Origin: Armatimonadota bacterium | Lineage (GTDB): Bacteria; Armatimonadota; Fimbriimonadia; Fimbriimonadales; GBS-DC | Direction of reading: 5' to 3' | Assembly: GCA_037445735.1 (NCBI GenBank) | Contig: JBBIJY010000006.1 | Location: forward strand, 45,759 to 109,758 | Length of the DNA: 64,000 bases | Position numbers and translations under genes: made by a program | Shown here: positions 1 to 64,000 of the stretch, piece after piece | Position numbering within the stretch: the stretch's first letter is position 1 | Layout: each line of letters opens with the position of its first letter | The notes under the pieces: model-generated | What the model saw: only the letters and a program-made list of their open reading frames with translations | Told to the model about the DNA's origin: nothing | The model's database searches: none

Positions 1-1454
1 TCAGGATTGACCGTCGCGCTGGCGGTCTGCGCCACCGTGCCCGTGAGGGGGTCAATCAGCTGGAAAGTCAGCACGAGAGGGTTGCTTGTGCCCACATAGC
101 CGCTGATGGCGACCGTACCCTGCAAGGTGGTGGGTCTATTCTCGGTGGAGAGCCACACTTCCCACTCGGTATCAGCAGCATTGCGGGCAGCCCACAGAAT
201 CTGGCGATTCGCGTTGACCGCAATCACGAGGCTCTCCGCGTTGCGCCCCAGCGCCTGCTGGGTGAGGTTAATGCTGCCGTTGCTGCTCCAGCGATAGTAG
301 AACAGGTTCACCTTATTGGCGGTGGCGCTGCTGGAACCGACCCACACCGCGTTACCGTTATCAAACACGGCATAGCCACTGCTCTGGCGTGCGCCCGACG
401 AGCCGAGCGCCAGCACGCTCGGATTGCGCGTGGCAGCCGGGCTGAGCTGGGAGACGAACACATCATAGTTGTAGCTGGTGCTTTGCCCCTGCCCTGCCCA
501 CAGCACATAGTTGCCAGCAATCGCCACAGGCAACGAGTCGCGACTATTGCCCAGCGCCCCACTGGAAAGGTTGATGCTGTTCACAAAGGTGTCAAAGTAG
601 TTACCTGTCGCGCTGGAGCGACCCAACCACAGCACATTGGTGCCGTCCATATCGTAAGCGGTGGCATCGCGCACGCCGGATCCCAGCGGCGCCGCGCTGA
701 TGTTGACTGCGTTGCGGAACACATCCACATTCCCGCCTGTGCTGCTGCCACCGCCGTACCAGAGGATATTGCCCGAATCGCTGATTTCGACAGCCACAGC
801 AAAGCGCGAGCTGCCCAGCACCGATTGACTGATGTTGGTCGTGCTGAGCGTATTCAGATTGGTGCGGAACACATCGCGGTTCGCCCCGACGTTGTCGCCT
901 GTGCCATCCCACAGCAGCTCATTGCTGGCGTTGAGGGAGCCAGGATAGGAATCGCGATTATTGCCCAGTATGGAGGCGGTGATGTTGGTGCTGCCAACGA
1001 AGATGTCCAGAAATCCGCCCGTATTGCTGCCGGCACCGTACCAGACAGGCTGACCCGTGCTGGTGAACCCAAACCCGAACGCCGTTCGATTGCTACCCAG
1101 CGCCGACGCGCTGATATTGGTGGTGTTCACGAACACATCAAAGACGCCACTGGTCGCCGTGCCAGCCCCTTCCCACAGCAGTTCACCATTTGGACCAGAT
1201 GCAACCGGATTCGCCTGCCGATTACTACCCAGCACACCCGCTGTGTAGTTGTTCGAACTGGTGATGTAAAAAATGTCCTGATCGGACGAACCCGTTAGTG
1301 TGCCCGCCCACGCCGGGATGCCACTCATCGGCAGGATACCATAACCGATTTCGCTGAAGCCCTGCCCGATACGCTGATGGGTGAAGGTCTGGGCGTTGCC
1401 TGCCATCAGCAGAAGTACGAACCCAAGCCATCCGACGATTCGTTTCATTGTCAT
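1..1454 (-). CDS. Exported protein with about 9 tandem ~44-aa repeats (WxG...DVF...NIS...LG..R), then an Ig-like linker; runs off the left edge
   Basis: Hand-translated and absent from the ORF track because there is no stop in the window. AAAGGAG SD precedes ATG 1454, signal peptide MTMKRIVGWLGFVLLLMAGNA, frame open to base 1. Confidence 0.85.
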   Translation of the reverse strand, partial: MTMKRIVGWLGFVLLLMAGNAQTFTHQRIGQGFSEIGYGILPMSGIPAWAGTLTGSSDQDIFYITSSNNYTAGVLGSNRQANPVASGPNGELLWEGAGTATSGVFDVFVNTTNISASALGSNRTAFGFGFTSTGQPVWYGAGSNTGGFLDIFVGSTNITASILGNNRDSYPGSLNASNELLWDGTGDNVGANRDVFRTNLNTLSTTNISQSVLGSSRFAVAVEISDSGNILWYGGGSSTGGNVDVFRNAVNISAAPLGSGVRDATAYDMDGTNVLWLGRSSATGNYFDTFVNSINLSSGALGNSRDSLPVAIAGNYVLWAGQGQSTSYNYDVFVSQLSPAATRNPSVLALGSSGARQSSGYAVFDNGNAVWVGSSSATANKVNLFYYRWSSNGSINLTQQALGRNAESLVIAVNANRQILWAARNAADTEWEVWLSTENRPTTLQGTVAISGYVGTSNPLVLTFQLIDPLTGTVAQTASATVNP

Positions 1455-1560
1455 TCGGCTCCTTTCGGCGTGCAAAAGTGCCCTGCCGGGTTCTCGGCAG
1501 GGATGCCACACGCCTGCTATAGTATACCACACTTTTGACCCGTTGAGGGCGTTGCCTGTT

Positions 1561-2454
1561 TCATGGCAGCGCGGTCTCATGGAACACGCGCCGCAGCGAC
1601 ACACGCCAGATGAGCCAGGTCGCCAGCAGCGTGATCAGGAACAGAATCCACGCCATCGCGCACGCATGCCCCATTCGGAAGAACTGGAACGCATTCTGGA
1701 ACAGATAGAGCGCGTAGAAAAGGGTGCTGTTTTCGGGACCGCCCTGCGTCGCGATGAAGGTCTGCGTGAAATACTGGAAAGTGCCAATCACGCCCACAAT
1801 CACCATGTAGAGGATGACGGGCGCAATCTGGGGCAGGGTGATGTGGCGGATGAGCTGCCAGCTGCTCGCCCCGTCCAGCAGCGCCGCTTCGTACAGGTGG
1901 CTCGGCACGCCCTGCAACGCCGCCAGATAGATAACCATCACGCCACCGATAGCCCACAGATCCATCACGATAAAGCCCCACTTCGAAGTCGCAGGGTCAG
2001 TGAACCAGTTGATAGGCTCCAGCCCGACGCGCACCAGCGCGTGATTGAGCGGTGCCGCCAGCCCGTTCTGCGGGTTCAGCACCCACAGCCACAGAAACGC
2101 CGTCGCGACCGCTGGCACCACGCTCGGCACATAAAACAGCGTGCGATACAGCGCCTGACCCCGCAACCGCAAATTGAGCAATAATGCCAGCCCGATGCCC
2201 AGCACCACGCTCAGCGGCACCTCAAGCATGATAAACAGCGTGTTGAGCATCGAGCGCCAGAAATAGTCAGGGTCGGTTAGCAAGCTGCGATAGTTCTCCA
2301 GCCCCACCCAGCGCGGCGCACTCAGCACCCGATAGTCGCAGAAGCTCAGGTAGAGCGTTGCCAGAATGGGATAGAGCGTGAATAGCAGAAAGCCCGTCAG
2401 CCACGGCAACACGAACAGGTAGCCCCACAGCGTGCGCTGCCACTCCCGACTCAT
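1561..2454 (-). CDS. Carbohydrate ABC transporter permease
   Basis: WVGLENY motif, EAA loop LYEAALLDGA, TQGGP, multiple TM helices. Confidence 0.93.
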   Translation of the reverse strand: MSREWQRTLWGYLFVLPWLTGFLLFTLYPILATLYLSFCDYRVLSAPRWVGLENYRSLLTDPDYFWRSMLNTLFIMLEVPLSVVLGIGLALLLNLRLRGQALYRTLFYVPSVVPAVATAFLWLWVLNPQNGLAAPLNHALVRVGLEPINWFTDPATSKWGFIVMDLWAIGGVMVIYLAALQGVPSHLYEAALLDGASSWQLIRHITLPQIAPVILYMVIVGVIGTFQYFTQTFIATQGGPENSTLFYALYLFQNAFQFFRMGHACAMAWILFLITLLATWLIWRVSLRRVFHETALP

Positions 2455-2477
2455 CTTGCACCCTTCCAGAGCATACC

Positions 2478-3536
2478 TTACAGCCAGCCTTTGCGCCGAA
2501 AATAGAGCGTCAGCCCTATCGCGATGCCCAGCATCAGCAGCATCACGGCGGGATAGCCCCAGCGCCAGTGCAGTTCAGGCATATAATCAAAGTTCATGCC
2601 GTACACGCCCACGATGAAGGTGATGGGCATGAAGATGGTGGCGATAATCGTGAGCGTTTTCATCACCTCGTTCAGGCGCGTGCTGGTCGCCGACAGGTGC
2701 AGCTCCACCAGGTTGCCCAGCATCTCGCGATAGGTGGTGAGGTTCTCGATCACATACATCAGGTGGTCGTACACATCGCGCATGTAGAGGCGGGTTCTCT
2801 CCTCGATGTAAGAGGTCTCGCCGCGGGCGAGCCAGCCGATTGCCTCGCGCAGGGGCCAGACCGCATGGTTGAACTCCAGCAGGGCATGCCGCCACGCCTG
2901 CACCCGCCTCAACATCGAGCCGTCTGTCCGCTCAATCAGAGCGCCTTCCAGCCGCTCGATCTGGTCGCCCACATGCTCCAGCACCACGAAGTAGTGGTCC
3001 ACAATCGCGTCGATAAGCGAATATGCCAGGAAGTCGGCGCCGCGCGTGCGCAATCGGCTCTGGGGGGAGCGGAGCCGCTCGCGGATGGGGTCAAACAGCC
3101 CGCAATCGCGCTCCTGGAACGACAGCACGAAATCGGCGCCAATCACAAGGCTGACCTGCTCCGACTCGATGCGGTGTGCGCGGGTATCGAAGGTGAGCGA
3201 GCGCATCACCAGATAGAGGTAGCCCTCGTACTCTTCAGCTTTGGGGCGCTGGTGCGTGTTGAGGATGTCCTCTAAAGTGAGCGGGTGCAGCTGGAAGGCT
3301 TCGGCAATCGTACGGATGGCGTCCACATCGTGCAGCCCCACCACATCGAGCCACAGCAATGTGCCTTCCTGACGCAGGTGGGCACACTCGTCAGGGCGCA
3401 CAGTGCGCTCTTCGAAGGTGGTCGGATTATAGCAATAGGCGCGGCAGGTGAGCTGCTCCACCTTCGGTCGCCCGATATATACGGGCGTGCCCGGCGGCAA
3501 TCCCGCTTTTTGCCCGCGACCCTTCGGTTGATTCAT
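2478..3536 (-). CDS. corA: Magnesium/cobalt transporter CorA
   Basis: KAGLPPGT N-terminus, YGMNF and MPEL signatures; GAGGAG SD before ATG 3536. Confidence 0.95.
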   Translation of the reverse strand: MNQPKGRGQKAGLPPGTPVYIGRPKVEQLTCRAYCYNPTTFEERTVRPDECAHLRQEGTLLWLDVVGLHDVDAIRTIAEAFQLHPLTLEDILNTHQRPKAEEYEGYLYLVMRSLTFDTRAHRIESEQVSLVIGADFVLSFQERDCGLFDPIRERLRSPQSRLRTRGADFLAYSLIDAIVDHYFVVLEHVGDQIERLEGALIERTDGSMLRRVQAWRHALLEFNHAVWPLREAIGWLARGETSYIEERTRLYMRDVYDHLMYVIENLTTYREMLGNLVELHLSATSTRLNEVMKTLTIIATIFMPITFIVGVYGMNFDYMPELHWRWGYPAVMLLMLGIAIGLTLYFRRKGWL

Positions 3537-3608
3537 CTGCCGTATCTCCTCTGGCAGCTTATCGCGTTCACGCTTAGCTCGACTCGTGAGATTGACCGTA
3601 TAGCTCAA
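3537..3608 (-). pseudogene. 24-codon N-terminal remnant of a RelE/ParE-like toxin, in frame with corA
   Basis: MSYTVNLTSRAKRERDKLPEEIRQ resembles RelE N-termini; its TTG start overlaps the upstream TGA stop. Confidence 0.55.
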
Positions 3609-3958
3609 TCTGTCTCTTCTCTCTCTTCCAATAGGGCGTGCAGGTTAAATCGCTCGCCAGTATCCTGAAGGGTGTCCAGGAGCGCGCAGAGAGCATCGTA
3701 TTCATCCTGGAGTTCAGGGGGTAGCATTTCCCAGTCGAACTCGCCGTAACGGCGGATGCAATCCTGTTCAATCTCGCGGATGCGTGCAAGCGCTTTCGCG
3801 CCGTTCTCCATACCGGGTGGCCAGAGGGCTGGATCCGTGATGTTTGCCTGCACCAGCAACTGGATATAGACCGCTGTTTCGAGCCGAACAGCGGTGGGCT
3901 TGCCCGCTGAATCGGTCTCGAACTGCGGTCGGTTCGACATGGTTGGGCTGGTTGCCAT
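3605..3958 (-). CDS. Hypothetical protein, putative antitoxin
   Basis: Acidic 117 aa; PQFETDSAGKPTAVRL resembles antitoxin N-termini; coupled to the RelE-like remnant. Confidence 0.55.
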   Translation of the reverse strand: MATSPTMSNRPQFETDSAGKPTAVRLETAVYIQLLVQANITDPALWPPGMENGAKALARIREIEQDCIRRYGEFDWEMLPPELQDEYDALCALLDTLQDTGERFNLHALLEEREETD

Positions 3959-3982
3959 TTATCTCACCATCTGTAGGATACC

Positions 3983-4471
3983 CTATCTCCCTGAAGCCAT
4001 CTGTTTGAGGAACGCGCCATATTCAGGCGTGTCGAGGTCGTCAAGCCACATGATCAGCGCGTCTTCGCCGTCGTCGTAGTAGCGTTTACGGATGCCGACG
4101 GGTCGGAAGCCGAACTTTTTGTAGAGGTTCTGGGCGGGCGTGTTGTTAGCGCGCACCTCCAGCGTGGCGCGACGCATTCCGCGCTCGCGCGCGGTGGCAA
4201 GCAGGCGATGCAGCAGCCGCCTGCCGAAGCCCTGCTGCTGATATTCGGGCTCCACCGCAATGTTGGTGATATGAAACTCGTCCACGATGAACCAGCCGCC
4301 CGCATAGCCCACGATTTTGCCGTCCATGCGCAGAATCAGATAGAGCGCGGCGGGGTTGCGCAGGTCGCGTCGGAACGCCTCCTCCGACCAGCCCGGCTGG
4401 AACACCCTGCGCTCGATGCGCATCACTTCGGGCAGATGTTCCTCCCGCATCGGCTCGATGGTGATGGTCAT
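3983..4471 (-). CDS. rimI: Ribosomal protein alanine N-acetyltransferase RimI
   Basis: GNAT motifs HITNIAV, TLEVRANN, GIRKRYY, EDALIM. Confidence 0.92.
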   Translation of the reverse strand: MTITIEPMREEHLPEVMRIERRVFQPGWSEEAFRRDLRNPAALYLILRMDGKIVGYAGGWFIVDEFHITNIAVEPEYQQQGFGRRLLHRLLATARERGMRRATLEVRANNTPAQNLYKKFGFRPVGIRKRYYDDGEDALIMWLDDLDTPEYGAFLKQMASGR

Positions 4472-4489
4472 CCGCGAGATTGTACCTCG

Positions 4490-5551
4490 CTATGGCAGTT
4501 CCACGCTGCTGCTATCGCCCAGCATCAGGCGCAGGGCGCGCGGGCGACGCGCCCTGCCCGACACCAGCACATTCTTGCCCAGCAGGCTCCCTTCGATGCG
4601 CGCCTCAATCTGCTCGATACGGCTGCCGTCCAGCACGATGCTGTACTCGATCTCGCACGCACGCAGCTGCACCCCATCGCCGATGGAGGTAAACGGACCC
4701 ACATAGCACTCTTCGAGCGTGCAGTCGCGCCCGATGATGGCGGGACCCCGCACAGTGCAGCGCACGAGTCGGCTGCCTGCGCCGACGACCACCCGCCCGT
4801 GCAGCTGGCTCTCCACCAGCTCGCCCGCCACTTCGCCCTCCAGATCCTCCAGCACGAGGCGGTTCGCCTCCAGCAGCGCGTCGAGACTGCCGGTGTCCTT
4901 CCACCAGCCTGTGATGGTGTGCGAGCGCACCGTGTAGCCGTGATCGATCAGATACTGAATGGCGTCGGTGATTTCGAGTTCGTTCCGCCATGAGGGTTTG
5001 ATCGCGCGGGCGGCTTCGAAGATGTGGTGGTCGAACAGGTAGACGCCGACCAGCGCGAAGTTCGAGGGTGGCGCGCTCGGTTTTTCGATGAGTTTGACCA
5101 CGCGCCGTCCGCGCAGCACCGCCACGCCGAACTCCTGCGGGTTGGGCACCTCCGCCAGCAGGATCAGCGCGTTGGGGCGGTCGCGCTCGAACTCGCGCAC
5201 CAGCGGCGCAATACTGGATTTGACGATATTATCGCCCAGATACATCACGAAGGGCGTCTGACCCAGATAGGGTTCCGCGACCAGCACGGCGTGCGCCAGC
5301 CCCAGCGGTTCCGGTTGCGGGATGTAGGTCACCTGCAGTCCCCATCGGGCGCCGTCGCCGACCGCTGCCTGAATCTCAGCGGCGGTCTCGCCCACGATGA
5401 TGCCCACTTCGCGGATGCCCGCCTGCGCGACGGCTTCCAGCCCGTAGAACAGCACGGGCTTGTTCGCGACGGGCACGAGCTGCTTCGCCATGCTGTAGGT
5501 GATGGGGCGCAGGCGCGTGCCTCTGCCACCGGCCAGTATCAACGCTTTCAT
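4490..5551 (-). CDS. Glucose-1-phosphate thymidylyltransferase (long form)
   Basis: MKALILAGGRGTRLRP, KQLVPVANKP, ELEITDA, WKDTG; ATG overlaps the upstream TGA. Confidence 0.93.
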   Translation of the reverse strand: MKALILAGGRGTRLRPITYSMAKQLVPVANKPVLFYGLEAVAQAGIREVGIIVGETAAEIQAAVGDGARWGLQVTYIPQPEPLGLAHAVLVAEPYLGQTPFVMYLGDNIVKSSIAPLVREFERDRPNALILLAEVPNPQEFGVAVLRGRRVVKLIEKPSAPPSNFALVGVYLFDHHIFEAARAIKPSWRNELEITDAIQYLIDHGYTVRSHTITGWWKDTGSLDALLEANRLVLEDLEGEVAGELVESQLHGRVVVGAGSRLVRCTVRGPAIIGRDCTLEECYVGPFTSIGDGVQLRACEIEYSIVLDGSRIEQIEARIEGSLLGKNVLVSGRARRPRALRLMLGDSSSVELP

Positions 5552-6624
5552 CGAAGCAGGCTCATGAGCCAGATGCGCCATACCTGCCAGAAGGCGGTGC
5601 TGTAGAGTGCCAGCGTCGTGGCGAGGGCGCGCGCTCGTTGCAGCCATTCGCGCCCCACCGACTGGCTGCTCGCCCGCGATTTGAGATGCTCGTTCAGCCA
5701 GCTCGTGATGGCGTTCAGCACATTGGGCATCTCGGCAGGCGGCGGCACATGCCCGCCTTTGTACCAGATAATCTTCTTCGGTTCACGCGCAGCTTCGTGC
5801 AGGGCTTTATTGGAGTCGACGGGCACCACATCGTCCGCATCGCCGTTGATCATCAGCACAGGGCGCGGGCTGATGCGCCCCACCCACAGCACAGGGTCCA
5901 CCACCTCCATCGCCCGAAGCGCCTCTTCAATCTCCTTACTGGAGCGATTCTGACGGAAGACCGACAGCACGCTTTTTTCCATCAGAATCTTCCAGTTGCC
6001 GCCGGCGACCAGCAGCACGGGCGCCTGCACGCGCTCGTCCACGCCCGCAAAAATCGCGCCCAGTATGCCGCCCATGCTCGCGCCGATGTAGCCGATGCGT
6101 TTCGGGTCGATCTCAGGGCGTGTTTCGAGATAGTCCAGCGCCCGGCGCAGGTCAATCACAGTCTGGATCAGCGCGTCACGCGAATAGTAGGGATAGATGC
6201 CAAAGAAGGGCAATGGCTCTTTCGGCTTACGCTCGCCGTGATACTGCGCATCGATGGCGAAGAGCGCGTAGCCGGCGTTCGTGAGCATCGGCCAGAGCAT
6301 CTTGAACATCGTCTTATCACCGCCCAGCCCGTGCATCAGTATCACGCAGGGCAGTTTCTGCCCTTCGGGGCGGTTTTTGGGCAGCACCAGAAAGGCGGGC
6401 ACACGCTGATCGCGCGCACTGCGATAGACCACCTTGTAGCAGATGTAGCTGGCGGTCTCTTCGGCGGTCGACACTTCGGGGCTAAGCGGCAGGTTTTTGT
6501 CGTAGCCGAATATCCAGTCGGGGTCGGGCACGCGCGGCGCATTATTCTGCGCCTGCGTGCAACCCGTCAGCATCATGAGCGCCCATAAGCCCGCAAGCGA
6601 GAGCAACGGCTTGAATCTCATCAT
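5548..6624 (-). CDS. Alpha/beta hydrolase (esterase), probable lipoprotein
   Basis: LTGC lipobox, HGLGG, GASMGG nucleophile elbow, DVVP and GGH. Confidence 0.85.
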   Translation of the reverse strand: MMRFKPLLSLAGLWALMMLTGCTQAQNNAPRVPDPDWIFGYDKNLPLSPEVSTAEETASYICYKVVYRSARDQRVPAFLVLPKNRPEGQKLPCVILMHGLGGDKTMFKMLWPMLTNAGYALFAIDAQYHGERKPKEPLPFFGIYPYYSRDALIQTVIDLRRALDYLETRPEIDPKRIGYIGASMGGILGAIFAGVDERVQAPVLLVAGGNWKILMEKSVLSVFRQNRSSKEIEEALRAMEVVDPVLWVGRISPRPVLMINGDADDVVPVDSNKALHEAAREPKKIIWYKGGHVPPPAEMPNVLNAITSWLNEHLKSRASSQSVGREWLQRARALATTLALYSTAFWQVWRIWLMSLLR

Positions 6625-6661
6625 GGCTGTTGATTTTCGGGAGTGCGGGCACAAATCCTGC

Positions 6662-7027
6662 TTACTCGACAGGCGAAAAGGCGTCGGGATAGTGGCGAAT
6701 CTGGGGGCGGTGGGCGCGGAGATCGACCACCACCACATCGAAACGGCACTCCTCATAGGGCAGGGTCGGGTTCTCGTCCAGAAAGCGCTGGGCGAGGCGG
6801 GTCAGCTGACGCTGCTTGCGCTCGTCGACGCTCTCTTCAGGGCTGCCGAGGGTATCGGAGCGGCGGGTCTTCACCTCCACAAACACCAGCGTTGCGCCCT
6901 GCATCGCGACGAGATCCAGCTCGCCCTCGCGACGGCGCCAGTTGCGGGCAAGCAGGCAGTAGCCCTGTTGCTGGAGCCATTCCGCCGCCGCCTGCTCGCC
7001 CCATCGCCCCAGCACGCTTCGTTTCAT
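6662..7027 (-). CDS. YraN/UPF0102 family protein
   Basis: LGRWGE, GELDLV, FVEVKTR, RFDVV. Confidence 0.93.
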   Translation of the reverse strand: MKRSVLGRWGEQAAAEWLQQQGYCLLARNWRRREGELDLVAMQGATLVFVEVKTRRSDTLGSPEESVDERKQRQLTRLAQRFLDENPTLPYEECRFDVVVVDLRAHRPQIRHYPDAFSPVE

Positions 7028-8697
7028 TCGCCTGTCTGACCGAAGTTGAACAGCACCAGCAACAGATCGGCGTCATCTACGACGCCGTTCCCATCCAGAT
7101 CGGCGGGCAGGTTCGTGCCGCTCTGCCCGAACGCGAACAGCACCTGCAGCAGGTCGGCATCATCAATCCCATTATCGCCGTTTATATCGCCTGGCACCAG
7201 AGTCACATTCACATTTGTCAGCCCTGGATAGCGCACCCGCTGGTTGGCGACCCGCTTCAGCAGTGTGCCCTGTGCGCGGATAGCCAGATCATAGTAGCCC
7301 AGATAGTTGAAGAAGCTCACGCTGTAGGCGCCCGTGCTACTGGCGGTCGTGTTCGCGGTTGCCAGCACGGTGCTGCTGTTGAGCGGGCGCAGCTTGACCT
7401 CCACAGGGCGACCGTTGTAGGAGCCAGTGAAGCCATTAATTGTGATGCGCCCGCTGATGGGCACGGTCAACGCCTGCTGAACGGCATTCGAGACGCTGAT
7501 GCGCCCGTATGCCACATAGTTGCCCGGCACGGGCACGGCGGTCGACTCGATCAGGGTGCGCACCGCCTGCGCCCGCGCCTGACTGCGGTCTGAGGGTCCG
7601 TCGGCAACCAGCGGATAAAGCAGCAGCGCCTGCGCCGCGACCATCGGGGCGGCATACGAGGTGTAGCCGTCCCTGTTACGACTGTAGCCTCCTGATCGGG
7701 TGGTCGAATAGACATCCCCGCTGGGCGCCGCGACATCGACCCAGCTGCCATAGGTGGAGACGCTCGATTTTGTGTCGTCCAGATTGCAGGCGGCGACGGC
7801 GATGCAGACCGGGTAGTAGGCAGGATAGAAGGGGTTCGTGTTGTTATTGTTGCCCGCGGCAGCGACAATCACCACGCCTGCGCTCCAGGCGTTATTCAGC
7901 GCCGTCTGCAGGCTGGACATCGGCGTGTCGCTTCCAATGCTCAGATTAATCACATGCGCGCCCTGCGCGACAGCGTAGCTGATGCCATCCAGAAGGTCGC
8001 TCAAGAAGCCCTGTCCCGCATCGTTGAACACTTTCACGGGCAGCACCCTGCCTTCAGGTGCGATGCAGGCGACGCCGATGCCATTATTGGTCACCGCGCC
8101 CGCTATCCCTGCCACGAAAGTGCCGTGCCCGAACGGATCGCTGGGGTCATTATCGTCGTTGCCGAAGTCGTAGCCAGGAAGGAGCTTCGCCTGCAGGTCG
8201 GGATGCGTGCGCAACACCCCTGTGTCCAGCGGGGCAACAATAAACTGGCTGCTGCCGCGCCAGTAGTCCCACGCCTGCGGGCAGCCGATATGGGGCAGTG
8301 CAGGTTGCTGCGGATAGAGCGGGTCATTCGGTGTCCAGTCGGCTAACTGCAGCTCCCAGTTCAGGTCGGCAATCGCCACCCAGCCCGACTGGAGCAGCTG
8401 GGCGCACAGCGCGGGCACATCAGCGAGCGGATTGACCTGCCAGAGCTCGATGCCCAGCCAGTCGCTGGTGCTCAATACGCGCGCGCCAGCCATCTGGCGC
8501 ACCCACGCCCGCTGAATTGGGGGCACATCGTCGCGAAACTTCACCAGCAGCTGCCCCGGCGCATAGCGCGACTCATGGCTCTGCCTGCTCAAGGCGAACG
8601 GCAGGCGTTGCGGGAACAACCGCCCTGCCCCCAACTCATCGGCAAATGCCTGCCAGCAACAGACCAGAAGCATAAAGAGCGCGATTCCCTTTCGCAT
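7024..8697 (-). CDS. Secreted S8 subtilase with C-terminal Ig-like and dockerin-like modules
   Basis: Signal peptide; triad motifs LDTG, GHGT, TSYAAP; AAAGN; two DxNxD..DDADLL repeats at the C-terminus. Confidence 0.92.
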   Translation of the reverse strand: MRKGIALFMLLVCCWQAFADELGAGRLFPQRLPFALSRQSHESRYAPGQLLVKFRDDVPPIQRAWVRQMAGARVLSTSDWLGIELWQVNPLADVPALCAQLLQSGWVAIADLNWELQLADWTPNDPLYPQQPALPHIGCPQAWDYWRGSSQFIVAPLDTGVLRTHPDLQAKLLPGYDFGNDDNDPSDPFGHGTFVAGIAGAVTNNGIGVACIAPEGRVLPVKVFNDAGQGFLSDLLDGISYAVAQGAHVINLSIGSDTPMSSLQTALNNAWSAGVVIVAAAGNNNNTNPFYPAYYPVCIAVAACNLDDTKSSVSTYGSWVDVAAPSGDVYSTTRSGGYSRNRDGYTSYAAPMVAAQALLLYPLVADGPSDRSQARAQAVRTLIESTAVPVPGNYVAYGRISVSNAVQQALTVPISGRITINGFTGSYNGRPVEVKLRPLNSSTVLATANTTASSTGAYSVSFFNYLGYYDLAIRAQGTLLKRVANQRVRYPGLTNVNVTLVPGDINGDNGIDDADLLQVLFAFGQSGTNLPADLDGNGVVDDADLLLVLFNFGQTGE

Positions 8698-8759
8698 CGG
8701 TTGACCTCCGCTCTATTATACACCAGTCGGGCTGGTTTCAAACGCGCCGTCGCCGCGCC

Positions 8760-8777
8760 TTAACATCCCGTTAACAT
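8760..8777 (+). promoter_or_regulatory. Putative Pho box (TTAACAT-N4-TTAACAT)
   Basis: Direct repeat with 11-bp period, 25-42 nt upstream of the pstB ATG; matches the PhoP-type TT(A/T/C)ACA box. Confidence 0.65.
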
Positions 8778-8801
8778 CGAATCGGGTATTACTCTCTGGA
8801 A

Positions 8802-9614
8802 ATGGCGGATCGGTTTGGCGTGGAGCTGTTGCCGATGGAGCAGGAGAAACAGGTGGAGCCGCCCGCGCGCATCCTCACGCGCGGACTGAATGTCTATTAT
8901 GGCAGCTTCCACGCGCTCAAAAATGTGGATATCGAAATCAAAGCGAACAGCATCACCGCTTTGATTGGTCCCTCTGGCTGCGGCAAAAGCACCTTCCTGC
9001 GCTGTCTGAACCGCATGAACGACTTAATTGAAGGGGCGCGGGTGACGGGCGAGGTGATTCTCGACGGCAAGAACATCTATGACCCTGATGTGGATGTGGT
9101 GGAGTTGCGCAAGCGGGTGGGGATGGTGTTCCAGAAGCCGAACCCGTTCCCGATGAGCATCTACGATAATGTCGCCTACGGTCCGCGCATGCATGGCATT
9201 CGCGATCGGCGCGTGCTGGACGAAATTGTGGAGCAGAGCCTCAAGCGTGCCGCGCTGTGGAACGAGGTCAAGGATAAGCTGCGCCAGTCGGGGCTGGCGC
9301 TTTCGGGCGGACAGCAGCAGCGACTCTGCATCGCCCGCGTGCTGGCGGTCAACCCCGAAGTGATTCTGATGGACGAGCCGACCTCCGCGCTGGACCCGAC
9401 CGCCACCTTCTATATCGAAGAGCTGCTGACCGAACTCAAATCGGAATACACGATTGTGATTGTTACGCACGGCATGCAGCAGGCGGCGCGAATCTCCGAC
9501 TACACAGGCTTCTTCCTGAACGGTGTCCTGCACGAGTTCAACACCACCGAGAAAATCTTCACCGTGCCCGATAAACGCGAGACCGAAGACTACATTCGCG
9601 GGCGGTTCGGATAA
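8802..9614 (+). CDS. pstB: Phosphate ABC transporter ATP-binding protein
   Basis: [45 protein letters not shown]. Confidence 0.96.
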
Positions 9615-9684
9615 CTGACCGCCTCGCCCCAATAGCAGGCAATGCCCCTCTTCTGAAGTATAATAGCGGTGAGGAGGAACTCAT

Positions 9685-10653
9685 ATGCGACGGACAGGGT
9701 TTACCTTAATAGAGCTGCTGGTTGTTATTGCGATTATCGCGATTCTGGCGGCGATCCTGTTCCCTGTGTTTGCGCAGGCGCGGGAGATGGCGCGCCAGAT
9801 TAACTGTGGCAGCCGTTTCTATCAGGTTGCGCGTTCGGTTGTGATGTACTCTGGCGACTACGAGACCATGCAGCCGCTGACCCAGTGGTTTGCCTCGTTT
9901 GCCGGGGATCCCGAGGAGGCGGAGTGTCGGGATCGGATTCTGGCGCAGCTGCTCATGCCATATATCAAGAACTGGACGGTGTTTCGCTGCCCTTCGGATC
10001 CGCAGGCAACGGATGAGATTCTGGATGCCTGCCCCTATGATGGCGAGCCGCGTCCGCAGCGTCAGTGCGCACGCGAACATCGCTGGGCGCTCAAAACGGA
10101 CCTCGGCTACAACTATGTCTATCTGTCGCCTATCATGACGGGCAGCTATCCCAGCTCGAATGGCTGGGCGAATGTGCCTGCATCCGATGCTCGCATCAAG
10201 AACCCTGCGAGCACGATTGTGTTTGTTGATAGCCTCTGGTGGCGCGATCCGAACACCCGCCAGCCCCAGTGCGGTGGCAACTGGATTGTGATGCCGCCCT
10301 GCCGCTGGTGGTATGATGCCGCGGGCAACCGCATCGACAGCTTCACCATTGTCCGCGAGGAGTGCAGTAGTGGACGCGCCACAGGATGGTATCAATACCG
10401 CGGACAGGGCTGCAGCAATCCGCTCCCCGCCTGCTGGATGCTGGAGAACGCGCGCGGCTGGTACACCTGGATGGAGTTTGGCGGTTCCTGGCCGTGGCAC
10501 CGCTCCGAGCGGATGATGGTCGCCTTCGTCGACGGGCACTCCAAAGTGTACACACCTCGCCAGCTGGCTCAGGGCTGCGAGCTGATGTCGATGTGCCGCG
10601 GGCGTATTACCAACCCCCAGCAATATCTGTGGGACCTGGACGACTACTACTGA
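9685..10653 (+). CDS. Prepilin-type N-terminal cleavage/methylation protein, DUF1559/H-X9-DG type
   Basis: [38 protein letters not shown]...AFVDGH; strong SD. Confidence 0.92.
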
Positions 10654-10663
10654 GGAGACCTCT

Positions 10664-10873
10664 ATGGAAATTCCCAAACCAGTTGCCTGGGCGATTATTA
10701 TCGTGGTGGCTCTGCTGGCAATCGGCACGGCGTGGTACTTCTCTGGAGGAGGTGGTCGTGCCTCCGGGCAGGTCTCGCGCGATGCCTATCCGGAAGTGAA
10801 GGGCGAGATGCGCCTGCCCGATAGCGAACTCCAGCAGGGTCCACCACCCCTGCCAGGTGTCGGCGGGCGTTAG
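10664..10873 (+). CDS. Small single-pass membrane protein
   Basis: GAGGAG SD, N-terminal TM helix, Gly/Pro-rich tail, 10 nt after the prepilin gene. Confidence 0.75.
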   Translation: MEIPKPVAWAIIIVVALLAIGTAWYFSGGGGRASGQVSRDAYPEVKGEMRLPDSELQQGPPPLPGVGGR

Positions 10874-10961
10874 AATCGAACCGAGCCAGTAATCAGGCGT
10901 CTAAAAGCCCTGCGGGAGGTACACCCGTGCGTGTGCCTCCCTGTTGTGGCAGGTGAGTCCG

Positions 10962-12272
10962 ATGGAGAAAAAAGTGGATCAATCGTTGCAAGAGTCGCTG
11001 GAGGAGCCGTGCCCGCTGTGCGAGCGCCCATCGGGCGACTTCTGGGCGGCAGAGATGTCGCGCCGCCAGTTTCTGCGCGCGGGCTTCACGCTGGTCGCCG
11101 TCGGGCTGGCTGCCCCACCCTGGCTGGCGCAGCTCGCCCGCGCCGATGCCACCCAGCTGGTGAAGGGCAAAAAGCTGCCCAACGACCGCATCCTCGTCGT
11201 GCTGCAACTCACAGGCGGCAACGACGGGCTGAACACCGTCATCCCCTACACCGACCCGCTCTATTATCAGGCGCGCCCGACGCTGGCAATCCCCGATTCG
11301 CGCGTGCTGCCACTTGCTGACCGAATCGGGCTGCACCCTGCGCTGGAGGGTCTCAAAGCGCTCTATGAACAGCGCGTGGTCGCTATCCTGCAGGGCGTGG
11401 GCTATCCGAACCCAAACCGCTCACACTTCCGCTCGATGGAGATCTGGCAGACCGCCGATCCCGACGGCTACAGTCGCTACGGCTGGCTCGGACGCTACCT
11501 GGACACCTTAACCGATGCCGCTGCCAACCCCGTGATTGCCGTCAGCTTCACCCAGGAGCTGCCGCTGGCGTTGCAGGCGAAGCGGGTATCCGTGCCATGC
11601 TTTGCCAGCCTGGGCGACCTGCAACTGATGACGGGCGACCCCGATCTGGAGCGCACCGTGAAAGCGATTGCCCAGATGGACGCCAGACCCACCAGCGCCA
11701 CACGCCTTATCCGCGAATCGACGCGCACCGCGCTGGAAGCCGTTGAGCGACTGCGTGAAGCCGTGCGCAACTACCGCTCGCAGGTGGAATACCCGAACGA
11801 CCCGTTCGGACAGGGTCTCAAGCAGGCAGCCCAGCTGATTGCCACCTCGCCCCAGACGCGCATCCTCTATGTGTCGGTGAACGGCTTCGACACGCACGCA
11901 GCGCAGGCACGCACGCACGAGCAACTGCTCCAGCGGTTCGGCAACGCCGTGCGCGCCTTCTATCAGGATCTGGAAGGGCAGGGCAAGGCAGATAAGGTGC
12001 TGCTGATGGTCTTCTCGGAGTTCGGACGGCGCGTGCGCGAGAACGGCAGCGCGGGCACCGACCACGGCGCCGCCGCCCCCATGTTCCTCATCGGCAAGCA
12101 GGTCAAAGGCGGGCTGTACGGCGAGCCGCCTAACCTGCGTGAACTGGACAATAACGGCGACATCCGCATGCAGACCGACTTCCGCAGCGCGTACGCCACC
12201 GTGCTGGAATGGCTCGGCGGCGATCCCGAAAAGGTGCTGGGTAAGGCATTCCGACCTGTGCCCGTGATCTGA
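10962..12272 (+). CDS. DUF1501 family protein with Tat signal
   Basis: SRRQFLR, GGNDGLN, NRSHF, GFDTH, SEFGRR, GTDHG. Confidence 0.9.
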   Translation: MEKKVDQSLQESLEEPCPLCERPSGDFWAAEMSRRQFLRAGFTLVAVGLAAPPWLAQLARADATQLVKGKKLPNDRILVVLQLTGGNDGLNTVIPYTDPLYYQARPTLAIPDSRVLPLADRIGLHPALEGLKALYEQRVVAILQGVGYPNPNRSHFRSMEIWQTADPDGYSRYGWLGRYLDTLTDAAANPVIAVSFTQELPLALQAKRVSVPCFASLGDLQLMTGDPDLERTVKAIAQMDARPTSATRLIRESTRTALEAVERLREAVRNYRSQVEYPNDPFGQGLKQAAQLIATSPQTRILYVSVNGFDTHAAQARTHEQLLQRFGNAVRAFYQDLEGQGKADKVLLMVFSEFGRRVRENGSAGTDHGAAAPMFLIGKQVKGGLYGEPPNLRELDNNGDIRMQTDFRSAYATVLEWLGGDPEKVLGKAFRPVPVI

Positions 12273-12292
12273 AATCGGGTACAACTGTCCTG

Positions 12293-13288
12293 ATGAACGC
12301 CACCTACGAACAGGTGCGGGACTATGCAGGCTGGCTTGACCTGAGCGATTGGGGGCTGGTGCAGGTGGTGGGCAGCGACCGTCAGCGGTTCCTGCAAGCG
12401 CAGACGACCAACGACCTGCGCCCGCTCCAGAACGGCACGGGCACCTACACCGCCTTCTGCACGCCCACGGGACACCTGCTCTCCGACGCCTATGTGCTGG
12501 ACGACGGCGAAGGCTACCTGCTGATGCTTCCACCCCTCACCTTCGGCACGATGCTGGAACGGCTCAGCGGGCTGATTATTCTGGACGATGTGGAACTGAT
12601 CCCGTTGCAGGAAGGGCTGGGCGTGATCAGCCTTCAGGGCGGGCAGGCGTCGGAAGTGCTGGAAGAACTGGGGCTGGAACCACCGCCCGAAGGCGAACTG
12701 CGCCACCAGAATCGGCTCTGGCAATCGGTCGAAGTGCGCATCGTGCGCTGCCAGCGCACCCGCTGGGGCGGCTATGACCTATGGCTGCCCTTCGAAGCGC
12801 ACGAGGAGCTGAAGAGCGCCCTCGTCGCGACTGGCGCATTACCCATCTCGCCCGAACTCTATGAGGTGCTGCGCTACGAGGCAGGCATCCCGCTCTATGG
12901 CGTCGATATGGACGAACGCACCCTCGCTGCCGAGATGGGCGCGGCGTTTGAGGCGAAATATATTTCCTACACCAAAGGCTGCTACACGGGTCAGGAGGTG
13001 CTGATGCGCATTAAGGCGCGGGGGCACACCAATCGCACCTGGGTGCCATTGCGTATCGAGGGTGAGACCATCCCGCCGCGCGGCACTCTGCTCGCTGCGC
13101 CGGACCGACCCGACGCAGGCTGGCTCACAGGCGCCGTGCGCTCGCCCGCGCTGGGGAACGCCATCCTGGGCTGGGGCTTCGTGCGCAACGCCTATATCGA
13201 ACCCGGCACCCATCTCCAGACCGCCACCGAACCACCCCAGTTAACCACCGTCATTCGCATCGAAGACCTGCACACCCCACAGGTATAA
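12293..13288 (+). CDS. YgfZ/GcvT-like folate-binding protein
   Basis: KGCYTGQE signature; GcvT-like N-terminus. Confidence 0.9.
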   Translation: MNATYEQVRDYAGWLDLSDWGLVQVVGSDRQRFLQAQTTNDLRPLQNGTGTYTAFCTPTGHLLSDAYVLDDGEGYLLMLPPLTFGTMLERLSGLIILDDVELIPLQEGLGVISLQGGQASEVLEELGLEPPPEGELRHQNRLWQSVEVRIVRCQRTRWGGYDLWLPFEAHEELKSALVATGALPISPELYEVLRYEAGIPLYGVDMDERTLAAEMGAAFEAKYISYTKGCYTGQEVLMRIKARGHTNRTWVPLRIEGETIPPRGTLLAAPDRPDAGWLTGAVRSPALGNAILGWGFVRNAYIEPGTHLQTATEPPQLTTVIRIEDLHTPQV

Positions 13289-13297
13289 TCTCTGGCG

Positions 13298-14263
13298 ATG
13301 CAACAGGAGGGAAAGGCGATGACTGCACGAGCGATTGGCACTCTACTATTCGGCTGGCTATTAGCGATTGGCTGTCTGGCGCAACAAACCCCGGCGACCG
13401 CGCCATCCAGTTCGGCGACCAGTTTCCAGTACAAATTCCGCCCTGACCAGCAGGAACGCTATCAGGTAACGGTCGAGATGAATGGGAACTTACCCATTCC
13501 GGGGGCTGCGGGCGCAGCGGGCATTCTCAAAATGACGCTCGGGATCGCGGTGAAGGTCACCAAAGCGGAGGAGCAGCAGGCGACGGTCCAAACCTCGCTG
13601 GATGCTTTTAATGCGGAGTTTAATGGCTCGCCCTTCCCCGTGAGCCTCGAAATGGCAAAGAGTTTCATTCCCGACAGCACTGCGACCGTCTCGCCCCGCG
13701 GCAAGCTGAGCGGTCTGCAGGGCAGCGGTCTGATGGGTGCGCCCCTGCCAGGTTTTGACCCGCGCAACCTGGCAACCCTGCTGTTCCCCATCGAACTGCC
13801 GGAAAGCTCGCTCACAACCGGCACCACATGGCAGTTCACCCGCACTTTTGGGGAGGGCAATAGCGCTCTGCGTCTTCCTATCACCGCCCGTTTTGAGGGG
13901 TTCGAGGAAGTGGAGGGCGTCAAACTGCTCAAGATCACCGAGAGCTTCAACCTGCCCATCGAACTCTATCAGGACGCTTTCTACCAGACTGTGAGCGATA
14001 AGGAGCAGGCGGTGCGAGTCACGCGCGGCGAGGTTAAGGGCACGGGCACAGTCTGGCTCCATCCCGACGACGGCGTTCTGCAAAAGATGACGCTCAACGC
14101 CTCGCTCAATCAGACCAGCGAACCCATCAAGAAGGATGGCTCGGAGGTCAAGGACTACGAGCGTGAGAGCAGCCAGCTGACCCTTACCCTGAACGCCACG
14201 CGCCAGAAAGCCAATACAACTGGCGAAACCAGGGCCCAACCGAGCGAGACCAGATCCAACTGA
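13298..14263 (+). CDS. Exported beta-rich hypothetical protein
   Basis: Signal peptide and a long ORF filling the gap; alternative start 13319 has a GGAGG SD. Confidence 0.75.
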   Translation: MQQEGKAMTARAIGTLLFGWLLAIGCLAQQTPATAPSSSATSFQYKFRPDQQERYQVTVEMNGNLPIPGAAGAAGILKMTLGIAVKVTKAEEQQATVQTSLDAFNAEFNGSPFPVSLEMAKSFIPDSTATVSPRGKLSGLQGSGLMGAPLPGFDPRNLATLLFPIELPESSLTTGTTWQFTRTFGEGNSALRLPITARFEGFEEVEGVKLLKITESFNLPIELYQDAFYQTVSDKEQAVRVTRGEVKGTGTVWLHPDDGVLQKMTLNASLNQTSEPIKKDGSEVKDYERESSQLTLTLNATRQKANTTGETRAQPSETRSN

Positions 14264-14311
14264 CCCGCTGCAGGGGGATCGATTCACGGTTCCCCTGCGC
14301 CTCACCCTGCG

Positions 14312-15890
14312 ATGGCTCGACTTGCGTACGGTTCATTCCTGATAGCGTCCATCGCCTTCACCGCCTACCTGCTGTTCTGGCTGATCGAGGATGTGAGCGT
14401 GCTGGTGGCGCGCATGCCCGATGACGCCTTTTACTACCTCAAGATTGCCCGCCATATCGCTGAAGGCAAGGGCGCCACTTTCGATGGGATTCACCCGACG
14501 AACGGCTTCCAGCCCCTCTGGATGTTATTTTTGCTGCCGCTGGCGTATCTGGGGCGTTCCCTTTCACTGGAGGCGTTCCACCGACTGGCGATGGTCTACC
14601 AGCTGATGCTCTATCTGGGTGGTCTCGGATTACTTAATCGGGCGCTGGCATCCCACCTGGAGACGGCACCACGATTATGGATGACGGCACTGGCATTGAG
14701 CACAGGCATTCCGCTCTTTCTGCGCGGGATGGAACCCGTTGCGGTCTGGCTTGCGTTTTGCCTGCTAATAGCGTGGCTCTCGCGCCAGCCTGACCTGCCC
14801 CTGCTGGCGCGAGAGCCAGTGGTTCGTGCTGGGCGCTTTGCTGGGGATGCTCTTTCTGGCGCGGCTCGATATGGTGTTCGTGATTATTGCTGCGCTGGTG
14901 CTCCTGGGGTGGGTGGGACGGGCACAACCGCTGGCAATCCGCAGTCGCCAGTTCGCCTGGCTGCTGCTGGGTCTCGCATGCGTTGCAGCGCCCTATCTGC
15001 TCCACAACGCGATTCAGTCTGGAGATATAGTGCCTGTTAGCGGGCGGCTGAAAAGCGCATTCCCGCAGGTTGCCCTTTTCAGTCACGGCGTGCCACCAAT
15101 CCCCGCGATTGCAACGGCGGGCATGCTGGTCAGCCTGGCTGCCAGCCTCTGGCTGTGGCAATGTGCCCGTTCAAGGGATAACCTGACCGTGCTGTTGATG
15201 GGCTGGAGTATCGGAAACCTCCTGCACTGGCTGCACACGCTCCTGTTTATGAAGTGGGGCATTCTGGTCTCTCATTTTGCTTCCTACTGGGTGCCGTTGA
15301 TTGGCGTGGCGCCGCTGTTGCTGAAAGCATCGGCACAGAGCCAGCGCTTCTGGCAGGGCTGGCTGGTTGGGCTGGGCGTGATGGCGGCTTTAATCTGGGC
15401 ATGGCACGATGTGCACGCCTGCTATCGCCTTCGGTTCCTTTCGCCAGTTCACTGGCGCACCAGTATGTATAACGCCGCGCTCTGGGCAAGACAGCACACC
15501 CCGCTTGACGCCGTGTTCGGTATGACCGATTCGGGCATCTTCGGCTACTACTCCGGACGCACCGTGATTAATCTGGACGGTGTGGTGAACAATCGCGAAT
15601 ATCAGCAATATCTGTATCGTCGCCAGCTCGGGGAGTATCTGCGTCGCAATCGGGTTCAGTACCTGGTGGTGTATGTGGTGCCCGATTTACCCCGTTTTCC
15701 GACGCCCAGCCAGCAGGGTGCACGATACGCCGATGTCTATCGGGGCGCCTATCGCGCCTTTCGGTTCTGTGCCCACGCCCGCATGTACGGCGACATCCCC
15801 AGCGATGAGATTATCCTCTATCGCCCAAACGAAGTGTACCGCGAGCGCCACATCAGAGGCATGCTCATCATCTGGCGGATAAGCGAATAG
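14312..15890 (+). pseudogene. GT-C fold membrane glycosyltransferase, frameshifted near 14800-14820
   Basis: DDAFYY and TNGFQPLW in ORF 14312-15040; ARLD, DSGIFGYYS and NLDG continue in overlapping ORF 14826-15890. Confidence 0.75.
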
Positions 15891-15905
15891 CGGGATCGGG
15901 ACAAG

Positions 15906-16880
15906 TCAGCACCCTGCACCGAAGTTGAACAGCACCAGCAGCAGGTCAGCGTCGTCCACCAGCCCGTCGCGATTGAGGTCGGAGGCAGGGTCGGTGCTGC
16001 CGAAGGCAAACAATACCAGTAGCAGGTCGGCATCGTCCACGCAGCCGTCGCCGTTCGCATCGCCGTCCCGCGCCGGCACCCAGCCCAGTGCGGTCGGCAT
16101 CAACCCCGCGGGATAGCCCACATCGGTGAGCCGCGTCACCAGCGTCGCCACAGCGGTCGCCGCGCCATCATCCACCTGCAATCGCCAGAGCGCGGCTTCG
16201 GTCGCCGATGCCGTTGCTAAATAGAGCGTGCCATCCGATGCATCCAGCGCCAGTCCGCCCAGCTCATGATCAGCAGGCAGCCCCTGCAGGTCATACTCGG
16301 TGAACTCATAGAAGGGCTGATCCGCCATCAGCTGCAGGCGCAAGAAGCCGCGGCGCACCGTGCCGTAGAGCGTGTCGCCGACCCACTCGATACCCACCAC
16401 ATTCGCCACAGAGATGCCGGCGCCGCTGGCGACATAGGCTTCCAGCATCTCGCCATCAGGGCTGTGGGCAAACACCATTCCAAACGCGGGAAAGGCGGTC
16501 TGCGGTGCTGACCGCCAGAGTATCCCGCGCCCAAAAGCACCATCTCTCAGCTGGCGCCCACCCAGCAGGCATTCACAGTTCTGATAGGCGCCCACCTCAC
16601 GAATCGCCCCCGTGTACGGGTTCGCTTTCGCCAATAGCAGCTGATCAAATGCCCCAATGTAGAGAAAGGTGCCATCAAACGCCAGATGATTGTAGTCGGC
16701 GCTGGGTCTGATCCCCGCAACGCTGGCGGGTGAGACCGTGCGATCGATCGCGCCCGTGCGCAAATTATAGCGATAGAGGCTTGCTGTGCCTGTGCCCGCA
16801 CCGGACAGCCACAGATAGCCGTCCGCCTGCATGCTCGCGATCAGCATCAGCCATCCAAGCAGATTCGTCCCCATTCGCAT
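15906..16880 (-). CDS. Exported beta-propeller-like protein with C-terminal dockerin-like module
   Basis: Hydrophobic N-terminus; two DxNxDG.VDDADLL.VLF.FG repeats; start uncertain (16880-16895). Confidence 0.8.
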   Translation of the reverse strand: MRMGTNLLGWLMLIASMQADGYLWLSGAGTGTASLYRYNLRTGAIDRTVSPASVAGIRPSADYNHLAFDGTFLYIGAFDQLLLAKANPYTGAIREVGAYQNCECLLGGRQLRDGAFGRGILWRSAPQTAFPAFGMVFAHSPDGEMLEAYVASGAGISVANVVGIEWVGDTLYGTVRRGFLRLQLMADQPFYEFTEYDLQGLPADHELGGLALDASDGTLYLATASATEAALWRLQVDDGAATAVATLVTRLTDVGYPAGLMPTALGWVPARDGDANGDGCVDDADLLLVLFAFGSTDPASDLNRDGLVDDADLLLVLFNFGAGC

Positions 16881-16934
16881 GGCACTCATCTCCATCCCTA
16901 TTATAGCCCACAATGGGGTATACTACGGCTGGAG

Positions 16935-17537
16935 ATGATGTTTATGCGGAGATTGCGGATTGTGATTGCGGACGACGAGCCGATTATCCTGCTCGACCTG
17001 CGCCAGATGCTGGAAGAGCTGGGCTACTCGGTCGTTGCCGAAGCCAGCACGGGCGCGCAGGCAGTGGAGATGGTGCGCAAGTTCAAGCCCGATCTGGCGA
17101 TTCTCGATATCAAGATGCCGGAGATGGACGGCATCGAGGCGGCACGCATCCTGCACGAGGAGAAGCTCGCGCCCGTGCTGCTGCTGACCGCCTACAGCGA
17201 TAGCGACCTCATCCAGCGGGCGAAGCAAGCAGGCGTCTACGGCTACCTCGTCAAGCCCTTCAAACAGGCGGACCTCACGCCCGCCATCGAAATCGCCCTC
17301 TCCCGCTACCGCGACACGCTCGAACTGGAGCATCAGGTGCAGGACCTCAAAGAGACGCTCGAAACCCGCAAACTGATTGAACGCGCCAAAGGCATCCTGA
17401 TGGACACCTACGGACTGCGCGAGCAGGAAGCCTATCGGCGCATCCAGGTGCAGAGCATGAACACGCGCAAGAGCATGCGCGAAATCGCCGAAGCGATTAT
17501 CATCGCGCACACCATTCAGCAAAATCCTGAACGATGA
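16935..17537 (+). CDS. Response regulator with REC and ANTAR domains (PdtaR/NasT-like)
   Basis: IADDE, LDIKMP, KPF; ANTAR RKLIERAKGILM...SMNTRKSMREIAEAII. Confidence 0.93.
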   Translation: MMFMRRLRIVIADDEPIILLDLRQMLEELGYSVVAEASTGAQAVEMVRKFKPDLAILDIKMPEMDGIEAARILHEEKLAPVLLLTAYSDSDLIQRAKQAGVYGYLVKPFKQADLTPAIEIALSRYRDTLELEHQVQDLKETLETRKLIERAKGILMDTYGLREQEAYRRIQVQSMNTRKSMREIAEAIIIAHTIQQNPER

Positions 17538-18439
17538 AGCTTTCGGTCATCACCGACGAGATCGATACCGACCTGGAGCGTGCGCTGGAGGTGGTTCGGG
17601 CGTTCCCGATTCAGCAGGTGGAACTGCGCACGCTCTGGGGTGTCAACATCGCCCAGGCGGATGGTGCAACGCTGGAACGGGCTGCGCGACTGCTGCGCCA
17701 GGCAGGGCTGGGCGTCTGCTCCATCGCCTCCCCGGTGTTCAAGACCGACCTGTTTGGCACGCGGGAGCGCGGCGCTTTGCACGGCGCGTCCGATTCGCCC
17801 CTTGAGGAGCATTTCAGGTTGCTGGAGCGCTGCCTGCAGATTGCGAATCGTTTCGAGGCGCCGCTGGTGCGCATCTTCGCTTTCTGGCGGGCAGGCGAAC
17901 TGACGTCCGAACGCGAAGCGCGCATCGGCGCGGTGCTGGAACAGGCGCTGCCGCTTGCTGAACGCGCGGGCGTCGTGCTGGGACTGGAAAACGAGCACAG
18001 CTGTCAGGTCGGCACCGGCGCGGAACTGGCGCGTATCCTGCAAAAACTCCCCTCGAAATGGCTCAAAGCGGTGTGGGACCCTGGCAACGCCCTCATTCTG
18101 GGCGAATCGGCAGCCGACGGCTATGCCGCCGTTCAGCCATGGGTGGCGCATATCCATGTGAAAGACGGCATACGCGAGCCTGATGGCACGGTCCGCTGGG
18201 TGCCGATCGGCGAGGGCGAAATCGGCTATCAGCAGCATCTGCAGCAAATCGCCCGGAGCGGCTATAACGGCTTTATCGCGCTGGAAACCCATGCCCGCAT
18301 CGAGGGCTGGAGCCAGGCAGAGGTCTCCCGCCGCTGCCTGCAAACGCTTCAGCAACTCATCGCTTCCATGTCCCAGCCGAACGCTAAGGAGGTTGTGCCA
18401 TGTCGGGAATCTCGATACGAACCTTTCGGAACCTGTTGA
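17534..18439 (+). CDS. Sugar phosphate isomerase/epimerase (AP endonuclease 2 TIM barrel)
   Basis: ITDEI, LENE, WDPGN, HIHVKD, LETH. Confidence 0.88.
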   Translation: MKLSVITDEIDTDLERALEVVRAFPIQQVELRTLWGVNIAQADGATLERAARLLRQAGLGVCSIASPVFKTDLFGTRERGALHGASDSPLEEHFRLLERCLQIANRFEAPLVRIFAFWRAGELTSEREARIGAVLEQALPLAERAGVVLGLENEHSCQVGTGAELARILQKLPSKWLKAVWDPGNALILGESAADGYAAVQPWVAHIHVKDGIREPDGTVRWVPIGEGEIGYQQHLQQIARSGYNGFIALETHARIEGWSQAEVSRRCLQTLQQLIASMSQPNAKEVVPCRESRYEPFGTC

Positions 18440-20121
18440 GAAATAAGGCGCTGCGTGCGATCGGCTTCACGGTTGCCGGGCTGGTCGCGCTCAGTATGGT
18501 GGTCTTCTTCGCTTACATTCCCCCGATGGGGCTGAATAGCGCTCAGCGGGGTGGTACATCCACGGGTGGTCAGGTGGTGCTGCAGGTGGGCGACTACAAA
18601 GTCACCGAAGGCGAGCTGGAGCAATATATTCAGTTTATCCAGCAGGGGCGGGAACCCGACACGATCAGCGACCAGCTGAGCCAGCGCTATAACATGCTCA
18701 CCCTGCTGGGCAATCAGCTCGCGCTGGTCGCTCATCTGGAGAAGCTGGGCTTTCGCGCCTCCGACGATGAGGTGGAAGCCGTCAAACAGGAGTATCTCAA
18801 GCAGCAACGCGACATTCTGCGCTCCCAGCTGCTGCCCAACGGCAAAGGCTCCGACCGCGATCTGGATCGTGCCCTCAAGGAGCGTGGCTCCTCGCTCAGG
18901 CGCTTCGAAGAAGAGACGCTCGCCCGCGTGCCTGAAATCATGTTCCGCATCGAGGCGACCCAGGCTAAATACACCAGGAGCCTGCGCGAGAAGTATAACC
19001 CGACCGATGAGCAGCTGCGCCTGATGTTCGAGAACATCTTCCTGTCGCGCATCTTCATCTCGCAGGAGAAGCACAGGGAGAAAGCGCCGACGCGCGCGCA
19101 GGAGGCGTATAACCAGCTCAAGGCGGGCAAGCCGTTCGCGGAGGTCGTCCGCCTCTATTCCGACGATCCGGGCTTCATCACCGGGCGCGGCGGCGCCATC
19201 CCCGGCAGCGACTATTACAGCATTCAGGACCAGCTGAACACGATCCTGCGCCCTGAAGATGTGAGCGGCGTGCTGGCGCTCAAACCCGGCGCCTTCACCC
19301 CGCCCCTGCGCGACAGGGAGAACCGCGGCTACTACATCTTCACCCTCACGAAACGCCAGCTGCAGCTGCCCGGCGACTTCGAGAAAGAGAAGGCGAAGTA
19401 TCGGGATCAGTTCATCGCCGGGCGTGTGCAGAGGGAGCAGGGGCGCGCCTATATGCAGGCAATGCAGGCGTTCAAACCCCAGATCAAAGACCCGCTCCTT
19501 CAGCAATACGAGAAATGGCTGGGCGCGCGGGTCAAGCGTCCCGATGAACAGCTGAAAGAGCTGGAACAGATCGATAAGGCGCTGACCCCGCTGGTTGCCA
19601 GCGCGACGCCGACCACCCGCATGGCACAGTGGCTCCAGATTCAGGTGCTGGCGAGCCTGCGTGGGCTGGCAAAGAAAACCGACGCGCAGAAAGCCAAACT
19701 CTACACCGAGCGCCTGCTGGCTGCGCTGAACGGCTTCTTCTCCGACGGCGGCGAGGATGTCTCCCTGCGCATGATGCGGGCAGAACTGCTGATCGAGCTG
19801 GGTCAGAAGGCACAGGCTCTCGACGACCTGGAGATCGCGCAACGGCTTGCCTGGCGACCCGACGCCTTCGAAACGCTCTATCGCATCGCCGACCTCTACA
19901 AAAAGGCGGGGCGCATCGATCTCGCCCAGCAAACGAACCAGCTGGCAGACGAGCGCAAGAAACAGTTCGATGAGATGCGCAAAGCGCAGGAGGAAGCTAT
20001 CCGCCGCCAGCTGGAAGCGTTCCGCAAGCAGCAGGAAGCCCAGCAGAAACAACAGCCAGCCCAGCAAAAACAACAGGAGACCCAGCAAAACCAGCCAGCC
20101 CAGCAAAGGCAACAGCGCTAA
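18400..20121 (+). CDS. SurA/PrsA-like parvulin peptidyl-prolyl isomerase with TPR-like region and Gln-rich tail
   Basis: N-terminal TM; GKPFAEVVRLYSDDP...GG rotamase motif. Confidence 0.75.
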   Translation: MSGISIRTFRNLLRNKALRAIGFTVAGLVALSMVVFFAYIPPMGLNSAQRGGTSTGGQVVLQVGDYKVTEGELEQYIQFIQQGREPDTISDQLSQRYNMLTLLGNQLALVAHLEKLGFRASDDEVEAVKQEYLKQQRDILRSQLLPNGKGSDRDLDRALKERGSSLRRFEEETLARVPEIMFRIEATQAKYTRSLREKYNPTDEQLRLMFENIFLSRIFISQEKHREKAPTRAQEAYNQLKAGKPFAEVVRLYSDDPGFITGRGGAIPGSDYYSIQDQLNTILRPEDVSGVLALKPGAFTPPLRDRENRGYYIFTLTKRQLQLPGDFEKEKAKYRDQFIAGRVQREQGRAYMQAMQAFKPQIKDPLLQQYEKWLGARVKRPDEQLKELEQIDKALTPLVASATPTTRMAQWLQIQVLASLRGLAKKTDAQKAKLYTERLLAALNGFFSDGGEDVSLRMMRAELLIELGQKAQALDDLEIAQRLAWRPDAFETLYRIADLYKKAGRIDLAQQTNQLADERKKQFDEMRKAQEEAIRRQLEAFRKQQEAQQKQQPAQQKQQETQQNQPAQQRQQR

Positions 20122-20885
20122 CCCTCAAGCGGGCGGCGCAGGATGCAATAGAGATTGTTCGTGAAATATTCGGTCAGGAACGGGATGCGGGCAATCAGCG
20201 CGAACAGGCGCAGCACAGGATGGCGACTGTTGTTCGGCTTGAAAAACAGCACCTCGAAGCCCGACTGCTCAATAATGCGCTGATAGTCGGCGAACGCGAG
20301 CATATTCATGCCCAGATCGCGATAGGAGCGCACCTCGCGCCGAAGCCTGCGACTGAGCCAGCGCATCGCCACCTGCTGCGGCACAATCAGATGCGCCCAC
20401 GGCAGGTTCACCCCAAACACGCGCTTCAGATGGTCATGGTCGCCAAAGGGGCTGTTCCAGAGCGGACCAATCGCCGCATAGAGCAAGCCGCCCGGCTTGA
20501 GCCGCTTGTACATCTCGTGCAGCACGCTCTCCAGCTCCATCACATGCTCAAAGGTATCTTTGGAGGTCATTAGATCGAAGCCGCTCTCGTCCAGCTCGGC
20601 GATATCGATGCAATAAAACTCGACATGCTCGACGAGTTCGGGGTAGTTGAGCTGAAGGTTTTGCCGGGCGAACTCGATCAGGCGCGGGTTGAGGTCGACG
20701 CCCACCACCCGCGCAGCGCCCGCTTTCGCCATATCGACGCAGAGGCTGCCGTGCCCGCAGCCGAGATCCAGCACCTTTTTGCCGCGCAGGTCAGGTTGAC
20801 CGCCCAGACGACTCCAGAAGCGCGGGTTCTCCCATGCGCCGCGTCGGAAGTAATCCAGATCGGCTTTCGTCAGCAAATCGCTCAT
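20118..20885 (-). CDS. Class I SAM-dependent methyltransferase
   Basis: VLDLGCGHG, FEHV, LKPGG. Confidence 0.9.
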   Translation of the reverse strand: MSDLLTKADLDYFRRGAWENPRFWSRLGGQPDLRGKKVLDLGCGHGSLCVDMAKAGAARVVGVDLNPRLIEFARQNLQLNYPELVEHVEFYCIDIAELDESGFDLMTSKDTFEHVMELESVLHEMYKRLKPGGLLYAAIGPLWNSPFGDHDHLKRVFGVNLPWAHLIVPQQVAMRWLSRRLRREVRSYRDLGMNMLAFADYQRIIEQSGFEVLFFKPNNSRHPVLRLFALIARIPFLTEYFTNNLYCILRRPLEG

Positions 20886-21043
20886 CGCGCCTAATAGAGG
20901 AGCATACCCCATGTGTGTCCGTCCATGAACACCGTGTAAAGAAAAGCGTCAAAGGTTCCGATAATCTGCTTCGAGCCTTCCAGCGAGCCAGCTGGCGATT
21001 GCTGTGAAGTGCTCTCCATAAATCACTGCGATGGAGGTTGATT

Positions 21044-21394
21044 ATGCCGAGGCGAAGCAAGAAGCAGAAGCTGCCGATCGAACAGCGACCGGTCTCTATC
21101 AGCGTCGCGAGCTATCTGACAGGTGTGGAGAGCCACACGCTGCGCTACTGGGAACGCGAGTTCTCCGAGTTCCTGCGCCCGATCCGCTCCGCAGGCGGTC
21201 AGCGGCGCTACCGCCCCGAAGATATCGAGGTCATCCGCGAGATCAAGCGCCTGCTCAAAGAGGAAATGTACACGATAGCGGGCGCGAAGCGCAAGCTGCG
21301 CGAGCGGTTCGGCACGCCGCAGCCCTCTCAGGGCAACAACGGCACCTCACCCAACCGCGCCCGCGCAAAACGGCGCACGCCCAGCCGTCGCTAA
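21044..21394 (+). CDS. MerR family HTH regulator
   Basis: HTLRYWE, GGQRRY, YTIAGAK; GGAGG SD. Confidence 0.9.
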   Translation: MPRRSKKQKLPIEQRPVSISVASYLTGVESHTLRYWEREFSEFLRPIRSAGGQRRYRPEDIEVIREIKRLLKEEMYTIAGAKRKLRERFGTPQPSQGNNGTSPNRARAKRRTPSRR

Positions 21395-21428
21395 GCCCGA
21401 TACTGCCCGTGGTAAAGGAGGGTTCCAG

Positions 21429-24400
21429 ATGGCTCGTCCCCCGATCCTTCCGCCGACGCTCTGGCAGGGCGGCATCTTCTCGGTGCACAGCCTCGCGCGG
21501 GTCAATCGCGAGCTGATCCAGGCACTGCTGACGCTGGACCCCGATTGGCAGGTTCATCTGATTGCCCGCGAATCGGGCGATTCGATTGAGAGCGCCGCCG
21601 GGCATCCCCTGCGTCGCTACCTGCTGCTGGGCGAGAACCCGCCGCCCGCAAATGGCTGGCAGGTGTGGGTGCGCCACCAGTTCCCGCCCGACTGGAGCCT
21701 CTCGCCCGTACCGCTGGCGGTGATTCAGCCGTGGGAGTTCGGCGCCGCGCCGCGCGACTGGGTGGAACAGATTCGCGCCCGCCACGCCCAGCTCTGGACG
21801 CCCTCCCGATTCGTATACGAAACCTTTCTGCAGGCAGGCGTGCCCGAAACGCAACTGCGCCTCGTGCCGAATGGGGTCAATCCCGACCAGTTCCATCCCG
21901 CTGTGCCCCCGCTCGATCTGACCCCCATCGGTCAGACCAATGTGCCCCGCGAGAGCATCCCGCACCGTTATAAGTTCCTGTTCGTGGGCGGCACGATTCG
22001 GCGCAAAGGTATCGATGTTTTGCTGAACGCCTATCGCGCCGCCTTCAGCCGTAAAGACGATGTGCTGCTGATTGTCAAAGATTTTGGGGCACAGGATGTG
22101 TACAGCCGCCAGAATCTTCAGGCGCAACTGCTGGAGTGGGTGCGTGACCCTGATGCGCCCCCGCTGCTCTACATGCCCGACACGCTGCCCGAATCGGCGA
22201 TGGCAGGTCTCTATCGCGCCGCCGACTGCCTGGTGCATCCCTATCGGGCGGAAGGCTTCGGCTTGCCGATTGCCGAGGCGATGGCGTGCGGAATCCCCGT
22301 CATCACCACCGGGTTCGGCGCGTGCCTTGACTTCTGCACCGAGCAAAACGCCTATCTGCTGCCCGCCGCAGTGCGCCCGCTGGAAGGCGTGCAGGGCTAT
22401 GAGCTGATTGGCACGCCGTTCTGGGCGGAACCCGACGCCGACGCGCTGATTGCCACGATGCAGGCGGTCGCTTCCAGCCCGCAGGCTGCCCGGCAGAAAG
22501 CGCAGCTCGCCCGCGAGCAGATTGTCAACCAGTTCAGCTGGAGCCAGATTGCGCCGATCGCCGCCCGATGCCTGCAGGAGCTGGCGCAGGAGACGCAAAC
22601 CACCGCCACCTATTATCACATCGGGCTGAGCCAGCTGGAAAACGAAGAGAGCGAAACCGCGCTGCAACTGTTCGCCCACGCCATCGATGCCGAGCCGCTG
22701 AACCCCCACCTGTACAAGGCAGCGGTTCAGGCACTGCTCCAGCAGAACCGCTGGGATGAAGCCGAAACCCTGCTCAATAAAGCGCTGGCGCTGCTGCCCG
22801 ACGCGCCCAATCTGCTGGCGCAGAAGGCATGGCTGATGCTCTACAGCGAGCGCGAGCAACAGGCGTATCCGCTGGTGATGAAACTGCTGCGGGCAGGCTA
22901 CGCGGAACCGAACTGGCTGCGCGAGGTGGTGCTGCCACTGAGAAACTACTTTGTGTGCAACGCCGGGCGTCAGCCGCGTCAGGCGCAACGCGCCCGCGCG
23001 TTAGAGGAGTGGCTCGCGCGCTATGGCGTGCCCATCCCCGACGAGCCGCTCGGCACGCGCATCACACTCTGCCTCGTCGCTCGCGACGAAGCTGAGTTTC
23101 TGCCCGAATGCCTTGAAAGCGTGCAGGGCGTCGTGGACGAGATTGTTCTGGTGGACACTGGCTCCACCGATGAGACGCCTGAAATCGCGCGCCGGTACGG
23201 CGCGAAGGTGCTGACCTGCGAGTGGGATGACGACTTCTCACGCCCGCGCAACCTCGCGCTGGAACATGCCACAGGCGACTGGATACTGGTGCTGGACGCC
23301 GATGAGCGGCTTCATTCGCGCAGCCGTTCCGTCATTCGCGAGGGTGCCCGCCACCCCCAGTTCGTCGCCTACTATATCGAGGTTGTCAACATTCTCAATC
23401 GGGAGAACCCGAATGACGCATTCATTCACCGCGCCATTCGCATGTTTCGGCGGTTGCCATGCGCCCGCTGGGAGGGTCGCATTCACGAGCAGATTCTGCC
23501 CAGCCTGTTAGCAGCGGGTGGCAAGCCCGCCACCCTGCGCAACGCCCAGATTATCCACTGGGGCTACGAAGCAGAGGTGATGCGACGGCGCGGCAAAAGC
23601 CAGCGTAATGTCCAACTTTTGCGCCAGACCCTGCACGAAAACCCGCAGGACGCCTTCCAGTGGTTCAACCTGGGCAACACGCTCTACAATCAGGGCGACT
23701 ATCAGGGCGCGTGTGACGCGCTCCAGCGCGCATGCGAGCAGATTCTGCCCACCGAAGATTACGCGCCGCTTGCATGGAGCCAGTGGATTTCCAGCCTGCA
23801 GATGCTCAAACGCTATGACGAGGCGATTCGGGTCGGGCAGCAGGCTCTGAAGCAGGGGCTGGAGCACCCGCTGATCTATTTCACGCTGGCACAGTCGTAT
23901 CTGCTGAACGGGTCGGTGCAGGAGACCATCGAAACATTAAAGCAGGCGCGACGGTGTGCAATGCGCATCGGGCTGTTGAGCGCGGATGGCGAGACCCTGC
24001 TCGCCTCCAGTGGCTACACGGGCGACCCCACCGTCGTGACCTTCAAGTGGCACCTGACGATGGCGCGGGCGCTGATGCTGCTGAACCGTCTGGAGGAGGC
24101 GGAAGCGCATCTGGAGCGCGTGCTGCGCGAGCGACCCGACTACGCCGAAGCGCATCTGGCTTATGCAGAATGGCTGCGGCGCAAGGGGCAATACGAACGC
24201 GCCAGCCAGCACTACGAGCAAGCCAGTCGCAGCCCGCAACTCACGCTGGTCGCCCTGCAGGACGCCGCCAATATGTGGTGGGAGCAGCGCCAGTACGCGC
24301 GGGCGCTGCCCTTCCTGGCGCGACTGGCGGAACTGCAGCCCGATGTGGAGGTCTGGTGGCATCGCTGGGTACATGCCGCCGAGCAGACGGGTGACCGCCA

Positions 24401-24818
24401 GGCGCTCTGTGAGGCGTTCGCCTATCTGGAGCGGCACGGCAAGCCGCTGTCGGCAGGCGTCCATCTCAACTGGGGGCGTGCTCTGTGCGAGCTGGGCAAC
24501 TATATTGAGGGACTGGAGCATCTCACGCGCGCGATCGAGCTGGAGCCGCAGAACGCGAACGCGCTCTTTAACGCGGGCGATGTGCTGTATCGGCTGGGCG
24601 CGTATGCGGAAGCCGCCGACGCCTATTCCGCCGCGCTGGAGCGCGACCCGTACAACCCGCAGGGCTGGTTCGTGCTGGGCAACTGCTACTTCCGGATGGG
24701 CGTGTACGACGCCGCCCGCATCGCCTTCCAGCAGGCACTCGCCCTGGACCCAAACCATGACCCCGCCCGCCAGAACCTCGAACTCACCGTCGAAATGATC
24801 CGCCGCACCGCTGCGTAA
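21429..24818 (+). CDS. Multidomain glycosyltransferase GT4-TPR-GT2-TPR
   Basis: RKGID and EGFGLPIAEAMACG (GT4); VDTGSTD, DDFSRPRN, LDADE (GT2); many TPRs. Confidence 0.92.
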   Translation: MARPPILPPTLWQGGIFSVHSLARVNRELIQALLTLDPDWQVHLIARESGDSIESAAGHPLRRYLLLGENPPPANGWQVWVRHQFPPDWSLSPVPLAVIQPWEFGAAPRDWVEQIRARHAQLWTPSRFVYETFLQAGVPETQLRLVPNGVNPDQFHPAVPPLDLTPIGQTNVPRESIPHRYKFLFVGGTIRRKGIDVLLNAYRAAFSRKDDVLLIVKDFGAQDVYSRQNLQAQLLEWVRDPDAPPLLYMPDTLPESAMAGLYRAADCLVHPYRAEGFGLPIAEAMACGIPVITTGFGACLDFCTEQNAYLLPAAVRPLEGVQGYELIGTPFWAEPDADALIATMQAVASSPQAARQKAQLAREQIVNQFSWSQIAPIAARCLQELAQETQTTATYYHIGLSQLENEESETALQLFAHAIDAEPLNPHLYKAAVQALLQQNRWDEAETLLNKALALLPDAPNLLAQKAWLMLYSEREQQAYPLVMKLLRAGYAEPNWLREVVLPLRNYFVCNAGRQPRQAQRARALEEWLARYGVPIPDEPLGTRITLCLVARDEAEFLPECLESVQGVVDEIVLVDTGSTDETPEIARRYGAKVLTCEWDDDFSRPRNLALEHATGDWILVLDADERLHSRSRSVIREGARHPQFVAYYIEVVNILNRENPNDAFIHRAIRMFRRLPCARWEGRIHEQILPSLLAAGGKPATLRNAQIIHWGYEAEVMRRRGKSQRNVQLLRQTLHENPQDAFQWFNLGNTLYNQGDYQGACDALQRACEQILPTEDYAPLAWSQWISSLQMLKRYDEAIRVGQQALKQGLEHPLIYFTLAQSYLLNGSVQETIETLKQARRCAMRIGLLSADGETLLASSGYTGDPTVVTFKWHLTMARALMLLNRLEEAEAHLERVLRERPDYAEAHLAYAEWLRRKGQYERASQHYEQASRSPQLTLVALQDAANMWWEQRQYARALPFLARLAELQPDVEVWWHRWVHAAEQTGDRQALCEAFAYLERHGKPLSAGVHLNWGRALCELGNYIEGLEHLTRAIELEPQNANALFNAGDVLYRLGAYAEAADAYSAALERDPYNPQGWFVLGNCYFRMGVYDAARIAFQQALALDPNHDPARQNLELTVEMIRRTAA

Positions 24819-24833
24819 AACAGCGAGCGGCTC

Positions 24834-25964
24834 TCAAACCGCGGCGGGCACGCGCTCGCCCTGCGCCACCCGAATCAATTCCGTGATCGTGCTTTCCGCG
24901 ACGGCAACGGCGCGGTCAGCAACGCCATAGTAGATCAGCACACGCCCATCGCCCATCGGCACGATGCCCGTCGGGAACACCACCCGCTCAAAGAAGCCGC
25001 TGACCTCGTAATCCTCGGTCGGCGTGATGAGCGGCTCGTGCGAGCGGTGCAGCACGCGGTGCGGCTCCTCCAGATCGAGCAGGGCGACGCCCGCGCAGTA
25101 GCCATCTTTGGCGTTCACGCCGTGATACACAATCAGCCAGCCTTCGGGCGTTTCAACAGGCGGCGCGCCCGCGCCGATGCGCCGTGCATCCCATAGATGC
25201 GGGCGCGGCGCCATCAAAAAGCGATGATCCCCCCAGTGCATCAGGTCCGGCGAATAGGCAATCCACATGTTCGGACCATTGAAGGGCGACATACCTGTAC
25301 GGTGCAGGGCGACATAGCGACCCTGAACGCGACGCGGGAACAGCACCACATTCTTATTTTCGTGCGGCAAGATCAGCCCGTGCCGCTGGAACGAGCGAAA
25401 GTCCTGCGTGCTGAACAGCTCCACACAGATACCGAACCGCGAGACGGCGGTGCAGGTGATGTAGTAGGTGTCTTCAATCGGGGTGATGCGGCAGTCCTCC
25501 AGCCCGTACTCTTCGTAGATGGTCTCCGGGAAGAGCGTCGGCTGCGGGTCGATGGTGAAGTGGATACCGTCGCGACTGCGAGCCAGTCGCAGGTGCGAGA
25601 TGGAGCTGAGATAGGTGCGCCCCTCCACATGGATGGCACGCGGGTCGCTCAGATCGACCTCTGGCGAGTGGCGCGGGAAGGTCAGCACTTCCACGCGCTG
25701 CGAGCGGTGCCGATGGTTCAGGTTCAGCACCGGCACGCCCACCAGATCGGGGTCGTCCAGCACGGGGCGCTCCGCCACCCGCAGCAGCAGGAGCACCTCA
25801 TCACCGTAGCGCACAGCCCCTGGATTGAACGCACCAATCACTTCCAGTCCCGGCTCGGACGGCGGCACCGCCTCCGGCACAATAATCGGATTTTCCGCCA
25901 CGCGCTTTGCCAATCTCCATTGCCTCCCTATCCTTAGATTACGAATTCTCGCCAAAAGTTGCAC
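24834..25964 (-). CDS. Glycoside hydrolase/phosphorylase family 130
   Basis: FNPGA, SSISHLRLARS, YGLEDCRIT, NKN, VVFPTG; start uncertain. Confidence 0.88.
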   Translation of the reverse strand: MQLLARIRNLRIGRQWRLAKRVAENPIIVPEAVPPSEPGLEVIGAFNPGAVRYGDEVLLLLRVAERPVLDDPDLVGVPVLNLNHRHRSQRVEVLTFPRHSPEVDLSDPRAIHVEGRTYLSSISHLRLARSRDGIHFTIDPQPTLFPETIYEEYGLEDCRITPIEDTYYITCTAVSRFGICVELFSTQDFRSFQRHGLILPHENKNVVLFPRRVQGRYVALHRTGMSPFNGPNMWIAYSPDLMHWGDHRFLMAPRPHLWDARRIGAGAPPVETPEGWLIVYHGVNAKDGYCAGVALLDLEEPHRVLHRSHEPLITPTEDYEVSGFFERVVFPTGIVPMGDGRVLIYYGVADRAVAVAESTITELIRVAQGERVPAAV

Positions 25965-25976
25965 TGGGCGCGCCTC

Positions 25977-27074
25977 CTACACCTGTGTAGTGAGGCGCAC
26001 GATGAGTCTTTCCATGACTTCGGCTGGATTTACAGCAGGGAGTACACCTTTCAGGGCGAGGTCCGCTTCGTTCAGGGCAGCGAACGTCTTCTGGAGACGG
26101 CTCATGGGGAACCGCTCCGCCTGCCGCTTCAACCTTTCTCGCAAAAAGGGCTGCCGCTGCAGCAGCTGAACCACATTCGGCTCATGCAGCAACTTCTGTG
26201 CCACATCCACCTGAATCTGCTCCGGCTTATCGATGGGTTGGTGATGCGTGAGCAGGATTTGCAGATCCCATAACAACCGGAACTGGCGACTGATAAGTCC
26301 GAGCGTCTGGAGGGCAGCGGTTTCGGGGCGCGAGCCTGATTGAAACAGCAGGTTCAGCCAGCGCAGCGATTCGGCGACATTGCCCGCCACAATCGCATCG
26401 ACGAGTCGGAACACCTGCGCCTGCTGGGAGGGGCTGACCACGCGCTCGATGTCGTCGCGGCTGATCTCGGTGCGTGGCTCGGTGTAGAGCAGCACTTTCT
26501 GCAGTTCGGCGAGGGCGCGCTCCGCGACGCCATCTACCAGCTCCATCAGCAGCTGGGCTTCGGGCGGGCGCAGGCGTTTGCCCGCGGCGCGCGCCGCCTC
26601 AATCAGGCGTGCCTCCAGCGATTTGCCACGCAACGGTTCGAGCGTGATCAGCATGCCATGCTCGCGCACGGCGTTTACCACCGCCTGCCAGCCTGCCGAT
26701 TCAGTTCGTTCGGAGCGTTCCGACGATTCAGCGGGTTCGGGCAGCAGAACCAGACAGCTGAAGGGCGGGATTTGCGGGATGAGTCGCGCCAGCGCCTGCA
26801 GCTCGGTGGCATTATAGCGATTGACCGCCTGCAGGATGACCAGCCGTCGCTCGCCCTCCATCGGCAGGGTCTGCACCTGATGGGCGACGGCGGCAACGGG
26901 CGTCTCCCGCGCGTCCAGCAGGGCTTCATCGAGACTGCCCGGCTCTATTGAAAGGGCGTGGCGCAGTCGCTCGAGGAACTCGCGTGCGAACACTGGCTCG
27001 TCGCCCATCAGCAGGTATACGCTGACAGGCGACCGAAACTGCTCCTCCGTGAGCTTGCTGTATTTCAGTTCCAT
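25977..27074 (-). CDS. holA: DNA polymerase III delta subunit
   Basis: VYLLMGDE, TLPM..RRLV, ELQK, VFRLVDAI, ADLALKG. Confidence 0.85.
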   Translation of the reverse strand: MELKYSKLTEEQFRSPVSVYLLMGDEPVFAREFLERLRHALSIEPGSLDEALLDARETPVAAVAHQVQTLPMEGERRLVILQAVNRYNATELQALARLIPQIPPFSCLVLLPEPAESSERSERTESAGWQAVVNAVREHGMLITLEPLRGKSLEARLIEAARAAGKRLRPPEAQLLMELVDGVAERALAELQKVLLYTEPRTEISRDDIERVVSPSQQAQVFRLVDAIVAGNVAESLRWLNLLFQSGSRPETAALQTLGLISRQFRLLWDLQILLTHHQPIDKPEQIQVDVAQKLLHEPNVVQLLQRQPFLRERLKRQAERFPMSRLQKTFAALNEADLALKGVLPAVNPAEVMERLIVRLTTQV

Positions 27075-29263
27075 CGTTGTGCGACTTCGATAAGGGGCGT
27101 TCTGCCCCCTGCGTCGCTGTGAGCGTGCACACGGCTCGCTGAGGCGAACCCATCGAGCCACAGCAGCCGTACGGCTCGCCCAATAAGACGAAAATAGCCC
27201 AGCTCCTGTCGCAGCACACGCTGCAACGCCTTAAGTTTACCCTGCACCTCTGCTTCGACGGCGTGGGCTTCGGGCGGCGGCGCATAGAGCAGGCGCAACA
27301 GCGGCTCCCGTAGCGAGTCAAGCAGTGCTGGCGCTCTTTCGGCGCGTCGGGCGTCGCGCCAGCCCTCACGGAGCACATGCAGGCACGCCTGCAGATAGTC
27401 GCCCGGTGATTGGGAGGCGAGCGGGGCGGGGCAGCCCATCAGCCGCAGCCAGTAGACCAGTCGCCTGTAGAGCGTATGAGCGCCTGCATGGCTCCCATGC
27501 CTGCCCAGCCGCCGGGAAAACAGGACGCTCCACAGCAGATAGATGAAGCCTGCGGCGATCAGCCCGTCCAGCAGGCGGCGCCAGCGATAGAGCGGATGAC
27601 GCCGCACCAGCTCGCTCTCTGCACTGCCAATCACTGGATCGCCTGCGTCGATCACGCGCGCGTTCTCCGTCGCATCAAAGGGAACCCAGCCGACGCCCTC
27701 AAAGTAGACCTCTGTCCAGAGATGGCGGTGGCGCTCGCGCACGATATAGTCGCCGGTTTCAGGATCGCGCTCCTGCAGCAGATAGCCCGACACCACCCGC
27801 GCTGGTAGACCCACATACTGGCACATCACCGCCAGCGCCGTCGCGAACTCGATACAATAGCCCTGTTTCGCCTCAAAGAGAAAATGCTCCACCACATCGA
27901 CCTCTGGCGGATAGGCTTCCGTATGCACATTATAGGCGGCATGGGTCTCGATATACCGCTTGAGTGCCATCACCTTATCATAATCGGTGGGCAGATCGGC
28001 GGTGAGTTGCTGTGCCAGCTCCATCACGCGCGCGTTGCGCGCAGGTGTGATCCACGCGCCCCAGAACGGCGTGATGGCTTCGCGCTCGCGCAGAAGGGCA
28101 GGCTGCTGGGAGCTGACCAGCGCACGGATTTCATAGCCTGTGCCGGGCGTCAGGGGGCGACGCACCCAGATGGTGCCCGTTGCGTAAACCACTCGAATGG
28201 CGCGACGCTGCTCAAACGGTTTGAGCCAGAGGGGCATGCCGGGCGAGAAGAACTGCTGATGGATCCCGCCCAGCACCGTGATCTCCGCGTGAACCTGATG
28301 CGCGTGCGGATAGTGGGGCAGGTTCGGGACAATCACAAACTCGCCCTGCTCGCCCGCTTCGATCAGGCGCATGCCAAGATAGGTTCGGTTCCAGCCGCGC
28401 CCTGTGTACTGGTCATAGGTGTCCGCTCGCAAATAGCGGGCGCTCCCTTGCAGGAATCGCACGCGCAACACAGGCGTATCGCTCAACTCCAGCGGACCGG
28501 TGCCCGCCTGGAGCGCGGGTACAGCGGGCATCTGACCCGCCGTGCCCGACGCGCGGAAGGGTAGACCAATCACAAGCCCCGATACCAGCTCGCCCAGTCC
28601 CAACCATAACACGAACGCCAGCCCGCTCGCCCCAACGGTCGCTATCAAACTGCCCAGCAGCGCGTAGCGCCCCACCACTGCCAGCGGCAACTGCACCCGC
28701 AACTCCATCTGGTGCGCCAGAATCAGCATCGCGAGCAGCACCGCGATGAACGCCAGAAACAGATAGGGCACAGCGGGCGCAAACAGATAGGAGCCAATCA
28801 GCCCGAAGAGCGCCATCACAGGCACATTCTGGAACAGCACCGATGGGGGCGAGACCATCAACGGCGTGCGCAAGGTCAGATACCACAGAAGCGAAGTGCT
28901 CAAATAAATCTCTATTGCAGAATCGGTCGGCATGTTGACCAGCGCGTTAAAGGAGGGCTGCACGGTGATCGTGAAGAGCGCGAGCGTCGCATCGAGAAAG
29001 CCGAAGACGAGGCGGGTCGTCTCGCTCAACGGTCGCTGACTAAGCAGTGCGCTCAACAGCGTTCCAAGCGTGATGAACAGAATCAGGAACAGGGTGAAAC
29101 TGGAGGTGTCCATCTCCATGCGGGCTGCACGAAATGCCAGCACGCTGATGATGCTCACCAACCATGCCGCCCCGTAGAGCAGCCAGTTCAGCGAGCCAGC
29201 GGGTTGAGCCTGGCGCTCCGAAACGGCTGCCTGTGATTGGTATCGCGCGTCGTCCAACGCCAT
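27065..29263 (-). CDS. Membrane transglutaminase-like protein (DUF3488/TgpA type)
   Basis: Multi-TM N-terminus; GYCIEFA, RVVSGY, HLWTEVY, WVPFDAT. Confidence 0.9.
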   Translation of the reverse strand: MALDDARYQSQAAVSERQAQPAGSLNWLLYGAAWLVSIISVLAFRAARMEMDTSSFTLFLILFITLGTLLSALLSQRPLSETTRLVFGFLDATLALFTITVQPSFNALVNMPTDSAIEIYLSTSLLWYLTLRTPLMVSPPSVLFQNVPVMALFGLIGSYLFAPAVPYLFLAFIAVLLAMLILAHQMELRVQLPLAVVGRYALLGSLIATVGASGLAFVLWLGLGELVSGLVIGLPFRASGTAGQMPAVPALQAGTGPLELSDTPVLRVRFLQGSARYLRADTYDQYTGRGWNRTYLGMRLIEAGEQGEFVIVPNLPHYPHAHQVHAEITVLGGIHQQFFSPGMPLWLKPFEQRRAIRVVYATGTIWVRRPLTPGTGYEIRALVSSQQPALLREREAITPFWGAWITPARNARVMELAQQLTADLPTDYDKVMALKRYIETHAAYNVHTEAYPPEVDVVEHFLFEAKQGYCIEFATALAVMCQYVGLPARVVSGYLLQERDPETGDYIVRERHRHLWTEVYFEGVGWVPFDATENARVIDAGDPVIGSAESELVRRHPLYRWRRLLDGLIAAGFIYLLWSVLFSRRLGRHGSHAGAHTLYRRLVYWLRLMGCPAPLASQSPGDYLQACLHVLREGWRDARRAERAPALLDSLREPLLRLLYAPPPEAHAVEAEVQGKLKALQRVLRQELGYFRLIGRAVRLLWLDGFASASRVHAHSDAGGRTPLIEVAQRWN

Positions 29264-29301
29264 CGCTTTCCTAATACGATTCTACCCCGCTGCAGGTTCG
29301 C

Positions 29302-31668
29302 TCAGCGTACGATCAGCACATGTCCGCTCGCGCTCATGTTCCAGCGAATCAGCACCGTTCTGCCCGCTCGCTCCACCTTCACAGGTGCAGGTCGCCCCAG
29401 CGGGTCGAGCAGCTGAACCTGCCCTTTGAGCGAGCCAAGGCTGATTCGCGCGAAGCCCGGCACGCCCTCCGCCCCGCGCATGAGATAGCTGAGCGAACGA
29501 ACGGTTTCATGCCGCAGCACCATCTGCGCGTTCGTGTGAAGCAGATTGGCTCGCTGGAGCCGTGTGTCCACGCGCAGGAGCAAGCGCGGCGTTCGCGGCT
29601 CCAGCACCACATCCGTCTGAATCGGCAGCATCGGATCCAGCACATCCAGATAGGTGCCGCGGAGCACAGTGAGCCGATAGGTGCCGAAGGCTGCCAGCCA
29701 GTCTCCCCGCTGGAGGGTGAACCGGGCACGCTCGCGATAGCGCACGCCTGCACGCCCGATAATATAGCGTACGAGCTGGCGCAACTGACTCTCGCCGTTG
29801 GGACTGTTAGCGAATGCCCCGCTCGAAACGCCCAACAGCACCACGCCGCCGCGCCCGACCATGTGTAAGACACCCACAGGCGAATCGTTGAGCTGATACA
29901 GGACCTCGGCGTTTTGCAGGGAGCAGGCAACGACGCGCTCATCGTGGCGCAGGGTCAGCATCGGCAAATCGGGGCGCTGGCGGGTCAGCACACGCTCCAG
30001 ATAAGGCGGCTGCAGGCTGAGTTCAATCCGCCACTCCTGCGCAATTTCCACTTGCAGGGTGAGGCGTGTGGCAGCAGGCAGGGGAAAGCGATACACGAAC
30101 CAAGCGGAGCCATCAGCTACGCGTTCACCATTTGCGTTCAGCAGGCTTTCCGAATGCGCATAGAGGAACAGCTGCTCCACACTGGTGCCCACCTGAAAAG
30201 CGGTCAGCACGCGCCCATCGGCTTCCAGGCGCACCTGCCGCACGCATGCGCCGAAGCCTGTGTCGGGCAGGCTGTCGCTGAAACGCACATAAACCGTTTG
30301 ACCCGCATAGGGGCTGAGGTCGATATCCACCCAGCGGCGGTTGAGCGTGCCCTGTTCAGGCTGCGTCCCATGCCGGGCGATCTCCTGCCATGCGGGGCTT
30401 TCCCCTGAATCGGGCATGGCAGCGAGGCTGACGTTCAGCCCCAGCCGCGCAAGCAGTGCCTGCAGTGTCGTCGGGCTGTCCACGCCCTGCGAATCGCGAG
30501 CGGGCATGCCCACCACAAACAGCCAGCCACCACTGCGCACCCAGTTCGCTATCGAGTCGAGGGCAGCCATGTTTTCGATGGGCACCGCTTCGGGCGTCCA
30601 GATCAGCAGGCGCAGGTTGCCCCAGTCGGGACGGCTCACCAGCCGCTGTGGTGTCCAGAACTGCACGGGCACACCTGCCCGCACCAGCGGCAGCGCGACA
30701 GCAAGCACCGCCGCCGTGTCCGCCGACTCCCAGCCCGACGCCAGTACGCCGATACCCTCCAGCCCCGCATCCAGGGTGCCCGCCTCACGCTCCGCCATCG
30801 CATCGACCGCCTGCGCTGCGCTCCACACCAGCGCCGCATAATCGGGCGGCGCGTCGAGTTGCTCCAGATCGATAATCGGGCGCACCGAGGGAACCATCAG
30901 CGTTGCGACCAGCGTGCTGAACAGCACCCGCTGATGGGTTCGCAGGTCGCGCTGCAGCAGTTCCAGCATCGGGTCTATTGTGAGTGGCACAGGCTCCGCT
31001 CGCCCGCTGAGCATGCCCGTTAGCAGCGCACAGCGCAGATAAACAATGCTAAACGGGTCGGCTCGGTACTCACCGCTGAGCGGCACGAGCCTGTTAACAA
31101 CAGATTCTGTGAGGATAGTGGCGGGCGCCTCAACTCGCGGCGGAGCGAGTTTCGGCTTGAGTGCGCTGGCAGGTGCACCCAGCAGGCGCTCGGTGCTGTC
31201 GCCGATGCCGTCGCCATCCTCATCACGCTGGGTTGCCCGAACCGTTATGCCGTACAGCACCACGCGCCCGCGCCGACCCGCCTCCACCCGCACCTGCAGG
31301 GTCTGGATGGCAGGCTGGTACGGCGTGCGAACAGTGAGCGTGTAGGTGCGTACGCCACCGCGAACCGGTTGAACTGCCAGCCCCCTATCGGCGGCACGCA
31401 GGCGCACCTGCCCGTTGCCCCCTGCTGTAATCTGTACCTGCACATCCATCCCGCTCAGCACACGGAAGCCGTAGGTCGCCACGCCGCGCCTGCCAATCAG
31501 CCGATGGTCGCCCTCCAGCCGACTGCGCGTGCTGCTCATCAAAACGCCCGACTCCGCGCCAGGGCGCACCTGCCAGCGCAACGCCTGCGTTGCAGGGGCA
31601 GTTTGCCCCCACACCCAACAGACATGGGAAAACAGCGCGAGGAACCACCACCAGCCCGACCGTCTCAT
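29302..31668 (-). CDS. Large exported hypothetical protein
   Basis: Signal peptide, DEDGDGIGD Ca-binding-like loop, 788-aa ORF. Confidence 0.78.
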   Translation of the reverse strand: MRRSGWWWFLALFSHVCWVWGQTAPATQALRWQVRPGAESGVLMSSTRSRLEGDHRLIGRRGVATYGFRVLSGMDVQVQITAGGNGQVRLRAADRGLAVQPVRGGVRTYTLTVRTPYQPAIQTLQVRVEAGRRGRVVLYGITVRATQRDEDGDGIGDSTERLLGAPASALKPKLAPPRVEAPATILTESVVNRLVPLSGEYRADPFSIVYLRCALLTGMLSGRAEPVPLTIDPMLELLQRDLRTHQRVLFSTLVATLMVPSVRPIIDLEQLDAPPDYAALVWSAAQAVDAMAEREAGTLDAGLEGIGVLASGWESADTAAVLAVALPLVRAGVPVQFWTPQRLVSRPDWGNLRLLIWTPEAVPIENMAALDSIANWVRSGGWLFVVGMPARDSQGVDSPTTLQALLARLGLNVSLAAMPDSGESPAWQEIARHGTQPEQGTLNRRWVDIDLSPYAGQTVYVRFSDSLPDTGFGACVRQVRLEADGRVLTAFQVGTSVEQLFLYAHSESLLNANGERVADGSAWFVYRFPLPAATRLTLQVEIAQEWRIELSLQPPYLERVLTRQRPDLPMLTLRHDERVVACSLQNAEVLYQLNDSPVGVLHMVGRGGVVLLGVSSGAFANSPNGESQLRQLVRYIIGRAGVRYRERARFTLQRGDWLAAFGTYRLTVLRGTYLDVLDPMLPIQTDVVLEPRTPRLLLRVDTRLQRANLLHTNAQMVLRHETVRSLSYLMRGAEGVPGFARISLGSLKGQVQLLDPLGRPAPVKVERAGRTVLIRWNMSASGHVLIVR

Positions 31669-31711
31669 CAGAGCATATTCTACCCTGTGTGCTGGGATGA
31701 GTCGCTTCAGC

Positions 31712-31857
31712 TATAAAACAAACCTGCTCTCCTGTGGCGAGAGCGCACGGGTGAGGGTTCTTCTCAACCCACAGGCGACCTTTTAGCGCAGAATGGGGCG
31801 TCCGCCCTTCACGGGGGACGCCCCACCGGGAACGGTCACCTTCCTTCGTTCATCGGA
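31712..31857 (-). ncRNA. Candidate structured small RNA or leader, family unknown
   Basis: TATAAT at 31868-31863; nested stems AGGTGACC/GGTCGCCT and GGGGCGTCC/GGACGCCCC; two further hairpins and a T-rich end. Confidence 0.4.
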
Positions 31858-31901
31858 TGTTCATTATACTTCATGCACCGCTCGAATCCTGCCGTTTTTT
31901 C

Positions 31902-32927
31902 TCAGAATCCCGACCAGTTCAGATAGGCGCGGATGAGGGAGGCAAGCGGTGCCCCGAAAAGCAGGGTCAGCTGCGCTCCCACTGTTAGAAAGGGACCAAA
32001 CGGCAGCATGCCAGGCATGGCGGGTAGCTCTTCTTCCTCTTCAGCAGGCTGACCCAGCGCGGTGTAAAGGCGTTGCTGCCAGCGGGCGGGCAACAGCATC
32101 AGTAGCACATCGAGCCAGAGCAGATAGATCAGGCACATCAGCAGGAGGCTGGGAATGGGTTCAGGCGGGAGGGATTCGCCCTCCACCTCGCCTGCCGCTT
32201 CCGACGGCTGACGGCGCGACTGCCACAGCGCCCACAAGCCGCCGATAATCGCGCCACCTGCCACCGCCAGCGCAAACGCGGTCAGCAACGCGGGCAACAG
32301 CAATAACGCGCCCATCGCCCGCACTAGCTTGATGTCGCCATGCCCCATCGCGTCGCGACGGAACACTACCCGCCCCAGAATCGCAATCAGGCAGAGAACC
32401 CCTGCGCCCACCTCCGCGCCCACAAGCGCATTTTGGAGATTCACCTCACCCCAGGATGCCCATGACCAGTCGGTGGGCTGATTCACAAGGAGCCATGCGT
32501 GCAGGAGACCCACTATGAGCAGGGCAAGGTTCAGCTCGTCGGGGATGATGGTGTGTTCGAGGTCAATAAAAAAGATGGCAATCAGAACGGCGCAGGCGAG
32601 CGCGTAGAGCAGGAAGCGCAGGGGCAGCTCGCCTGCCACCAGATGTTGCCACCAGAGCCAGCCCCACACGCTCGCGCTCCACAGCTCCACCAGAAAGTAG
32701 CGCACAGCGATGCGGGCACGACAGTAGCGGCACTTCCCACCCTGTATCAGATAGCTCAACAGCGGCACCAGATCGCGCACGCTGAGCCGATGCTGACATG
32801 CAGGGCAATGGGAAGGTGGAAAAACGATAGAAAGCCTTCGGGGCAGCCGATAGATCAGCACATTCAAAAAGCTGCCTATCGCTGCCCCGAAGGCAACGCC
32901 GAACACCACGCTCCATGCAGGTAGCAT
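31902..32927 (-). CDS. pilD: Prepilin peptidase
   Basis: GSFLNV..YRLP, CPAC/CRYC, IDLEH, MGHGDIKL, PFGPFL. Confidence 0.93.
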   Translation of the reverse strand: MLPAWSVVFGVAFGAAIGSFLNVLIYRLPRRLSIVFPPSHCPACQHRLSVRDLVPLLSYLIQGGKCRYCRARIAVRYFLVELWSASVWGWLWWQHLVAGELPLRFLLYALACAVLIAIFFIDLEHTIIPDELNLALLIVGLLHAWLLVNQPTDWSWASWGEVNLQNALVGAEVGAGVLCLIAILGRVVFRRDAMGHGDIKLVRAMGALLLLPALLTAFALAVAGGAIIGGLWALWQSRRQPSEAAGEVEGESLPPEPIPSLLLMCLIYLLWLDVLLMLLPARWQQRLYTALGQPAEEEEELPAMPGMLPFGPFLTVGAQLTLLFGAPLASLIRAYLNWSGF

Positions 32928-34147
32928 CAGCTCTGCGACTGGCTCAGATTCGAAATCACCTCGATCATCGGCAGGAACATCGAAATCACGATGAAGCCGA
33001 CGATAAAGCCGAGGATTACAATCATCACTGGCTCAATCGCAGCGGTCAGGCTCGCAATCGCGGTCTCCACCTCGTTCTCGTAGAAGTCGGCGATCTTGTT
33101 GAGCATATGATCCAGCGAGCCGGATTCCTCGCCAACGCTGACCATATGCACCACCATTGGTGGGAACATTTTGCTTTTCTGGAGCGGGTCAGCAATCTTC
33201 TCGCCTTCGCGGATGCGGGCGCGCGATTCCAGCACGGCGTCGGCAACAACCGAATTGCCCACAACGCCTGCCACCGTCTCCATCGCCTGCAGGATTGGCA
33301 CGCCCGAAGCGAGCAGGGTGCCCATCGTGCGGCTGAAGCGCGCCATCACAATCTTGTGGTGCAGTTTGCCGAACACAGGCAGGCGCAGTTTCACCCTGTC
33401 GGCGACCCGCCGCCCGACCCGCGTGCTGACAAACAGCCTGTAGGCGATGATAATCACCACCAGCGAAATAATGATGATGTACCACTTCTGGGTCAGGAAC
33501 GCGCTCAGGTCCACCAGGAACTGGGTAGGGACAGGGAGCTGTTTGATACCGAGGTCCCTGAACAGGCTGGCAAACTGTGGCACCAACCATGATACCAGAA
33601 AGATCACGATACCGGTCGCTGCCAGCAGCACGATGACCGGGTAGGTGAGCGCGGATCGAATCTTGCGGCGCAGCTCCACATCCTTCTCCAGGAAGTGGGC
33701 GATTCGCTGCAGCGATTCCTCCAGCACGCCGCCGACCTCCCCTGCACGGATCAGACCGATAATGAGCTGGCTGAACGCTTTGGGGTGGCGCGACATCGCG
33801 CGGGAGAGGCTCTCGCCCGATTCGACGCGCGTGGAGAGATCCATCAGGATTCGGCGCAGACGCGCGTTGCTGGTCTGCTGTTGCAGCACATCAAGGCAGC
33901 GCACGAGCGACACGCCCGCATCGAGCATGGTGGAGAACTGGCGGGCGAAGATGGCGAGGTCGCTCAGGCGCACGCGCCCGTAGCCGCCCGCCGGCACACG
34001 CGGCGCCGCCCGATCCATCGAGATTTCGATCACCTGAAAGCCTTCTTCCTGCAGCCGCTTGCGCAGCACCTCCGCGTTCTCGGCTTCCGCTTTGCCCGAA
34101 CGGGTCGCGCCCGATTGATCCCGAATCGTGTAGTTAAAGAACGGCAT
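32927..34147 (-). CDS. pilC: Type IV pilus platform protein (GspF family)
   Basis: RQFSTMLDAGV, AGEVGG, SALTYP, VGEESG, IEP. Confidence 0.94.
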   Translation of the reverse strand: MPFFNYTIRDQSGATRSGKAEAENAEVLRKRLQEEGFQVIEISMDRAAPRVPAGGYGRVRLSDLAIFARQFSTMLDAGVSLVRCLDVLQQQTSNARLRRILMDLSTRVESGESLSRAMSRHPKAFSQLIIGLIRAGEVGGVLEESLQRIAHFLEKDVELRRKIRSALTYPVIVLLAATGIVIFLVSWLVPQFASLFRDLGIKQLPVPTQFLVDLSAFLTQKWYIIIISLVVIIIAYRLFVSTRVGRRVADRVKLRLPVFGKLHHKIVMARFSRTMGTLLASGVPILQAMETVAGVVGNSVVADAVLESRARIREGEKIADPLQKSKMFPPMVVHMVSVGEESGSLDHMLNKIADFYENEVETAIASLTAAIEPVMIVILGFIVGFIVISMFLPMIEVISNLSQSQS

Positions 34148-34162
34148 CTTGCTCGCCTCCTC

Positions 34163-35362
34163 TTAGCGCCCGCGACCTGGCGCAGGCGGTGTGCCCGCCA
34201 CTCCGCCAGTGGGCGCAATCATCTTGCGCAGCTCGTCTGGATTAATCGCGCGTGCCATCGCCTCCTCGTAGGTGATCCAGCCCTTGAGATAGAGATCACG
34301 CAGCGACTGATCCATCGTCTGCATGCCCAGCTGACCGCTGGTCTGAATCATGGTGTGAATCTGGTGGGTCTTGTTCTCGCGGATCAGGTTGCGAATGGCG
34401 GGTGTGGCAATCATCACCTCCACGGCGGGCACGCGACCGGGTTGACCCGCGCGCGGCAGCAGCTGCTGGCTGATAATCGCCTGCAGGTTGTTCGCCAGCT
34501 GAATGCGAATCTGCTCCTGCTGACCGGGCGGGAACACATCCACGATACGGTCCACCGATTCGGCGGCGTTGTTCGTGTGCAGGGTCGCCAGCACGAGGTG
34601 TCCTGTCTCGGCGGCGGTGATGGCGAGCTGGATGGTCTCCAGATCGCGCATCTCGCCCACCAGAATCACATCGGGGTCCTCGCGCAGTGCCGAGCGGAGC
34701 GCCGCCGCAAAGCTTTTGGTGTCCTGACCCAGCTCGCGCTGATTGATGATGCTGAACTTGTGCTGGTGCAGGTACTCGATGGGGTCCTCAATCGTGATGA
34801 TATGCACGCTGCGCTCGCTGTTGATCTGGTTGATCATCGCGGCTAAGGTGGTCGATTTGCCAGAGCCGGTGGGACCTGTTACCAGGATCAGCCCGCGCGG
34901 TCGGCGTGTGAGTTCTTCCAGCACGGGCGGCAGGTTCAGCTCGCGGATGGTGGGCACCCGCGCCGGGATGAGACGGAACGCGGCAGCCACCGCGCCCTTA
35001 TCTTTGTACACATTCACGCGGAATCGGGCAACCCTGTGCAGGCTGTAGGAGAAGTCCAGCTCATAGGTGGTTTCGAAGCGCTGAATCTGCTCATCGGTCA
35101 GGATGTCGTAGATGAGGCGCTGGGTCTCGCTGGGACTGGCTTTTTCGAAGTTGAGGCGCAGTAACTGCCCGTCCACGCGGATAATCGGCTCGACATAGGG
35201 GCACAGGTGCAGATCCGAGGCGCCCTTCTCGACCACGATATAGAGCAGTTCGTCGATGTGGATATCTTCGAGCGAGCGTGCCTGTCCCATGACGGGCGTC
35301 TGCACGGTGCCCACGCCGCCGCCCGCCTGTGTATCTTCTGTCGGATTGTTCCGCATATACAT
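34163..35362 (-). CDS. pilT: Type IV pilus retraction ATPase
   Basis: GPTGSGKSTT, TIEDPIEY, LREDPD, AIRNLIRE, GMQTMD. Confidence 0.95.
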   Translation of the reverse strand: MYMRNNPTEDTQAGGGVGTVQTPVMGQARSLEDIHIDELLYIVVEKGASDLHLCPYVEPIIRVDGQLLRLNFEKASPSETQRLIYDILTDEQIQRFETTYELDFSYSLHRVARFRVNVYKDKGAVAAAFRLIPARVPTIRELNLPPVLEELTRRPRGLILVTGPTGSGKSTTLAAMINQINSERSVHIITIEDPIEYLHQHKFSIINQRELGQDTKSFAAALRSALREDPDVILVGEMRDLETIQLAITAAETGHLVLATLHTNNAAESVDRIVDVFPPGQQEQIRIQLANNLQAIISQQLLPRAGQPGRVPAVEVMIATPAIRNLIRENKTHQIHTMIQTSGQLGMQTMDQSLRDLYLKGWITYEEAMARAINPDELRKMIAPTGGVAGTPPAPGRGR

Positions 35363-35424
35363 TCGTTTGCGACCTCCTTGCAACTGGTTTATTGGTCAGG
35401 TTGACCCTTACGGGTGGTTCCCGT

Positions 35425-37194
35425 TTAGTAGTAGCCGGCGGTGAACACCACACGGCGCACTTCGTCAGGGGTCGTGACGCCTTCCAGCACCTTGATGAGT
35501 CCGTCCTCGCGCAGCTCCTTCATGCCGTTCGCTTTGGCGGCTTCTTTGATGTCGGAGAGCGGCGCGCGACGCACAATCAGTTCGGCAATCTCGGCGTTGA
35601 CCACCATCAATTCGAAGATCCCGATTCGCCCCCTGTAGCCGCGATAGCGGCACTCTTCACAGCCTGTGCCCTCCCAGATGGTGACGACCTGGTCGGGGTC
35701 TTCCACCTGGAATCCGAAGGCACGCAGGTCGGCGGCGCGAATCTCGCGTGGCTGCTTGCACTTCTGGCACACGCGCCGTGCCAGTCGCTGCGCCAGCACG
35801 CCCGTGACGGTTGCCGAGATGAGGTACGGCTCCACGCCCATATCGATCATGCGGATAACCGCCGAGGGCGCGTCGTTGGTGTGCAGGGTGGACAGCACCA
35901 GGTGTCCCGTGAGCGCAGCTTCAATCGCGATCTCGGCGGTCTCCAGGTCGCGCATCTCACCCACCATGATGATGTCGGGGTCCTGGCGCAGGAAGGCGCG
36001 CAGCGCGTTCGCAAAGGTCAGACCCGCCTTGCGGTTCACCTGCACCTGGCTGATGCCCGGCAGCTGATATTCAATCGGGTCCTCAATGGTGAGGATATTC
36101 TTCTCGACTGAGTTCAGCTTGTGCAGAATCGAATACTGCGTGGTGGTCTTGCCGGAGCCAGTGGGTCCTGTTGACAGCACCATGCCCTGCGGCTGGATGA
36201 CCAGCTCTTCGAGGCGTGCCTGCGTTTCGGGTGTGAAGCCGAGCTTGTTGAGACCGATCAGCACGCTGGTCTTGTCCAGAATACGCATCACGATCTTTTC
36301 ACCCAGTGGGGTGGGGATGGACGAGACGCGCAGGTCGTAGTCTTTGTTCTGGTAGCGGATGGGGATGCGTCCATCCTGTGGCAGGCGCTTCTCGGCGATG
36401 TTCATCTCCGCCATGATTTTGTAGCGGGAGATGAGCGGCGCCTGAATATACTTGGGCAGGGTCAACACCTCGTGCAGCACGCCGTCGATTCGGTAGCGGA
36501 TGCGCACATTGCGCAGCTGCGGTTCGACATGGATATCGCTGGCGCGTTCATCGATGGCACGCTGAATGATGATATTGGCGGCGCGCACGATGGGTCCCTC
36601 TTCGGCTTCGCGCAGCACGGCTTTCTCGTCTTCTTCGAGGTCGCCCCGTGCGCTGTAGGCAGCGACTTCCGACATCACGGAGGCTTTCAGGTCCGCGGGT
36701 CGCGCGGGCGTGCCGCCTCCACCCTCGCCCGCCGTCGTGCTGCCGTCGCCCGCGATGGCAGAGCCGCCATAGGCGCGACGAATCGCGTCCTCAATCGCGC
36801 CCGGCGCCGCCAGCACCGGACGCACCATGCAACGCGAGTTGACCCGCACATCATCGATCGCCATCACATTGTTCGGGTCCGCCATCGCCAGATAGAGAAT
36901 GTTGCCTTCTTTTTTAACGGGCATCACATTATATCGCTTGGCTATATGCTCTTTGACCACATTGACGGCGGAGGGGTCAGGCGTGGTGCGATCGAGGTCA
37001 ACGAACGGCATGCCCATCTCGTAGGCTTTCGCCTCGTAGGCATCGCGCTCGCTGACCACCGCCTGGTCCACCAGAATCTGTGCCAGGTCCTTCCCTGTGG
37101 TCTGCTGCACCCGCAGCGCGTCCTCCAGTTGCTCACGGGTGATGAGACCCTTCTCAATCAGGTACTCACCCATGCTCTTGCGTGTCATTGCCAT
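35425..37194 (-). CDS. pilB: Type IV pilus assembly ATPase (PilB/GspE)
   Basis: MshEN-like N-terminus, ASDIH, RLPQDG, GPTGSGKTT, LRQDPD, tetra-Cys motif. Confidence 0.93.
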   Translation of the reverse strand: MAMTRKSMGEYLIEKGLITREQLEDALRVQQTTGKDLAQILVDQAVVSERDAYEAKAYEMGMPFVDLDRTTPDPSAVNVVKEHIAKRYNVMPVKKEGNILYLAMADPNNVMAIDDVRVNSRCMVRPVLAAPGAIEDAIRRAYGGSAIAGDGSTTAGEGGGGTPARPADLKASVMSEVAAYSARGDLEEDEKAVLREAEEGPIVRAANIIIQRAIDERASDIHVEPQLRNVRIRYRIDGVLHEVLTLPKYIQAPLISRYKIMAEMNIAEKRLPQDGRIPIRYQNKDYDLRVSSIPTPLGEKIVMRILDKTSVLIGLNKLGFTPETQARLEELVIQPQGMVLSTGPTGSGKTTTQYSILHKLNSVEKNILTIEDPIEYQLPGISQVQVNRKAGLTFANALRAFLRQDPDIIMVGEMRDLETAEIAIEAALTGHLVLSTLHTNDAPSAVIRMIDMGVEPYLISATVTGVLAQRLARRVCQKCKQPREIRAADLRAFGFQVEDPDQVVTIWEGTGCEECRYRGYRGRIGIFELMVVNAEIAELIVRRAPLSDIKEAAKANGMKELREDGLIKVLEGVTTPDEVRRVVFTAGYY

Positions 37195-37231
37195 CGTTCT
37201 TCACTCCCTGTTGAGCGTCGGTCCGCCGTAT

Positions 37232-37272
37232 AGATTATAGCATGTTTCGACGGCGCGCGTATGGTATAATCT
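37232..37272. promoter_or_regulatory. Back-to-back divergent -10 promoters forming a 12-bp inverted repeat
   Basis: AGATTATAGCAT-N17-ATGGTATAATCT; TATAAT on both strands. Confidence 0.65.
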
Positions 37273-37314
37273 CTTTCGCGGGGCAGGGAGCGTTTCCTGC
37301 CACTTTTTCTGGAG

Positions 37315-38130
37315 GTGTTCCGAATAATGCGAATCGGATGGACGATTGTGATAGCATGGATGGCGCTGCTGATGGGGCTGGCTCAAAACGGGTCGGCGCC
37401 ACGCGGCGGCACCAAAGGCAGCGCCCAGAAGGACGACGGGCGCATCCCGATTGCACAGGCGGCGCAGGAGCTGTCCAGCAAATTCTCGGTGAAAATCGTG
37501 GTGGATCCACTGATGACGGCGCGCGTGCAGCCGCCGCAGGCAAAAGAGCTGGAGAGCGCGCTGAACGAGCTGGTGGGGCAGGTGTCGGGAGCCGTCTGGC
37601 GCAAAGTGTACACAAACAGGGTGCTGGGGCAGGAGCCTGAACCGGAAAAGGTGGTTGCCGCCGTGCGCGCCCTGCTCGCCATCGAACTGGGCGGCGTGCT
37701 GGTGCTCGACCCACGCACGGGCACGCTCCACTCCTTCGTGGCGAACTACCCGATTGCTCCCAACTTTGAACAGAGCCTGGAGCAGATGCAGCCGCCGTTC
37801 AGCTCCACCCCCATCTATGTGATCCTGGAGCCGCGCCCGCGCGTGCTTGCCGACCTCAAGGGCACGCGCATGGAACAGTTCACTAAAGTCCAGCAGCAGC
37901 TGCTGGAGCTGCTGGCACGCATGACACCCGAAGAGCGAGCACAGGCGCTTCGCGCAGGCTTCCAGATGTGGCTCAACGCCGATCCTGAGCTGCGCTACCA
38001 GATGATGTTCGAAGGCTTGCGCATGTCGTTCGAATACTGGCAGTCGCTCACGCCCGAACAGCAACAGCAGATGATGGAGGAGGGGCGCAAATGGTTCGAG
38101 CAATACTTCGGCGGGGGTGGCAATCCGTAA
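37315..38130 (+). CDS. Exported hypothetical protein
   Basis: Signal peptide; helical, Gln/Met-rich C-terminus; GGAGG SD favours ATG 37327. Confidence 0.78.
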   Translation: MFRIMRIGWTIVIAWMALLMGLAQNGSAPRGGTKGSAQKDDGRIPIAQAAQELSSKFSVKIVVDPLMTARVQPPQAKELESALNELVGQVSGAVWRKVYTNRVLGQEPEPEKVVAAVRALLAIELGGVLVLDPRTGTLHSFVANYPIAPNFEQSLEQMQPPFSSTPIYVILEPRPRVLADLKGTRMEQFTKVQQQLLELLARMTPEERAQALRAGFQMWLNADPELRYQMMFEGLRMSFEYWQSLTPEQQQQMMEEGRKWFEQYFGGGGNP

Positions 38131-38167
38131 GCAGGAATGTGCCCGAATCCCACCGAATCGCGAGCAT

Positions 38168-38950
38168 ATGCGCACGATAACGCTGGTCGGTGTGCTGGCG
38201 ATGGCGCTCGTCAGCCCACCCCTCTGGGGACAGGAAAAGATGGAACCGATAAAGAGTTCCTCCGTGAAACGGCTGCTCGTCGTTACACACACGGCAGGCT
38301 TCCGCCACACCGATTCGATTGAGGTGGGCGAGAAGATTCTCGCCGAGCTTGCCCACCAGAGCGGCAGGTTCACCGTCGACTACTGCCGAACCGCCGATGA
38401 GGTGCAGAAGATGCTCACGCCCGAATACCTCAACGAGAACCGCTACGACGGCGTGATCTTCCTCAACACCACAGGCGACATCGGAATCCCCGACCTGAAA
38501 GCCTTTCTGGAGTGGCTCAAGGGGGGCAAAGCCTTCATCGGCATCCACGCCGCCACCGACACCTATCACAATCGCCCGGAATATATCGACATGATCGGCG
38601 GCGAGTTCGCCTATCACGGTCGGCAGACCAGAGTGCAGGCGCGCGTGGAAGATCGCAAGCACCCCGCCGTCGCCCATCTGGGCGAGAGCTGGGAAATCTT
38701 CGATGAGATTTATCTGTTCAAGGAGAACACGCGCGACCGCGTGAAGGTGCTGCTGTCGATGGATCGCCATCCCGATGATGGCACGCCGAACGCGGGTAAG
38801 CCGGGCGACTATCTGCTCGCGTGGTGTCGGGATTACGGCAGGGGGCGCGTGTTCTACACCGCGCTGGGGCATCGAGTCGATGTGTGGCTCAACCCCGATT
38901 ATCAGAAGCACCTGATGGGCGGCATCGAGTGGGCGTTGCGCCTGAAATAG
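38168..38950 (+). CDS. ThuA-like domain protein, exported
   Basis: AGFRH, FLNTTG, GIHAATDT, DEIY, GRVFYTALGH. Confidence 0.88.
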   Translation: MRTITLVGVLAMALVSPPLWGQEKMEPIKSSSVKRLLVVTHTAGFRHTDSIEVGEKILAELAHQSGRFTVDYCRTADEVQKMLTPEYLNENRYDGVIFLNTTGDIGIPDLKAFLEWLKGGKAFIGIHAATDTYHNRPEYIDMIGGEFAYHGRQTRVQARVEDRKHPAVAHLGESWEIFDEIYLFKENTRDRVKVLLSMDRHPDDGTPNAGKPGDYLLAWCRDYGRGRVFYTALGHRVDVWLNPDYQKHLMGGIEWALRLK

Positions 38951-38965
38951 ACAGTTGAGACGGCG

Positions 38966-40561
38966 ATGAACCGCATCGTGGTCAAAAGTCCCGCCGATGG
39001 GAGTTTGGTGGGCGAGGTGGAGCCGACGCCCGTCGAGGCGATCCCCTCGATGGTGGAGCGGGCGCACCGCGCGTTTGAAGAGTGGCGTCGCACGCCCCTG
39101 AAGGAGCGGGCGGACGCCATGCGCCAGCTCCGACGCCTGTTGCTCAAAGAGCGCCGCACCATCGCCGAACTGGTCGCCCGCGAACAGGGCAAACCCCTCA
39201 TCGAGGCAACAATTGTCGAACTCTTCCCACCCATCGACACGATGACCTTCCTGATCTACGAAGGGGTACGCCTGCTACGCCCGCAGCCGATCCGCCCGAA
39301 GGGTCCCTTTATGCGCGGGCGAACCTGCACGATGCACTTTCATCCCTATGGTGTGTGGGCGGTGATTGCGCCCTGGAACTATCCCGTGTGTATTCCGCTG
39401 GTGCAGATAGCCGCGCTGGTGTTCACCGGCAACGCGGTGCTGCTCAAACCGTCGCCGCTGACACCGCTCACTGGCGCGCTGGTCGTGGAGCTGTTCCAGC
39501 AGCTGAACCTGCCCGATGGGCTGGTGCAGCTGGTGCAGGGGGGCGCACCGCAGGGTCAGGCGCTTCTCAGCGACCCGCGCGTGCGCGGCGTCATCTTCAC
39601 CGGCAGCGTGCCCATCGGACGCGCCGTCGCCGCGAAAGCCGCCGAAACCAGCAAAAAGGTGATTCTGGAGCTGGGTGGCAAAGACCCTGCGATTGTGCTA
39701 TCCGACGCCGATATCGAGCGCACCGCGCGCGGCATCGCCTGGGCAGCGATGGTGAACGCGGGACAGACCTGCGTGTCGGTGGAGCGCGTCTATGTGGAGC
39801 GCCCGCTCTATGAGCCGTTCCTGCAAGCTCTGCGCGAGGAGCTGTCGCGCATCCGTGTGGGACACCCGCTCAACATGGAGACCGATATGGGACCCCTGAT
39901 TGCGCTGTTCCAGCGCGATCGGGTGCAGGCGCATGTGGAAGACGCCTGCTCAAAAGGCGGGCGCGTGCTGACAGGCGGCAAGGTGTTAAGGGAGCTGGGC
40001 GAACTCTACTACGCGCCGACGCTCGTCGCTGATGCCCACGAGGGCATGCTCGGCATGCAGGAGGAGACCTTCGGACCGCTGGTGATGGTTCAGCCTGTGG
40101 CGAACGAGCAGGAGGCGGTGGCGCGGGCGAACGCCAGCGCGTTCGGGCTGACCGCCTCCGTCTGGACGCGCGACCGCCAGCGCGCCAGACGGATCGCGCC
40201 TCTGCTGGAATGTGGCGCCGTCACGGTCAATACGCACGCCACCACCTTCGGCGACGGCTACAGCAGCTGGGGCGGATTCAAAGATTCGGGCGTCGGGCGC
40301 ACGCACGGACAGTTCGGACTCTATGAGCTGGTTCAAACCCAGTATGTGAGCGAGCTTTACACTGTCAAGCCCGAACTCTGGTGGTATCCCTACAGCGAGC
40401 GGCTGCACCGCATCACCGACGAGATGATGGCGTGGTTGGCGGAGCCGACTCTGCGTATGAGCCTGCGCGCGATACGCCGCCTCGCCCCCGAACTGCGCTA
40501 CCTCACCCGCCACTTCTCCCCGCTCAAAGCCATGCCAGGTTTCCTGCGCTATCTGCGCTGA
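38966..40561 (+). CDS. Aldehyde dehydrogenase family protein
   Basis: PWNYP, FTGS, LELGGKDP, NAGQTC, EETFGP. Confidence 0.94.
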   Translation: MNRIVVKSPADGSLVGEVEPTPVEAIPSMVERAHRAFEEWRRTPLKERADAMRQLRRLLLKERRTIAELVAREQGKPLIEATIVELFPPIDTMTFLIYEGVRLLRPQPIRPKGPFMRGRTCTMHFHPYGVWAVIAPWNYPVCIPLVQIAALVFTGNAVLLKPSPLTPLTGALVVELFQQLNLPDGLVQLVQGGAPQGQALLSDPRVRGVIFTGSVPIGRAVAAKAAETSKKVILELGGKDPAIVLSDADIERTARGIAWAAMVNAGQTCVSVERVYVERPLYEPFLQALREELSRIRVGHPLNMETDMGPLIALFQRDRVQAHVEDACSKGGRVLTGGKVLRELGELYYAPTLVADAHEGMLGMQEETFGPLVMVQPVANEQEAVARANASAFGLTASVWTRDRQRARRIAPLLECGAVTVNTHATTFGDGYSSWGGFKDSGVGRTHGQFGLYELVQTQYVSELYTVKPELWWYPYSERLHRITDEMMAWLAEPTLRMSLRAIRRLAPELRYLTRHFSPLKAMPGFLRYLR

Positions 40562-41361
40562 TGGTTTGCCAGCCGCTGACGCTCCCTGTGCAATCGCAGC
40601 TGGCATGCCTCCACATAGCGCGGCTCGCGTTCGATCAGCACGAATCGTCGCCCATACCGAAGTGCCACCACACCCGTTGTGCCCGTGCCCGCCATCGGAT
40701 CCAGCACCACATCGCCCTCGTTTGTCGAGGTCAAAATCACGCGCTCCAGCAGGGCTTCGGGCTTCTGCGTCGGATGCAATTTGCGCCCTTCCGAATCTTT
40801 CAGCCGCTCCTTGCCCGTACAGATAGGCAATTCCCACACATTGACTGCCAGCCGAAAGCCGTCGGGCGCAAAGGCGCGCGCCACATCAGCATGATAGGTG
40901 TAATCCTTCACCGTGCGGTCTTTAACCGCCCAGATGAGGGTCTCGGTGGCGTTCGTGAAGCGCACATTCAACCAGTTGGGCATCGCGTTCGTCTTAATCC
41001 AGATGACCTCGCTCAGAATCCAGAAGCCCGCATCCTGCAACAGTCTGCCGATGCGATGGATATTGTGATAGGTGCCGATGACCCACAGGGTGGCGCTGGG
41101 CTTCATCAGGCGGCGCAGCTGCGCCAGCACCGTACCGATAAAAGCGTCATACTCCTCGAAGCTGGCGAACTGATCCCACGGTTCATAGACACCCTCCACC
41201 AGCGTTCGGGCTTTCCAGCGCAGCAGCTGCCGCTTTGGTAGCTGCAAAAAATAGGGTGGGTCAAAAAACACCATATCGGCGAGCGCGTCGGGCAGCTGGG
41301 GCAGCACCGCCAGCGCGTCGCCACAGATAACACGATCCAGCCAATCTCCCGCTTTATCCAT
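40549..41361 (-). CDS. Beta-class amino-DNA methyltransferase, CcrM/M.HinfI-like, orphan
   Basis: DPPY, IGTYHNI, RFTNATETLIWA, HPTQKPEALL, DPMAGTGTT. Confidence 0.9.
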   Translation of the reverse strand: MDKAGDWLDRVICGDALAVLPQLPDALADMVFFDPPYFLQLPKRQLLRWKARTLVEGVYEPWDQFASFEEYDAFIGTVLAQLRRLMKPSATLWVIGTYHNIHRIGRLLQDAGFWILSEVIWIKTNAMPNWLNVRFTNATETLIWAVKDRTVKDYTYHADVARAFAPDGFRLAVNVWELPICTGKERLKDSEGRKLHPTQKPEALLERVILTSTNEGDVVLDPMAGTGTTGVVALRYGRRFVLIEREPRYVEACQLRLHRERQRLANHQRR

Positions 41362-41602
41362 CGCTCTGCCCTATCTTACCCCATCCCCTGCCCCTTTCAA
41401 CGGGGATGCAGGTCGGGAAAGGGCAGATGACCTGGCTCGTCCGTCTGCACCGTGCCGCTTACGACAGGCTTGCCATCCGGGTCAGCGCCGCTCCCATTTG
41501 CTGCATCCCATCGACCGAATGTGAACCACATGACAGGTATCATGCTATCGTAGGGATGCGGGGTTCAGTGCAGCCACTCCGCACGGAAGGAGAAATCACC
41601 TT

Positions 41603-42247
41603 ATGAAACCAGCAGGTTCACGCTTTGGAATGTATGAGCGCGAGAGCGCGGATACGCGCGTCTATACCTCCGTCGATCTGGACGGCTCCGGGAACGCCCA
41701 GATCGACACCGGAATCGGCTTCTTTGACCATATGCTGGCACAGGTGGCGCGGCACGGGCTGATCGATCTGGTCATCGACGCGCATGGCGACCTGCAGGTG
41801 GACGAGCATCATGTGGTGGAGGATGTGGGCATCTGTCTGGGCAAGGCGGTTCAGCAGGCGCTGGGCGATATGCGCGGGATCAACCGCTTCGGCTGGGCGA
41901 TTGTGCCGATGGACGAGGCGCTGGCGCTGGTCGCCCTCGATCTCAGCGGTCGCCCCATGCTGGAATTTGAGGCGCGCTTCCGCCGCGAGACGGTGGGCAC
42001 TTTCCCCACCGAGCTGACCGCCGAGTTCTTCCGCGCCTTCGCCACCCACGCCGGCGCCACCCTCCATATCCGCCTGCTGAACGCCCGCAACGACCACCAC
42101 GCCATCGAAGCTATCTTCAAAGCATTCGCCAGAGCACTGGAGATGGCGACCCGCTACAACCCGCGCCAGAGTGCCATCCCGTCCACCAAAGGCTTCGTGG
42201 AAGGCGCGAACGAGGAGCCGCCGCTGGACGAAGGCGCACTCGGCTGA
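41603..42247 (+). CDS. hisB: Imidazoleglycerol-phosphate dehydratase
   Basis: TGIGFFDHML, DEHHVVED, PMDEAL, NDHHAIEAIFKAF, PSTKG. Confidence 0.96.
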   Translation: MKPAGSRFGMYERESADTRVYTSVDLDGSGNAQIDTGIGFFDHMLAQVARHGLIDLVIDAHGDLQVDEHHVVEDVGICLGKAVQQALGDMRGINRFGWAIVPMDEALALVALDLSGRPMLEFEARFRRETVGTFPTELTAEFFRAFATHAGATLHIRLLNARNDHHAIEAIFKAFARALEMATRYNPRQSAIPSTKGFVEGANEEPPLDEGALG

Positions 42248-42249
42248 CA

Positions 42250-42903
42250 TCAGTTGCTGGAGAAGAAGCCCGGCCAGTTTTCGGGGTCGAACGGCTTGAT
42301 CTCGTAGGCGTGGGTCACCTCCTGCAGCACCAGGTGCAGCAGGCGCAGGCGCTCGCAGGTGTCCTGCAGCTCCAGCAGGTACTGCTTGAACGGCAAACTC
42401 ACCTGCAGCGTGCCTGCCACTGCGAACGAGAGCATCACCGGGTCGTCGGGCAGGCGAATCTCGCTGGTGCGCAAGCCGTACGGCTCCAGCGCGGTGCGCA
42501 GAAACTCGGTGAAGGCGTCGGCGACCGCCTGCGTCAGCACCTGCTGCTCTTCGGGCGAAAAGGGCGGAAAGTCGCGCCAGGGCTCTATATCAGCCTGTAA
42601 ATAGGCGGTCAGCCCGCGATGGAGCCGACGGATGCGGAACCGCTCCTCGCCCAGCGCCAGCAGATGGAACCGCCCATCCTCCAGCCGACGCAGCCTGCCA
42701 ATCCGCGCCAGCGTGCCTATCTCGTACGGCTCCGCCTCACCGCCCACTTCCGAACCCTCCCGAATCAGCACCACCCCGAACGGCGAGTCGTGTTCCAGAC
42801 AGTAGATGACCAGCTCCCGATAGCGCGGCTCAAACACATGGAGCGGTATCATCGTGTGCGGGAACAGCACCGTCTCCAGCGGAAACAACGGGACCCGACC
42901 CAT
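42250..42903 (-). CDS. Lon substrate-binding domain protein
   Basis: PLFPL..VLFP, LHVFEPRY, FGVVLI. Confidence 0.9.
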   Translation of the reverse strand: MGRVPLFPLETVLFPHTMIPLHVFEPRYRELVIYCLEHDSPFGVVLIREGSEVGGEAEPYEIGTLARIGRLRRLEDGRFHLLALGEERFRIRRLHRGLTAYLQADIEPWRDFPPFSPEEQQVLTQAVADAFTEFLRTALEPYGLRTSEIRLPDDPVMLSFAVAGTLQVSLPFKQYLLELQDTCERLRLLHLVLQEVTHAYEIKPFDPENWPGFFSSN

Positions 42904-42928
42904 TTTGCTCACTCTACCACCTGCACAA

Positions 42929-44488
42929 TTATACCCGAATCAATCGGCGCAGGGTCGCAAAGCCGCCGATCCGCGCCCAGCAGGGGAGATTGGACGGCTC
43001 TTCAGGGTTTTCAGGCAGGCGACAACGCACGCCCGTGAGCGCCGCCACCATCGCCGCGACCGCCGCGCCCACCGAATCGGCAATCAGATGCACCTGCACG
43101 CCCTGCGCCCGCAACGCCTGCACCTGCACCAGCAGCTCGCGCGCCATCCCTGCGAGCGGAGTCAGATTGTAAGTGTCAAAGAAGGCGCTTTTCGGCGCAG
43201 CGGACGACGGCACATGCCACACCTGCGCATGCGCGCCAGCCGGCAACCCTTCTGGCGGCGCACCCCCCTCGCGAATCACCACCATCCACTGCTGTTTCGC
43301 GACTGGCTTCCCCTGCGATTCGGGAGCTTCGGGCAGTTTGGGCAGCCCCAGCATAGAGAGCAGTGCGTCGTGCAGTTCCCTGCGGAAGGCGCGACGCCGT
43401 TGCCAGCGCGGCAGGCTCGCCTGCACCGCCGCGCGATATTGCGCGAACACGAAGGCGCCATCGCCAGGCGCGAACGGGCGCGGTAGCGCGTCGCCCCACA
43501 CCCGCAACGCATGCAACAGCTCCAGCGCGTCCACCGATGGGTCGTCCGGCACAAAGTTCAGTTTCAGCACCTGCGCCGCCCAGCGATAGTAAGCCGCTCG
43601 CGCCTCCGCCCCAAACTGATGACCCTCCTTCAGATGCACATGCTGGAACCGCTCCGACGCACCGTATAACTGATATACCCGACGGATAAAGGGCGCCACA
43701 TGCTCAGGGTTATCCGCCGTCCAGTCTTCCGAATCGGAGATCAGCAGCATCGGTCGGGGCGCGCAGAGGGCAGCGATTTCAGGGTTGCAGGCGAACAGGC
43801 GCAACAGGGGCGGATTCTCGCAGATGCAGCCGCCCTGCATGCGTGTCGAGACCATCTTCACGGGCGCGGCACAGCACAGGCGCGGCTCCACAGCGGCTAA
43901 CAGAAAGGTCTGCGTGCCGCCGCCCGAAATGCCGCTGCAGCCGATGCGCTTCGCGTCCACCTCGGACTGACGCGCGAGCCACTCGAAGGCGCACAGGCTG
44001 TTCCAGGTCTGCAGTCCTGCGCGGCTGAAGCCCCAGCGATGCCATTCGTCTGGCTCATCGCCCCCGTGTGGCATCTGCAGGTGGTCGTTATAGCCGACCA
44101 TATCGTACATCAGCACCCATGCGCCCGCCTGCGCCAGCGCGATGGCCCGCCGAACATCGGGCGTGTTGAGCCGACCCTGCGCAAAGTGCCCGTGCGGCTG
44201 CAACATGGCGGGCGCGCGCCGACCCGCAGGGCGCTCTGGCAGAAACAGACTGCCCGTCAGGTAATAACCGGGCAGCGTTTCCAGCGCGAAGCGTTCGATT
44301 CGGAAGCCGTCGCCTGTGAGGGCGGGGGCGCGCAGCGCTCGCAACGGCGCAGGCGGCAACTGCGGCAGCAAGCCGCACGCCAGTCGCACATGGGCGCGCA
44401 ATCGTCGCGCGAACACCTCCCACTCCGCGCGGCTCGCCACCCGCGCCATCGACGGCATACACGGTGTGTCAGGATCCCGGCTCTGCAC
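42929..44488 (-). CDS. Alpha/beta hydrolase (acetylxylan esterase-like)
   Basis: PHGH, YDMVGY, GISGGGTQT, GGCICEN. Confidence 0.82.
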   Translation of the reverse strand: MQSRDPDTPCMPSMARVASRAEWEVFARRLRAHVRLACGLLPQLPPAPLRALRAPALTGDGFRIERFALETLPGYYLTGSLFLPERPAGRRAPAMLQPHGHFAQGRLNTPDVRRAIALAQAGAWVLMYDMVGYNDHLQMPHGGDEPDEWHRWGFSRAGLQTWNSLCAFEWLARQSEVDAKRIGCSGISGGGTQTFLLAAVEPRLCCAAPVKMVSTRMQGGCICENPPLLRLFACNPEIAALCAPRPMLLISDSEDWTADNPEHVAPFIRRVYQLYGASERFQHVHLKEGHQFGAEARAAYYRWAAQVLKLNFVPDDPSVDALELLHALRVWGDALPRPFAPGDGAFVFAQYRAAVQASLPRWQRRRAFRRELHDALLSMLGLPKLPEAPESQGKPVAKQQWMVVIREGGAPPEGLPAGAHAQVWHVPSSAAPKSAFFDTYNLTPLAGMARELLVQVQALRAQGVQVHLIADSVGAAVAAMVAALTGVRCRLPENPEEPSNLPCWARIGGFATLRRLIRV

Positions 44489-45761
44489 GCCACACCTCCA
44501 CCCGCTCCCTCACCGGGCGCAGCAACAGCACCGCCAGCACCAGATAGAGCGGCACCAGCGCGAACACCCACCGCCAGCCGACGCCCAGCCCGTACGCGCG
44601 GTTCAACGCATCACCTAACGGTCCCGCCACCAGCGGCGCCATCACCTGCGGCACGGTCATCGAAATGTGCCAGATGGCCATATAGCGACCCGATTCATTA
44701 ACGGGCACAAGGTTGCTCGCCAGCGCCCAGTCGACCGCGGCGAACGCGCCCCACGCGAAGCCGAACAGCGCGCTCAAGCCGTAGACCCAGCGCAGGTCAG
44801 GCGCGACCAGAAACAGCACCGTGCCGACGCCCATCATCGCAGCGGTGTAATACATCACGCGCTTCTTGCTCGTTCGATCCGCCAGCATGCCCGCCCACCA
44901 GTTGCCCAGCACGCCTGTCAGCGTCGCTATCGTCATAATGACGAACGCCTGCATCGGTGCGCCCGCGCCCAGCTTCATCGTGTCCCGCAAATAATACTCC
45001 AGAAAGAACAGCACCGTGTAGAAGCCGAGATTGAACGCAAAGCGCGACAGCACCACCCAGCGGAAGTTCGGATGCTCGTTCAATAAGATGTTAAAAAACA
45101 GGCGCGGGTCGACGCGCCTCTCGTCGGGGTTAGCGGGTTGCCAGCGTGGCTCGCGCAGCCCCAGCACCGTCCAGAGCATCGTTATCAGCAGCACCAGCGC
45201 CAGCACCGCGCCCACAATCAGCAGGCGTGTGGCGAGCGGGTAGCCCCTGAACAGCAGCGGCGGCTCGTTCAGCGCCAGTCCCGCCAGCGCCAGCCCTGCC
45301 AGATTGCCCACAAGGGTCATCATGCCCATATATGCCGACGCCAGCCCGTGCCGCTCCGGCGGCACATAGTCGGGAATCACCGCCTGATAGGGTCCGTTCG
45401 CCCAGTTCAGCAGCAGCTGGATCAGCCCGAAGTAGACCACCAGCAAAGCGAAGCTCGGTGTGGTCATAAACAGCAGGATGAATGGCAGGGTCAGCAGCGT
45501 GCCCCACAGAATGAAGGGGCGTCGGCGACCCAGCGGCGAGGTGCAGCGATCGCTGATCGGACCTGCGATCAACTCGATAATGGTGGAGAGCAATGCGCCC
45601 GTCGCGCTCAGCCAGCCCAGATAGGTGCCCTTCACCTGCGCCGGCACCATCTCCGCCACGCGCACCTGCATCACAATCGTCAGGAACGCCGCCCAGTGAA
45701 CGCTCAATCCCAGCCAGAAAATGCTGATCGCCCAGTAATTGACCGCCCGTGTCTCCTTCAA
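44469..45761 (-). CDS. MFS transporter
   Basis: About 12 TM helices, GPISDR..S.LGRRRPF; TTG start 9 nt after TATAAT. The longer tracked ORF crosses repeats. Confidence 0.87.
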   Translation of the reverse strand: MKETRAVNYWAISIFWLGLSVHWAAFLTIVMQVRVAEMVPAQVKGTYLGWLSATGALLSTIIELIAGPISDRCTSPLGRRRPFILWGTLLTLPFILLFMTTPSFALLVVYFGLIQLLLNWANGPYQAVIPDYVPPERHGLASAYMGMMTLVGNLAGLALAGLALNEPPLLFRGYPLATRLLIVGAVLALVLLITMLWTVLGLREPRWQPANPDERRVDPRLFFNILLNEHPNFRWVVLSRFAFNLGFYTVLFFLEYYLRDTMKLGAGAPMQAFVIMTIATLTGVLGNWWAGMLADRTSKKRVMYYTAAMMGVGTVLFLVAPDLRWVYGLSALFGFAWGAFAAVDWALASNLVPVNESGRYMAIWHISMTVPQVMAPLVAGPLGDALNRAYGLGVGWRWVFALVPLYLVLAVLLLRPVRERVEVWRAEPGS

Positions 45762-45788
45762 GATGCAGGGATTATAGCATGGAAAGAA

Positions 45789-45892
45789 GGAGCAACAAAT
45801 CCCTCTCCCCCAGCGGGGGAGAGGGTACGGGTGAGGGGAGGTTCTGAGTCCCTCTCCCCCAGCGGGGGAGAGGGTACGGGTGAGGGGGGCTA
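45789..45892. repeat. Two tandem REP-like palindromes (CCCTCTCCCCCAGCGGGGGAGAGGG-TACGGGTGAGGGG)
   Basis: Directly visible; near-identical block at 48464-48564. Confidence 0.9.
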
Positions 45893-46783
45893 CACCTCCA
45901 GACCCGTTGACATCAGGTCCCGCGATAGAAGCAACGCCTCCGCTAACCACTCCAGCGAGTCGACCAGCCGCGGTCCAGGACGGCTGAAGAAGGCGCTGCC
46001 ATCGGCGATGAACACTGCGCCCCGCCGAACCGCGGGCAACTCGCGCCAGCCCGGCATCGACTCCAGAATCGGCATATCCTGCCGCGTGCGCTCCACGCTG
46101 AACCCGCAGCAGGCAATCACCATCGCTTCTGGCTGCCACGCCCGCACCTCCTGCCAGTGGAGCCGCCAGGACGGCTTGCCCGCCACACCGTGCCCGTCGA
46201 TGCCACCCGCCAGCGCAATCAACTCCGGCGTCCAGTGCCCGCAGGCGAACGGCGGATCGATCCATTCCAGAAACGAGACGCGCACAGGGGGCAGACCCGA
46301 GCAGCGCTCGCGCACCCGCTCGATGCGCTCACGGCAATCGGCAATCAAGCGCTCGCCGCGCTGCGGCACGCCCGCCACCGCCGCCACCTGCCAGAAGGTG
46401 TCCAGCACCTCCGCCAGCGTGGTCGGCTCCAGATTCAGCACCTGCGGACGCGGATGAAGCGACTCCACCGCCTCCAGCACCGCGTTCTGCGATACAGCGC
46501 ACACCGAGCAGAGTGCCTGCGTCAAAATCAGATCGGGCTTCAGCTGCTGCAACAGCGCCGTATCAATCGCGTAAAGCGTGGCGTGCGTGAGCAGCGTTTC
46601 GGACACCATGCGGTCAATCGCGCCGCTGGGCAAGTCGGGTGGGATGAGACTGCGGGTGATGATAGGCTTGGTCAGCACCTCTGGCGGATAGTCGCACTCG
46701 TGGCTGCGGGCGATCAGGCACTCGCCCAGCCCCAGCGCATACACAATCTCTGTTGCGCTCGGCAAAAGCGACACAATCCGCAC
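45890..46783 (-). CDS. Cobalamin/siderophore-binding (BtuF/TroA-like) protein, no signal peptide
   Basis: RIVSLLPSATE, SHECDYP, GHWTPE, FSRPGPRL. Confidence 0.88.
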   Translation of the reverse strand: MRIVSLLPSATEIVYALGLGECLIARSHECDYPPEVLTKPIITRSLIPPDLPSGAIDRMVSETLLTHATLYAIDTALLQQLKPDLILTQALCSVCAVSQNAVLEAVESLHPRPQVLNLEPTTLAEVLDTFWQVAAVAGVPQRGERLIADCRERIERVRERCSGLPPVRVSFLEWIDPPFACGHWTPELIALAGGIDGHGVAGKPSWRLHWQEVRAWQPEAMVIACCGFSVERTRQDMPILESMPGWRELPAVRRGAVFIADGSAFFSRPGPRLVDSLEWLAEALLLSRDLMSTGLEV

Positions 46784-46858
46784 GCGCCGATTATACCTGC
46801 TCGCGACGCCCATCACCCAGCAACTCAACGAGTTTTTGCCAGACCGCCTCCAGAACCC

Positions 46859-46887
46859 TTGACATCAGGCGAGTCTTGATATATAAT
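46859..46887 (+). promoter_or_regulatory. Consensus sigma70 promoter
   Basis: TTGACA-N17-TATAAT, exact match. Confidence 0.85.
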
Positions 46888-46946
46888 AGGATGTGTCTAC
46901 CCACCAACGCCTGCGAGAGGCTAACAAGAAGAGGAGGAGGTCAAAC

Positions 46947-48365
46947 ATGACACGCATGGGTTTGATGGGCAAGACGGTGCGCCTGACGATGGCGCTTGCA
47001 AGTATAGCGTTGACGAGCGCGCTTTTCGCGCAGGGAACATGGACATGGCAGCAACAGTGCAGCAGCAACGAGTGGTCAACCATCTGTCAGGGTTCCATCT
47101 GTGGCTACGACCAGTACGGCAACCCTGTCTATCGGTACATGAACAACTGGGGGCATGCGCCTTGTGGCTACCAGCCCGGTTTGCCCGGACCTGGCTCTAT
47201 TGTGCTGTTCCCGACGGGTTCTGGAGCGTTACTTGCCAGCAATGTGGACATCTTCAGTGTGACGATAGCCAGCGACGCCCTGCTGAACTGGAATTCGGGC
47301 ACGATGACTTTGCGCGACCCCAGCGGCGCCAATCCTGGCTCCCTGAGCATTCTCAGTGGAGGCACTCTGCTGTGGAGCGGTGGCTCGCTCGACCTGCGAA
47401 GCGACTCCAACGGCAACCCCGGCACGCTGACCAACGCGGGGCTGTTGCGCTGGGTGGGCAACTACGGGCACAGGTTGAGTGGGCTGCTGGTCAATCAGAG
47501 CCAGCTGGTTCACGAGGCGGGTAGCACGGCCTTCAGCACCGCCACCTTGCGCAACGCCAGCGGAGCCACTGCCGAAGTGCGCTCTGGCAGCTGGTACAAC
47601 AGCTCAGGCACCAATCGTGTGGAAAACAGCGGCACGCTGAAGAAGGTCTCGCCAGACCCCAACAATCCCACTTCATTCACCATCTCGGTCAACGCCACCA
47701 ATAGCGGTCTGATTTCGGTGGAAAGCGGCACGCTCACTTTCAATAACCTCACCCAGACCGACGGCGAGACCCGCATCTACCGCAACACCACGCTCTCGCT
47801 GAACAACCCGTTCGCGATGCAGGGCGGCAAGCTCACGGGCGCAGGCACGCTCAGCGGCAACCTCACCAACACCGCGGGCACGATTGCGCCCGGCATCGAC
47901 GACCCCGACCTGCCCGACCAGAACCCGCTCGGCATCCTGACCCTGCGCGGCAACCTGACGATGGGCGCCGACGCCGCCTTTGAGGTGGAACTCGCAGGCA
48001 ATAACAACTCCGACCCTGCCAACCCGCAGTATGACCGCCTCGTGGTGGACGCGAGCGGAACCACGCGCACCGTTCAGCTGGACGGCACGCTGCGCGTGAA
48101 GGGTCGGGGCGGCTATGTGCCCGCGTCGGGCGATGTGTTTGACATTCTGGTACGCACGGGCAGCTACTGGAACTTCTCAGGCGCCTTCCACACGGTGGAG
48201 GTGGACGCCGACACATTGCCGTGCGTGGCGTTTGAGGTGCAGTATCTGTCGGATCGGGTGCGGTTAGTGGCTCAGGCGGCGGGCAGCCCCGACATCAACC
48301 GCGACGGGTGCGTGGACGACGCCGACCTGCTGGCGGTGTTGTTCGCCTTCGGGCAGGGGTGTTAG
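46947..48365 (+). CDS. Exported beta-helix/passenger-like protein with a single C-terminal dockerin-like repeat
   Basis: GGAGG SD, signal peptide, G/T/N/S-rich strands, GTIAPG..LGILTL, YDRL; ends PDINRDGCVDDADLLAVLFAFGQGC. Confidence 0.83.
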   Translation: MTRMGLMGKTVRLTMALASIALTSALFAQGTWTWQQQCSSNEWSTICQGSICGYDQYGNPVYRYMNNWGHAPCGYQPGLPGPGSIVLFPTGSGALLASNVDIFSVTIASDALLNWNSGTMTLRDPSGANPGSLSILSGGTLLWSGGSLDLRSDSNGNPGTLTNAGLLRWVGNYGHRLSGLLVNQSQLVHEAGSTAFSTATLRNASGATAEVRSGSWYNSSGTNRVENSGTLKKVSPDPNNPTSFTISVNATNSGLISVESGTLTFNNLTQTDGETRIYRNTTLSLNNPFAMQGGKLTGAGTLSGNLTNTAGTIAPGIDDPDLPDQNPLGILTLRGNLTMGADAAFEVELAGNNNSDPANPQYDRLVVDASGTTRTVQLDGTLRVKGRGGYVPASGDVFDILVRTGSYWNFSGAFHTVEVDADTLPCVAFEVQYLSDRVRLVAQAAGSPDINRDGCVDDADLLAVLFAFGQGC

Positions 48366-48367
48366 TG

Positions 48368-48625
48368 CCCTCACCCCCGTACCCCCTCTCCCACGCTGTG
48401 GGAGAGGGGGCTAAGGCGCGTTGAAGCAACCCCTCACCCCAACCCTCTCCCCTCTGGGGAGAGGGAGCAACAAATCCCTCTCCCCCAGCGGGGGAGAGGG
48501 TACGGGTGAGGGGGTTCTGAGTCCCTCTCCCCCAGCGGGGGAGAGGGTACGGGTGAGGGGGCTATGCACCGCACGCTTGCAGGCAACCCCTCACCCCAGC
48601 CCTCTCCTTAGCGGGGAGAGGAGGG
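48368..48625. repeat. Cluster of five REP-like palindromes in mixed orientation
   Basis: CCCTCACCC...CCCTCTCCC-N-GGGAGAGGG units and their inverses. Confidence 0.9.
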
Positions 48626-48735
48626 TTCTTCGATAGGGTGTCTGTCGGGGCTGATGGCGCGGGCTTTAGTCAGCGCCGAGCCGTCCGTGAGCAGGGAGAG
48701 AGTCGCTCTTTCAACGGGTGGGGTACAACCATAAC

Positions 48736-49449
48736 ATGGGCGCACGCGAACGGCGGTTGCCTGTAGCGGAGATATTCGGTCCGACGGTGCAGGGCGAGGG
48801 GCTGCTAACAGGTTGTTTGAGCCTGTTCATTCGCTTCGGGGGCTGCGACTATCGGTGCGACTGGTGCGACACGCTCTACGCCGTGCTGCCGACCTATCGC
48901 GAGGAATGGCGCTGGCTCACCGAATCGGAGATTCTGGCGGCGGTGCAGCAGCTGGCGCCGCCTCCCATTCTCATCACGCTTACGGGCGGCAACCCCGCCA
49001 TCCATCCGCTAAAGCGACTGGTGGAACAGCTGCGGGCGGAGGGCTATATGCTGGCGTGCGAAACGCAGGGTTCCATCGCCCGCGAATGGTTCCGCCAGCT
49101 GAATGTGCTGGTGCTGTCGCCCAAACCGCCCAGCGCGGGTGAAAGCACGCCTGTCGAGGCGGTTCGCGCCTGCCTGCAATATGCGCCCGATGAAACCCAT
49201 CTCAAAATCGTGGTGTTCAATCGGGAGGACTATCTCTACGCGCGGGCGATGTTCGAGGCGTTCCCGCAGTTGCCCGCCGTGCTGCAGATTGGCACGCCAA
49301 CCGACCTGCAGACGCCCGACGAACTGGTTCAGCACTATCGGGCGATGACGGCATCCCTGCTCCAGTGGTTGCACGAGGACAGGCTCTATCGCGTGCGCCT
49401 GCTGCTGCAGGTACATCGTGTCCTGTTCGAAGCGACACGCGGGGTCTGA
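48736..49449 (+). CDS. queE: 7-carboxy-7-deazaguanine synthase (radical SAM)
   Basis: EIFGPTVQGEG, GCDYRCDWCDT, TGGNP, ETQG, SPKPPS. Confidence 0.92.
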   Translation: MGARERRLPVAEIFGPTVQGEGLLTGCLSLFIRFGGCDYRCDWCDTLYAVLPTYREEWRWLTESEILAAVQQLAPPPILITLTGGNPAIHPLKRLVEQLRAEGYMLACETQGSIAREWFRQLNVLVLSPKPPSAGESTPVEAVRACLQYAPDETHLKIVVFNREDYLYARAMFEAFPQLPAVLQIGTPTDLQTPDELVQHYRAMTASLLQWLHEDRLYRVRLLLQVHRVLFEATRGV

Positions 49450-49497
49450 ATCAGCTACCTGGTAGAAACGAGGGAAGGTTTAAACCGCAGAGGCTGA

Positions 49498-49847
49498 CTA
49501 ATCCTCGAAAGTAGCGTTTTCGTCTACTTCCACATACAGAACTTCACCGGGTTGCAGGGTTCCCAATCGGGCTTCAATATGCGGGACCGCCAAAGCTAAA
49601 GTGGAAAGGCGATTGTTGCGCGCCCGGATCACAACGACTGATAGCGAGTATCGGGATAGATTTTGCTGTTGTGGCAATCGCTTGTCTACCGTGATTAGCA
49701 CATCGAACGCCTGCGATGCAAGCTGTAGCAACTCGCTGTTGCGCACACCCTGCCAGCCATCTCGTGAACGGTGCGCACCATATATTCAGGGCTGAAGAAG
49801 CGCCTGAGCCGCCAATCCACGCACTCATCCAGCAGGAGACGCTTCAT
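49498..49847 (-). pseudogene. DUF5615/VapC45 PIN-like toxin, frameshifted near 49757
   Basis: MKRLLLDECV...TVHEM continues as WQGVRNSELL...LITVDK..QQNL only if one G is added (ATG GGC TGG). Confidence 0.8.
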
Positions 49848-50079
49848 CAAGTATTTCCTTCAGGCGCTGGGCAACCCACTGCAGCACGCCCACTGCTTGT
49901 TCGCGCCTTACGCTGGGGAACCCCTGCAGGAACTCGTCGAGCGAGTCCCCCGCTGCCAGATATTCAAATAGTAGCGCGATGGGCACGCGCATGCCACGAA
50001 AGCATGGCTCCCCACTCACTCGGTCAGGGCTAACCCATACCAGCTCCTGTAGCGACCGAACCGAAACAGTCTTCGCCAT
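49825..50079 (-). CDS. DUF433 antitoxin
   Basis: PDRVSGEPCFRGMRVP, GDSLDEFLQGFPSV; overlaps the PIN gene start. Confidence 0.9.
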   Translation of the reverse strand: MAKTVSVRSLQELVWVSPDRVSGEPCFRGMRVPIALLFEYLAAGDSLDEFLQGFPSVRREQAVGVLQWVAQRLKEILDEASPAG

Positions 50080-50138
50080 CCCCACGATTATACCTGAAAG
50101 CTCTGTCACGCGGGGTCTGAATGGGTACACTTTCTCCG

Positions 50139-51338
50139 ATGAGCGAGCTGAATCCGCAGCGCGGGGTGAACTTCCCGAAAGGGTTTCGGAGCGCGGGCGT
50201 CTATTGCGGTATCAAGAAGCCCGGCTTGCTCGATCTGGCGCTGATTGTGTCCGATAGGGAGGCGAGCGTGGCGGGCACTTTCACGCAGAATCGGGTGCAG
50301 GCGGCGCCGGTGCGCTGGTCGCAGCGGGTGGTGGCGGGCGGGCGCGCCCGCGCGATTATCGCCAACAGCGGCAACGCCAACTGCCTCACAGGCGAGCAGG
50401 GCGAGCGCGATGCCGAACGGATGGCGACGCTCGTCGCCGAACGGCTCGGCTGCAAACCGCAACAGGTTATCGTGGCTTCCACGGGCATCATCGGCGTGCC
50501 GATGCCGATGGGCGTGATCGAGTCGGGCGTGCCGCTCGCTCTGGCGCGCCTCAGCGACGGGGACGACCGCGCCACCGCCGACGCCATCCTGACCACCGAC
50601 ACCTTCCCCAAGCGCGTGAGCCTGGAGCTGGAGACGCCCGATGGCACGCTCCGCATCGGCGCAATTGCCAAAGGCGCGGGCATGATCGCGCCAAATATGG
50701 CGACCATGCTCGCCTTCCTCACCACCGACGCCGCCCTCGACGCGCCCACGCTCCAGACCATCCTCCAAACGGTGGTGGATCAGACCTTCAACTGCATCAC
50801 AGTGGACGGCGACACCAGCACGAACGATATGGTGATTGTGCTGGCGAACGGTGCATCAAGCGTGCGGCTGACCGAACGCTCGCTGGACGCTTTTCAGCAG
50901 GGGCTGTATCGCGTGTGTGAGTATCTGGCGAAGCGCATCGTGCGCGACGGCGAAGGCGCCACCCGAATCTTTGAGGTGCGCGTGGAGGGCGCCGCAACGG
51001 AGGCGGATGCTCGCGCCGTCGCCCGCACGGTTGCCGAATCGCTGCTGGTCAAAACGGCGATTCACGGGGGCGACCCGAACTGGGGACGCATCATGGCAGC
51101 GGCAGGGCGCAGTGGTGTGCCCATCGAGCCGCGCCAGATGCGTTTGAGCCTGCAGGGCGTGACGGTGTTTGAAAACGGTCGCCCCGTGCCGTTCGACGAA
51201 GAATCGCTCGCCCAGAAACTGCAGGAAGAGGAAATCTTCATTCGCCTGTGGCTGGGACAGGGCGATTCGAACGCCACCTTCTGGTCCAGCGACCTTACCG
51301 CCGAGTATATCAACATCAACTCGGCGTATCGAACCTGA
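50139..51338 (+). CDS. argJ: Ornithine acetyltransferase / N-acetylglutamate synthase
   Basis: NSGNAN, STGIIG, KGAGMIAPNMATML, DGDTSTND, DGEGA. Confidence 0.96.
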   Translation: MSELNPQRGVNFPKGFRSAGVYCGIKKPGLLDLALIVSDREASVAGTFTQNRVQAAPVRWSQRVVAGGRARAIIANSGNANCLTGEQGERDAERMATLVAERLGCKPQQVIVASTGIIGVPMPMGVIESGVPLALARLSDGDDRATADAILTTDTFPKRVSLELETPDGTLRIGAIAKGAGMIAPNMATMLAFLTTDAALDAPTLQTILQTVVDQTFNCITVDGDTSTNDMVIVLANGASSVRLTERSLDAFQQGLYRVCEYLAKRIVRDGEGATRIFEVRVEGAATEADARAVARTVAESLLVKTAIHGGDPNWGRIMAAAGRSGVPIEPRQMRLSLQGVTVFENGRPVPFDEESLAQKLQEEEIFIRLWLGQGDSNATFWSSDLTAEYININSAYRT

Positions 51339-51375
51339 GGGGGTATAATCGGCACTGGATGGAGGCATCGCCAGC

Positions 51376-52581
51376 GTGCTATCGGAGCGTATCAGTCAGG
51401 TTCAGCCGTCACCCACGCTCGCGCTGACCGCGCGGGCGCAGCAGCTGCGTCAGCAGGGCATCGATGTGCTGGCGTTCACGGCGGGCGAACCCGATCTGGA
51501 CACGCCCGACTTCGCCAAAGCGGGCGGGCTGGACGCCATCCACGCAGGCTACACCAAATATACACCTTCCGCTGGCATCGCGCCCCTGCGCGAAGCCATC
51601 AGCGAGAAGTTCCAGCGCGAGAACCGCCTGCCCTACACGCCCGACCAGATTGTGGTGACCTGCGGCGCCAAGCACGCACTGTTCAGCACTCTGATGGCGC
51701 TTATCAATCCGGGCGACGAAGTGCTGATCCCCACCCCCTGCTGGGTCTCCTATCCCGAACAGGTGCGATTGATGGGCGGTGTGCCCGTGTTCATTCCGAC
51801 GGACGACAGCACCAACTTCCTGCCCACCTATGAACAGGTGCGGTCCGCCATCACGCCGCGCACGAGGGCGATTATCCTCAACACGCCGCATAACCCGACA
51901 GGGGTGGTCTATCCGCGCGCGACGCTGAAAGCCATCGCCTCACTCGCGCTCACGCACAACCTCTGGATTATCGCCGACGAGATTTACGAGGCGCTGGTGT
52001 ACGATGGATACACCCATGAGAGCATCGGGGCGCTGGGCAAAGAGGTGTTCGCCCGCACCATCACGGTGAACGGCGTGTCCAAGTCGTACGCGATGACGGG
52101 CTGGCGGATCGGCTATCTGGGTGCGCCGATGGAGGTCGCCCGCGCGGTTGCATGCCTGCAGGACCAGATGACTTCCAATCCCTGCACAATTGCGCAACAT
52201 GCCGCGCTCTACGCGCTGCGCGAGGGCAAGGGCAACGGCTGGCTGGAGAAAGTGCGCCAGCTATTCGCCGCGCGTCGACAGGTGATGGTGGAGGGTCTCT
52301 GTGCGCTCAGGGGCATCAGGTGCTTCATCCCGCGCGGCGCGTTCTATGTGTTCGCGAATGTGCAGGCGCTGCTGCCCGCTCGCGCGGGCGAGCGCGTGCT
52401 GAAGAGTGCGACCGATCTGGCGGAGTATCTGCTGGAATCGGCGCGGGTCGCCGTCGTGCCCGGCGAAGCCTTCTGTGCGCCTGGCTACCTGCGCCTCTCC
52501 TACGCCGTGTCGGACGAAGTGATCCGGGCGGGCGTCGAGCGAATCGCCAGCGCCCTCGCCGAACTCAAGCCAGCCGATTGA
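51376..52581 (+). CDS. Aspartate aminotransferase (class I/II PLP)
   Basis: GEPD, HNPTG, DEIY, SKSYAMTGWRIGY, RLSYA. Confidence 0.93.
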   Translation: MLSERISQVQPSPTLALTARAQQLRQQGIDVLAFTAGEPDLDTPDFAKAGGLDAIHAGYTKYTPSAGIAPLREAISEKFQRENRLPYTPDQIVVTCGAKHALFSTLMALINPGDEVLIPTPCWVSYPEQVRLMGGVPVFIPTDDSTNFLPTYEQVRSAITPRTRAIILNTPHNPTGVVYPRATLKAIASLALTHNLWIIADEIYEALVYDGYTHESIGALGKEVFARTITVNGVSKSYAMTGWRIGYLGAPMEVARAVACLQDQMTSNPCTIAQHAALYALREGKGNGWLEKVRQLFAARRQVMVEGLCALRGIRCFIPRGAFYVFANVQALLPARAGERVLKSATDLAEYLLESARVAVVPGEAFCAPGYLRLSYAVSDEVIRAGVERIASALAELKPAD

Positions 52582-52587
52582 GCGGGC

Positions 52588-53337
52588 TTACGGATGAAGC
52601 AGGTGTGCCAGTTGTTCCAGGGCATCGATGAGGCGGGGCGATTCGCGCAGGTAGAGGTCGGGGTTCACTTCGTACACCCGCTGGCGCTGGATGGCGGGTG
52701 TGGGGCGCCAGCGCGGGTCAGCCAGGATTGCCTGCTTTTTGGGTCCCGCCAGCACAATCACTTCGGGACGGCAGGCGAGCGCGGTCTCCAGGCTGATAGC
52801 ACGGAAGCCCTGCATGGTGCTGCCCAGCGCGTTTGTGCCGCCTGCCCGGCGGATGAGATCATCGGCGAAGGTGCCGCGTCCTGACGCCCAGAGCGGCTCC
52901 AGCCCGATCACAAACAGCACGCGCGGGCGCGCGCGTATGCGCTGAACACGCCGCTGCACGCGCTCCATGCGCGCCTTCATCTGGCGCACAAGCTGCTCCG
53001 CCCGCCGCGGCACGCCTGCTGCCCTGCCGATCTGCACAATAAATGCGAAGAGCTTCTCGAAGGTGTTCGGGTTCGCGCTCAGCACGCGCACGCCGAGCCG
53101 ACGCAACACAGGGATCACCCGGCTGTTGAGCAGTTCGTGCGCCACCACCAGGTCGGGCTTGAGCGCGAGCACCCGTTCGGGGCTGATGTTCGCGTCGCCC
53201 ACTTTGGGCTTGCGTTTCGCCTCAGGGGGATAGTCGCACAGGGCAGTGACGCCGACCACGCGCTCGCCCAGCCCCAGCGCGAACAGAATCTCCGTGATGG
53301 AAGGCGCCAGCGACACGATGCGACGCGCTTCACTCAC
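52588..53337 (-). CDS. BtuF-like cobalamin-binding protein, no signal peptide
   Basis: RIVSLAPSITEILFALG, CDYP, LKPDLV, SPRL. Confidence 0.87.
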   Translation of the reverse strand: MSEARRIVSLAPSITEILFALGLGERVVGVTALCDYPPEAKRKPKVGDANISPERVLALKPDLVVAHELLNSRVIPVLRRLGVRVLSANPNTFEKLFAFIVQIGRAAGVPRRAEQLVRQMKARMERVQRRVQRIRARPRVLFVIGLEPLWASGRGTFADDLIRRAGGTNALGSTMQGFRAISLETALACRPEVIVLAGPKKQAILADPRWRPTPAIQRQRVYEVNPDLYLRESPRLIDALEQLAHLLHP

Positions 53338-54065
53338 CGCAGAATCGCCTCCACCGCCTTCGCCTGAATCTCGAACACCTGCTGAAGCCCCTTTTGCGCC
53401 AGATCGAGCAGGCGGATCAGGCGTTCGCGCGAGAAGGGTGCGCCCTCTGCCGTGCCCTGCACCTCCACATAGCGCCCCTTATCGGTCATCACCACATTCA
53501 TATCGACGGCTGCCTGCACATCTTCCTCATAGCAGAGATCAAGCAGCTCTTCGTTGCGCACGACGCCGACACTGATGGCAGCCACCCGCTCCTGGAAAGG
53601 GAACCGCTGCAGGTAGCCTTCGTCGATCATCCAGCGGCACGCCTGCACGAACGCCACGAAGCCGCCCGTAACACAGGCGGTGCGCGTGCCACCATCCGCC
53701 TGCAGCACATCGCAATCGAGCGTGATGGTGCGCTCCCCCAGCTGGGACAGATCCACCACGGAGCGGATGGAGCGCCCGATCAGGCGCTGGATTTCCATCG
53801 TGCGTCCGCTGGGCGTGCCGCGGGCAACATCGCGCTGGCTGCGCTGTTTGCCCGCGCGGGGCAGCATCCCGTACTCCGCCGTAATCCAGCCACTGCCCGT
53901 GCCCTTCAAAAAGGGCGGCACCTTATCTTCCACCGTTGCGGTGATCAGCACGCGCGTGTTGCCCATCGTGATCAGGCATGAACCCTCCGCATAGGGGTGA
54001 AAGCCGTATTCGATCTGCAGCGGTCGTATCTCATGGGCTGCCCGCCCGTCCACTCGCTTCATCAT
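53334..54065 (-). CDS. rph: Ribonuclease PH
   Basis: GWITAEYGMLP, EIQRLIGR, QADGGTRTA, EVQGTAE. Confidence 0.96.
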   Translation of the reverse strand: MMKRVDGRAAHEIRPLQIEYGFHPYAEGSCLITMGNTRVLITATVEDKVPPFLKGTGSGWITAEYGMLPRAGKQRSQRDVARGTPSGRTMEIQRLIGRSIRSVVDLSQLGERTITLDCDVLQADGGTRTACVTGGFVAFVQACRWMIDEGYLQRFPFQERVAAISVGVVRNEELLDLCYEEDVQAAVDMNVVMTDKGRYVEVQGTAEGAPFSRERLIRLLDLAQKGLQQVFEIQAKAVEAILR

Positions 54066-54151
54066 TTCGCCCGAAGTGTACCCGATTCGGGAACCCTTCC
54101 GTTGCTCAAAATTTCGGCGGGTGTGTGGAATAAGCACGCAAGGAGTGACGG

Positions 54152-55855
54152 ATGAGACTGAGCGGCTGGCAAATTGTGCGGGGCTTGTGGAGTTACGCCT
54201 GGATGCGTCTCTGGCTTCGTTGGGCGCGATTGCCCATCGGCAAACGGCTGGCAATCAGCATCTTTATCACCAGCACCCTGCTGCTTCTGCCCTATCTGAT
54301 GATCAGCGTTCACTCCATGCGAACCGCGCTGGCGGATCAGCAGCAGCTCACCCTGCTCCAGCAGCTCAAAGCCGCTCAGGTGCTCATCGAACATGAGGGT
54401 CGGCAACTGTTGCGCACCTGCGAGGACTATGCGGTCTGGAATGAGTTTCAGCAGGCGCTGCTCCAGCGCGATTCCGCGTGGATTCACGAAAACATTCTCA
54501 ACTGGATCTTGCCGCACTTCTATCTGGACACGGTGCTGATTTTTGACAGGCAGGGTCGGTTGCTTTACCATGCGGGTCGGCGGGTATCCGCGCTGCAAAG
54601 CCCGCGCAACGCGCTCCTGCGCCGTGCACTCCATGGTTCTGGGGGGATGGGTCTGGTGCGGGCGGATGGGGCGCTCTATCAGGTTGCCTGTGCGCCCGTG
54701 CTGGGCAACAACTACGCGCCTCCGCAGGCGGGCGTGCTGATCCTGGCACGCCAGCTGGATCAGGCGCTCCTGACCCGCCTGTGGGGGCGGCTCAACAACA
54801 CGATTCAACTGATGCCGCCAGAGACCCTGCCGGGATCGGCGGATGGCTCCACACCCTTTGCGCTCACCCAGCCCGATGGCAAGCAGACGCTCGGCATCCC
54901 GCTGCATGGTGTGGACAATCGGGTGGTGGCGGTGCTGACCGTTAGCACGCCCACGATACAGGCGCGCGCGATGCAGCAGGCGATGCAGCGTGCCGCGCTC
55001 TATTTGCTGCTGGCGGGTCTGCTGCTGACCGGCATATCGACGGCAGCCGTGATTGTGATGCTGCGCCGCCATCTGAACCTCTTTTTGCGGGCAGCGAACC
55101 GATTGGCGTCGGGCATGTGGGAAACGCGCGTGCCGTACCCCGCACGCGACGAGTTCGGCGTGCTGGCACGCGCCTTCAACCATATGGCGGAACAGCTGCA
55201 AGCCGCTTTCGAGCGTCTGGACCAGCAGCGCCGCGAGATCGAAGCCCAGAAAAGCGAGCTGGAACGGCTCTATGATGAACTCCAGCAGACCAATCAGGAG
55301 CTGGCGAGCGCCAATCGTGAGCTGATTGCCATGAATGCCCTGCTCTCGCAGGCGGTCGTCACCGACAGCCTCACGGGTCTGCGCAACCATCGCGCGTTCC
55401 ATGAATCGCTGCTGAGCCTGGTGCAGATGGCGGAGCGCTCCGGTCAGCCTCTGTCGCTGATCATGCTCGATATCGACCATTTCAAGCAGTTCAACGATCG
55501 GTTCGGGCATCCTGCGGGTGACGAGCTGCTGCGTCAGGTGGCGTCGGTGTTGCAGCGGTCAGCCCGCGCGTATGATGTGGTCGCCCGTTACGGGGGCGAG
55601 GAGTTCGCCCTCCTGCTGCCCAACACCGATTTGCGGGAGGCGGTTGCTGTGGCGGAGCGGCTGCGTCAGCAGATTGCTGCAATTCAGAATCCGCATGCGA
55701 CCATCACAGCGAGCTTTGGCGTCGCCACCTATCGGCATGGTCAGGCGCCCGCCACACTGCTCTACGAAGCCGACGCCGCGCTCTATCGGGCAAAACGGCT
55801 CGGGCGCAACTGTGTCTGCGCTGCCGCGGACGACCAGCTGCAGGCGGCGGGCTAA
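54152..55855 (+). CDS. Membrane diguanylate cyclase (CHASE4-like sensor, HAMP, GGDEF)
   Basis: DYAVW, two TMs, RDEFGVLARAFN, DIDHFK, RAYD I-site, RYGGEEF. Confidence 0.92.
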   Translation: MRLSGWQIVRGLWSYAWMRLWLRWARLPIGKRLAISIFITSTLLLLPYLMISVHSMRTALADQQQLTLLQQLKAAQVLIEHEGRQLLRTCEDYAVWNEFQQALLQRDSAWIHENILNWILPHFYLDTVLIFDRQGRLLYHAGRRVSALQSPRNALLRRALHGSGGMGLVRADGALYQVACAPVLGNNYAPPQAGVLILARQLDQALLTRLWGRLNNTIQLMPPETLPGSADGSTPFALTQPDGKQTLGIPLHGVDNRVVAVLTVSTPTIQARAMQQAMQRAALYLLLAGLLLTGISTAAVIVMLRRHLNLFLRAANRLASGMWETRVPYPARDEFGVLARAFNHMAEQLQAAFERLDQQRREIEAQKSELERLYDELQQTNQELASANRELIAMNALLSQAVVTDSLTGLRNHRAFHESLLSLVQMAERSGQPLSLIMLDIDHFKQFNDRFGHPAGDELLRQVASVLQRSARAYDVVARYGGEEFALLLPNTDLREAVAVAERLRQQIAAIQNPHATITASFGVATYRHGQAPATLLYEADAALYRAKRLGRNCVCAAADDQLQAAG

Positions 55856-56274
55856 TCGAAGCGCACGCCCGCCGCGGTCAGCCGCTCCCAAATCGTTGCA
55901 GGGCAACGGGTCGGTTTGCCCTCGTGCGTGATCCATGCGTGGCGCGTCCAGCCTTCTGCCAGCAACTGGCGCGTGTCCGCGTTCAGAATCGCATACTCGA
56001 ACCGCATCAGGCTCCGCCTCAGCTCGGTCAGGCGCACACGCACCAGCACGCGCTCGCCATAGCGGGCAGGCGCCCGATAACGGCAGCAGGCTTCCACCAC
56101 CGCCAGCGGCGTGCCGCTCTGCTCTATCGCCTGATAGTCGATGCCGTACGCCCGACAGAACGCGCCCCGCGCCACCTCGAACCACACGAAGTAGTTGGCG
56201 TAGTAGACCACGCCCATCGCGTCCGTCTCGGCATACCGCACCTCAAACGGCTCCGTCTCTATCCAGGGCGTCAT
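55852..56274 (-). CDS. Acyl-CoA thioesterase (YbgC/FadM family)
   Basis: VRYAETDAMGVVYYANYFVWFE. Confidence 0.92.
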   Translation of the reverse strand: MTPWIETEPFEVRYAETDAMGVVYYANYFVWFEVARGAFCRAYGIDYQAIEQSGTPLAVVEACCRYRAPARYGERVLVRVRLTELRRSLMRFEYAILNADTRQLLAEGWTRHAWITHEGKPTRCPATIWERLTAAGVRFD

Positions 56275-56322
56275 TCGCTAAAACTCCATCCCGTTTTCAT
56301 GGCATTTCATTCGCTCATGCAT

Positions 56323-56354
56323 GCCCTGTGCCAGCGATGGCACAGGGCTTTTTT
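56323..56354 (+). terminator. Intrinsic terminator
   Basis: GCCCTGTGCCA-GCGA-TGGCACAGGGC followed by T6. Confidence 0.8.
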
Positions 56355-56355
56355 G

Positions 56356-58221
56356 TCAGCCGTTTTTGACGCCGACAGGTGTGGGCGTTTTGACCTCCGC
56401 TTTGGGCGCGTCATAGCGACGCGGGCGCGGCTTAATCAGATGCGTGTCCACCGGCTCGTACTCAACGATGGGTCCGTCAGGCGTCCATTTTGCCAGCGTG
56501 GTCTTGAGGAACTTCTCGTCGTCGCGCTGGGGGAACTCCGGCTTATAGTGGGCGCCGCGGCTCTCGTTGCGAGCCAGCGCACACGCCGTGATGCAGATTG
56601 CAAGCTCCAGCTGGTGCTGCAGCGTGCGCACGAATGGGATGACCTGATTTGTCCAGCCGAGATGGTCGCTGATGTTCACACGCCTGACCCGCTCGCGCAG
56701 CTCCTTGAGCTGTTCGAGGGTCTGCTGCAGGCGGGCATTCTCGCGAACAAGCGTTACATTTTCGTCCATCAGAGTGCGCATCTCGTCGGCGAGCTGGTAG
56801 GGGTTTTCGGAGCCTGTGCGCTGACTGATCTCGCGGAACTGCTCCTCGTGGCGGCGCTGCTCCGCCTCAAACAGGCTGGTGGGCAGATCAAACGCCGAGC
56901 GCTCCAGGCTTTTGATATATTCCACAATCGCGGGACCCGCGACCTCGCCAGCGAACAGGCAGCTCAGCAGCGAGTTCGCGCCCAGCCGATTCGCGCCGTG
57001 ATACTGATAGTCCACCTCGCCCACCGCGTACAGGCCAGGGATGTTGGTCATCTGGTTGCGCGGGTGAACAGGCTCCATCAGCCCGTCGCCATTGGTCGCG
57101 TAGTCGACCCACAGTCCGCCCATCGAGTAGTGCTGGGCGGGATAGACCCGCATGGGCACCTCGCGCGGGTCTTCGCCCACAAACTTCAGGTAAATCTCCA
57201 GAATGCCCCACAGCTTGCGCTCCACCTGCTCGCGCGGCAGATGCGTGATGTCCAGATAGACCTGGTTCCTGCCCTGGATGCCGCGCCGCTGATTGACGCA
57301 CACATCGAAGATTTCGCGTGAGGCGATATCGCGCGGCACAAGGTTGCCATAGGCGGGGTACTTCTCTTCCAGGAAGTACCAGCGGTCGCTTTCGGGAATG
57401 TCGCGCGGGTGGCGCTTATCGTAGGGGTCTCTGGGCACCCAGATGCGCCCACCCTCGCCCCGAACGCCCTCCGAGATGAGGCGACACTTGTCCTCGCCCG
57501 GGATGGCGGTCGGGTGAATCTGGATGAACTCGCCGTTCGCGTAGTACGCGCCCTGCTGATAGCAGATGCTCGCCGCGCTACCCGTGCAGATAATCGAGTT
57601 GGTGGTGTTCTTGAACAGCATGCCCGGTCCGCCGGTGGCAATCACCACCGCCTCTTCGGGGAAGGCGCGGATCTGCATCGTGCGCAGGTCCTGGGCGACC
57701 AGCCCGCGACAGAGTCCCGCATCGTCCAGAATCAGCCCGATGAACTCCCAGCCTTCGTATTTGGTGACGCGCCCTTCCACCTCCCAGCGGCGCACCTGTT
57801 CGTCCAGCGCGTAGAGCAGTTGCTGCCCCGTGGTGGAGCCGGCGAACGCCGTGCGATGGTGGCGCGTGCCGCCGAACCGGCGGAAATCGAGCAGCCCTTC
57901 AGGCGTGCGGTTGAACGGCACGCCCATCCGATCCAGCAGGTAGATAAGCGCGGGCGCACGCTCGCACATGCGCAACACGGGCGGCTGGTTCGCCAGAAAG
58001 TCGCCCCCGTAGATGGTGTCATCGAAGTGGATCCAGGGCGAATCGCCCTCGCCTTTGGTGTTCACCGCGCCGTTGATGCCGCCCTGCGCACACACCGAGT
58101 GCGAGCGCTTCACGGGCACCAGCGAAAAGAGATCCACATGCACACCCGCTTCGGCTAACTTGATGACGGTCATCAGACCGCCCAGTCCGCCACCGACCAC
58201 TGCAACCTGCTTCTTTGCCAT
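56356..58221 (-). CDS. sdhA: Succinate dehydrogenase flavoprotein subunit
   Basis: GGGLGG, RSHSVCAQGGIN, QIHPT, HGANRLGANSL, ESRGAH. Confidence 0.96.
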   Translation of the reverse strand: MAKKQVAVVGGGLGGLMTVIKLAEAGVHVDLFSLVPVKRSHSVCAQGGINGAVNTKGEGDSPWIHFDDTIYGGDFLANQPPVLRMCERAPALIYLLDRMGVPFNRTPEGLLDFRRFGGTRHHRTAFAGSTTGQQLLYALDEQVRRWEVEGRVTKYEGWEFIGLILDDAGLCRGLVAQDLRTMQIRAFPEEAVVIATGGPGMLFKNTTNSIICTGSAASICYQQGAYYANGEFIQIHPTAIPGEDKCRLISEGVRGEGGRIWVPRDPYDKRHPRDIPESDRWYFLEEKYPAYGNLVPRDIASREIFDVCVNQRRGIQGRNQVYLDITHLPREQVERKLWGILEIYLKFVGEDPREVPMRVYPAQHYSMGGLWVDYATNGDGLMEPVHPRNQMTNIPGLYAVGEVDYQYHGANRLGANSLLSCLFAGEVAGPAIVEYIKSLERSAFDLPTSLFEAEQRRHEEQFREISQRTGSENPYQLADEMRTLMDENVTLVRENARLQQTLEQLKELRERVRRVNISDHLGWTNQVIPFVRTLQHQLELAICITACALARNESRGAHYKPEFPQRDDEKFLKTTLAKWTPDGPIVEYEPVDTHLIKPRPRRYDAPKAEVKTPTPVGVKNG

Positions 58222-58238
58222 CGTCGGAGCCTCCTTCT

Positions 58239-58928
58239 TTAATGCTGAGGGGCAGGCACGGGCTCATGCATAAAGAAGCCTGCGAGCGCGATCAGCCCCA
58301 GCGCGCTCAACAGCACGAAGCCCACCATGCACCAGCGGTGTAGGGTGCGCTGTGCCCGCTCGCCAACCGTGATGCCCCAGCGAATGCAGAAGTTCCAGAC
58401 CCCATTGAACAGGTGATAGCTGCTGGCAATCACGCCCAGCGCGTAGGCTGCCACCACGATCGGGTTCTGGAACTGCGCCTGCATTCCTGAATAGTAGATA
58501 TCAGTGCCATACAACTTGTGGCTGATGGAGGTGGAATAGACATGATAAAGCAGGAAGAAGAAGATATAAACGCCACTGACACGCTGAAGGGTGTACGCCA
58601 GATTCTCGCTGAAGCGATAGCGATAGATATTCGCCCTGCCGTGATAGGTAATCACGAAGCCGTACAGCGCGTGGAACAGCAGGGGCAAAATCACCAGAAA
58701 GAGTTCCATCGCGTACAGCACGGGCTTGGGCAAAATCACATTGAAAAAGTACACAATCGCATTGAAATACTGGGGTCCCATCGCGGCGAAAGAGTTGAAG
58801 AACAGGTGCTGCACCAGATAGTAGCCGACGGGGAAGATGCCGGTGAGCGAGTGGAGTTTATGGAGCGTGTAGTTATCGCCCTTGAGCCACTCGCGCCAGC
58901 CTGCTCTGGGTGCGGTTCCGACGCTCAT
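58239..58928 (-). CDS. sdhC: Succinate dehydrogenase cytochrome b558 subunit (Bacillus type)
   Basis: KLHSLTG, FHALYG, QRVSG, YHLFNG..WGIT. Confidence 0.9.
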   Translation of the reverse strand: MSVGTAPRAGWREWLKGDNYTLHKLHSLTGIFPVGYYLVQHLFFNSFAAMGPQYFNAIVYFFNVILPKPVLYAMELFLVILPLLFHALYGFVITYHGRANIYRYRFSENLAYTLQRVSGVYIFFFLLYHVYSTSISHKLYGTDIYYSGMQAQFQNPIVVAAYALGVIASSYHLFNGVWNFCIRWGITVGERAQRTLHRWCMVGFVLLSALGLIALAGFFMHEPVPAPQH

Positions 58929-58952
58929 TGGTTGCCTACCTCCTGCATGGGA

Positions 58953-59732
58953 TTATACCTCGCTGAGGCGGTGCTGGAGCCGCTGGATGGAGAGGGCGCG
59001 ACCGCTGGTGCGGTCGAAATCGAGCAGCACGCCGCAGACGACCGGCGCGCCCTTCGCCACCTCGAATTTGGCTGGCATGCCGGTGAGGAACCGCCGTATC
59101 ACAATCGCGGCGTCCATCCCGATCACCGAGTCGAACGGTCCACACATACCGACATCGGAGAGGAACGCCGTGCCGCCGGGCAGGATGCGCTCGTCAGCGG
59201 TCTGCACATGAGTGTGGGTGCCGATGACCGCGCTGGCACGACCGTCCACATAGAGCGCGAAGGCGGCTTTCTCGGAGGTCGCCTCCGCGTGGAAGTCGAT
59301 CAGCACAAAGGGTGTCTCGATCTGCGGGCGCAGCGCATCGAAGGTGCGGAAGGGGCAGTCGGCATGCTCCATAAACACGCGCCCCGTTAGTACCATCACC
59401 GCAAGCTGCTTATCCAGCACGGGAAAGAGGTTCCAGCCGCGTCCGGGCACGCCCGGCGGATAGTTCGCGGGGCGAATAAGGCGCGGGTCAGAATCGAGCA
59501 TCGGGTAAATCTCCTTCTTCTGCCACACATGGTTGCCCAGCGTCATCACTTCGATGCCGAGCGCGAAGAGTTCGTTCGCGATATCGGGCGTGATGCCCAT
59601 GCCGCCCGCCGCGTTCTCGCCGTTGGCAATAATAATATCGGGCGCATAGCGCACGCGCCATTCGGGCAGTATCTGCGCCACCCCCCGCCTGCCAGGACGC
59701 CCCACTATATCGCCGAGGAAGAGCACGCGCAT
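58953..59732 (-). CDS. YmdB/TIGR00282 metallophosphoesterase
   Basis: GDIVG, NGEN, GNH, DFHAEATSEK, GTHTH. Confidence 0.94.
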   Translation of the reverse strand: MRVLFLGDIVGRPGRRGVAQILPEWRVRYAPDIIIANGENAAGGMGITPDIANELFALGIEVMTLGNHVWQKKEIYPMLDSDPRLIRPANYPPGVPGRGWNLFPVLDKQLAVMVLTGRVFMEHADCPFRTFDALRPQIETPFVLIDFHAEATSEKAAFALYVDGRASAVIGTHTHVQTADERILPGGTAFLSDVGMCGPFDSVIGMDAAIVIRRFLTGMPAKFEVAKGAPVVCGVLLDFDRTSGRALSIQRLQHRLSEV

Positions 59733-59734
59733 CG

Positions 59735-61018
59735 TCAGCTGACAAAATGCACGGGGAATCGGGCGGTCAGCTCGCGCACCTCACGGCGCACGCGCTCCAG
59801 CTCCAGCTCGCTCTCGTAAAAGCGCAGCGCACGGACAATCAGCTGCGCGATAATCGCCATCTCTGGCTCACGCATGCCGCGCGTGGTGACGGCGGGCGTG
59901 CCAATGCGAATGCCGCTCGTTACAAACGGCTTCTGCGTGTCGTACGGGATCATGTTCTTGTTCGTGGTGATGTTGACCGAGTCGAGAATCTGCTGTGCCT
60001 GCTTGCCAGTCAGACCGAGCGGGGTGAGGTCGATGAGCATCAGGTGGCTGTCGGTGCCGCCGGCGACCAGTCGGACACCCTCGGCTTGCAGCGCGGCGGC
60101 GAGCGCCCGCGCGTTCGCCTTCACCTGACGCTGATAGGCTTTGAACTCCGGCTGGAGCGCCTCGTGAAAGCAGACCGCTTTGCCCGCAATTTGATGCATC
60201 AGCGGTCCGCCCTGCAAGCCGGGAAAGACCGTCTTATCAATGAGCGCGGCATAGTCCGCGCGGCAGAGGATCATCCCGCCGCGCGGACCGCGCAGGGTCT
60301 TGTGCGTGGTGGTGGTCACGAAATCGGCGTAGGGGATAGGGGATGGATACTCGCCCGCGGCGATCAAGCCAGCGGGATGGGCGATGTCCGCCATCAGGTA
60401 CGCGCCCACCTCATCCGCGATCGAACGCATCGCTGCCCAGTCGATCTCGCGGGGGTAGACCGTCGCGCCGCCGACGATGAGTTTGGGGCGGTGCTGGCGT
60501 GCCAGCTCGCGCAACTGGTCATAGTCGATGGCCTCGGTGTCGCGTCGCACGCCGTAATGCACCACCTGATAAAGCGTGCCCGAAAAGTTCACGGGGCTGC
60601 CGTGCGTCAGATGCCCGCCCTGCGCCAGATCGAGCGCCAGATAGGTGTCGCCCGGCTGAAGCACAGCGAAGTAGACCGCCATGTTTGCATTCGCGCCTGA
60701 GTGGGGCTGCACATTGGCGTGTTCCGCGCCGAACAGCTGCTTCGCCCGTTCAATCGCAAGGCGTTCCACCTCGTCGTAATACTCGCAGCCACCGTAGTAG
60801 CGCTTGCCAGGGTAGCCCTCGGCATATTTATCGGTCATCACCGAGCCGACCGCCTCGCGCACCGCGCGACTGGTGATGTTCTCGGAGGCAATCAGCTCCA
60901 GATTGCGTTCCTGTCGCTCCGTCTCGTGCTGGATGAGGGCGTACACTTCGGGGTCCACCTCCTGCAAAGAGGCAGTCCGCTGCCGACGCACATAGGTCGC
61001 AAAGTCGATCACGCTCAT
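59735..61018 (-). CDS. glyA: Serine hydroxymethyltransferase
   Basis: [31 protein letters not shown]. Confidence 0.97.
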
Positions 61019-61283
61019 GGCAGAAGCGATTATACCCCTCCGATAGGACTTCAGTTGCGCGGTGAATCGGCGGCAAGCTCATTCACTCCCTGGAAGCAGG
61101 AACTGTGCTGTTGCCAACGAACTGTTCCCTGCGGAGGTGAGACGGGTCGCAAGTGATTGAGCCAATCGGCGCGATGGGAACCGCCCTTGCCTCTGGCTGA
61201 AAGACTTTTGAGCGCGGATGGCGCGGTCGTGATGGCTCTGCTTTGATAATGACGCTATCTATCTGGGTTCGGGCACAGGTGCT

Positions 61284-63269
61284 GTGGATGGCAACGGCTG
61301 GCTCTGCAATGGCATGCTTCTGCTACCCGCTACAGGGCAAACGGCTTTCGAGCTGCCTTTCCCCACACTTGATGTGTTCCATTCGGGCTATTTTTACGTC
61401 TCTTCGCCAGCACCCAAGGGCACGCTCAGTGCCACGATTGAGTACGCCGATACCCAGGCACCAAGCGCGGTCGGACTGCTGACTTACCGTCTCAACGGGC
61501 AACTGATTGCCCAGTTTGACTATCGGGGTACCGCGAATGAGCCTGGCTACTACCCCGACGGCACGCTCCGCTTTGCCCGTGAATGGCTACCGGGCAACCG
61601 CACCGCCGAGTGGCGCTGGGACTACTCCCCCGACGGCAGCCTGCAATCAGAGACCTCGCGATTGGACGAAGGTAATCCCAAAGAAGTTCAGTTTGCCTAC
61701 GATGTGAATGGGAACCTCACTCGCTGGGGCGACGATGCCCCCGACTGGCGCTACGACTACAATCGGCTCTGGTGGGTTGGGGGGAGCCACCCGCACGGAG
61801 GCAGCTACAACTGGTATATGACCTACACCCCCAACGGCGATCGCGCCCGTTTGTGGAACGCTCCCCAACCCATTGAAGGCGATGTGAACGGGGATGGGGT
61901 GGTGGACGATGCGGACCTGCTGGCTGTGCAGTTCGCGTTGGGTCAGCAATGCCCCCAGGGCTGCCCTGAAGACCTGAATAGGGATGGGCAAGTCGATGAT
62001 GGAGACTTGATGATAGTGTTGTTCAACTTTGGGCAGAGCGCGGGCGAGGTGAGCTGGGGCTATCAGTACGATGTGTGGGGCAACCTGATGGTGGCGAGCA
62101 GCTCTCAGGCGGGCGTGGTGCTGAACGCAATCTACGACAGCCTGGGGCGTCGGGTGGGCTTGCAGGGCGTTCGGAGTGGCGTGCCGTTTGAGGTATGGCG
62201 CCTGTACGAGGACGACACGCTGCTGGCGGAGGTGGATTCTCAGGGTCGGGTGGTCGCCGAGTATGTATGGGGACCGCTGGGACCAATGGCGCGGTTAGAC
62301 TACAGCGGTTCGGGCGTGAGCTGTTATTATGTGCTGGATGCGCTGGGGCATGTGCGGGTGTTGTTGAGCAGTGGGGGCGAGGCGCTGGAGGTGTGGCGGT
62401 ACGACAGCTGGGGTGTGCCGCTATCGCCGCCCGAAAACCCCATCCCGCAGCCGTTTCTCTGGAACGGGGCATATGGGTACGAGTGGGACTGCTTTGGTGG
62501 CACAGGTCTGTACCATGTCGGTGCCCGCGCCTATGACCCCCGCACCGCCCGCTGGCTGCAGAGAGACCCGATAGACGCCGCCTCCGGCGACCCGAACCTC
62601 TATCGGTATTGCGGGAATGACCCGATTAACTGCGCGGATCCAACAGGTTTAGTGGTTCTACGACCTCCCCACCTAATCCAGTTTACCCAAGAGAGCATAG
62701 GTCAAAGGTTCAGAGATGGTCGCTCAATATGGGATCTGATAGAGGGACTAAAAAGCGGTCGCATCCAGCCACAAGATGTGCCACCCATTCGCATCTTTGA
62801 ATGGCAAGGGCAGCTCTATACTCTGGATAATCGTCGTCTTTACGCATTTCAGCAAGCAGGGAAAGAAGTTCCTACAGTTTGGGCGACACCTGAAGAAGTT
62901 CAGAGGGAGGCGGTTCATGGAAACAAGCGCTATCGGGGTAGTTCAACTCGTGTACGCGGGTTGGGACGAGCGCTGGGTGTTTTCGGCTTGCTTCTGTTAG
63001 GCGCGGATTTAGCTCGCGCAGCGGGCGCTCCTTGTGGGCAGCGCAGTGAAGCTGTAGGAAATGTTTTAGGAAGCTACGCAGGAGGTCTTGCTGGCGCTTG
63101 GGCGGGAGCTAAGGTAGGTATGGCTCTTGGATCTGCTTTTGGACCAGTAGGTACAGTTGTGGGCGGTGCTGCAGGGGCGATTATTGGAGGTATAATCGGT
63201 TCCACGATTGGTGGCGAAATCGGCGGACGCGTGGGGGGCTACTTTGATAACCCCTGCGAGTGTCCGTAA
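61284..63269 (+). CDS. Rhs repeat-associated core toxin (apparently N-truncated) with internal dockerin-like module, ParB-like C-terminal domain and glycine zipper
   Basis: YD repeats, GARAYDP..ARWLQRDP, NLYRYC, DPINCADPTG; FTQ..F.DG...PPIR...LDNRRL. Confidence 0.87.
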   Translation: MDGNGWLCNGMLLLPATGQTAFELPFPTLDVFHSGYFYVSSPAPKGTLSATIEYADTQAPSAVGLLTYRLNGQLIAQFDYRGTANEPGYYPDGTLRFAREWLPGNRTAEWRWDYSPDGSLQSETSRLDEGNPKEVQFAYDVNGNLTRWGDDAPDWRYDYNRLWWVGGSHPHGGSYNWYMTYTPNGDRARLWNAPQPIEGDVNGDGVVDDADLLAVQFALGQQCPQGCPEDLNRDGQVDDGDLMIVLFNFGQSAGEVSWGYQYDVWGNLMVASSSQAGVVLNAIYDSLGRRVGLQGVRSGVPFEVWRLYEDDTLLAEVDSQGRVVAEYVWGPLGPMARLDYSGSGVSCYYVLDALGHVRVLLSSGGEALEVWRYDSWGVPLSPPENPIPQPFLWNGAYGYEWDCFGGTGLYHVGARAYDPRTARWLQRDPIDAASGDPNLYRYCGNDPINCADPTGLVVLRPPHLIQFTQESIGQRFRDGRSIWDLIEGLKSGRIQPQDVPPIRIFEWQGQLYTLDNRRLYAFQQAGKEVPTVWATPEEVQREAVHGNKRYRGSSTRVRGLGRALGVFGLLLLGADLARAAGAPCGQRSEAVGNVLGSYAGGLAGAWAGAKVGMALGSAFGPVGTVVGGAAGAIIGGIIGSTIGGEIGGRVGGYFDNPCECP

Positions 63270-63291
63270 CTGACGATCCAGTAATGGGCAT

Positions 63292-63924
63292 ATGATAAGG
63301 TTAGATGACATAGCAAACTTCATTGCCAGGTATGGGCGTATTCAGCTGAATCTGCCCATCGAACAGCAAATCAGCGAACTGTCACTACGCCCCCCCACAG
63401 ACTTGCAGCCACTGATTGCTCAAGTTGTCACGCCTCACCACGCCGCTGCCTTTGTGTTTCTGATGGAGCAGCACCTGAGGCATTACCCTGCTCAGTGGCG
63501 CAACCCGCAGTTAGCGGACTTTTTGCTGGCGCTTGCCAAAGCAATCATATCCAAGCGATCGCGTAAGCTGGGTCAAATGCCCTCTCAAGCCTTGTCGTGG
63601 CAGGTGTTTGTCGACTGGCTGTGGCAGGCGGGTTTTGTAATAGTTCCCCAGCCTACTGTTGGAACTGATTGTATAGAGGTCGACATATGGAGTTTGGTAA
63701 AAGCCTGTGGGGCTGCGGAGGATGTAGCCCTTGTCCTGCAGGCATTAGTGAAAGATTGGCAGGAGCGTCAAGATTACTGGGCAGAGTATCGTAATGACAC
63801 GCTGGATGCATATCTGTCATCTCTATGGGGATTGTTGATCGATCTGCCTGAATATAGCCACCAGCGGAATTTGGATTGGCAATTGATAGCAGATTTGCTA
63901 GTGAGCGCAGTGTTCTATGAATAG
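63292..63924 (+). CDS. Putative immunity protein
   Basis: Starts 22 nt after the Rhs stop, AT-richer DNA, duplicated helical motif ending WQLIADLLVSAVFYE. Confidence 0.65.
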   Translation: MIRLDDIANFIARYGRIQLNLPIEQQISELSLRPPTDLQPLIAQVVTPHHAAAFVFLMEQHLRHYPAQWRNPQLADFLLALAKAIISKRSRKLGQMPSQALSWQVFVDWLWQAGFVIVPQPTVGTDCIEVDIWSLVKACGAAEDVALVLQALVKDWQERQDYWAEYRNDTLDAYLSSLWGLLIDLPEYSHQRNLDWQLIADLLVSAVFYE

Positions 63925-64000
63925 AGAGGACGGGGTACCTTGAGATAATACGGCACTGGCAACCATAAAACATTCCCCGCACCGCCCGCTGGCTGCAGCG

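Follow-up and report, generated by a model that had tools for sequence, protein, structure and literature searches.

The stretch of DNA analysed here (the window, 64,000 nucleotides) belongs to the 2.78-Mb genome of an uncultured Fimbriimonadales bacterium (Armatimonadota, 99.2% complete) and holds several genes whose products carry a dockerin-like tag. The gene at its left edge (1..1604, minus strand) encodes a signal peptide and a body rich in repeats, while its pre-tag domain and tag lie beyond the window at G000:C6:45464-45758. The original prediction had expected this gene to end in a tag, and indeed its frame, which continues for 295 bases beyond the left edge of the window to G000:C6:45464, ends with ...DDADLLIVLFNFGASGE; the frame has 642 residues, of which the tag occupies 588-640 (83.4 bits with a profile built from 57 tag copies). 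A secreted subtilase follows (7024..8697, minus strand), in which a Peptidase_S8 domain with a Fervidolysin-like prodomain (PF00082, E 5e-39) precedes a CarboxypepD_reg-like sandwich (PF13620, a weak match, E 0.0097) and a double-repeat tag (7027..7191, minus strand; 88.5 bits) that has no bracketing cysteines and ends ...FGQTGE, the C-terminal region reading ...GDINGDNGIDDADLLQVLFAFG...DLDGNGVVDDADLLLVLFNFGQTGE-stop. Since the edge protein and the protease are 41% identical in an alignment of their last 149 residues (E 2e-32), what had been taken for a linker before the tag in both is actually a common pre-tag domain of about 90 residues.

Further along, a propeller-like secreted protein (15906..16913, minus strand), of unknown family and with weak matches to DUF4394/DUF6923, carries at its end a double repeat closing in ...FNFGAGC-stop, that is, a GC-type dockerin tag (15909..16064, minus strand; 85.3 bits) with one cysteine in loop 1 and another as the last residue. 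A beta-helix-like secreted protein without a Pfam family (46893..48365, plus strand) ends in half a tag, the single repeat DINRDGCVDDADLLAVLFAFGQGC directly before the stop (48291..48362, plus strand; 41.0 bits, covering profile positions 33-57 only). Finally, an Rhs-type protein (61284..63269, plus strand), with an RHS repeat-associated core at residues 373-456 (TIGR03696, E 2.5e-18) followed by a variable C-terminal domain, contains a double-repeat module (61878..62036, plus strand; 81.3 bits; PF00404, E 2.1e-4) placed 409 residues from the C-terminus. The motif is present in all four stretches in which it had been claimed, two of which (7027-7191 and 15909-16068) are to be read on the minus strand; the copy quoted at 48289-48362 is where it was said to be, but those coordinates are two bases out of frame with the coding stretch. 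Being internal, devoid of bracketing cysteines and located on a protein in which no signal peptide was seen, the Rhs copy is an exception to the rule of a C-terminal tag on an exported protein.

The scores of the window members, together with the 100 stop-to-stop frames that the 57-copy profile matches in the genome at E<=1e-3, indicate that the motif is not a chance resemblance; the profile count had been suggested as a check of the original prediction. In 95 of these 100 frames the tag ends no more than 6 residues from the stop. By a crude rule of hydrophobicity and charge, the N-terminus is signal-peptide-like in 80/100 tagged frames, the remainder (about 20) including several contig-edge fragments, and the same rule assigns signal peptides to 66 of 75 tagged as compared with 583 of 1545 untagged long open reading frames, an enrichment that supports the claim of exported cargo. 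The cargo comprises proteases, peptidoglycan hydrolases, beta-propellers, lectin-like proteins and HAF-repeat proteins, with six peptidases and one LTD protein (L037) among them and no glycoside hydrolase among the tagged frames, in agreement with the view of the cargoes as unrelated proteins other than cellulases. For some of them (an M23 peptidase, SpoIID, a soluble glucose dehydrogenase and BamB-like propellers) the periplasm would be an equally suitable location, which weakens the predicted placement on the surface. The tag occurs in all 29 genomes of the family (six genera), with 15-121 copies each at E<=1e-8, and matches are found in 28 other genomes of the phylum.

The module consists of about 55 residues forming two calcium loops and two helices, the arrangement that defines a dockerin (a tandemly duplicated segment of about 22 residues in which an EF-hand-like loop is followed by a helix), and the two repeats are near-identical to each other. 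In an alignment of 81 tags, 76 copies or more have D or N at positions 1, 3, 5, 9 and 12 of each loop, and the loops probably bind Ca2+, with one ion per loop expected. Helix positions 10, 11, 13, 14, 16, 17, 18 and 20 are near-invariant across the 81 copies, in a tag family that spans six genera, as had been noticed from the window copies. The last residue is Cys in 66/81 tags and the penultimate one is Gly in 59/81. All 48 copies with a Cys in loop 1 also have a terminal Cys, whereas a terminal Cys is found in 8 of the 18 copies that lack the loop-1 Cys; a minority of copies lack both and end in ...GQTGE or similar. This co-occurrence, which is new here, implies a disulfide clasp between the two cysteines, and the structure model of the propeller-like protein's tag (15909..16064) puts residue 13, the loop Cys, against residue 56, the neighbour of the terminal Cys. 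In most copies the bond would thus join the Cys at position 7 of loop 1 to the very last residue, which would account for the '...G-C-stop' ending.

The dockerin-like character that had been proposed for the module is supported both by profile and by predicted fold, and we take it to be a true dockerin. The AF2 model (pLDDT 92.6) has two helices, at 16-24 and 43-51, and its top 13 Foldseek matches are all dockerin chains (best 2y3n_B, TM 0.82, rmsd 1.3 A), while calmodulin-type EF-hands give TM <0.31; likewise, the 81-tag profile ranks dockerins first among PDB sequences (8ajy_B, E 6e-9; 2y3n_B, E 6.5e-8). More precisely, we place the tag among the GC-type dockerins (NCBIfam NF041540), as the branch of that family found in the Fimbriimonadales; its members are also two-repeat dockerins ending in Gly-Cys at the extreme C-terminus of secreted proteins, and the alignment of the tags with this 67-position model reaches its last position. 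Membership is by relationship and not by cut-off, given that only 2 of the 43 places matched by NF041540 in the genome at E<=0.01 exceed its 29-bit cut-off (34.6 and 31.1 bits; the propeller-like protein stays below it with 23.4-27.8 bits) and that PF00404 (Dockerin_1) reaches E<=1e-4 in only 12/100 tagged frames. The former count, as well as the minority of copies without both cysteines, sets the tag apart from NF041540 and makes it a divergent, lineage-specific relative. The novelty of the module had, therefore, been overstated, the name 'GC-type dockerin domain-anchored protein' being already attached to a Fimbriimonadales homologue (P0041): what the present finding contributes is a lineage and some anatomical detail for a family already catalogued, and no new type of system emerges from it. 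A literature search for the GC-type dockerin family under that name found no paper.

With the type I and type II dockerins of the cellulosomes of clostridia and ruminococci (PF00404; 2y3n, 1ohz, 8ajy) the tag has in common the fold and the duplicated calcium loop and helix, but here there is no detectable cohesin, scaffoldin or glycoside hydrolase cargo, and the host is a diderm member of the Armatimonadota. The Clostridium thermocellum dockerin contacts its cohesin through Ser-Thr at helix positions 10/11 and Lys-Arg at 17/18; in the present tag these positions are occupied by Asp-Ala and Leu-Phe, respectively. The covalent Cys-Cys clasp would be an additional feature with respect to those dockerins; the clasp reported for the Ruminococcus flavefaciens ScaA dockerin is non-covalent (PMC3821032).

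The original prediction had seen no cohesin in the window, and none is detectable on a larger scale. The Pfam cohesin model (PF00963) gives no match at E<=1 in this genome or in any of the 29 genomes of the family, and the 33 other genomes searched within the order likewise give none, although the same search works in the phylum, where it finds cohesins in 45 of 301 genomes; a family lacking Pfam cohesins in a phylum that has them is a further new observation. Among the 28 other phylum genomes in which the tag is matched, G023 is the only one where a cohesin is matched too, and a dedicated profile of 21 Armatimonadota cohesin domains returned nothing credible in the genome, its best hit (E 0.062) being an amylase-like ORF. 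SLH-anchored scaffoldins were also considered and discarded, the SLH proteins of the genome being OmpM-like porins and unrelated proteins. These results bear on the possibility that there is a cohesin whose divergence hides it from sequence profiles and that the tagged proteins build a non-cellulolytic, cellulosome-like complex resembling the 'planctosome'. Each top structural neighbour of the tag was solved in complex with a cohesin, and near-identical repeats are also found in dockerins with a dual binding mode. Furthermore, the planctosome hypothesis (PMC6461901) concerns freshwater Phycisphaerae, non-cellulolytic diderms with non-cellulosomal cohesin/dockerin proteins, in which dockerins are found on peptidases and lamin-tail-domain proteins, much as in the cargo described here. 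That model is built on cohesin domains encoded within the same genomes, whereas here none is detectable, and a divergent cohesin is considered unlikely.

A different line of evidence comes from other C-terminal addresses. The genome has 31 separate PEP-CTERM (TIGR02595) matches and an exosortase (PF09721), and 8 of 30 PEP-CTERM proteins have a paralogue with a dockerin tag. In two such pairs (58% identity over 250 aa and 57% over 232 aa) the alignment extends from the signal peptide to the final residue of the cargo; from there one protein continues with VPEP/IPEP and a membrane helix and the other with the dockerin. The two elements are alike only as addresses at the C-terminus of Sec-exported proteins, PEP-CTERM being a short motif that is joined to a membrane helix and basic tail and is a substrate of exosortase, and the dockerin a soluble folded Ca2+ domain with neither a PEP motif nor a hydrophobic helix. 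That paralogous cargo carries one or the other at precisely one and the same junction is also new here and argues for a role as an envelope address.

This interchangeability with a predicted sorting signal, along with the position of the tag at the extreme C-terminus of Sec substrates, would also suit a secretion or sorting signal, possibly removed afterwards, that is read by an outer-membrane translocation/processing machinery in the manner of the T9SS C-terminal domain or of PEP-CTERM/exosortase, perhaps via a type II secretion/pseudopilin apparatus. The host is diderm (OmpM-like SLH porins, three secretins), so that exported proteins need a route across the outer membrane, and a tagged gene is no more than two genes away from 9 of 18 prepilin-type DUF1559 genes, the baseline being 13%. 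However, around the tags of relatives pilin adjacency falls to about chance (4/80 loci), a search of the genome for the T9SS-type tail (TIGR04183, Por_Secre_tail) gives nothing at E<=0.01, no enzyme dedicated to processing the tag came to light, and a folded, disulfide-clasped Ca2+ domain with a protein-binding fold is unlike the known linear or beta-sandwich signals, which makes a sorting signal improbable. Least probable is that the tag has no protein partner at all and binds exopolysaccharide, an LPS-like glycan or peptidoglycan, or merely stabilizes or solubilizes exported proteins in a Ca2+-rich milieu: several kinds of search found no receptor gene, acidic loops could bridge Ca2+ to anionic polymers and PEP-CTERM is linked to exopolysaccharide-producing systems, but the near-invariant helix positions exceed the need of a stabilizing role and are typical of a specific interface, and we know of no glycan-binding dockerin.

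The preferred reading, to which we give a probability of roughly 55%, is that a stapled Ca2+ dockerin holds about 100 exported proteins on the envelope via one shared non-cohesin partner; that these proteins reside on the envelope and that there is just one partner is what we infer from the evidence above. The cargo would be exported by Sec through its N-terminal signal peptide and, outside the cytoplasm, the tag would fold and oxidize; as a C-terminal address, it would then keep these different proteins on the cell envelope through Ca2+-dependent binding to a conserved partner that is not a recognizable cohesin, as a functional alternative to the PEP-CTERM anchor used on paralogous cargo in the same genome. 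A broader and more tentative proposal, which we regard as possible but rather doubtful, is that GC-type dockerins are a cohesin-independent envelope-address system of diderms, which would join PEP-CTERM/exosortase and the T9SS C-terminal domain as a third kind. In it, some conserved receptor or export component other than a cohesin might read a disulfide-clasped Ca2+ plug and would place some 4% of the proteome either on the outer membrane or beyond it. The pseudopilin-like DUF1559 proteins could be one candidate for such a component.

Orphan dockerins, from organisms without cohesins, have reportedly been on record from the time of the comparative surveys made in the late 2000s, such as that of Peer et al. 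This hot-spring-type Fimbriimonadales family looks like a clean natural system for what they bind, with about 100 nearly identical tags per small genome, a family in which no cohesin was found, and paralogue pairs that differ only in the dockerin or PEP-CTERM anchor as built-in controls. The partner, if found, would explain the positioning of a large share of the secretome in several poorly studied phyla, and could provide protein engineering with a compact docking pair that depends on Ca2+ and is clasped covalently. As a minor point, the name chosen for the family by the NCBI curators contains the word 'anchored', in line with an anchor reading.

The tag found on exported proteins of this genome, a module of about 55 residues comprising two calcium loops and two helices, is a dockerin by fold and descent, and forms a divergent branch of the GC-type family, as follows from profile matches, the predicted fold and the conservation of calcium-ligand and helix positions. 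The original observation is confirmed and its interpretation half right: exported proteins that are not cellulolytic carry a C-terminal address of the dockerin type, with no cohesin visible. The family is already catalogued, as NCBIfam NF041540 ('GC-type dockerin domain-anchored protein'). What is added here is the Armatimonadota branch of the GC-type dockerins with its family-wide expansion, the covariation of cysteines in the tag, the absence of cohesins across the family as measured against a positive control from the same phylum, and the exchange of PEP-CTERM and dockerin tails inside one genome. A literature search for 'GC-type dockerin' found no paper, and among publications with both 'dockerin' and 'Armatimonadetes' none was about this tag, as judged by title.

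In the window, the motif was confirmed in the four stretches from which it had been described, once each was read on the proper strand. A subtilase (7024-8697, - strand; Peptidase_S8, E 5e-39) carries two repeats of the consensus D-x-N-x-D-G-x-[VI]-D-D-A-D-L-L-x-V-L-F-x-F-G at its C-terminus; the same double repeat is found in the protein encoded at 15906-16913 (- strand), the last residues of which are ...FGAGC-stop, while a single repeat closes the product of 46893-48365 (+ strand; ...FGQGC-stop) and an internal double repeat is found in an Rhs-type protein (61284-63269, + strand; TIGR03696 core, E 2.5e-18). The gene cut by the left edge, guessed to end in a tag, does so: its frame runs 295 bases past the window edge and has a full tag at its end. 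The stretch preceding the tag in this protein and in the protease had been taken for a linker; it is instead a shared domain of approximately 90 residues, since the last 149 residues of the two proteins align with 41% identity (E 2e-32), and in the protease it is weakly matched by CarboxypepD_reg (E 0.0097). The tagged genes of the window are scattered and form no operon.

In the whole genome (2.78 Mb in 59 contigs, 62% G+C, 99.2% completeness), of which the window occupies C6:45759-109758, a profile built from 57 copies detects the tag in 100 stop-to-stop frames at E ≤ 1e-3, and in 95 of them the tag is C-terminal, ending no more than six residues from the stop codon. The five exceptions are the Rhs-type protein, two frames with 13-27 extra residues, one frame at a contig edge and one half tag near a start; about ten tags in the genome consist of a single repeat. 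When ORFs of 90 residues or more are chosen greedily, 97 of the resulting 2442 (about 4%) are tagged, and 24 of these have a tagged neighbour. Two tagged frames of 694 residues (L004, C1:68284-70368, and L005, C1:71188-73272), separated by a few hundred bases, have the same Pfam matches and are identical in their signal-peptide regions and at the ends of their tags, and look like a recent tandem duplication.

Co-occurrence with signal peptides was assessed with a crude rule (a net positive N-region followed by 10 uncharged residues, mean hydropathy ≥1.6), by which 80 of the 100 tagged frames begin with a signal-peptide-like sequence, several of those failing it being contig-edge fragments. The rule is permissive, since 38% of controls pass. 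In a comparison of ORFs that do not overlap and have 200 residues or more, such starts are enriched in those that carry the tag (66/75, versus 583/1545 untagged). With respect to the cargo, no glycoside hydrolase catalytic domain was detected in the 100 frames (Pfam, E ≤ 1e-4), in agreement with the expectation that the tagged proteins are not cellulases. The same census yields propellers of the WD40 type (nine frames) and of the PQQ_2/BamB-like type (three), FG-GAP proteins (two), BNR/sortilin proteins (three), six peptidases (S8 and M23, two each, M10 and M1), two galactose-oxidase-like E-set proteins, one frame each with a soluble glucose dehydrogenase, SpoIID, a lamin-tail domain and a C-type lectin, and several PPC, Big_3_5 or CarboxypepD_reg sandwiches; 60 frames are without any cargo family.

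The Pfam model Dockerin_1 matches just 12 of the 100 tagged frames at E ≤ 1e-4. NF041540 matches at 43 places in the genome (E ≤ 0.01), with the alignment reaching the last position of the model, and its cut-off of 29 bits is exceeded at only two of them. When a profile of 81 tags was compared with the sequences of the PDB, the dockerin chains 8ajy_B (E 6e-9) and 2y3n_B (E 6.5e-8) were retrieved, with calmodulins far behind. The AlphaFold2 model obtained from the tag alignment (pLDDT 92.6) contains helices at residues 16-24 and 43-51, and in a Foldseek search of the PDB its top 13 matches are all dockerin chains, nearly all from cohesin complexes, the best being 2y3n_B (TM 0.82, rmsd 1.3 Å, 35% identity); EF-hand proteins remain below a TM of 0.31. 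Across the 81 copies, the calcium-ligand positions 1, 3, 5, 9 and 12 are Asp or Asn in at least 76 in both loops, and the helix positions 10, 11, 13, 14, 16, 17, 18 and 20 are nearly invariant, with position 15 free.

A further feature of the module is a pair of cysteines. Among the 66 of 87 full-length C-terminal tags that could be parsed by pattern (the other 21 rows being excluded), all 48 with Cys at position 7 of loop 1 also have a Cys among the last three residues, while in the 18 tags lacking the loop-1 Cys the terminal one is present in eight and absent in 10 (Fisher p 2e-7); in some of these eight, a Cys immediately before the loop takes its place. Of the 81 aligned tags, 59 contain the loop Cys and 66 have Cys as the final residue. 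Since the two cysteines co-occur, and since in the model the loop Cys (residue 13) is paired with residue 56, adjacent to the terminal Cys 57, the data point to a predicted disulfide joining both ends of the module, which would fit with folding outside the cytoplasm. A Cys-free minority, ending in ...G[QA][ST]GE, includes the subtilase of the window (7024-8697) and the edge protein.

The strongest evidence here on the function of the tag comes from its exchange with another C-terminal address. The genome contains 31 PEP-CTERM matches and an exosortase, and no T9SS-type tail (TIGR04183). Upon removal of the tails, paralogues tagged with the dockerin are found (E ≤ 1e-5) for eight of the 30 PEP-CTERM proteins, and one HAF-repeat PEP-CTERM protein has 13. 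In two pairs the junction is exact. The PEP-CTERM protein at C12:28059-28901 and the tagged protein at C3:110709-111641 are 58% identical along a stretch of 250 residues that begins at the signal peptide, up to ...YLDDFAQI followed by PEPAS and a helix in the former, and ...YLDDIETI followed by the dockerin in the latter; those at C19:48154-48966 (PEP-CTERM) and C6:15167-16513 (tagged) are 57% identical over 232 residues, and ...EAFLLDT ends both cargos before VPEPAS... and WRTGDTNGDGCIDD..., respectively. Therefore, homologous cargo receives either a PEP-CTERM or a dockerin address. As judged from sequence, the dockerin would serve localisation rather than, e.g., catalysis or enzyme-enzyme synergy. 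In one frame (L093, C41:455-2509), a PEP-CTERM match (C41:1214-1285) is followed by HAF-type repeats and a dockerin tag with no stop between; these may be two in-frame genes, or the two address types may have been joined by read-through or fusion.

In the family of the genome under study, each of the 29 genomes (six genera) has between 15 and 121 copies of the tag at E ≤ 1e-8, with the fewest in the least complete genomes. In the sister family, nine of 31 genomes match, two of one genus with at least 21 matches of weaker scores, and of 301 genomes sampled evenly across the phylum, 29 have at least one match at E ≤ 1e-5, mostly one to five weak ones. The best 80 related loci of a species-level genome collection are all, by record title, from Fimbriimonadales/Armatimonadota or unclassified 'bacterium' MAGs. 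Among 1.84 billion cluster representatives, the tag profile matches 25,359 proteins at E ≤ 1e-3, a number that falls to 1,580 at E ≤ 1e-10 and to 22 at E ≤ 1e-30, and in some of them the repeats number up to 15. Proteins found in this way include poly-dockerins, in which the repeat is present in many tandem copies (P0249, P0250 and P0251), for example 15 matched stretches in 2148 residues and eight in 377. With the tag of the protein at 15906-16913 as query, a word-indexed search returned 1515 proteins (E ≤ 1e-5); of the 120 matches listed, one bears the NCBI name 'GC-type dockerin domain-anchored protein [Fimbriimonadales bacterium]' and one is named 'dockerin type I domain-containing protein', most being 'hypothetical'.

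That no cohesin is visible holds for this genome and for its whole family. The cohesin model PF00963 gives no match at E ≤ 1 in the genome or in any of the 29 genomes of the family, none in 33 sampled genomes of the order outside the family and none in five genomes from other parts of the phylum that carry the tag. The search does work in this phylum, since cohesins are matched in 45 of 301 genomes, 36 of them over the cut-off; only one genome (G023) is common to the lists of tag-bearing and cohesin-bearing genomes. A divergent cohesin was sought with an HMM based on 21 cohesin domains, encoded at 12 loci of Armatimonadota and searched against ORFs of at least 100 residues, and nothing credible emerged, the best match in the genome (E 0.062) being a GH13-like ORF rejected on inspection. 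The organism is diderm, with two OmpM-like SLH-coiled-coil-barrel proteins and three secretins; an SLH-anchored scaffoldin was discarded, none of the four SLH matches (two OmpM-like porins, one resembling a FAD-type enzyme and one small protein) being cohesin-like. Untagged ORFs with internal repeats, identified by fragment BLAST as possible scaffoldins, proved to be ordinary families or barrel-like: of the eight, seven were scanned against Pfam (L219 being left out), five of which are sortilin/BNR, TPR-CHAT, NHL-thioredoxin, amidohydrolase and CarboxypepD_reg-rich giant proteins, while the other two, with no Pfam family, appear by eye as a large barrel-like protein and a beta-helix-like one, respectively. 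A secreted protein of 1823 residues (L225, C4:75251-80722) combines four CarboxypepD_reg domains with an FlgD_ig-like one near its C-terminus (1739-1808), of a type typical of T9SS tails, though TIGR04183 gives no match in this genome.

Other candidate partners were sought in the neighbourhood of tagged genes, where 305 untagged genes lie no more than two genes away; the prepilin-type DUF1559 proteins (PF07963 and PF07596) are the only plausible recurrent family among them. Nine of 18 lie beside tagged genes, versus a 13% baseline (binomial p 2e-4, a value inflated by two tandem pairs), and co-oriented copies between or beside tagged genes at C18:38117-41566, C20:24893-30415, C8:42949-46554 and C43:8643-11572 apparently share operons with them. 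The adjacency was not reproduced near relatives' tags (just four of 80 loci, 439 kb in all, about the chance expectation), and a co-fold of one DUF1559 protein (residues 30-270, with alignment) with the tag scored 0.02, which bears on binding neither way. DUF1559 is a lead only. Five paralogues of about 215 residues (L227-L231, e.g. C24:20256-20891), consisting of a signal peptide, a CBM-like jelly roll ending in ...LLLVEQDW and a PEP-CTERM anchor, belong to a Fimbriimonadales-restricted family with 341 database relatives at E ≤ 1e-3. They were rejected as sockets: modelling (pLDDT 87.2) yields a generic CBM-like jelly roll, none of the listed Foldseek matches being a cohesin, and their phyletic pattern departs from that of the tags, full-length copies being absent from a 100% complete genome of the family with 121 tags (G323). 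The tally of this family, 91/121, includes one unpublished genome (G341), and no claim is built on it. PEP-CTERM proteins in general fail as membrane-anchored sockets, five of 25 adjoining tagged genes, near the 13% baseline, and as cohesins, hhalign of 31 ORFs against a cohesin alignment giving probabilities ≤2.5%.

The remaining genes of the window are ordinary housekeeping genes and a type IV pilus/type II secretion row (31905-38373, - strand), which encodes a prepilin peptidase (A24), a T2SSF platform protein, two T2SSE ATPases, one with an MshEN domain, and an unassigned ORF of 390 residues. Immediately 3' of the Rhs gene, 63292-63924 (+ strand) matches DUF7660 (E 3e-11) and, judging by position, may encode an immunity protein that protects against the C-terminal domain of Rhs. 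Finally, 21429-24818 (+ strand) encodes a protein of 1129 residues in which GT4 and GT2 glycosyltransferase domains are fused with a long TPR array.
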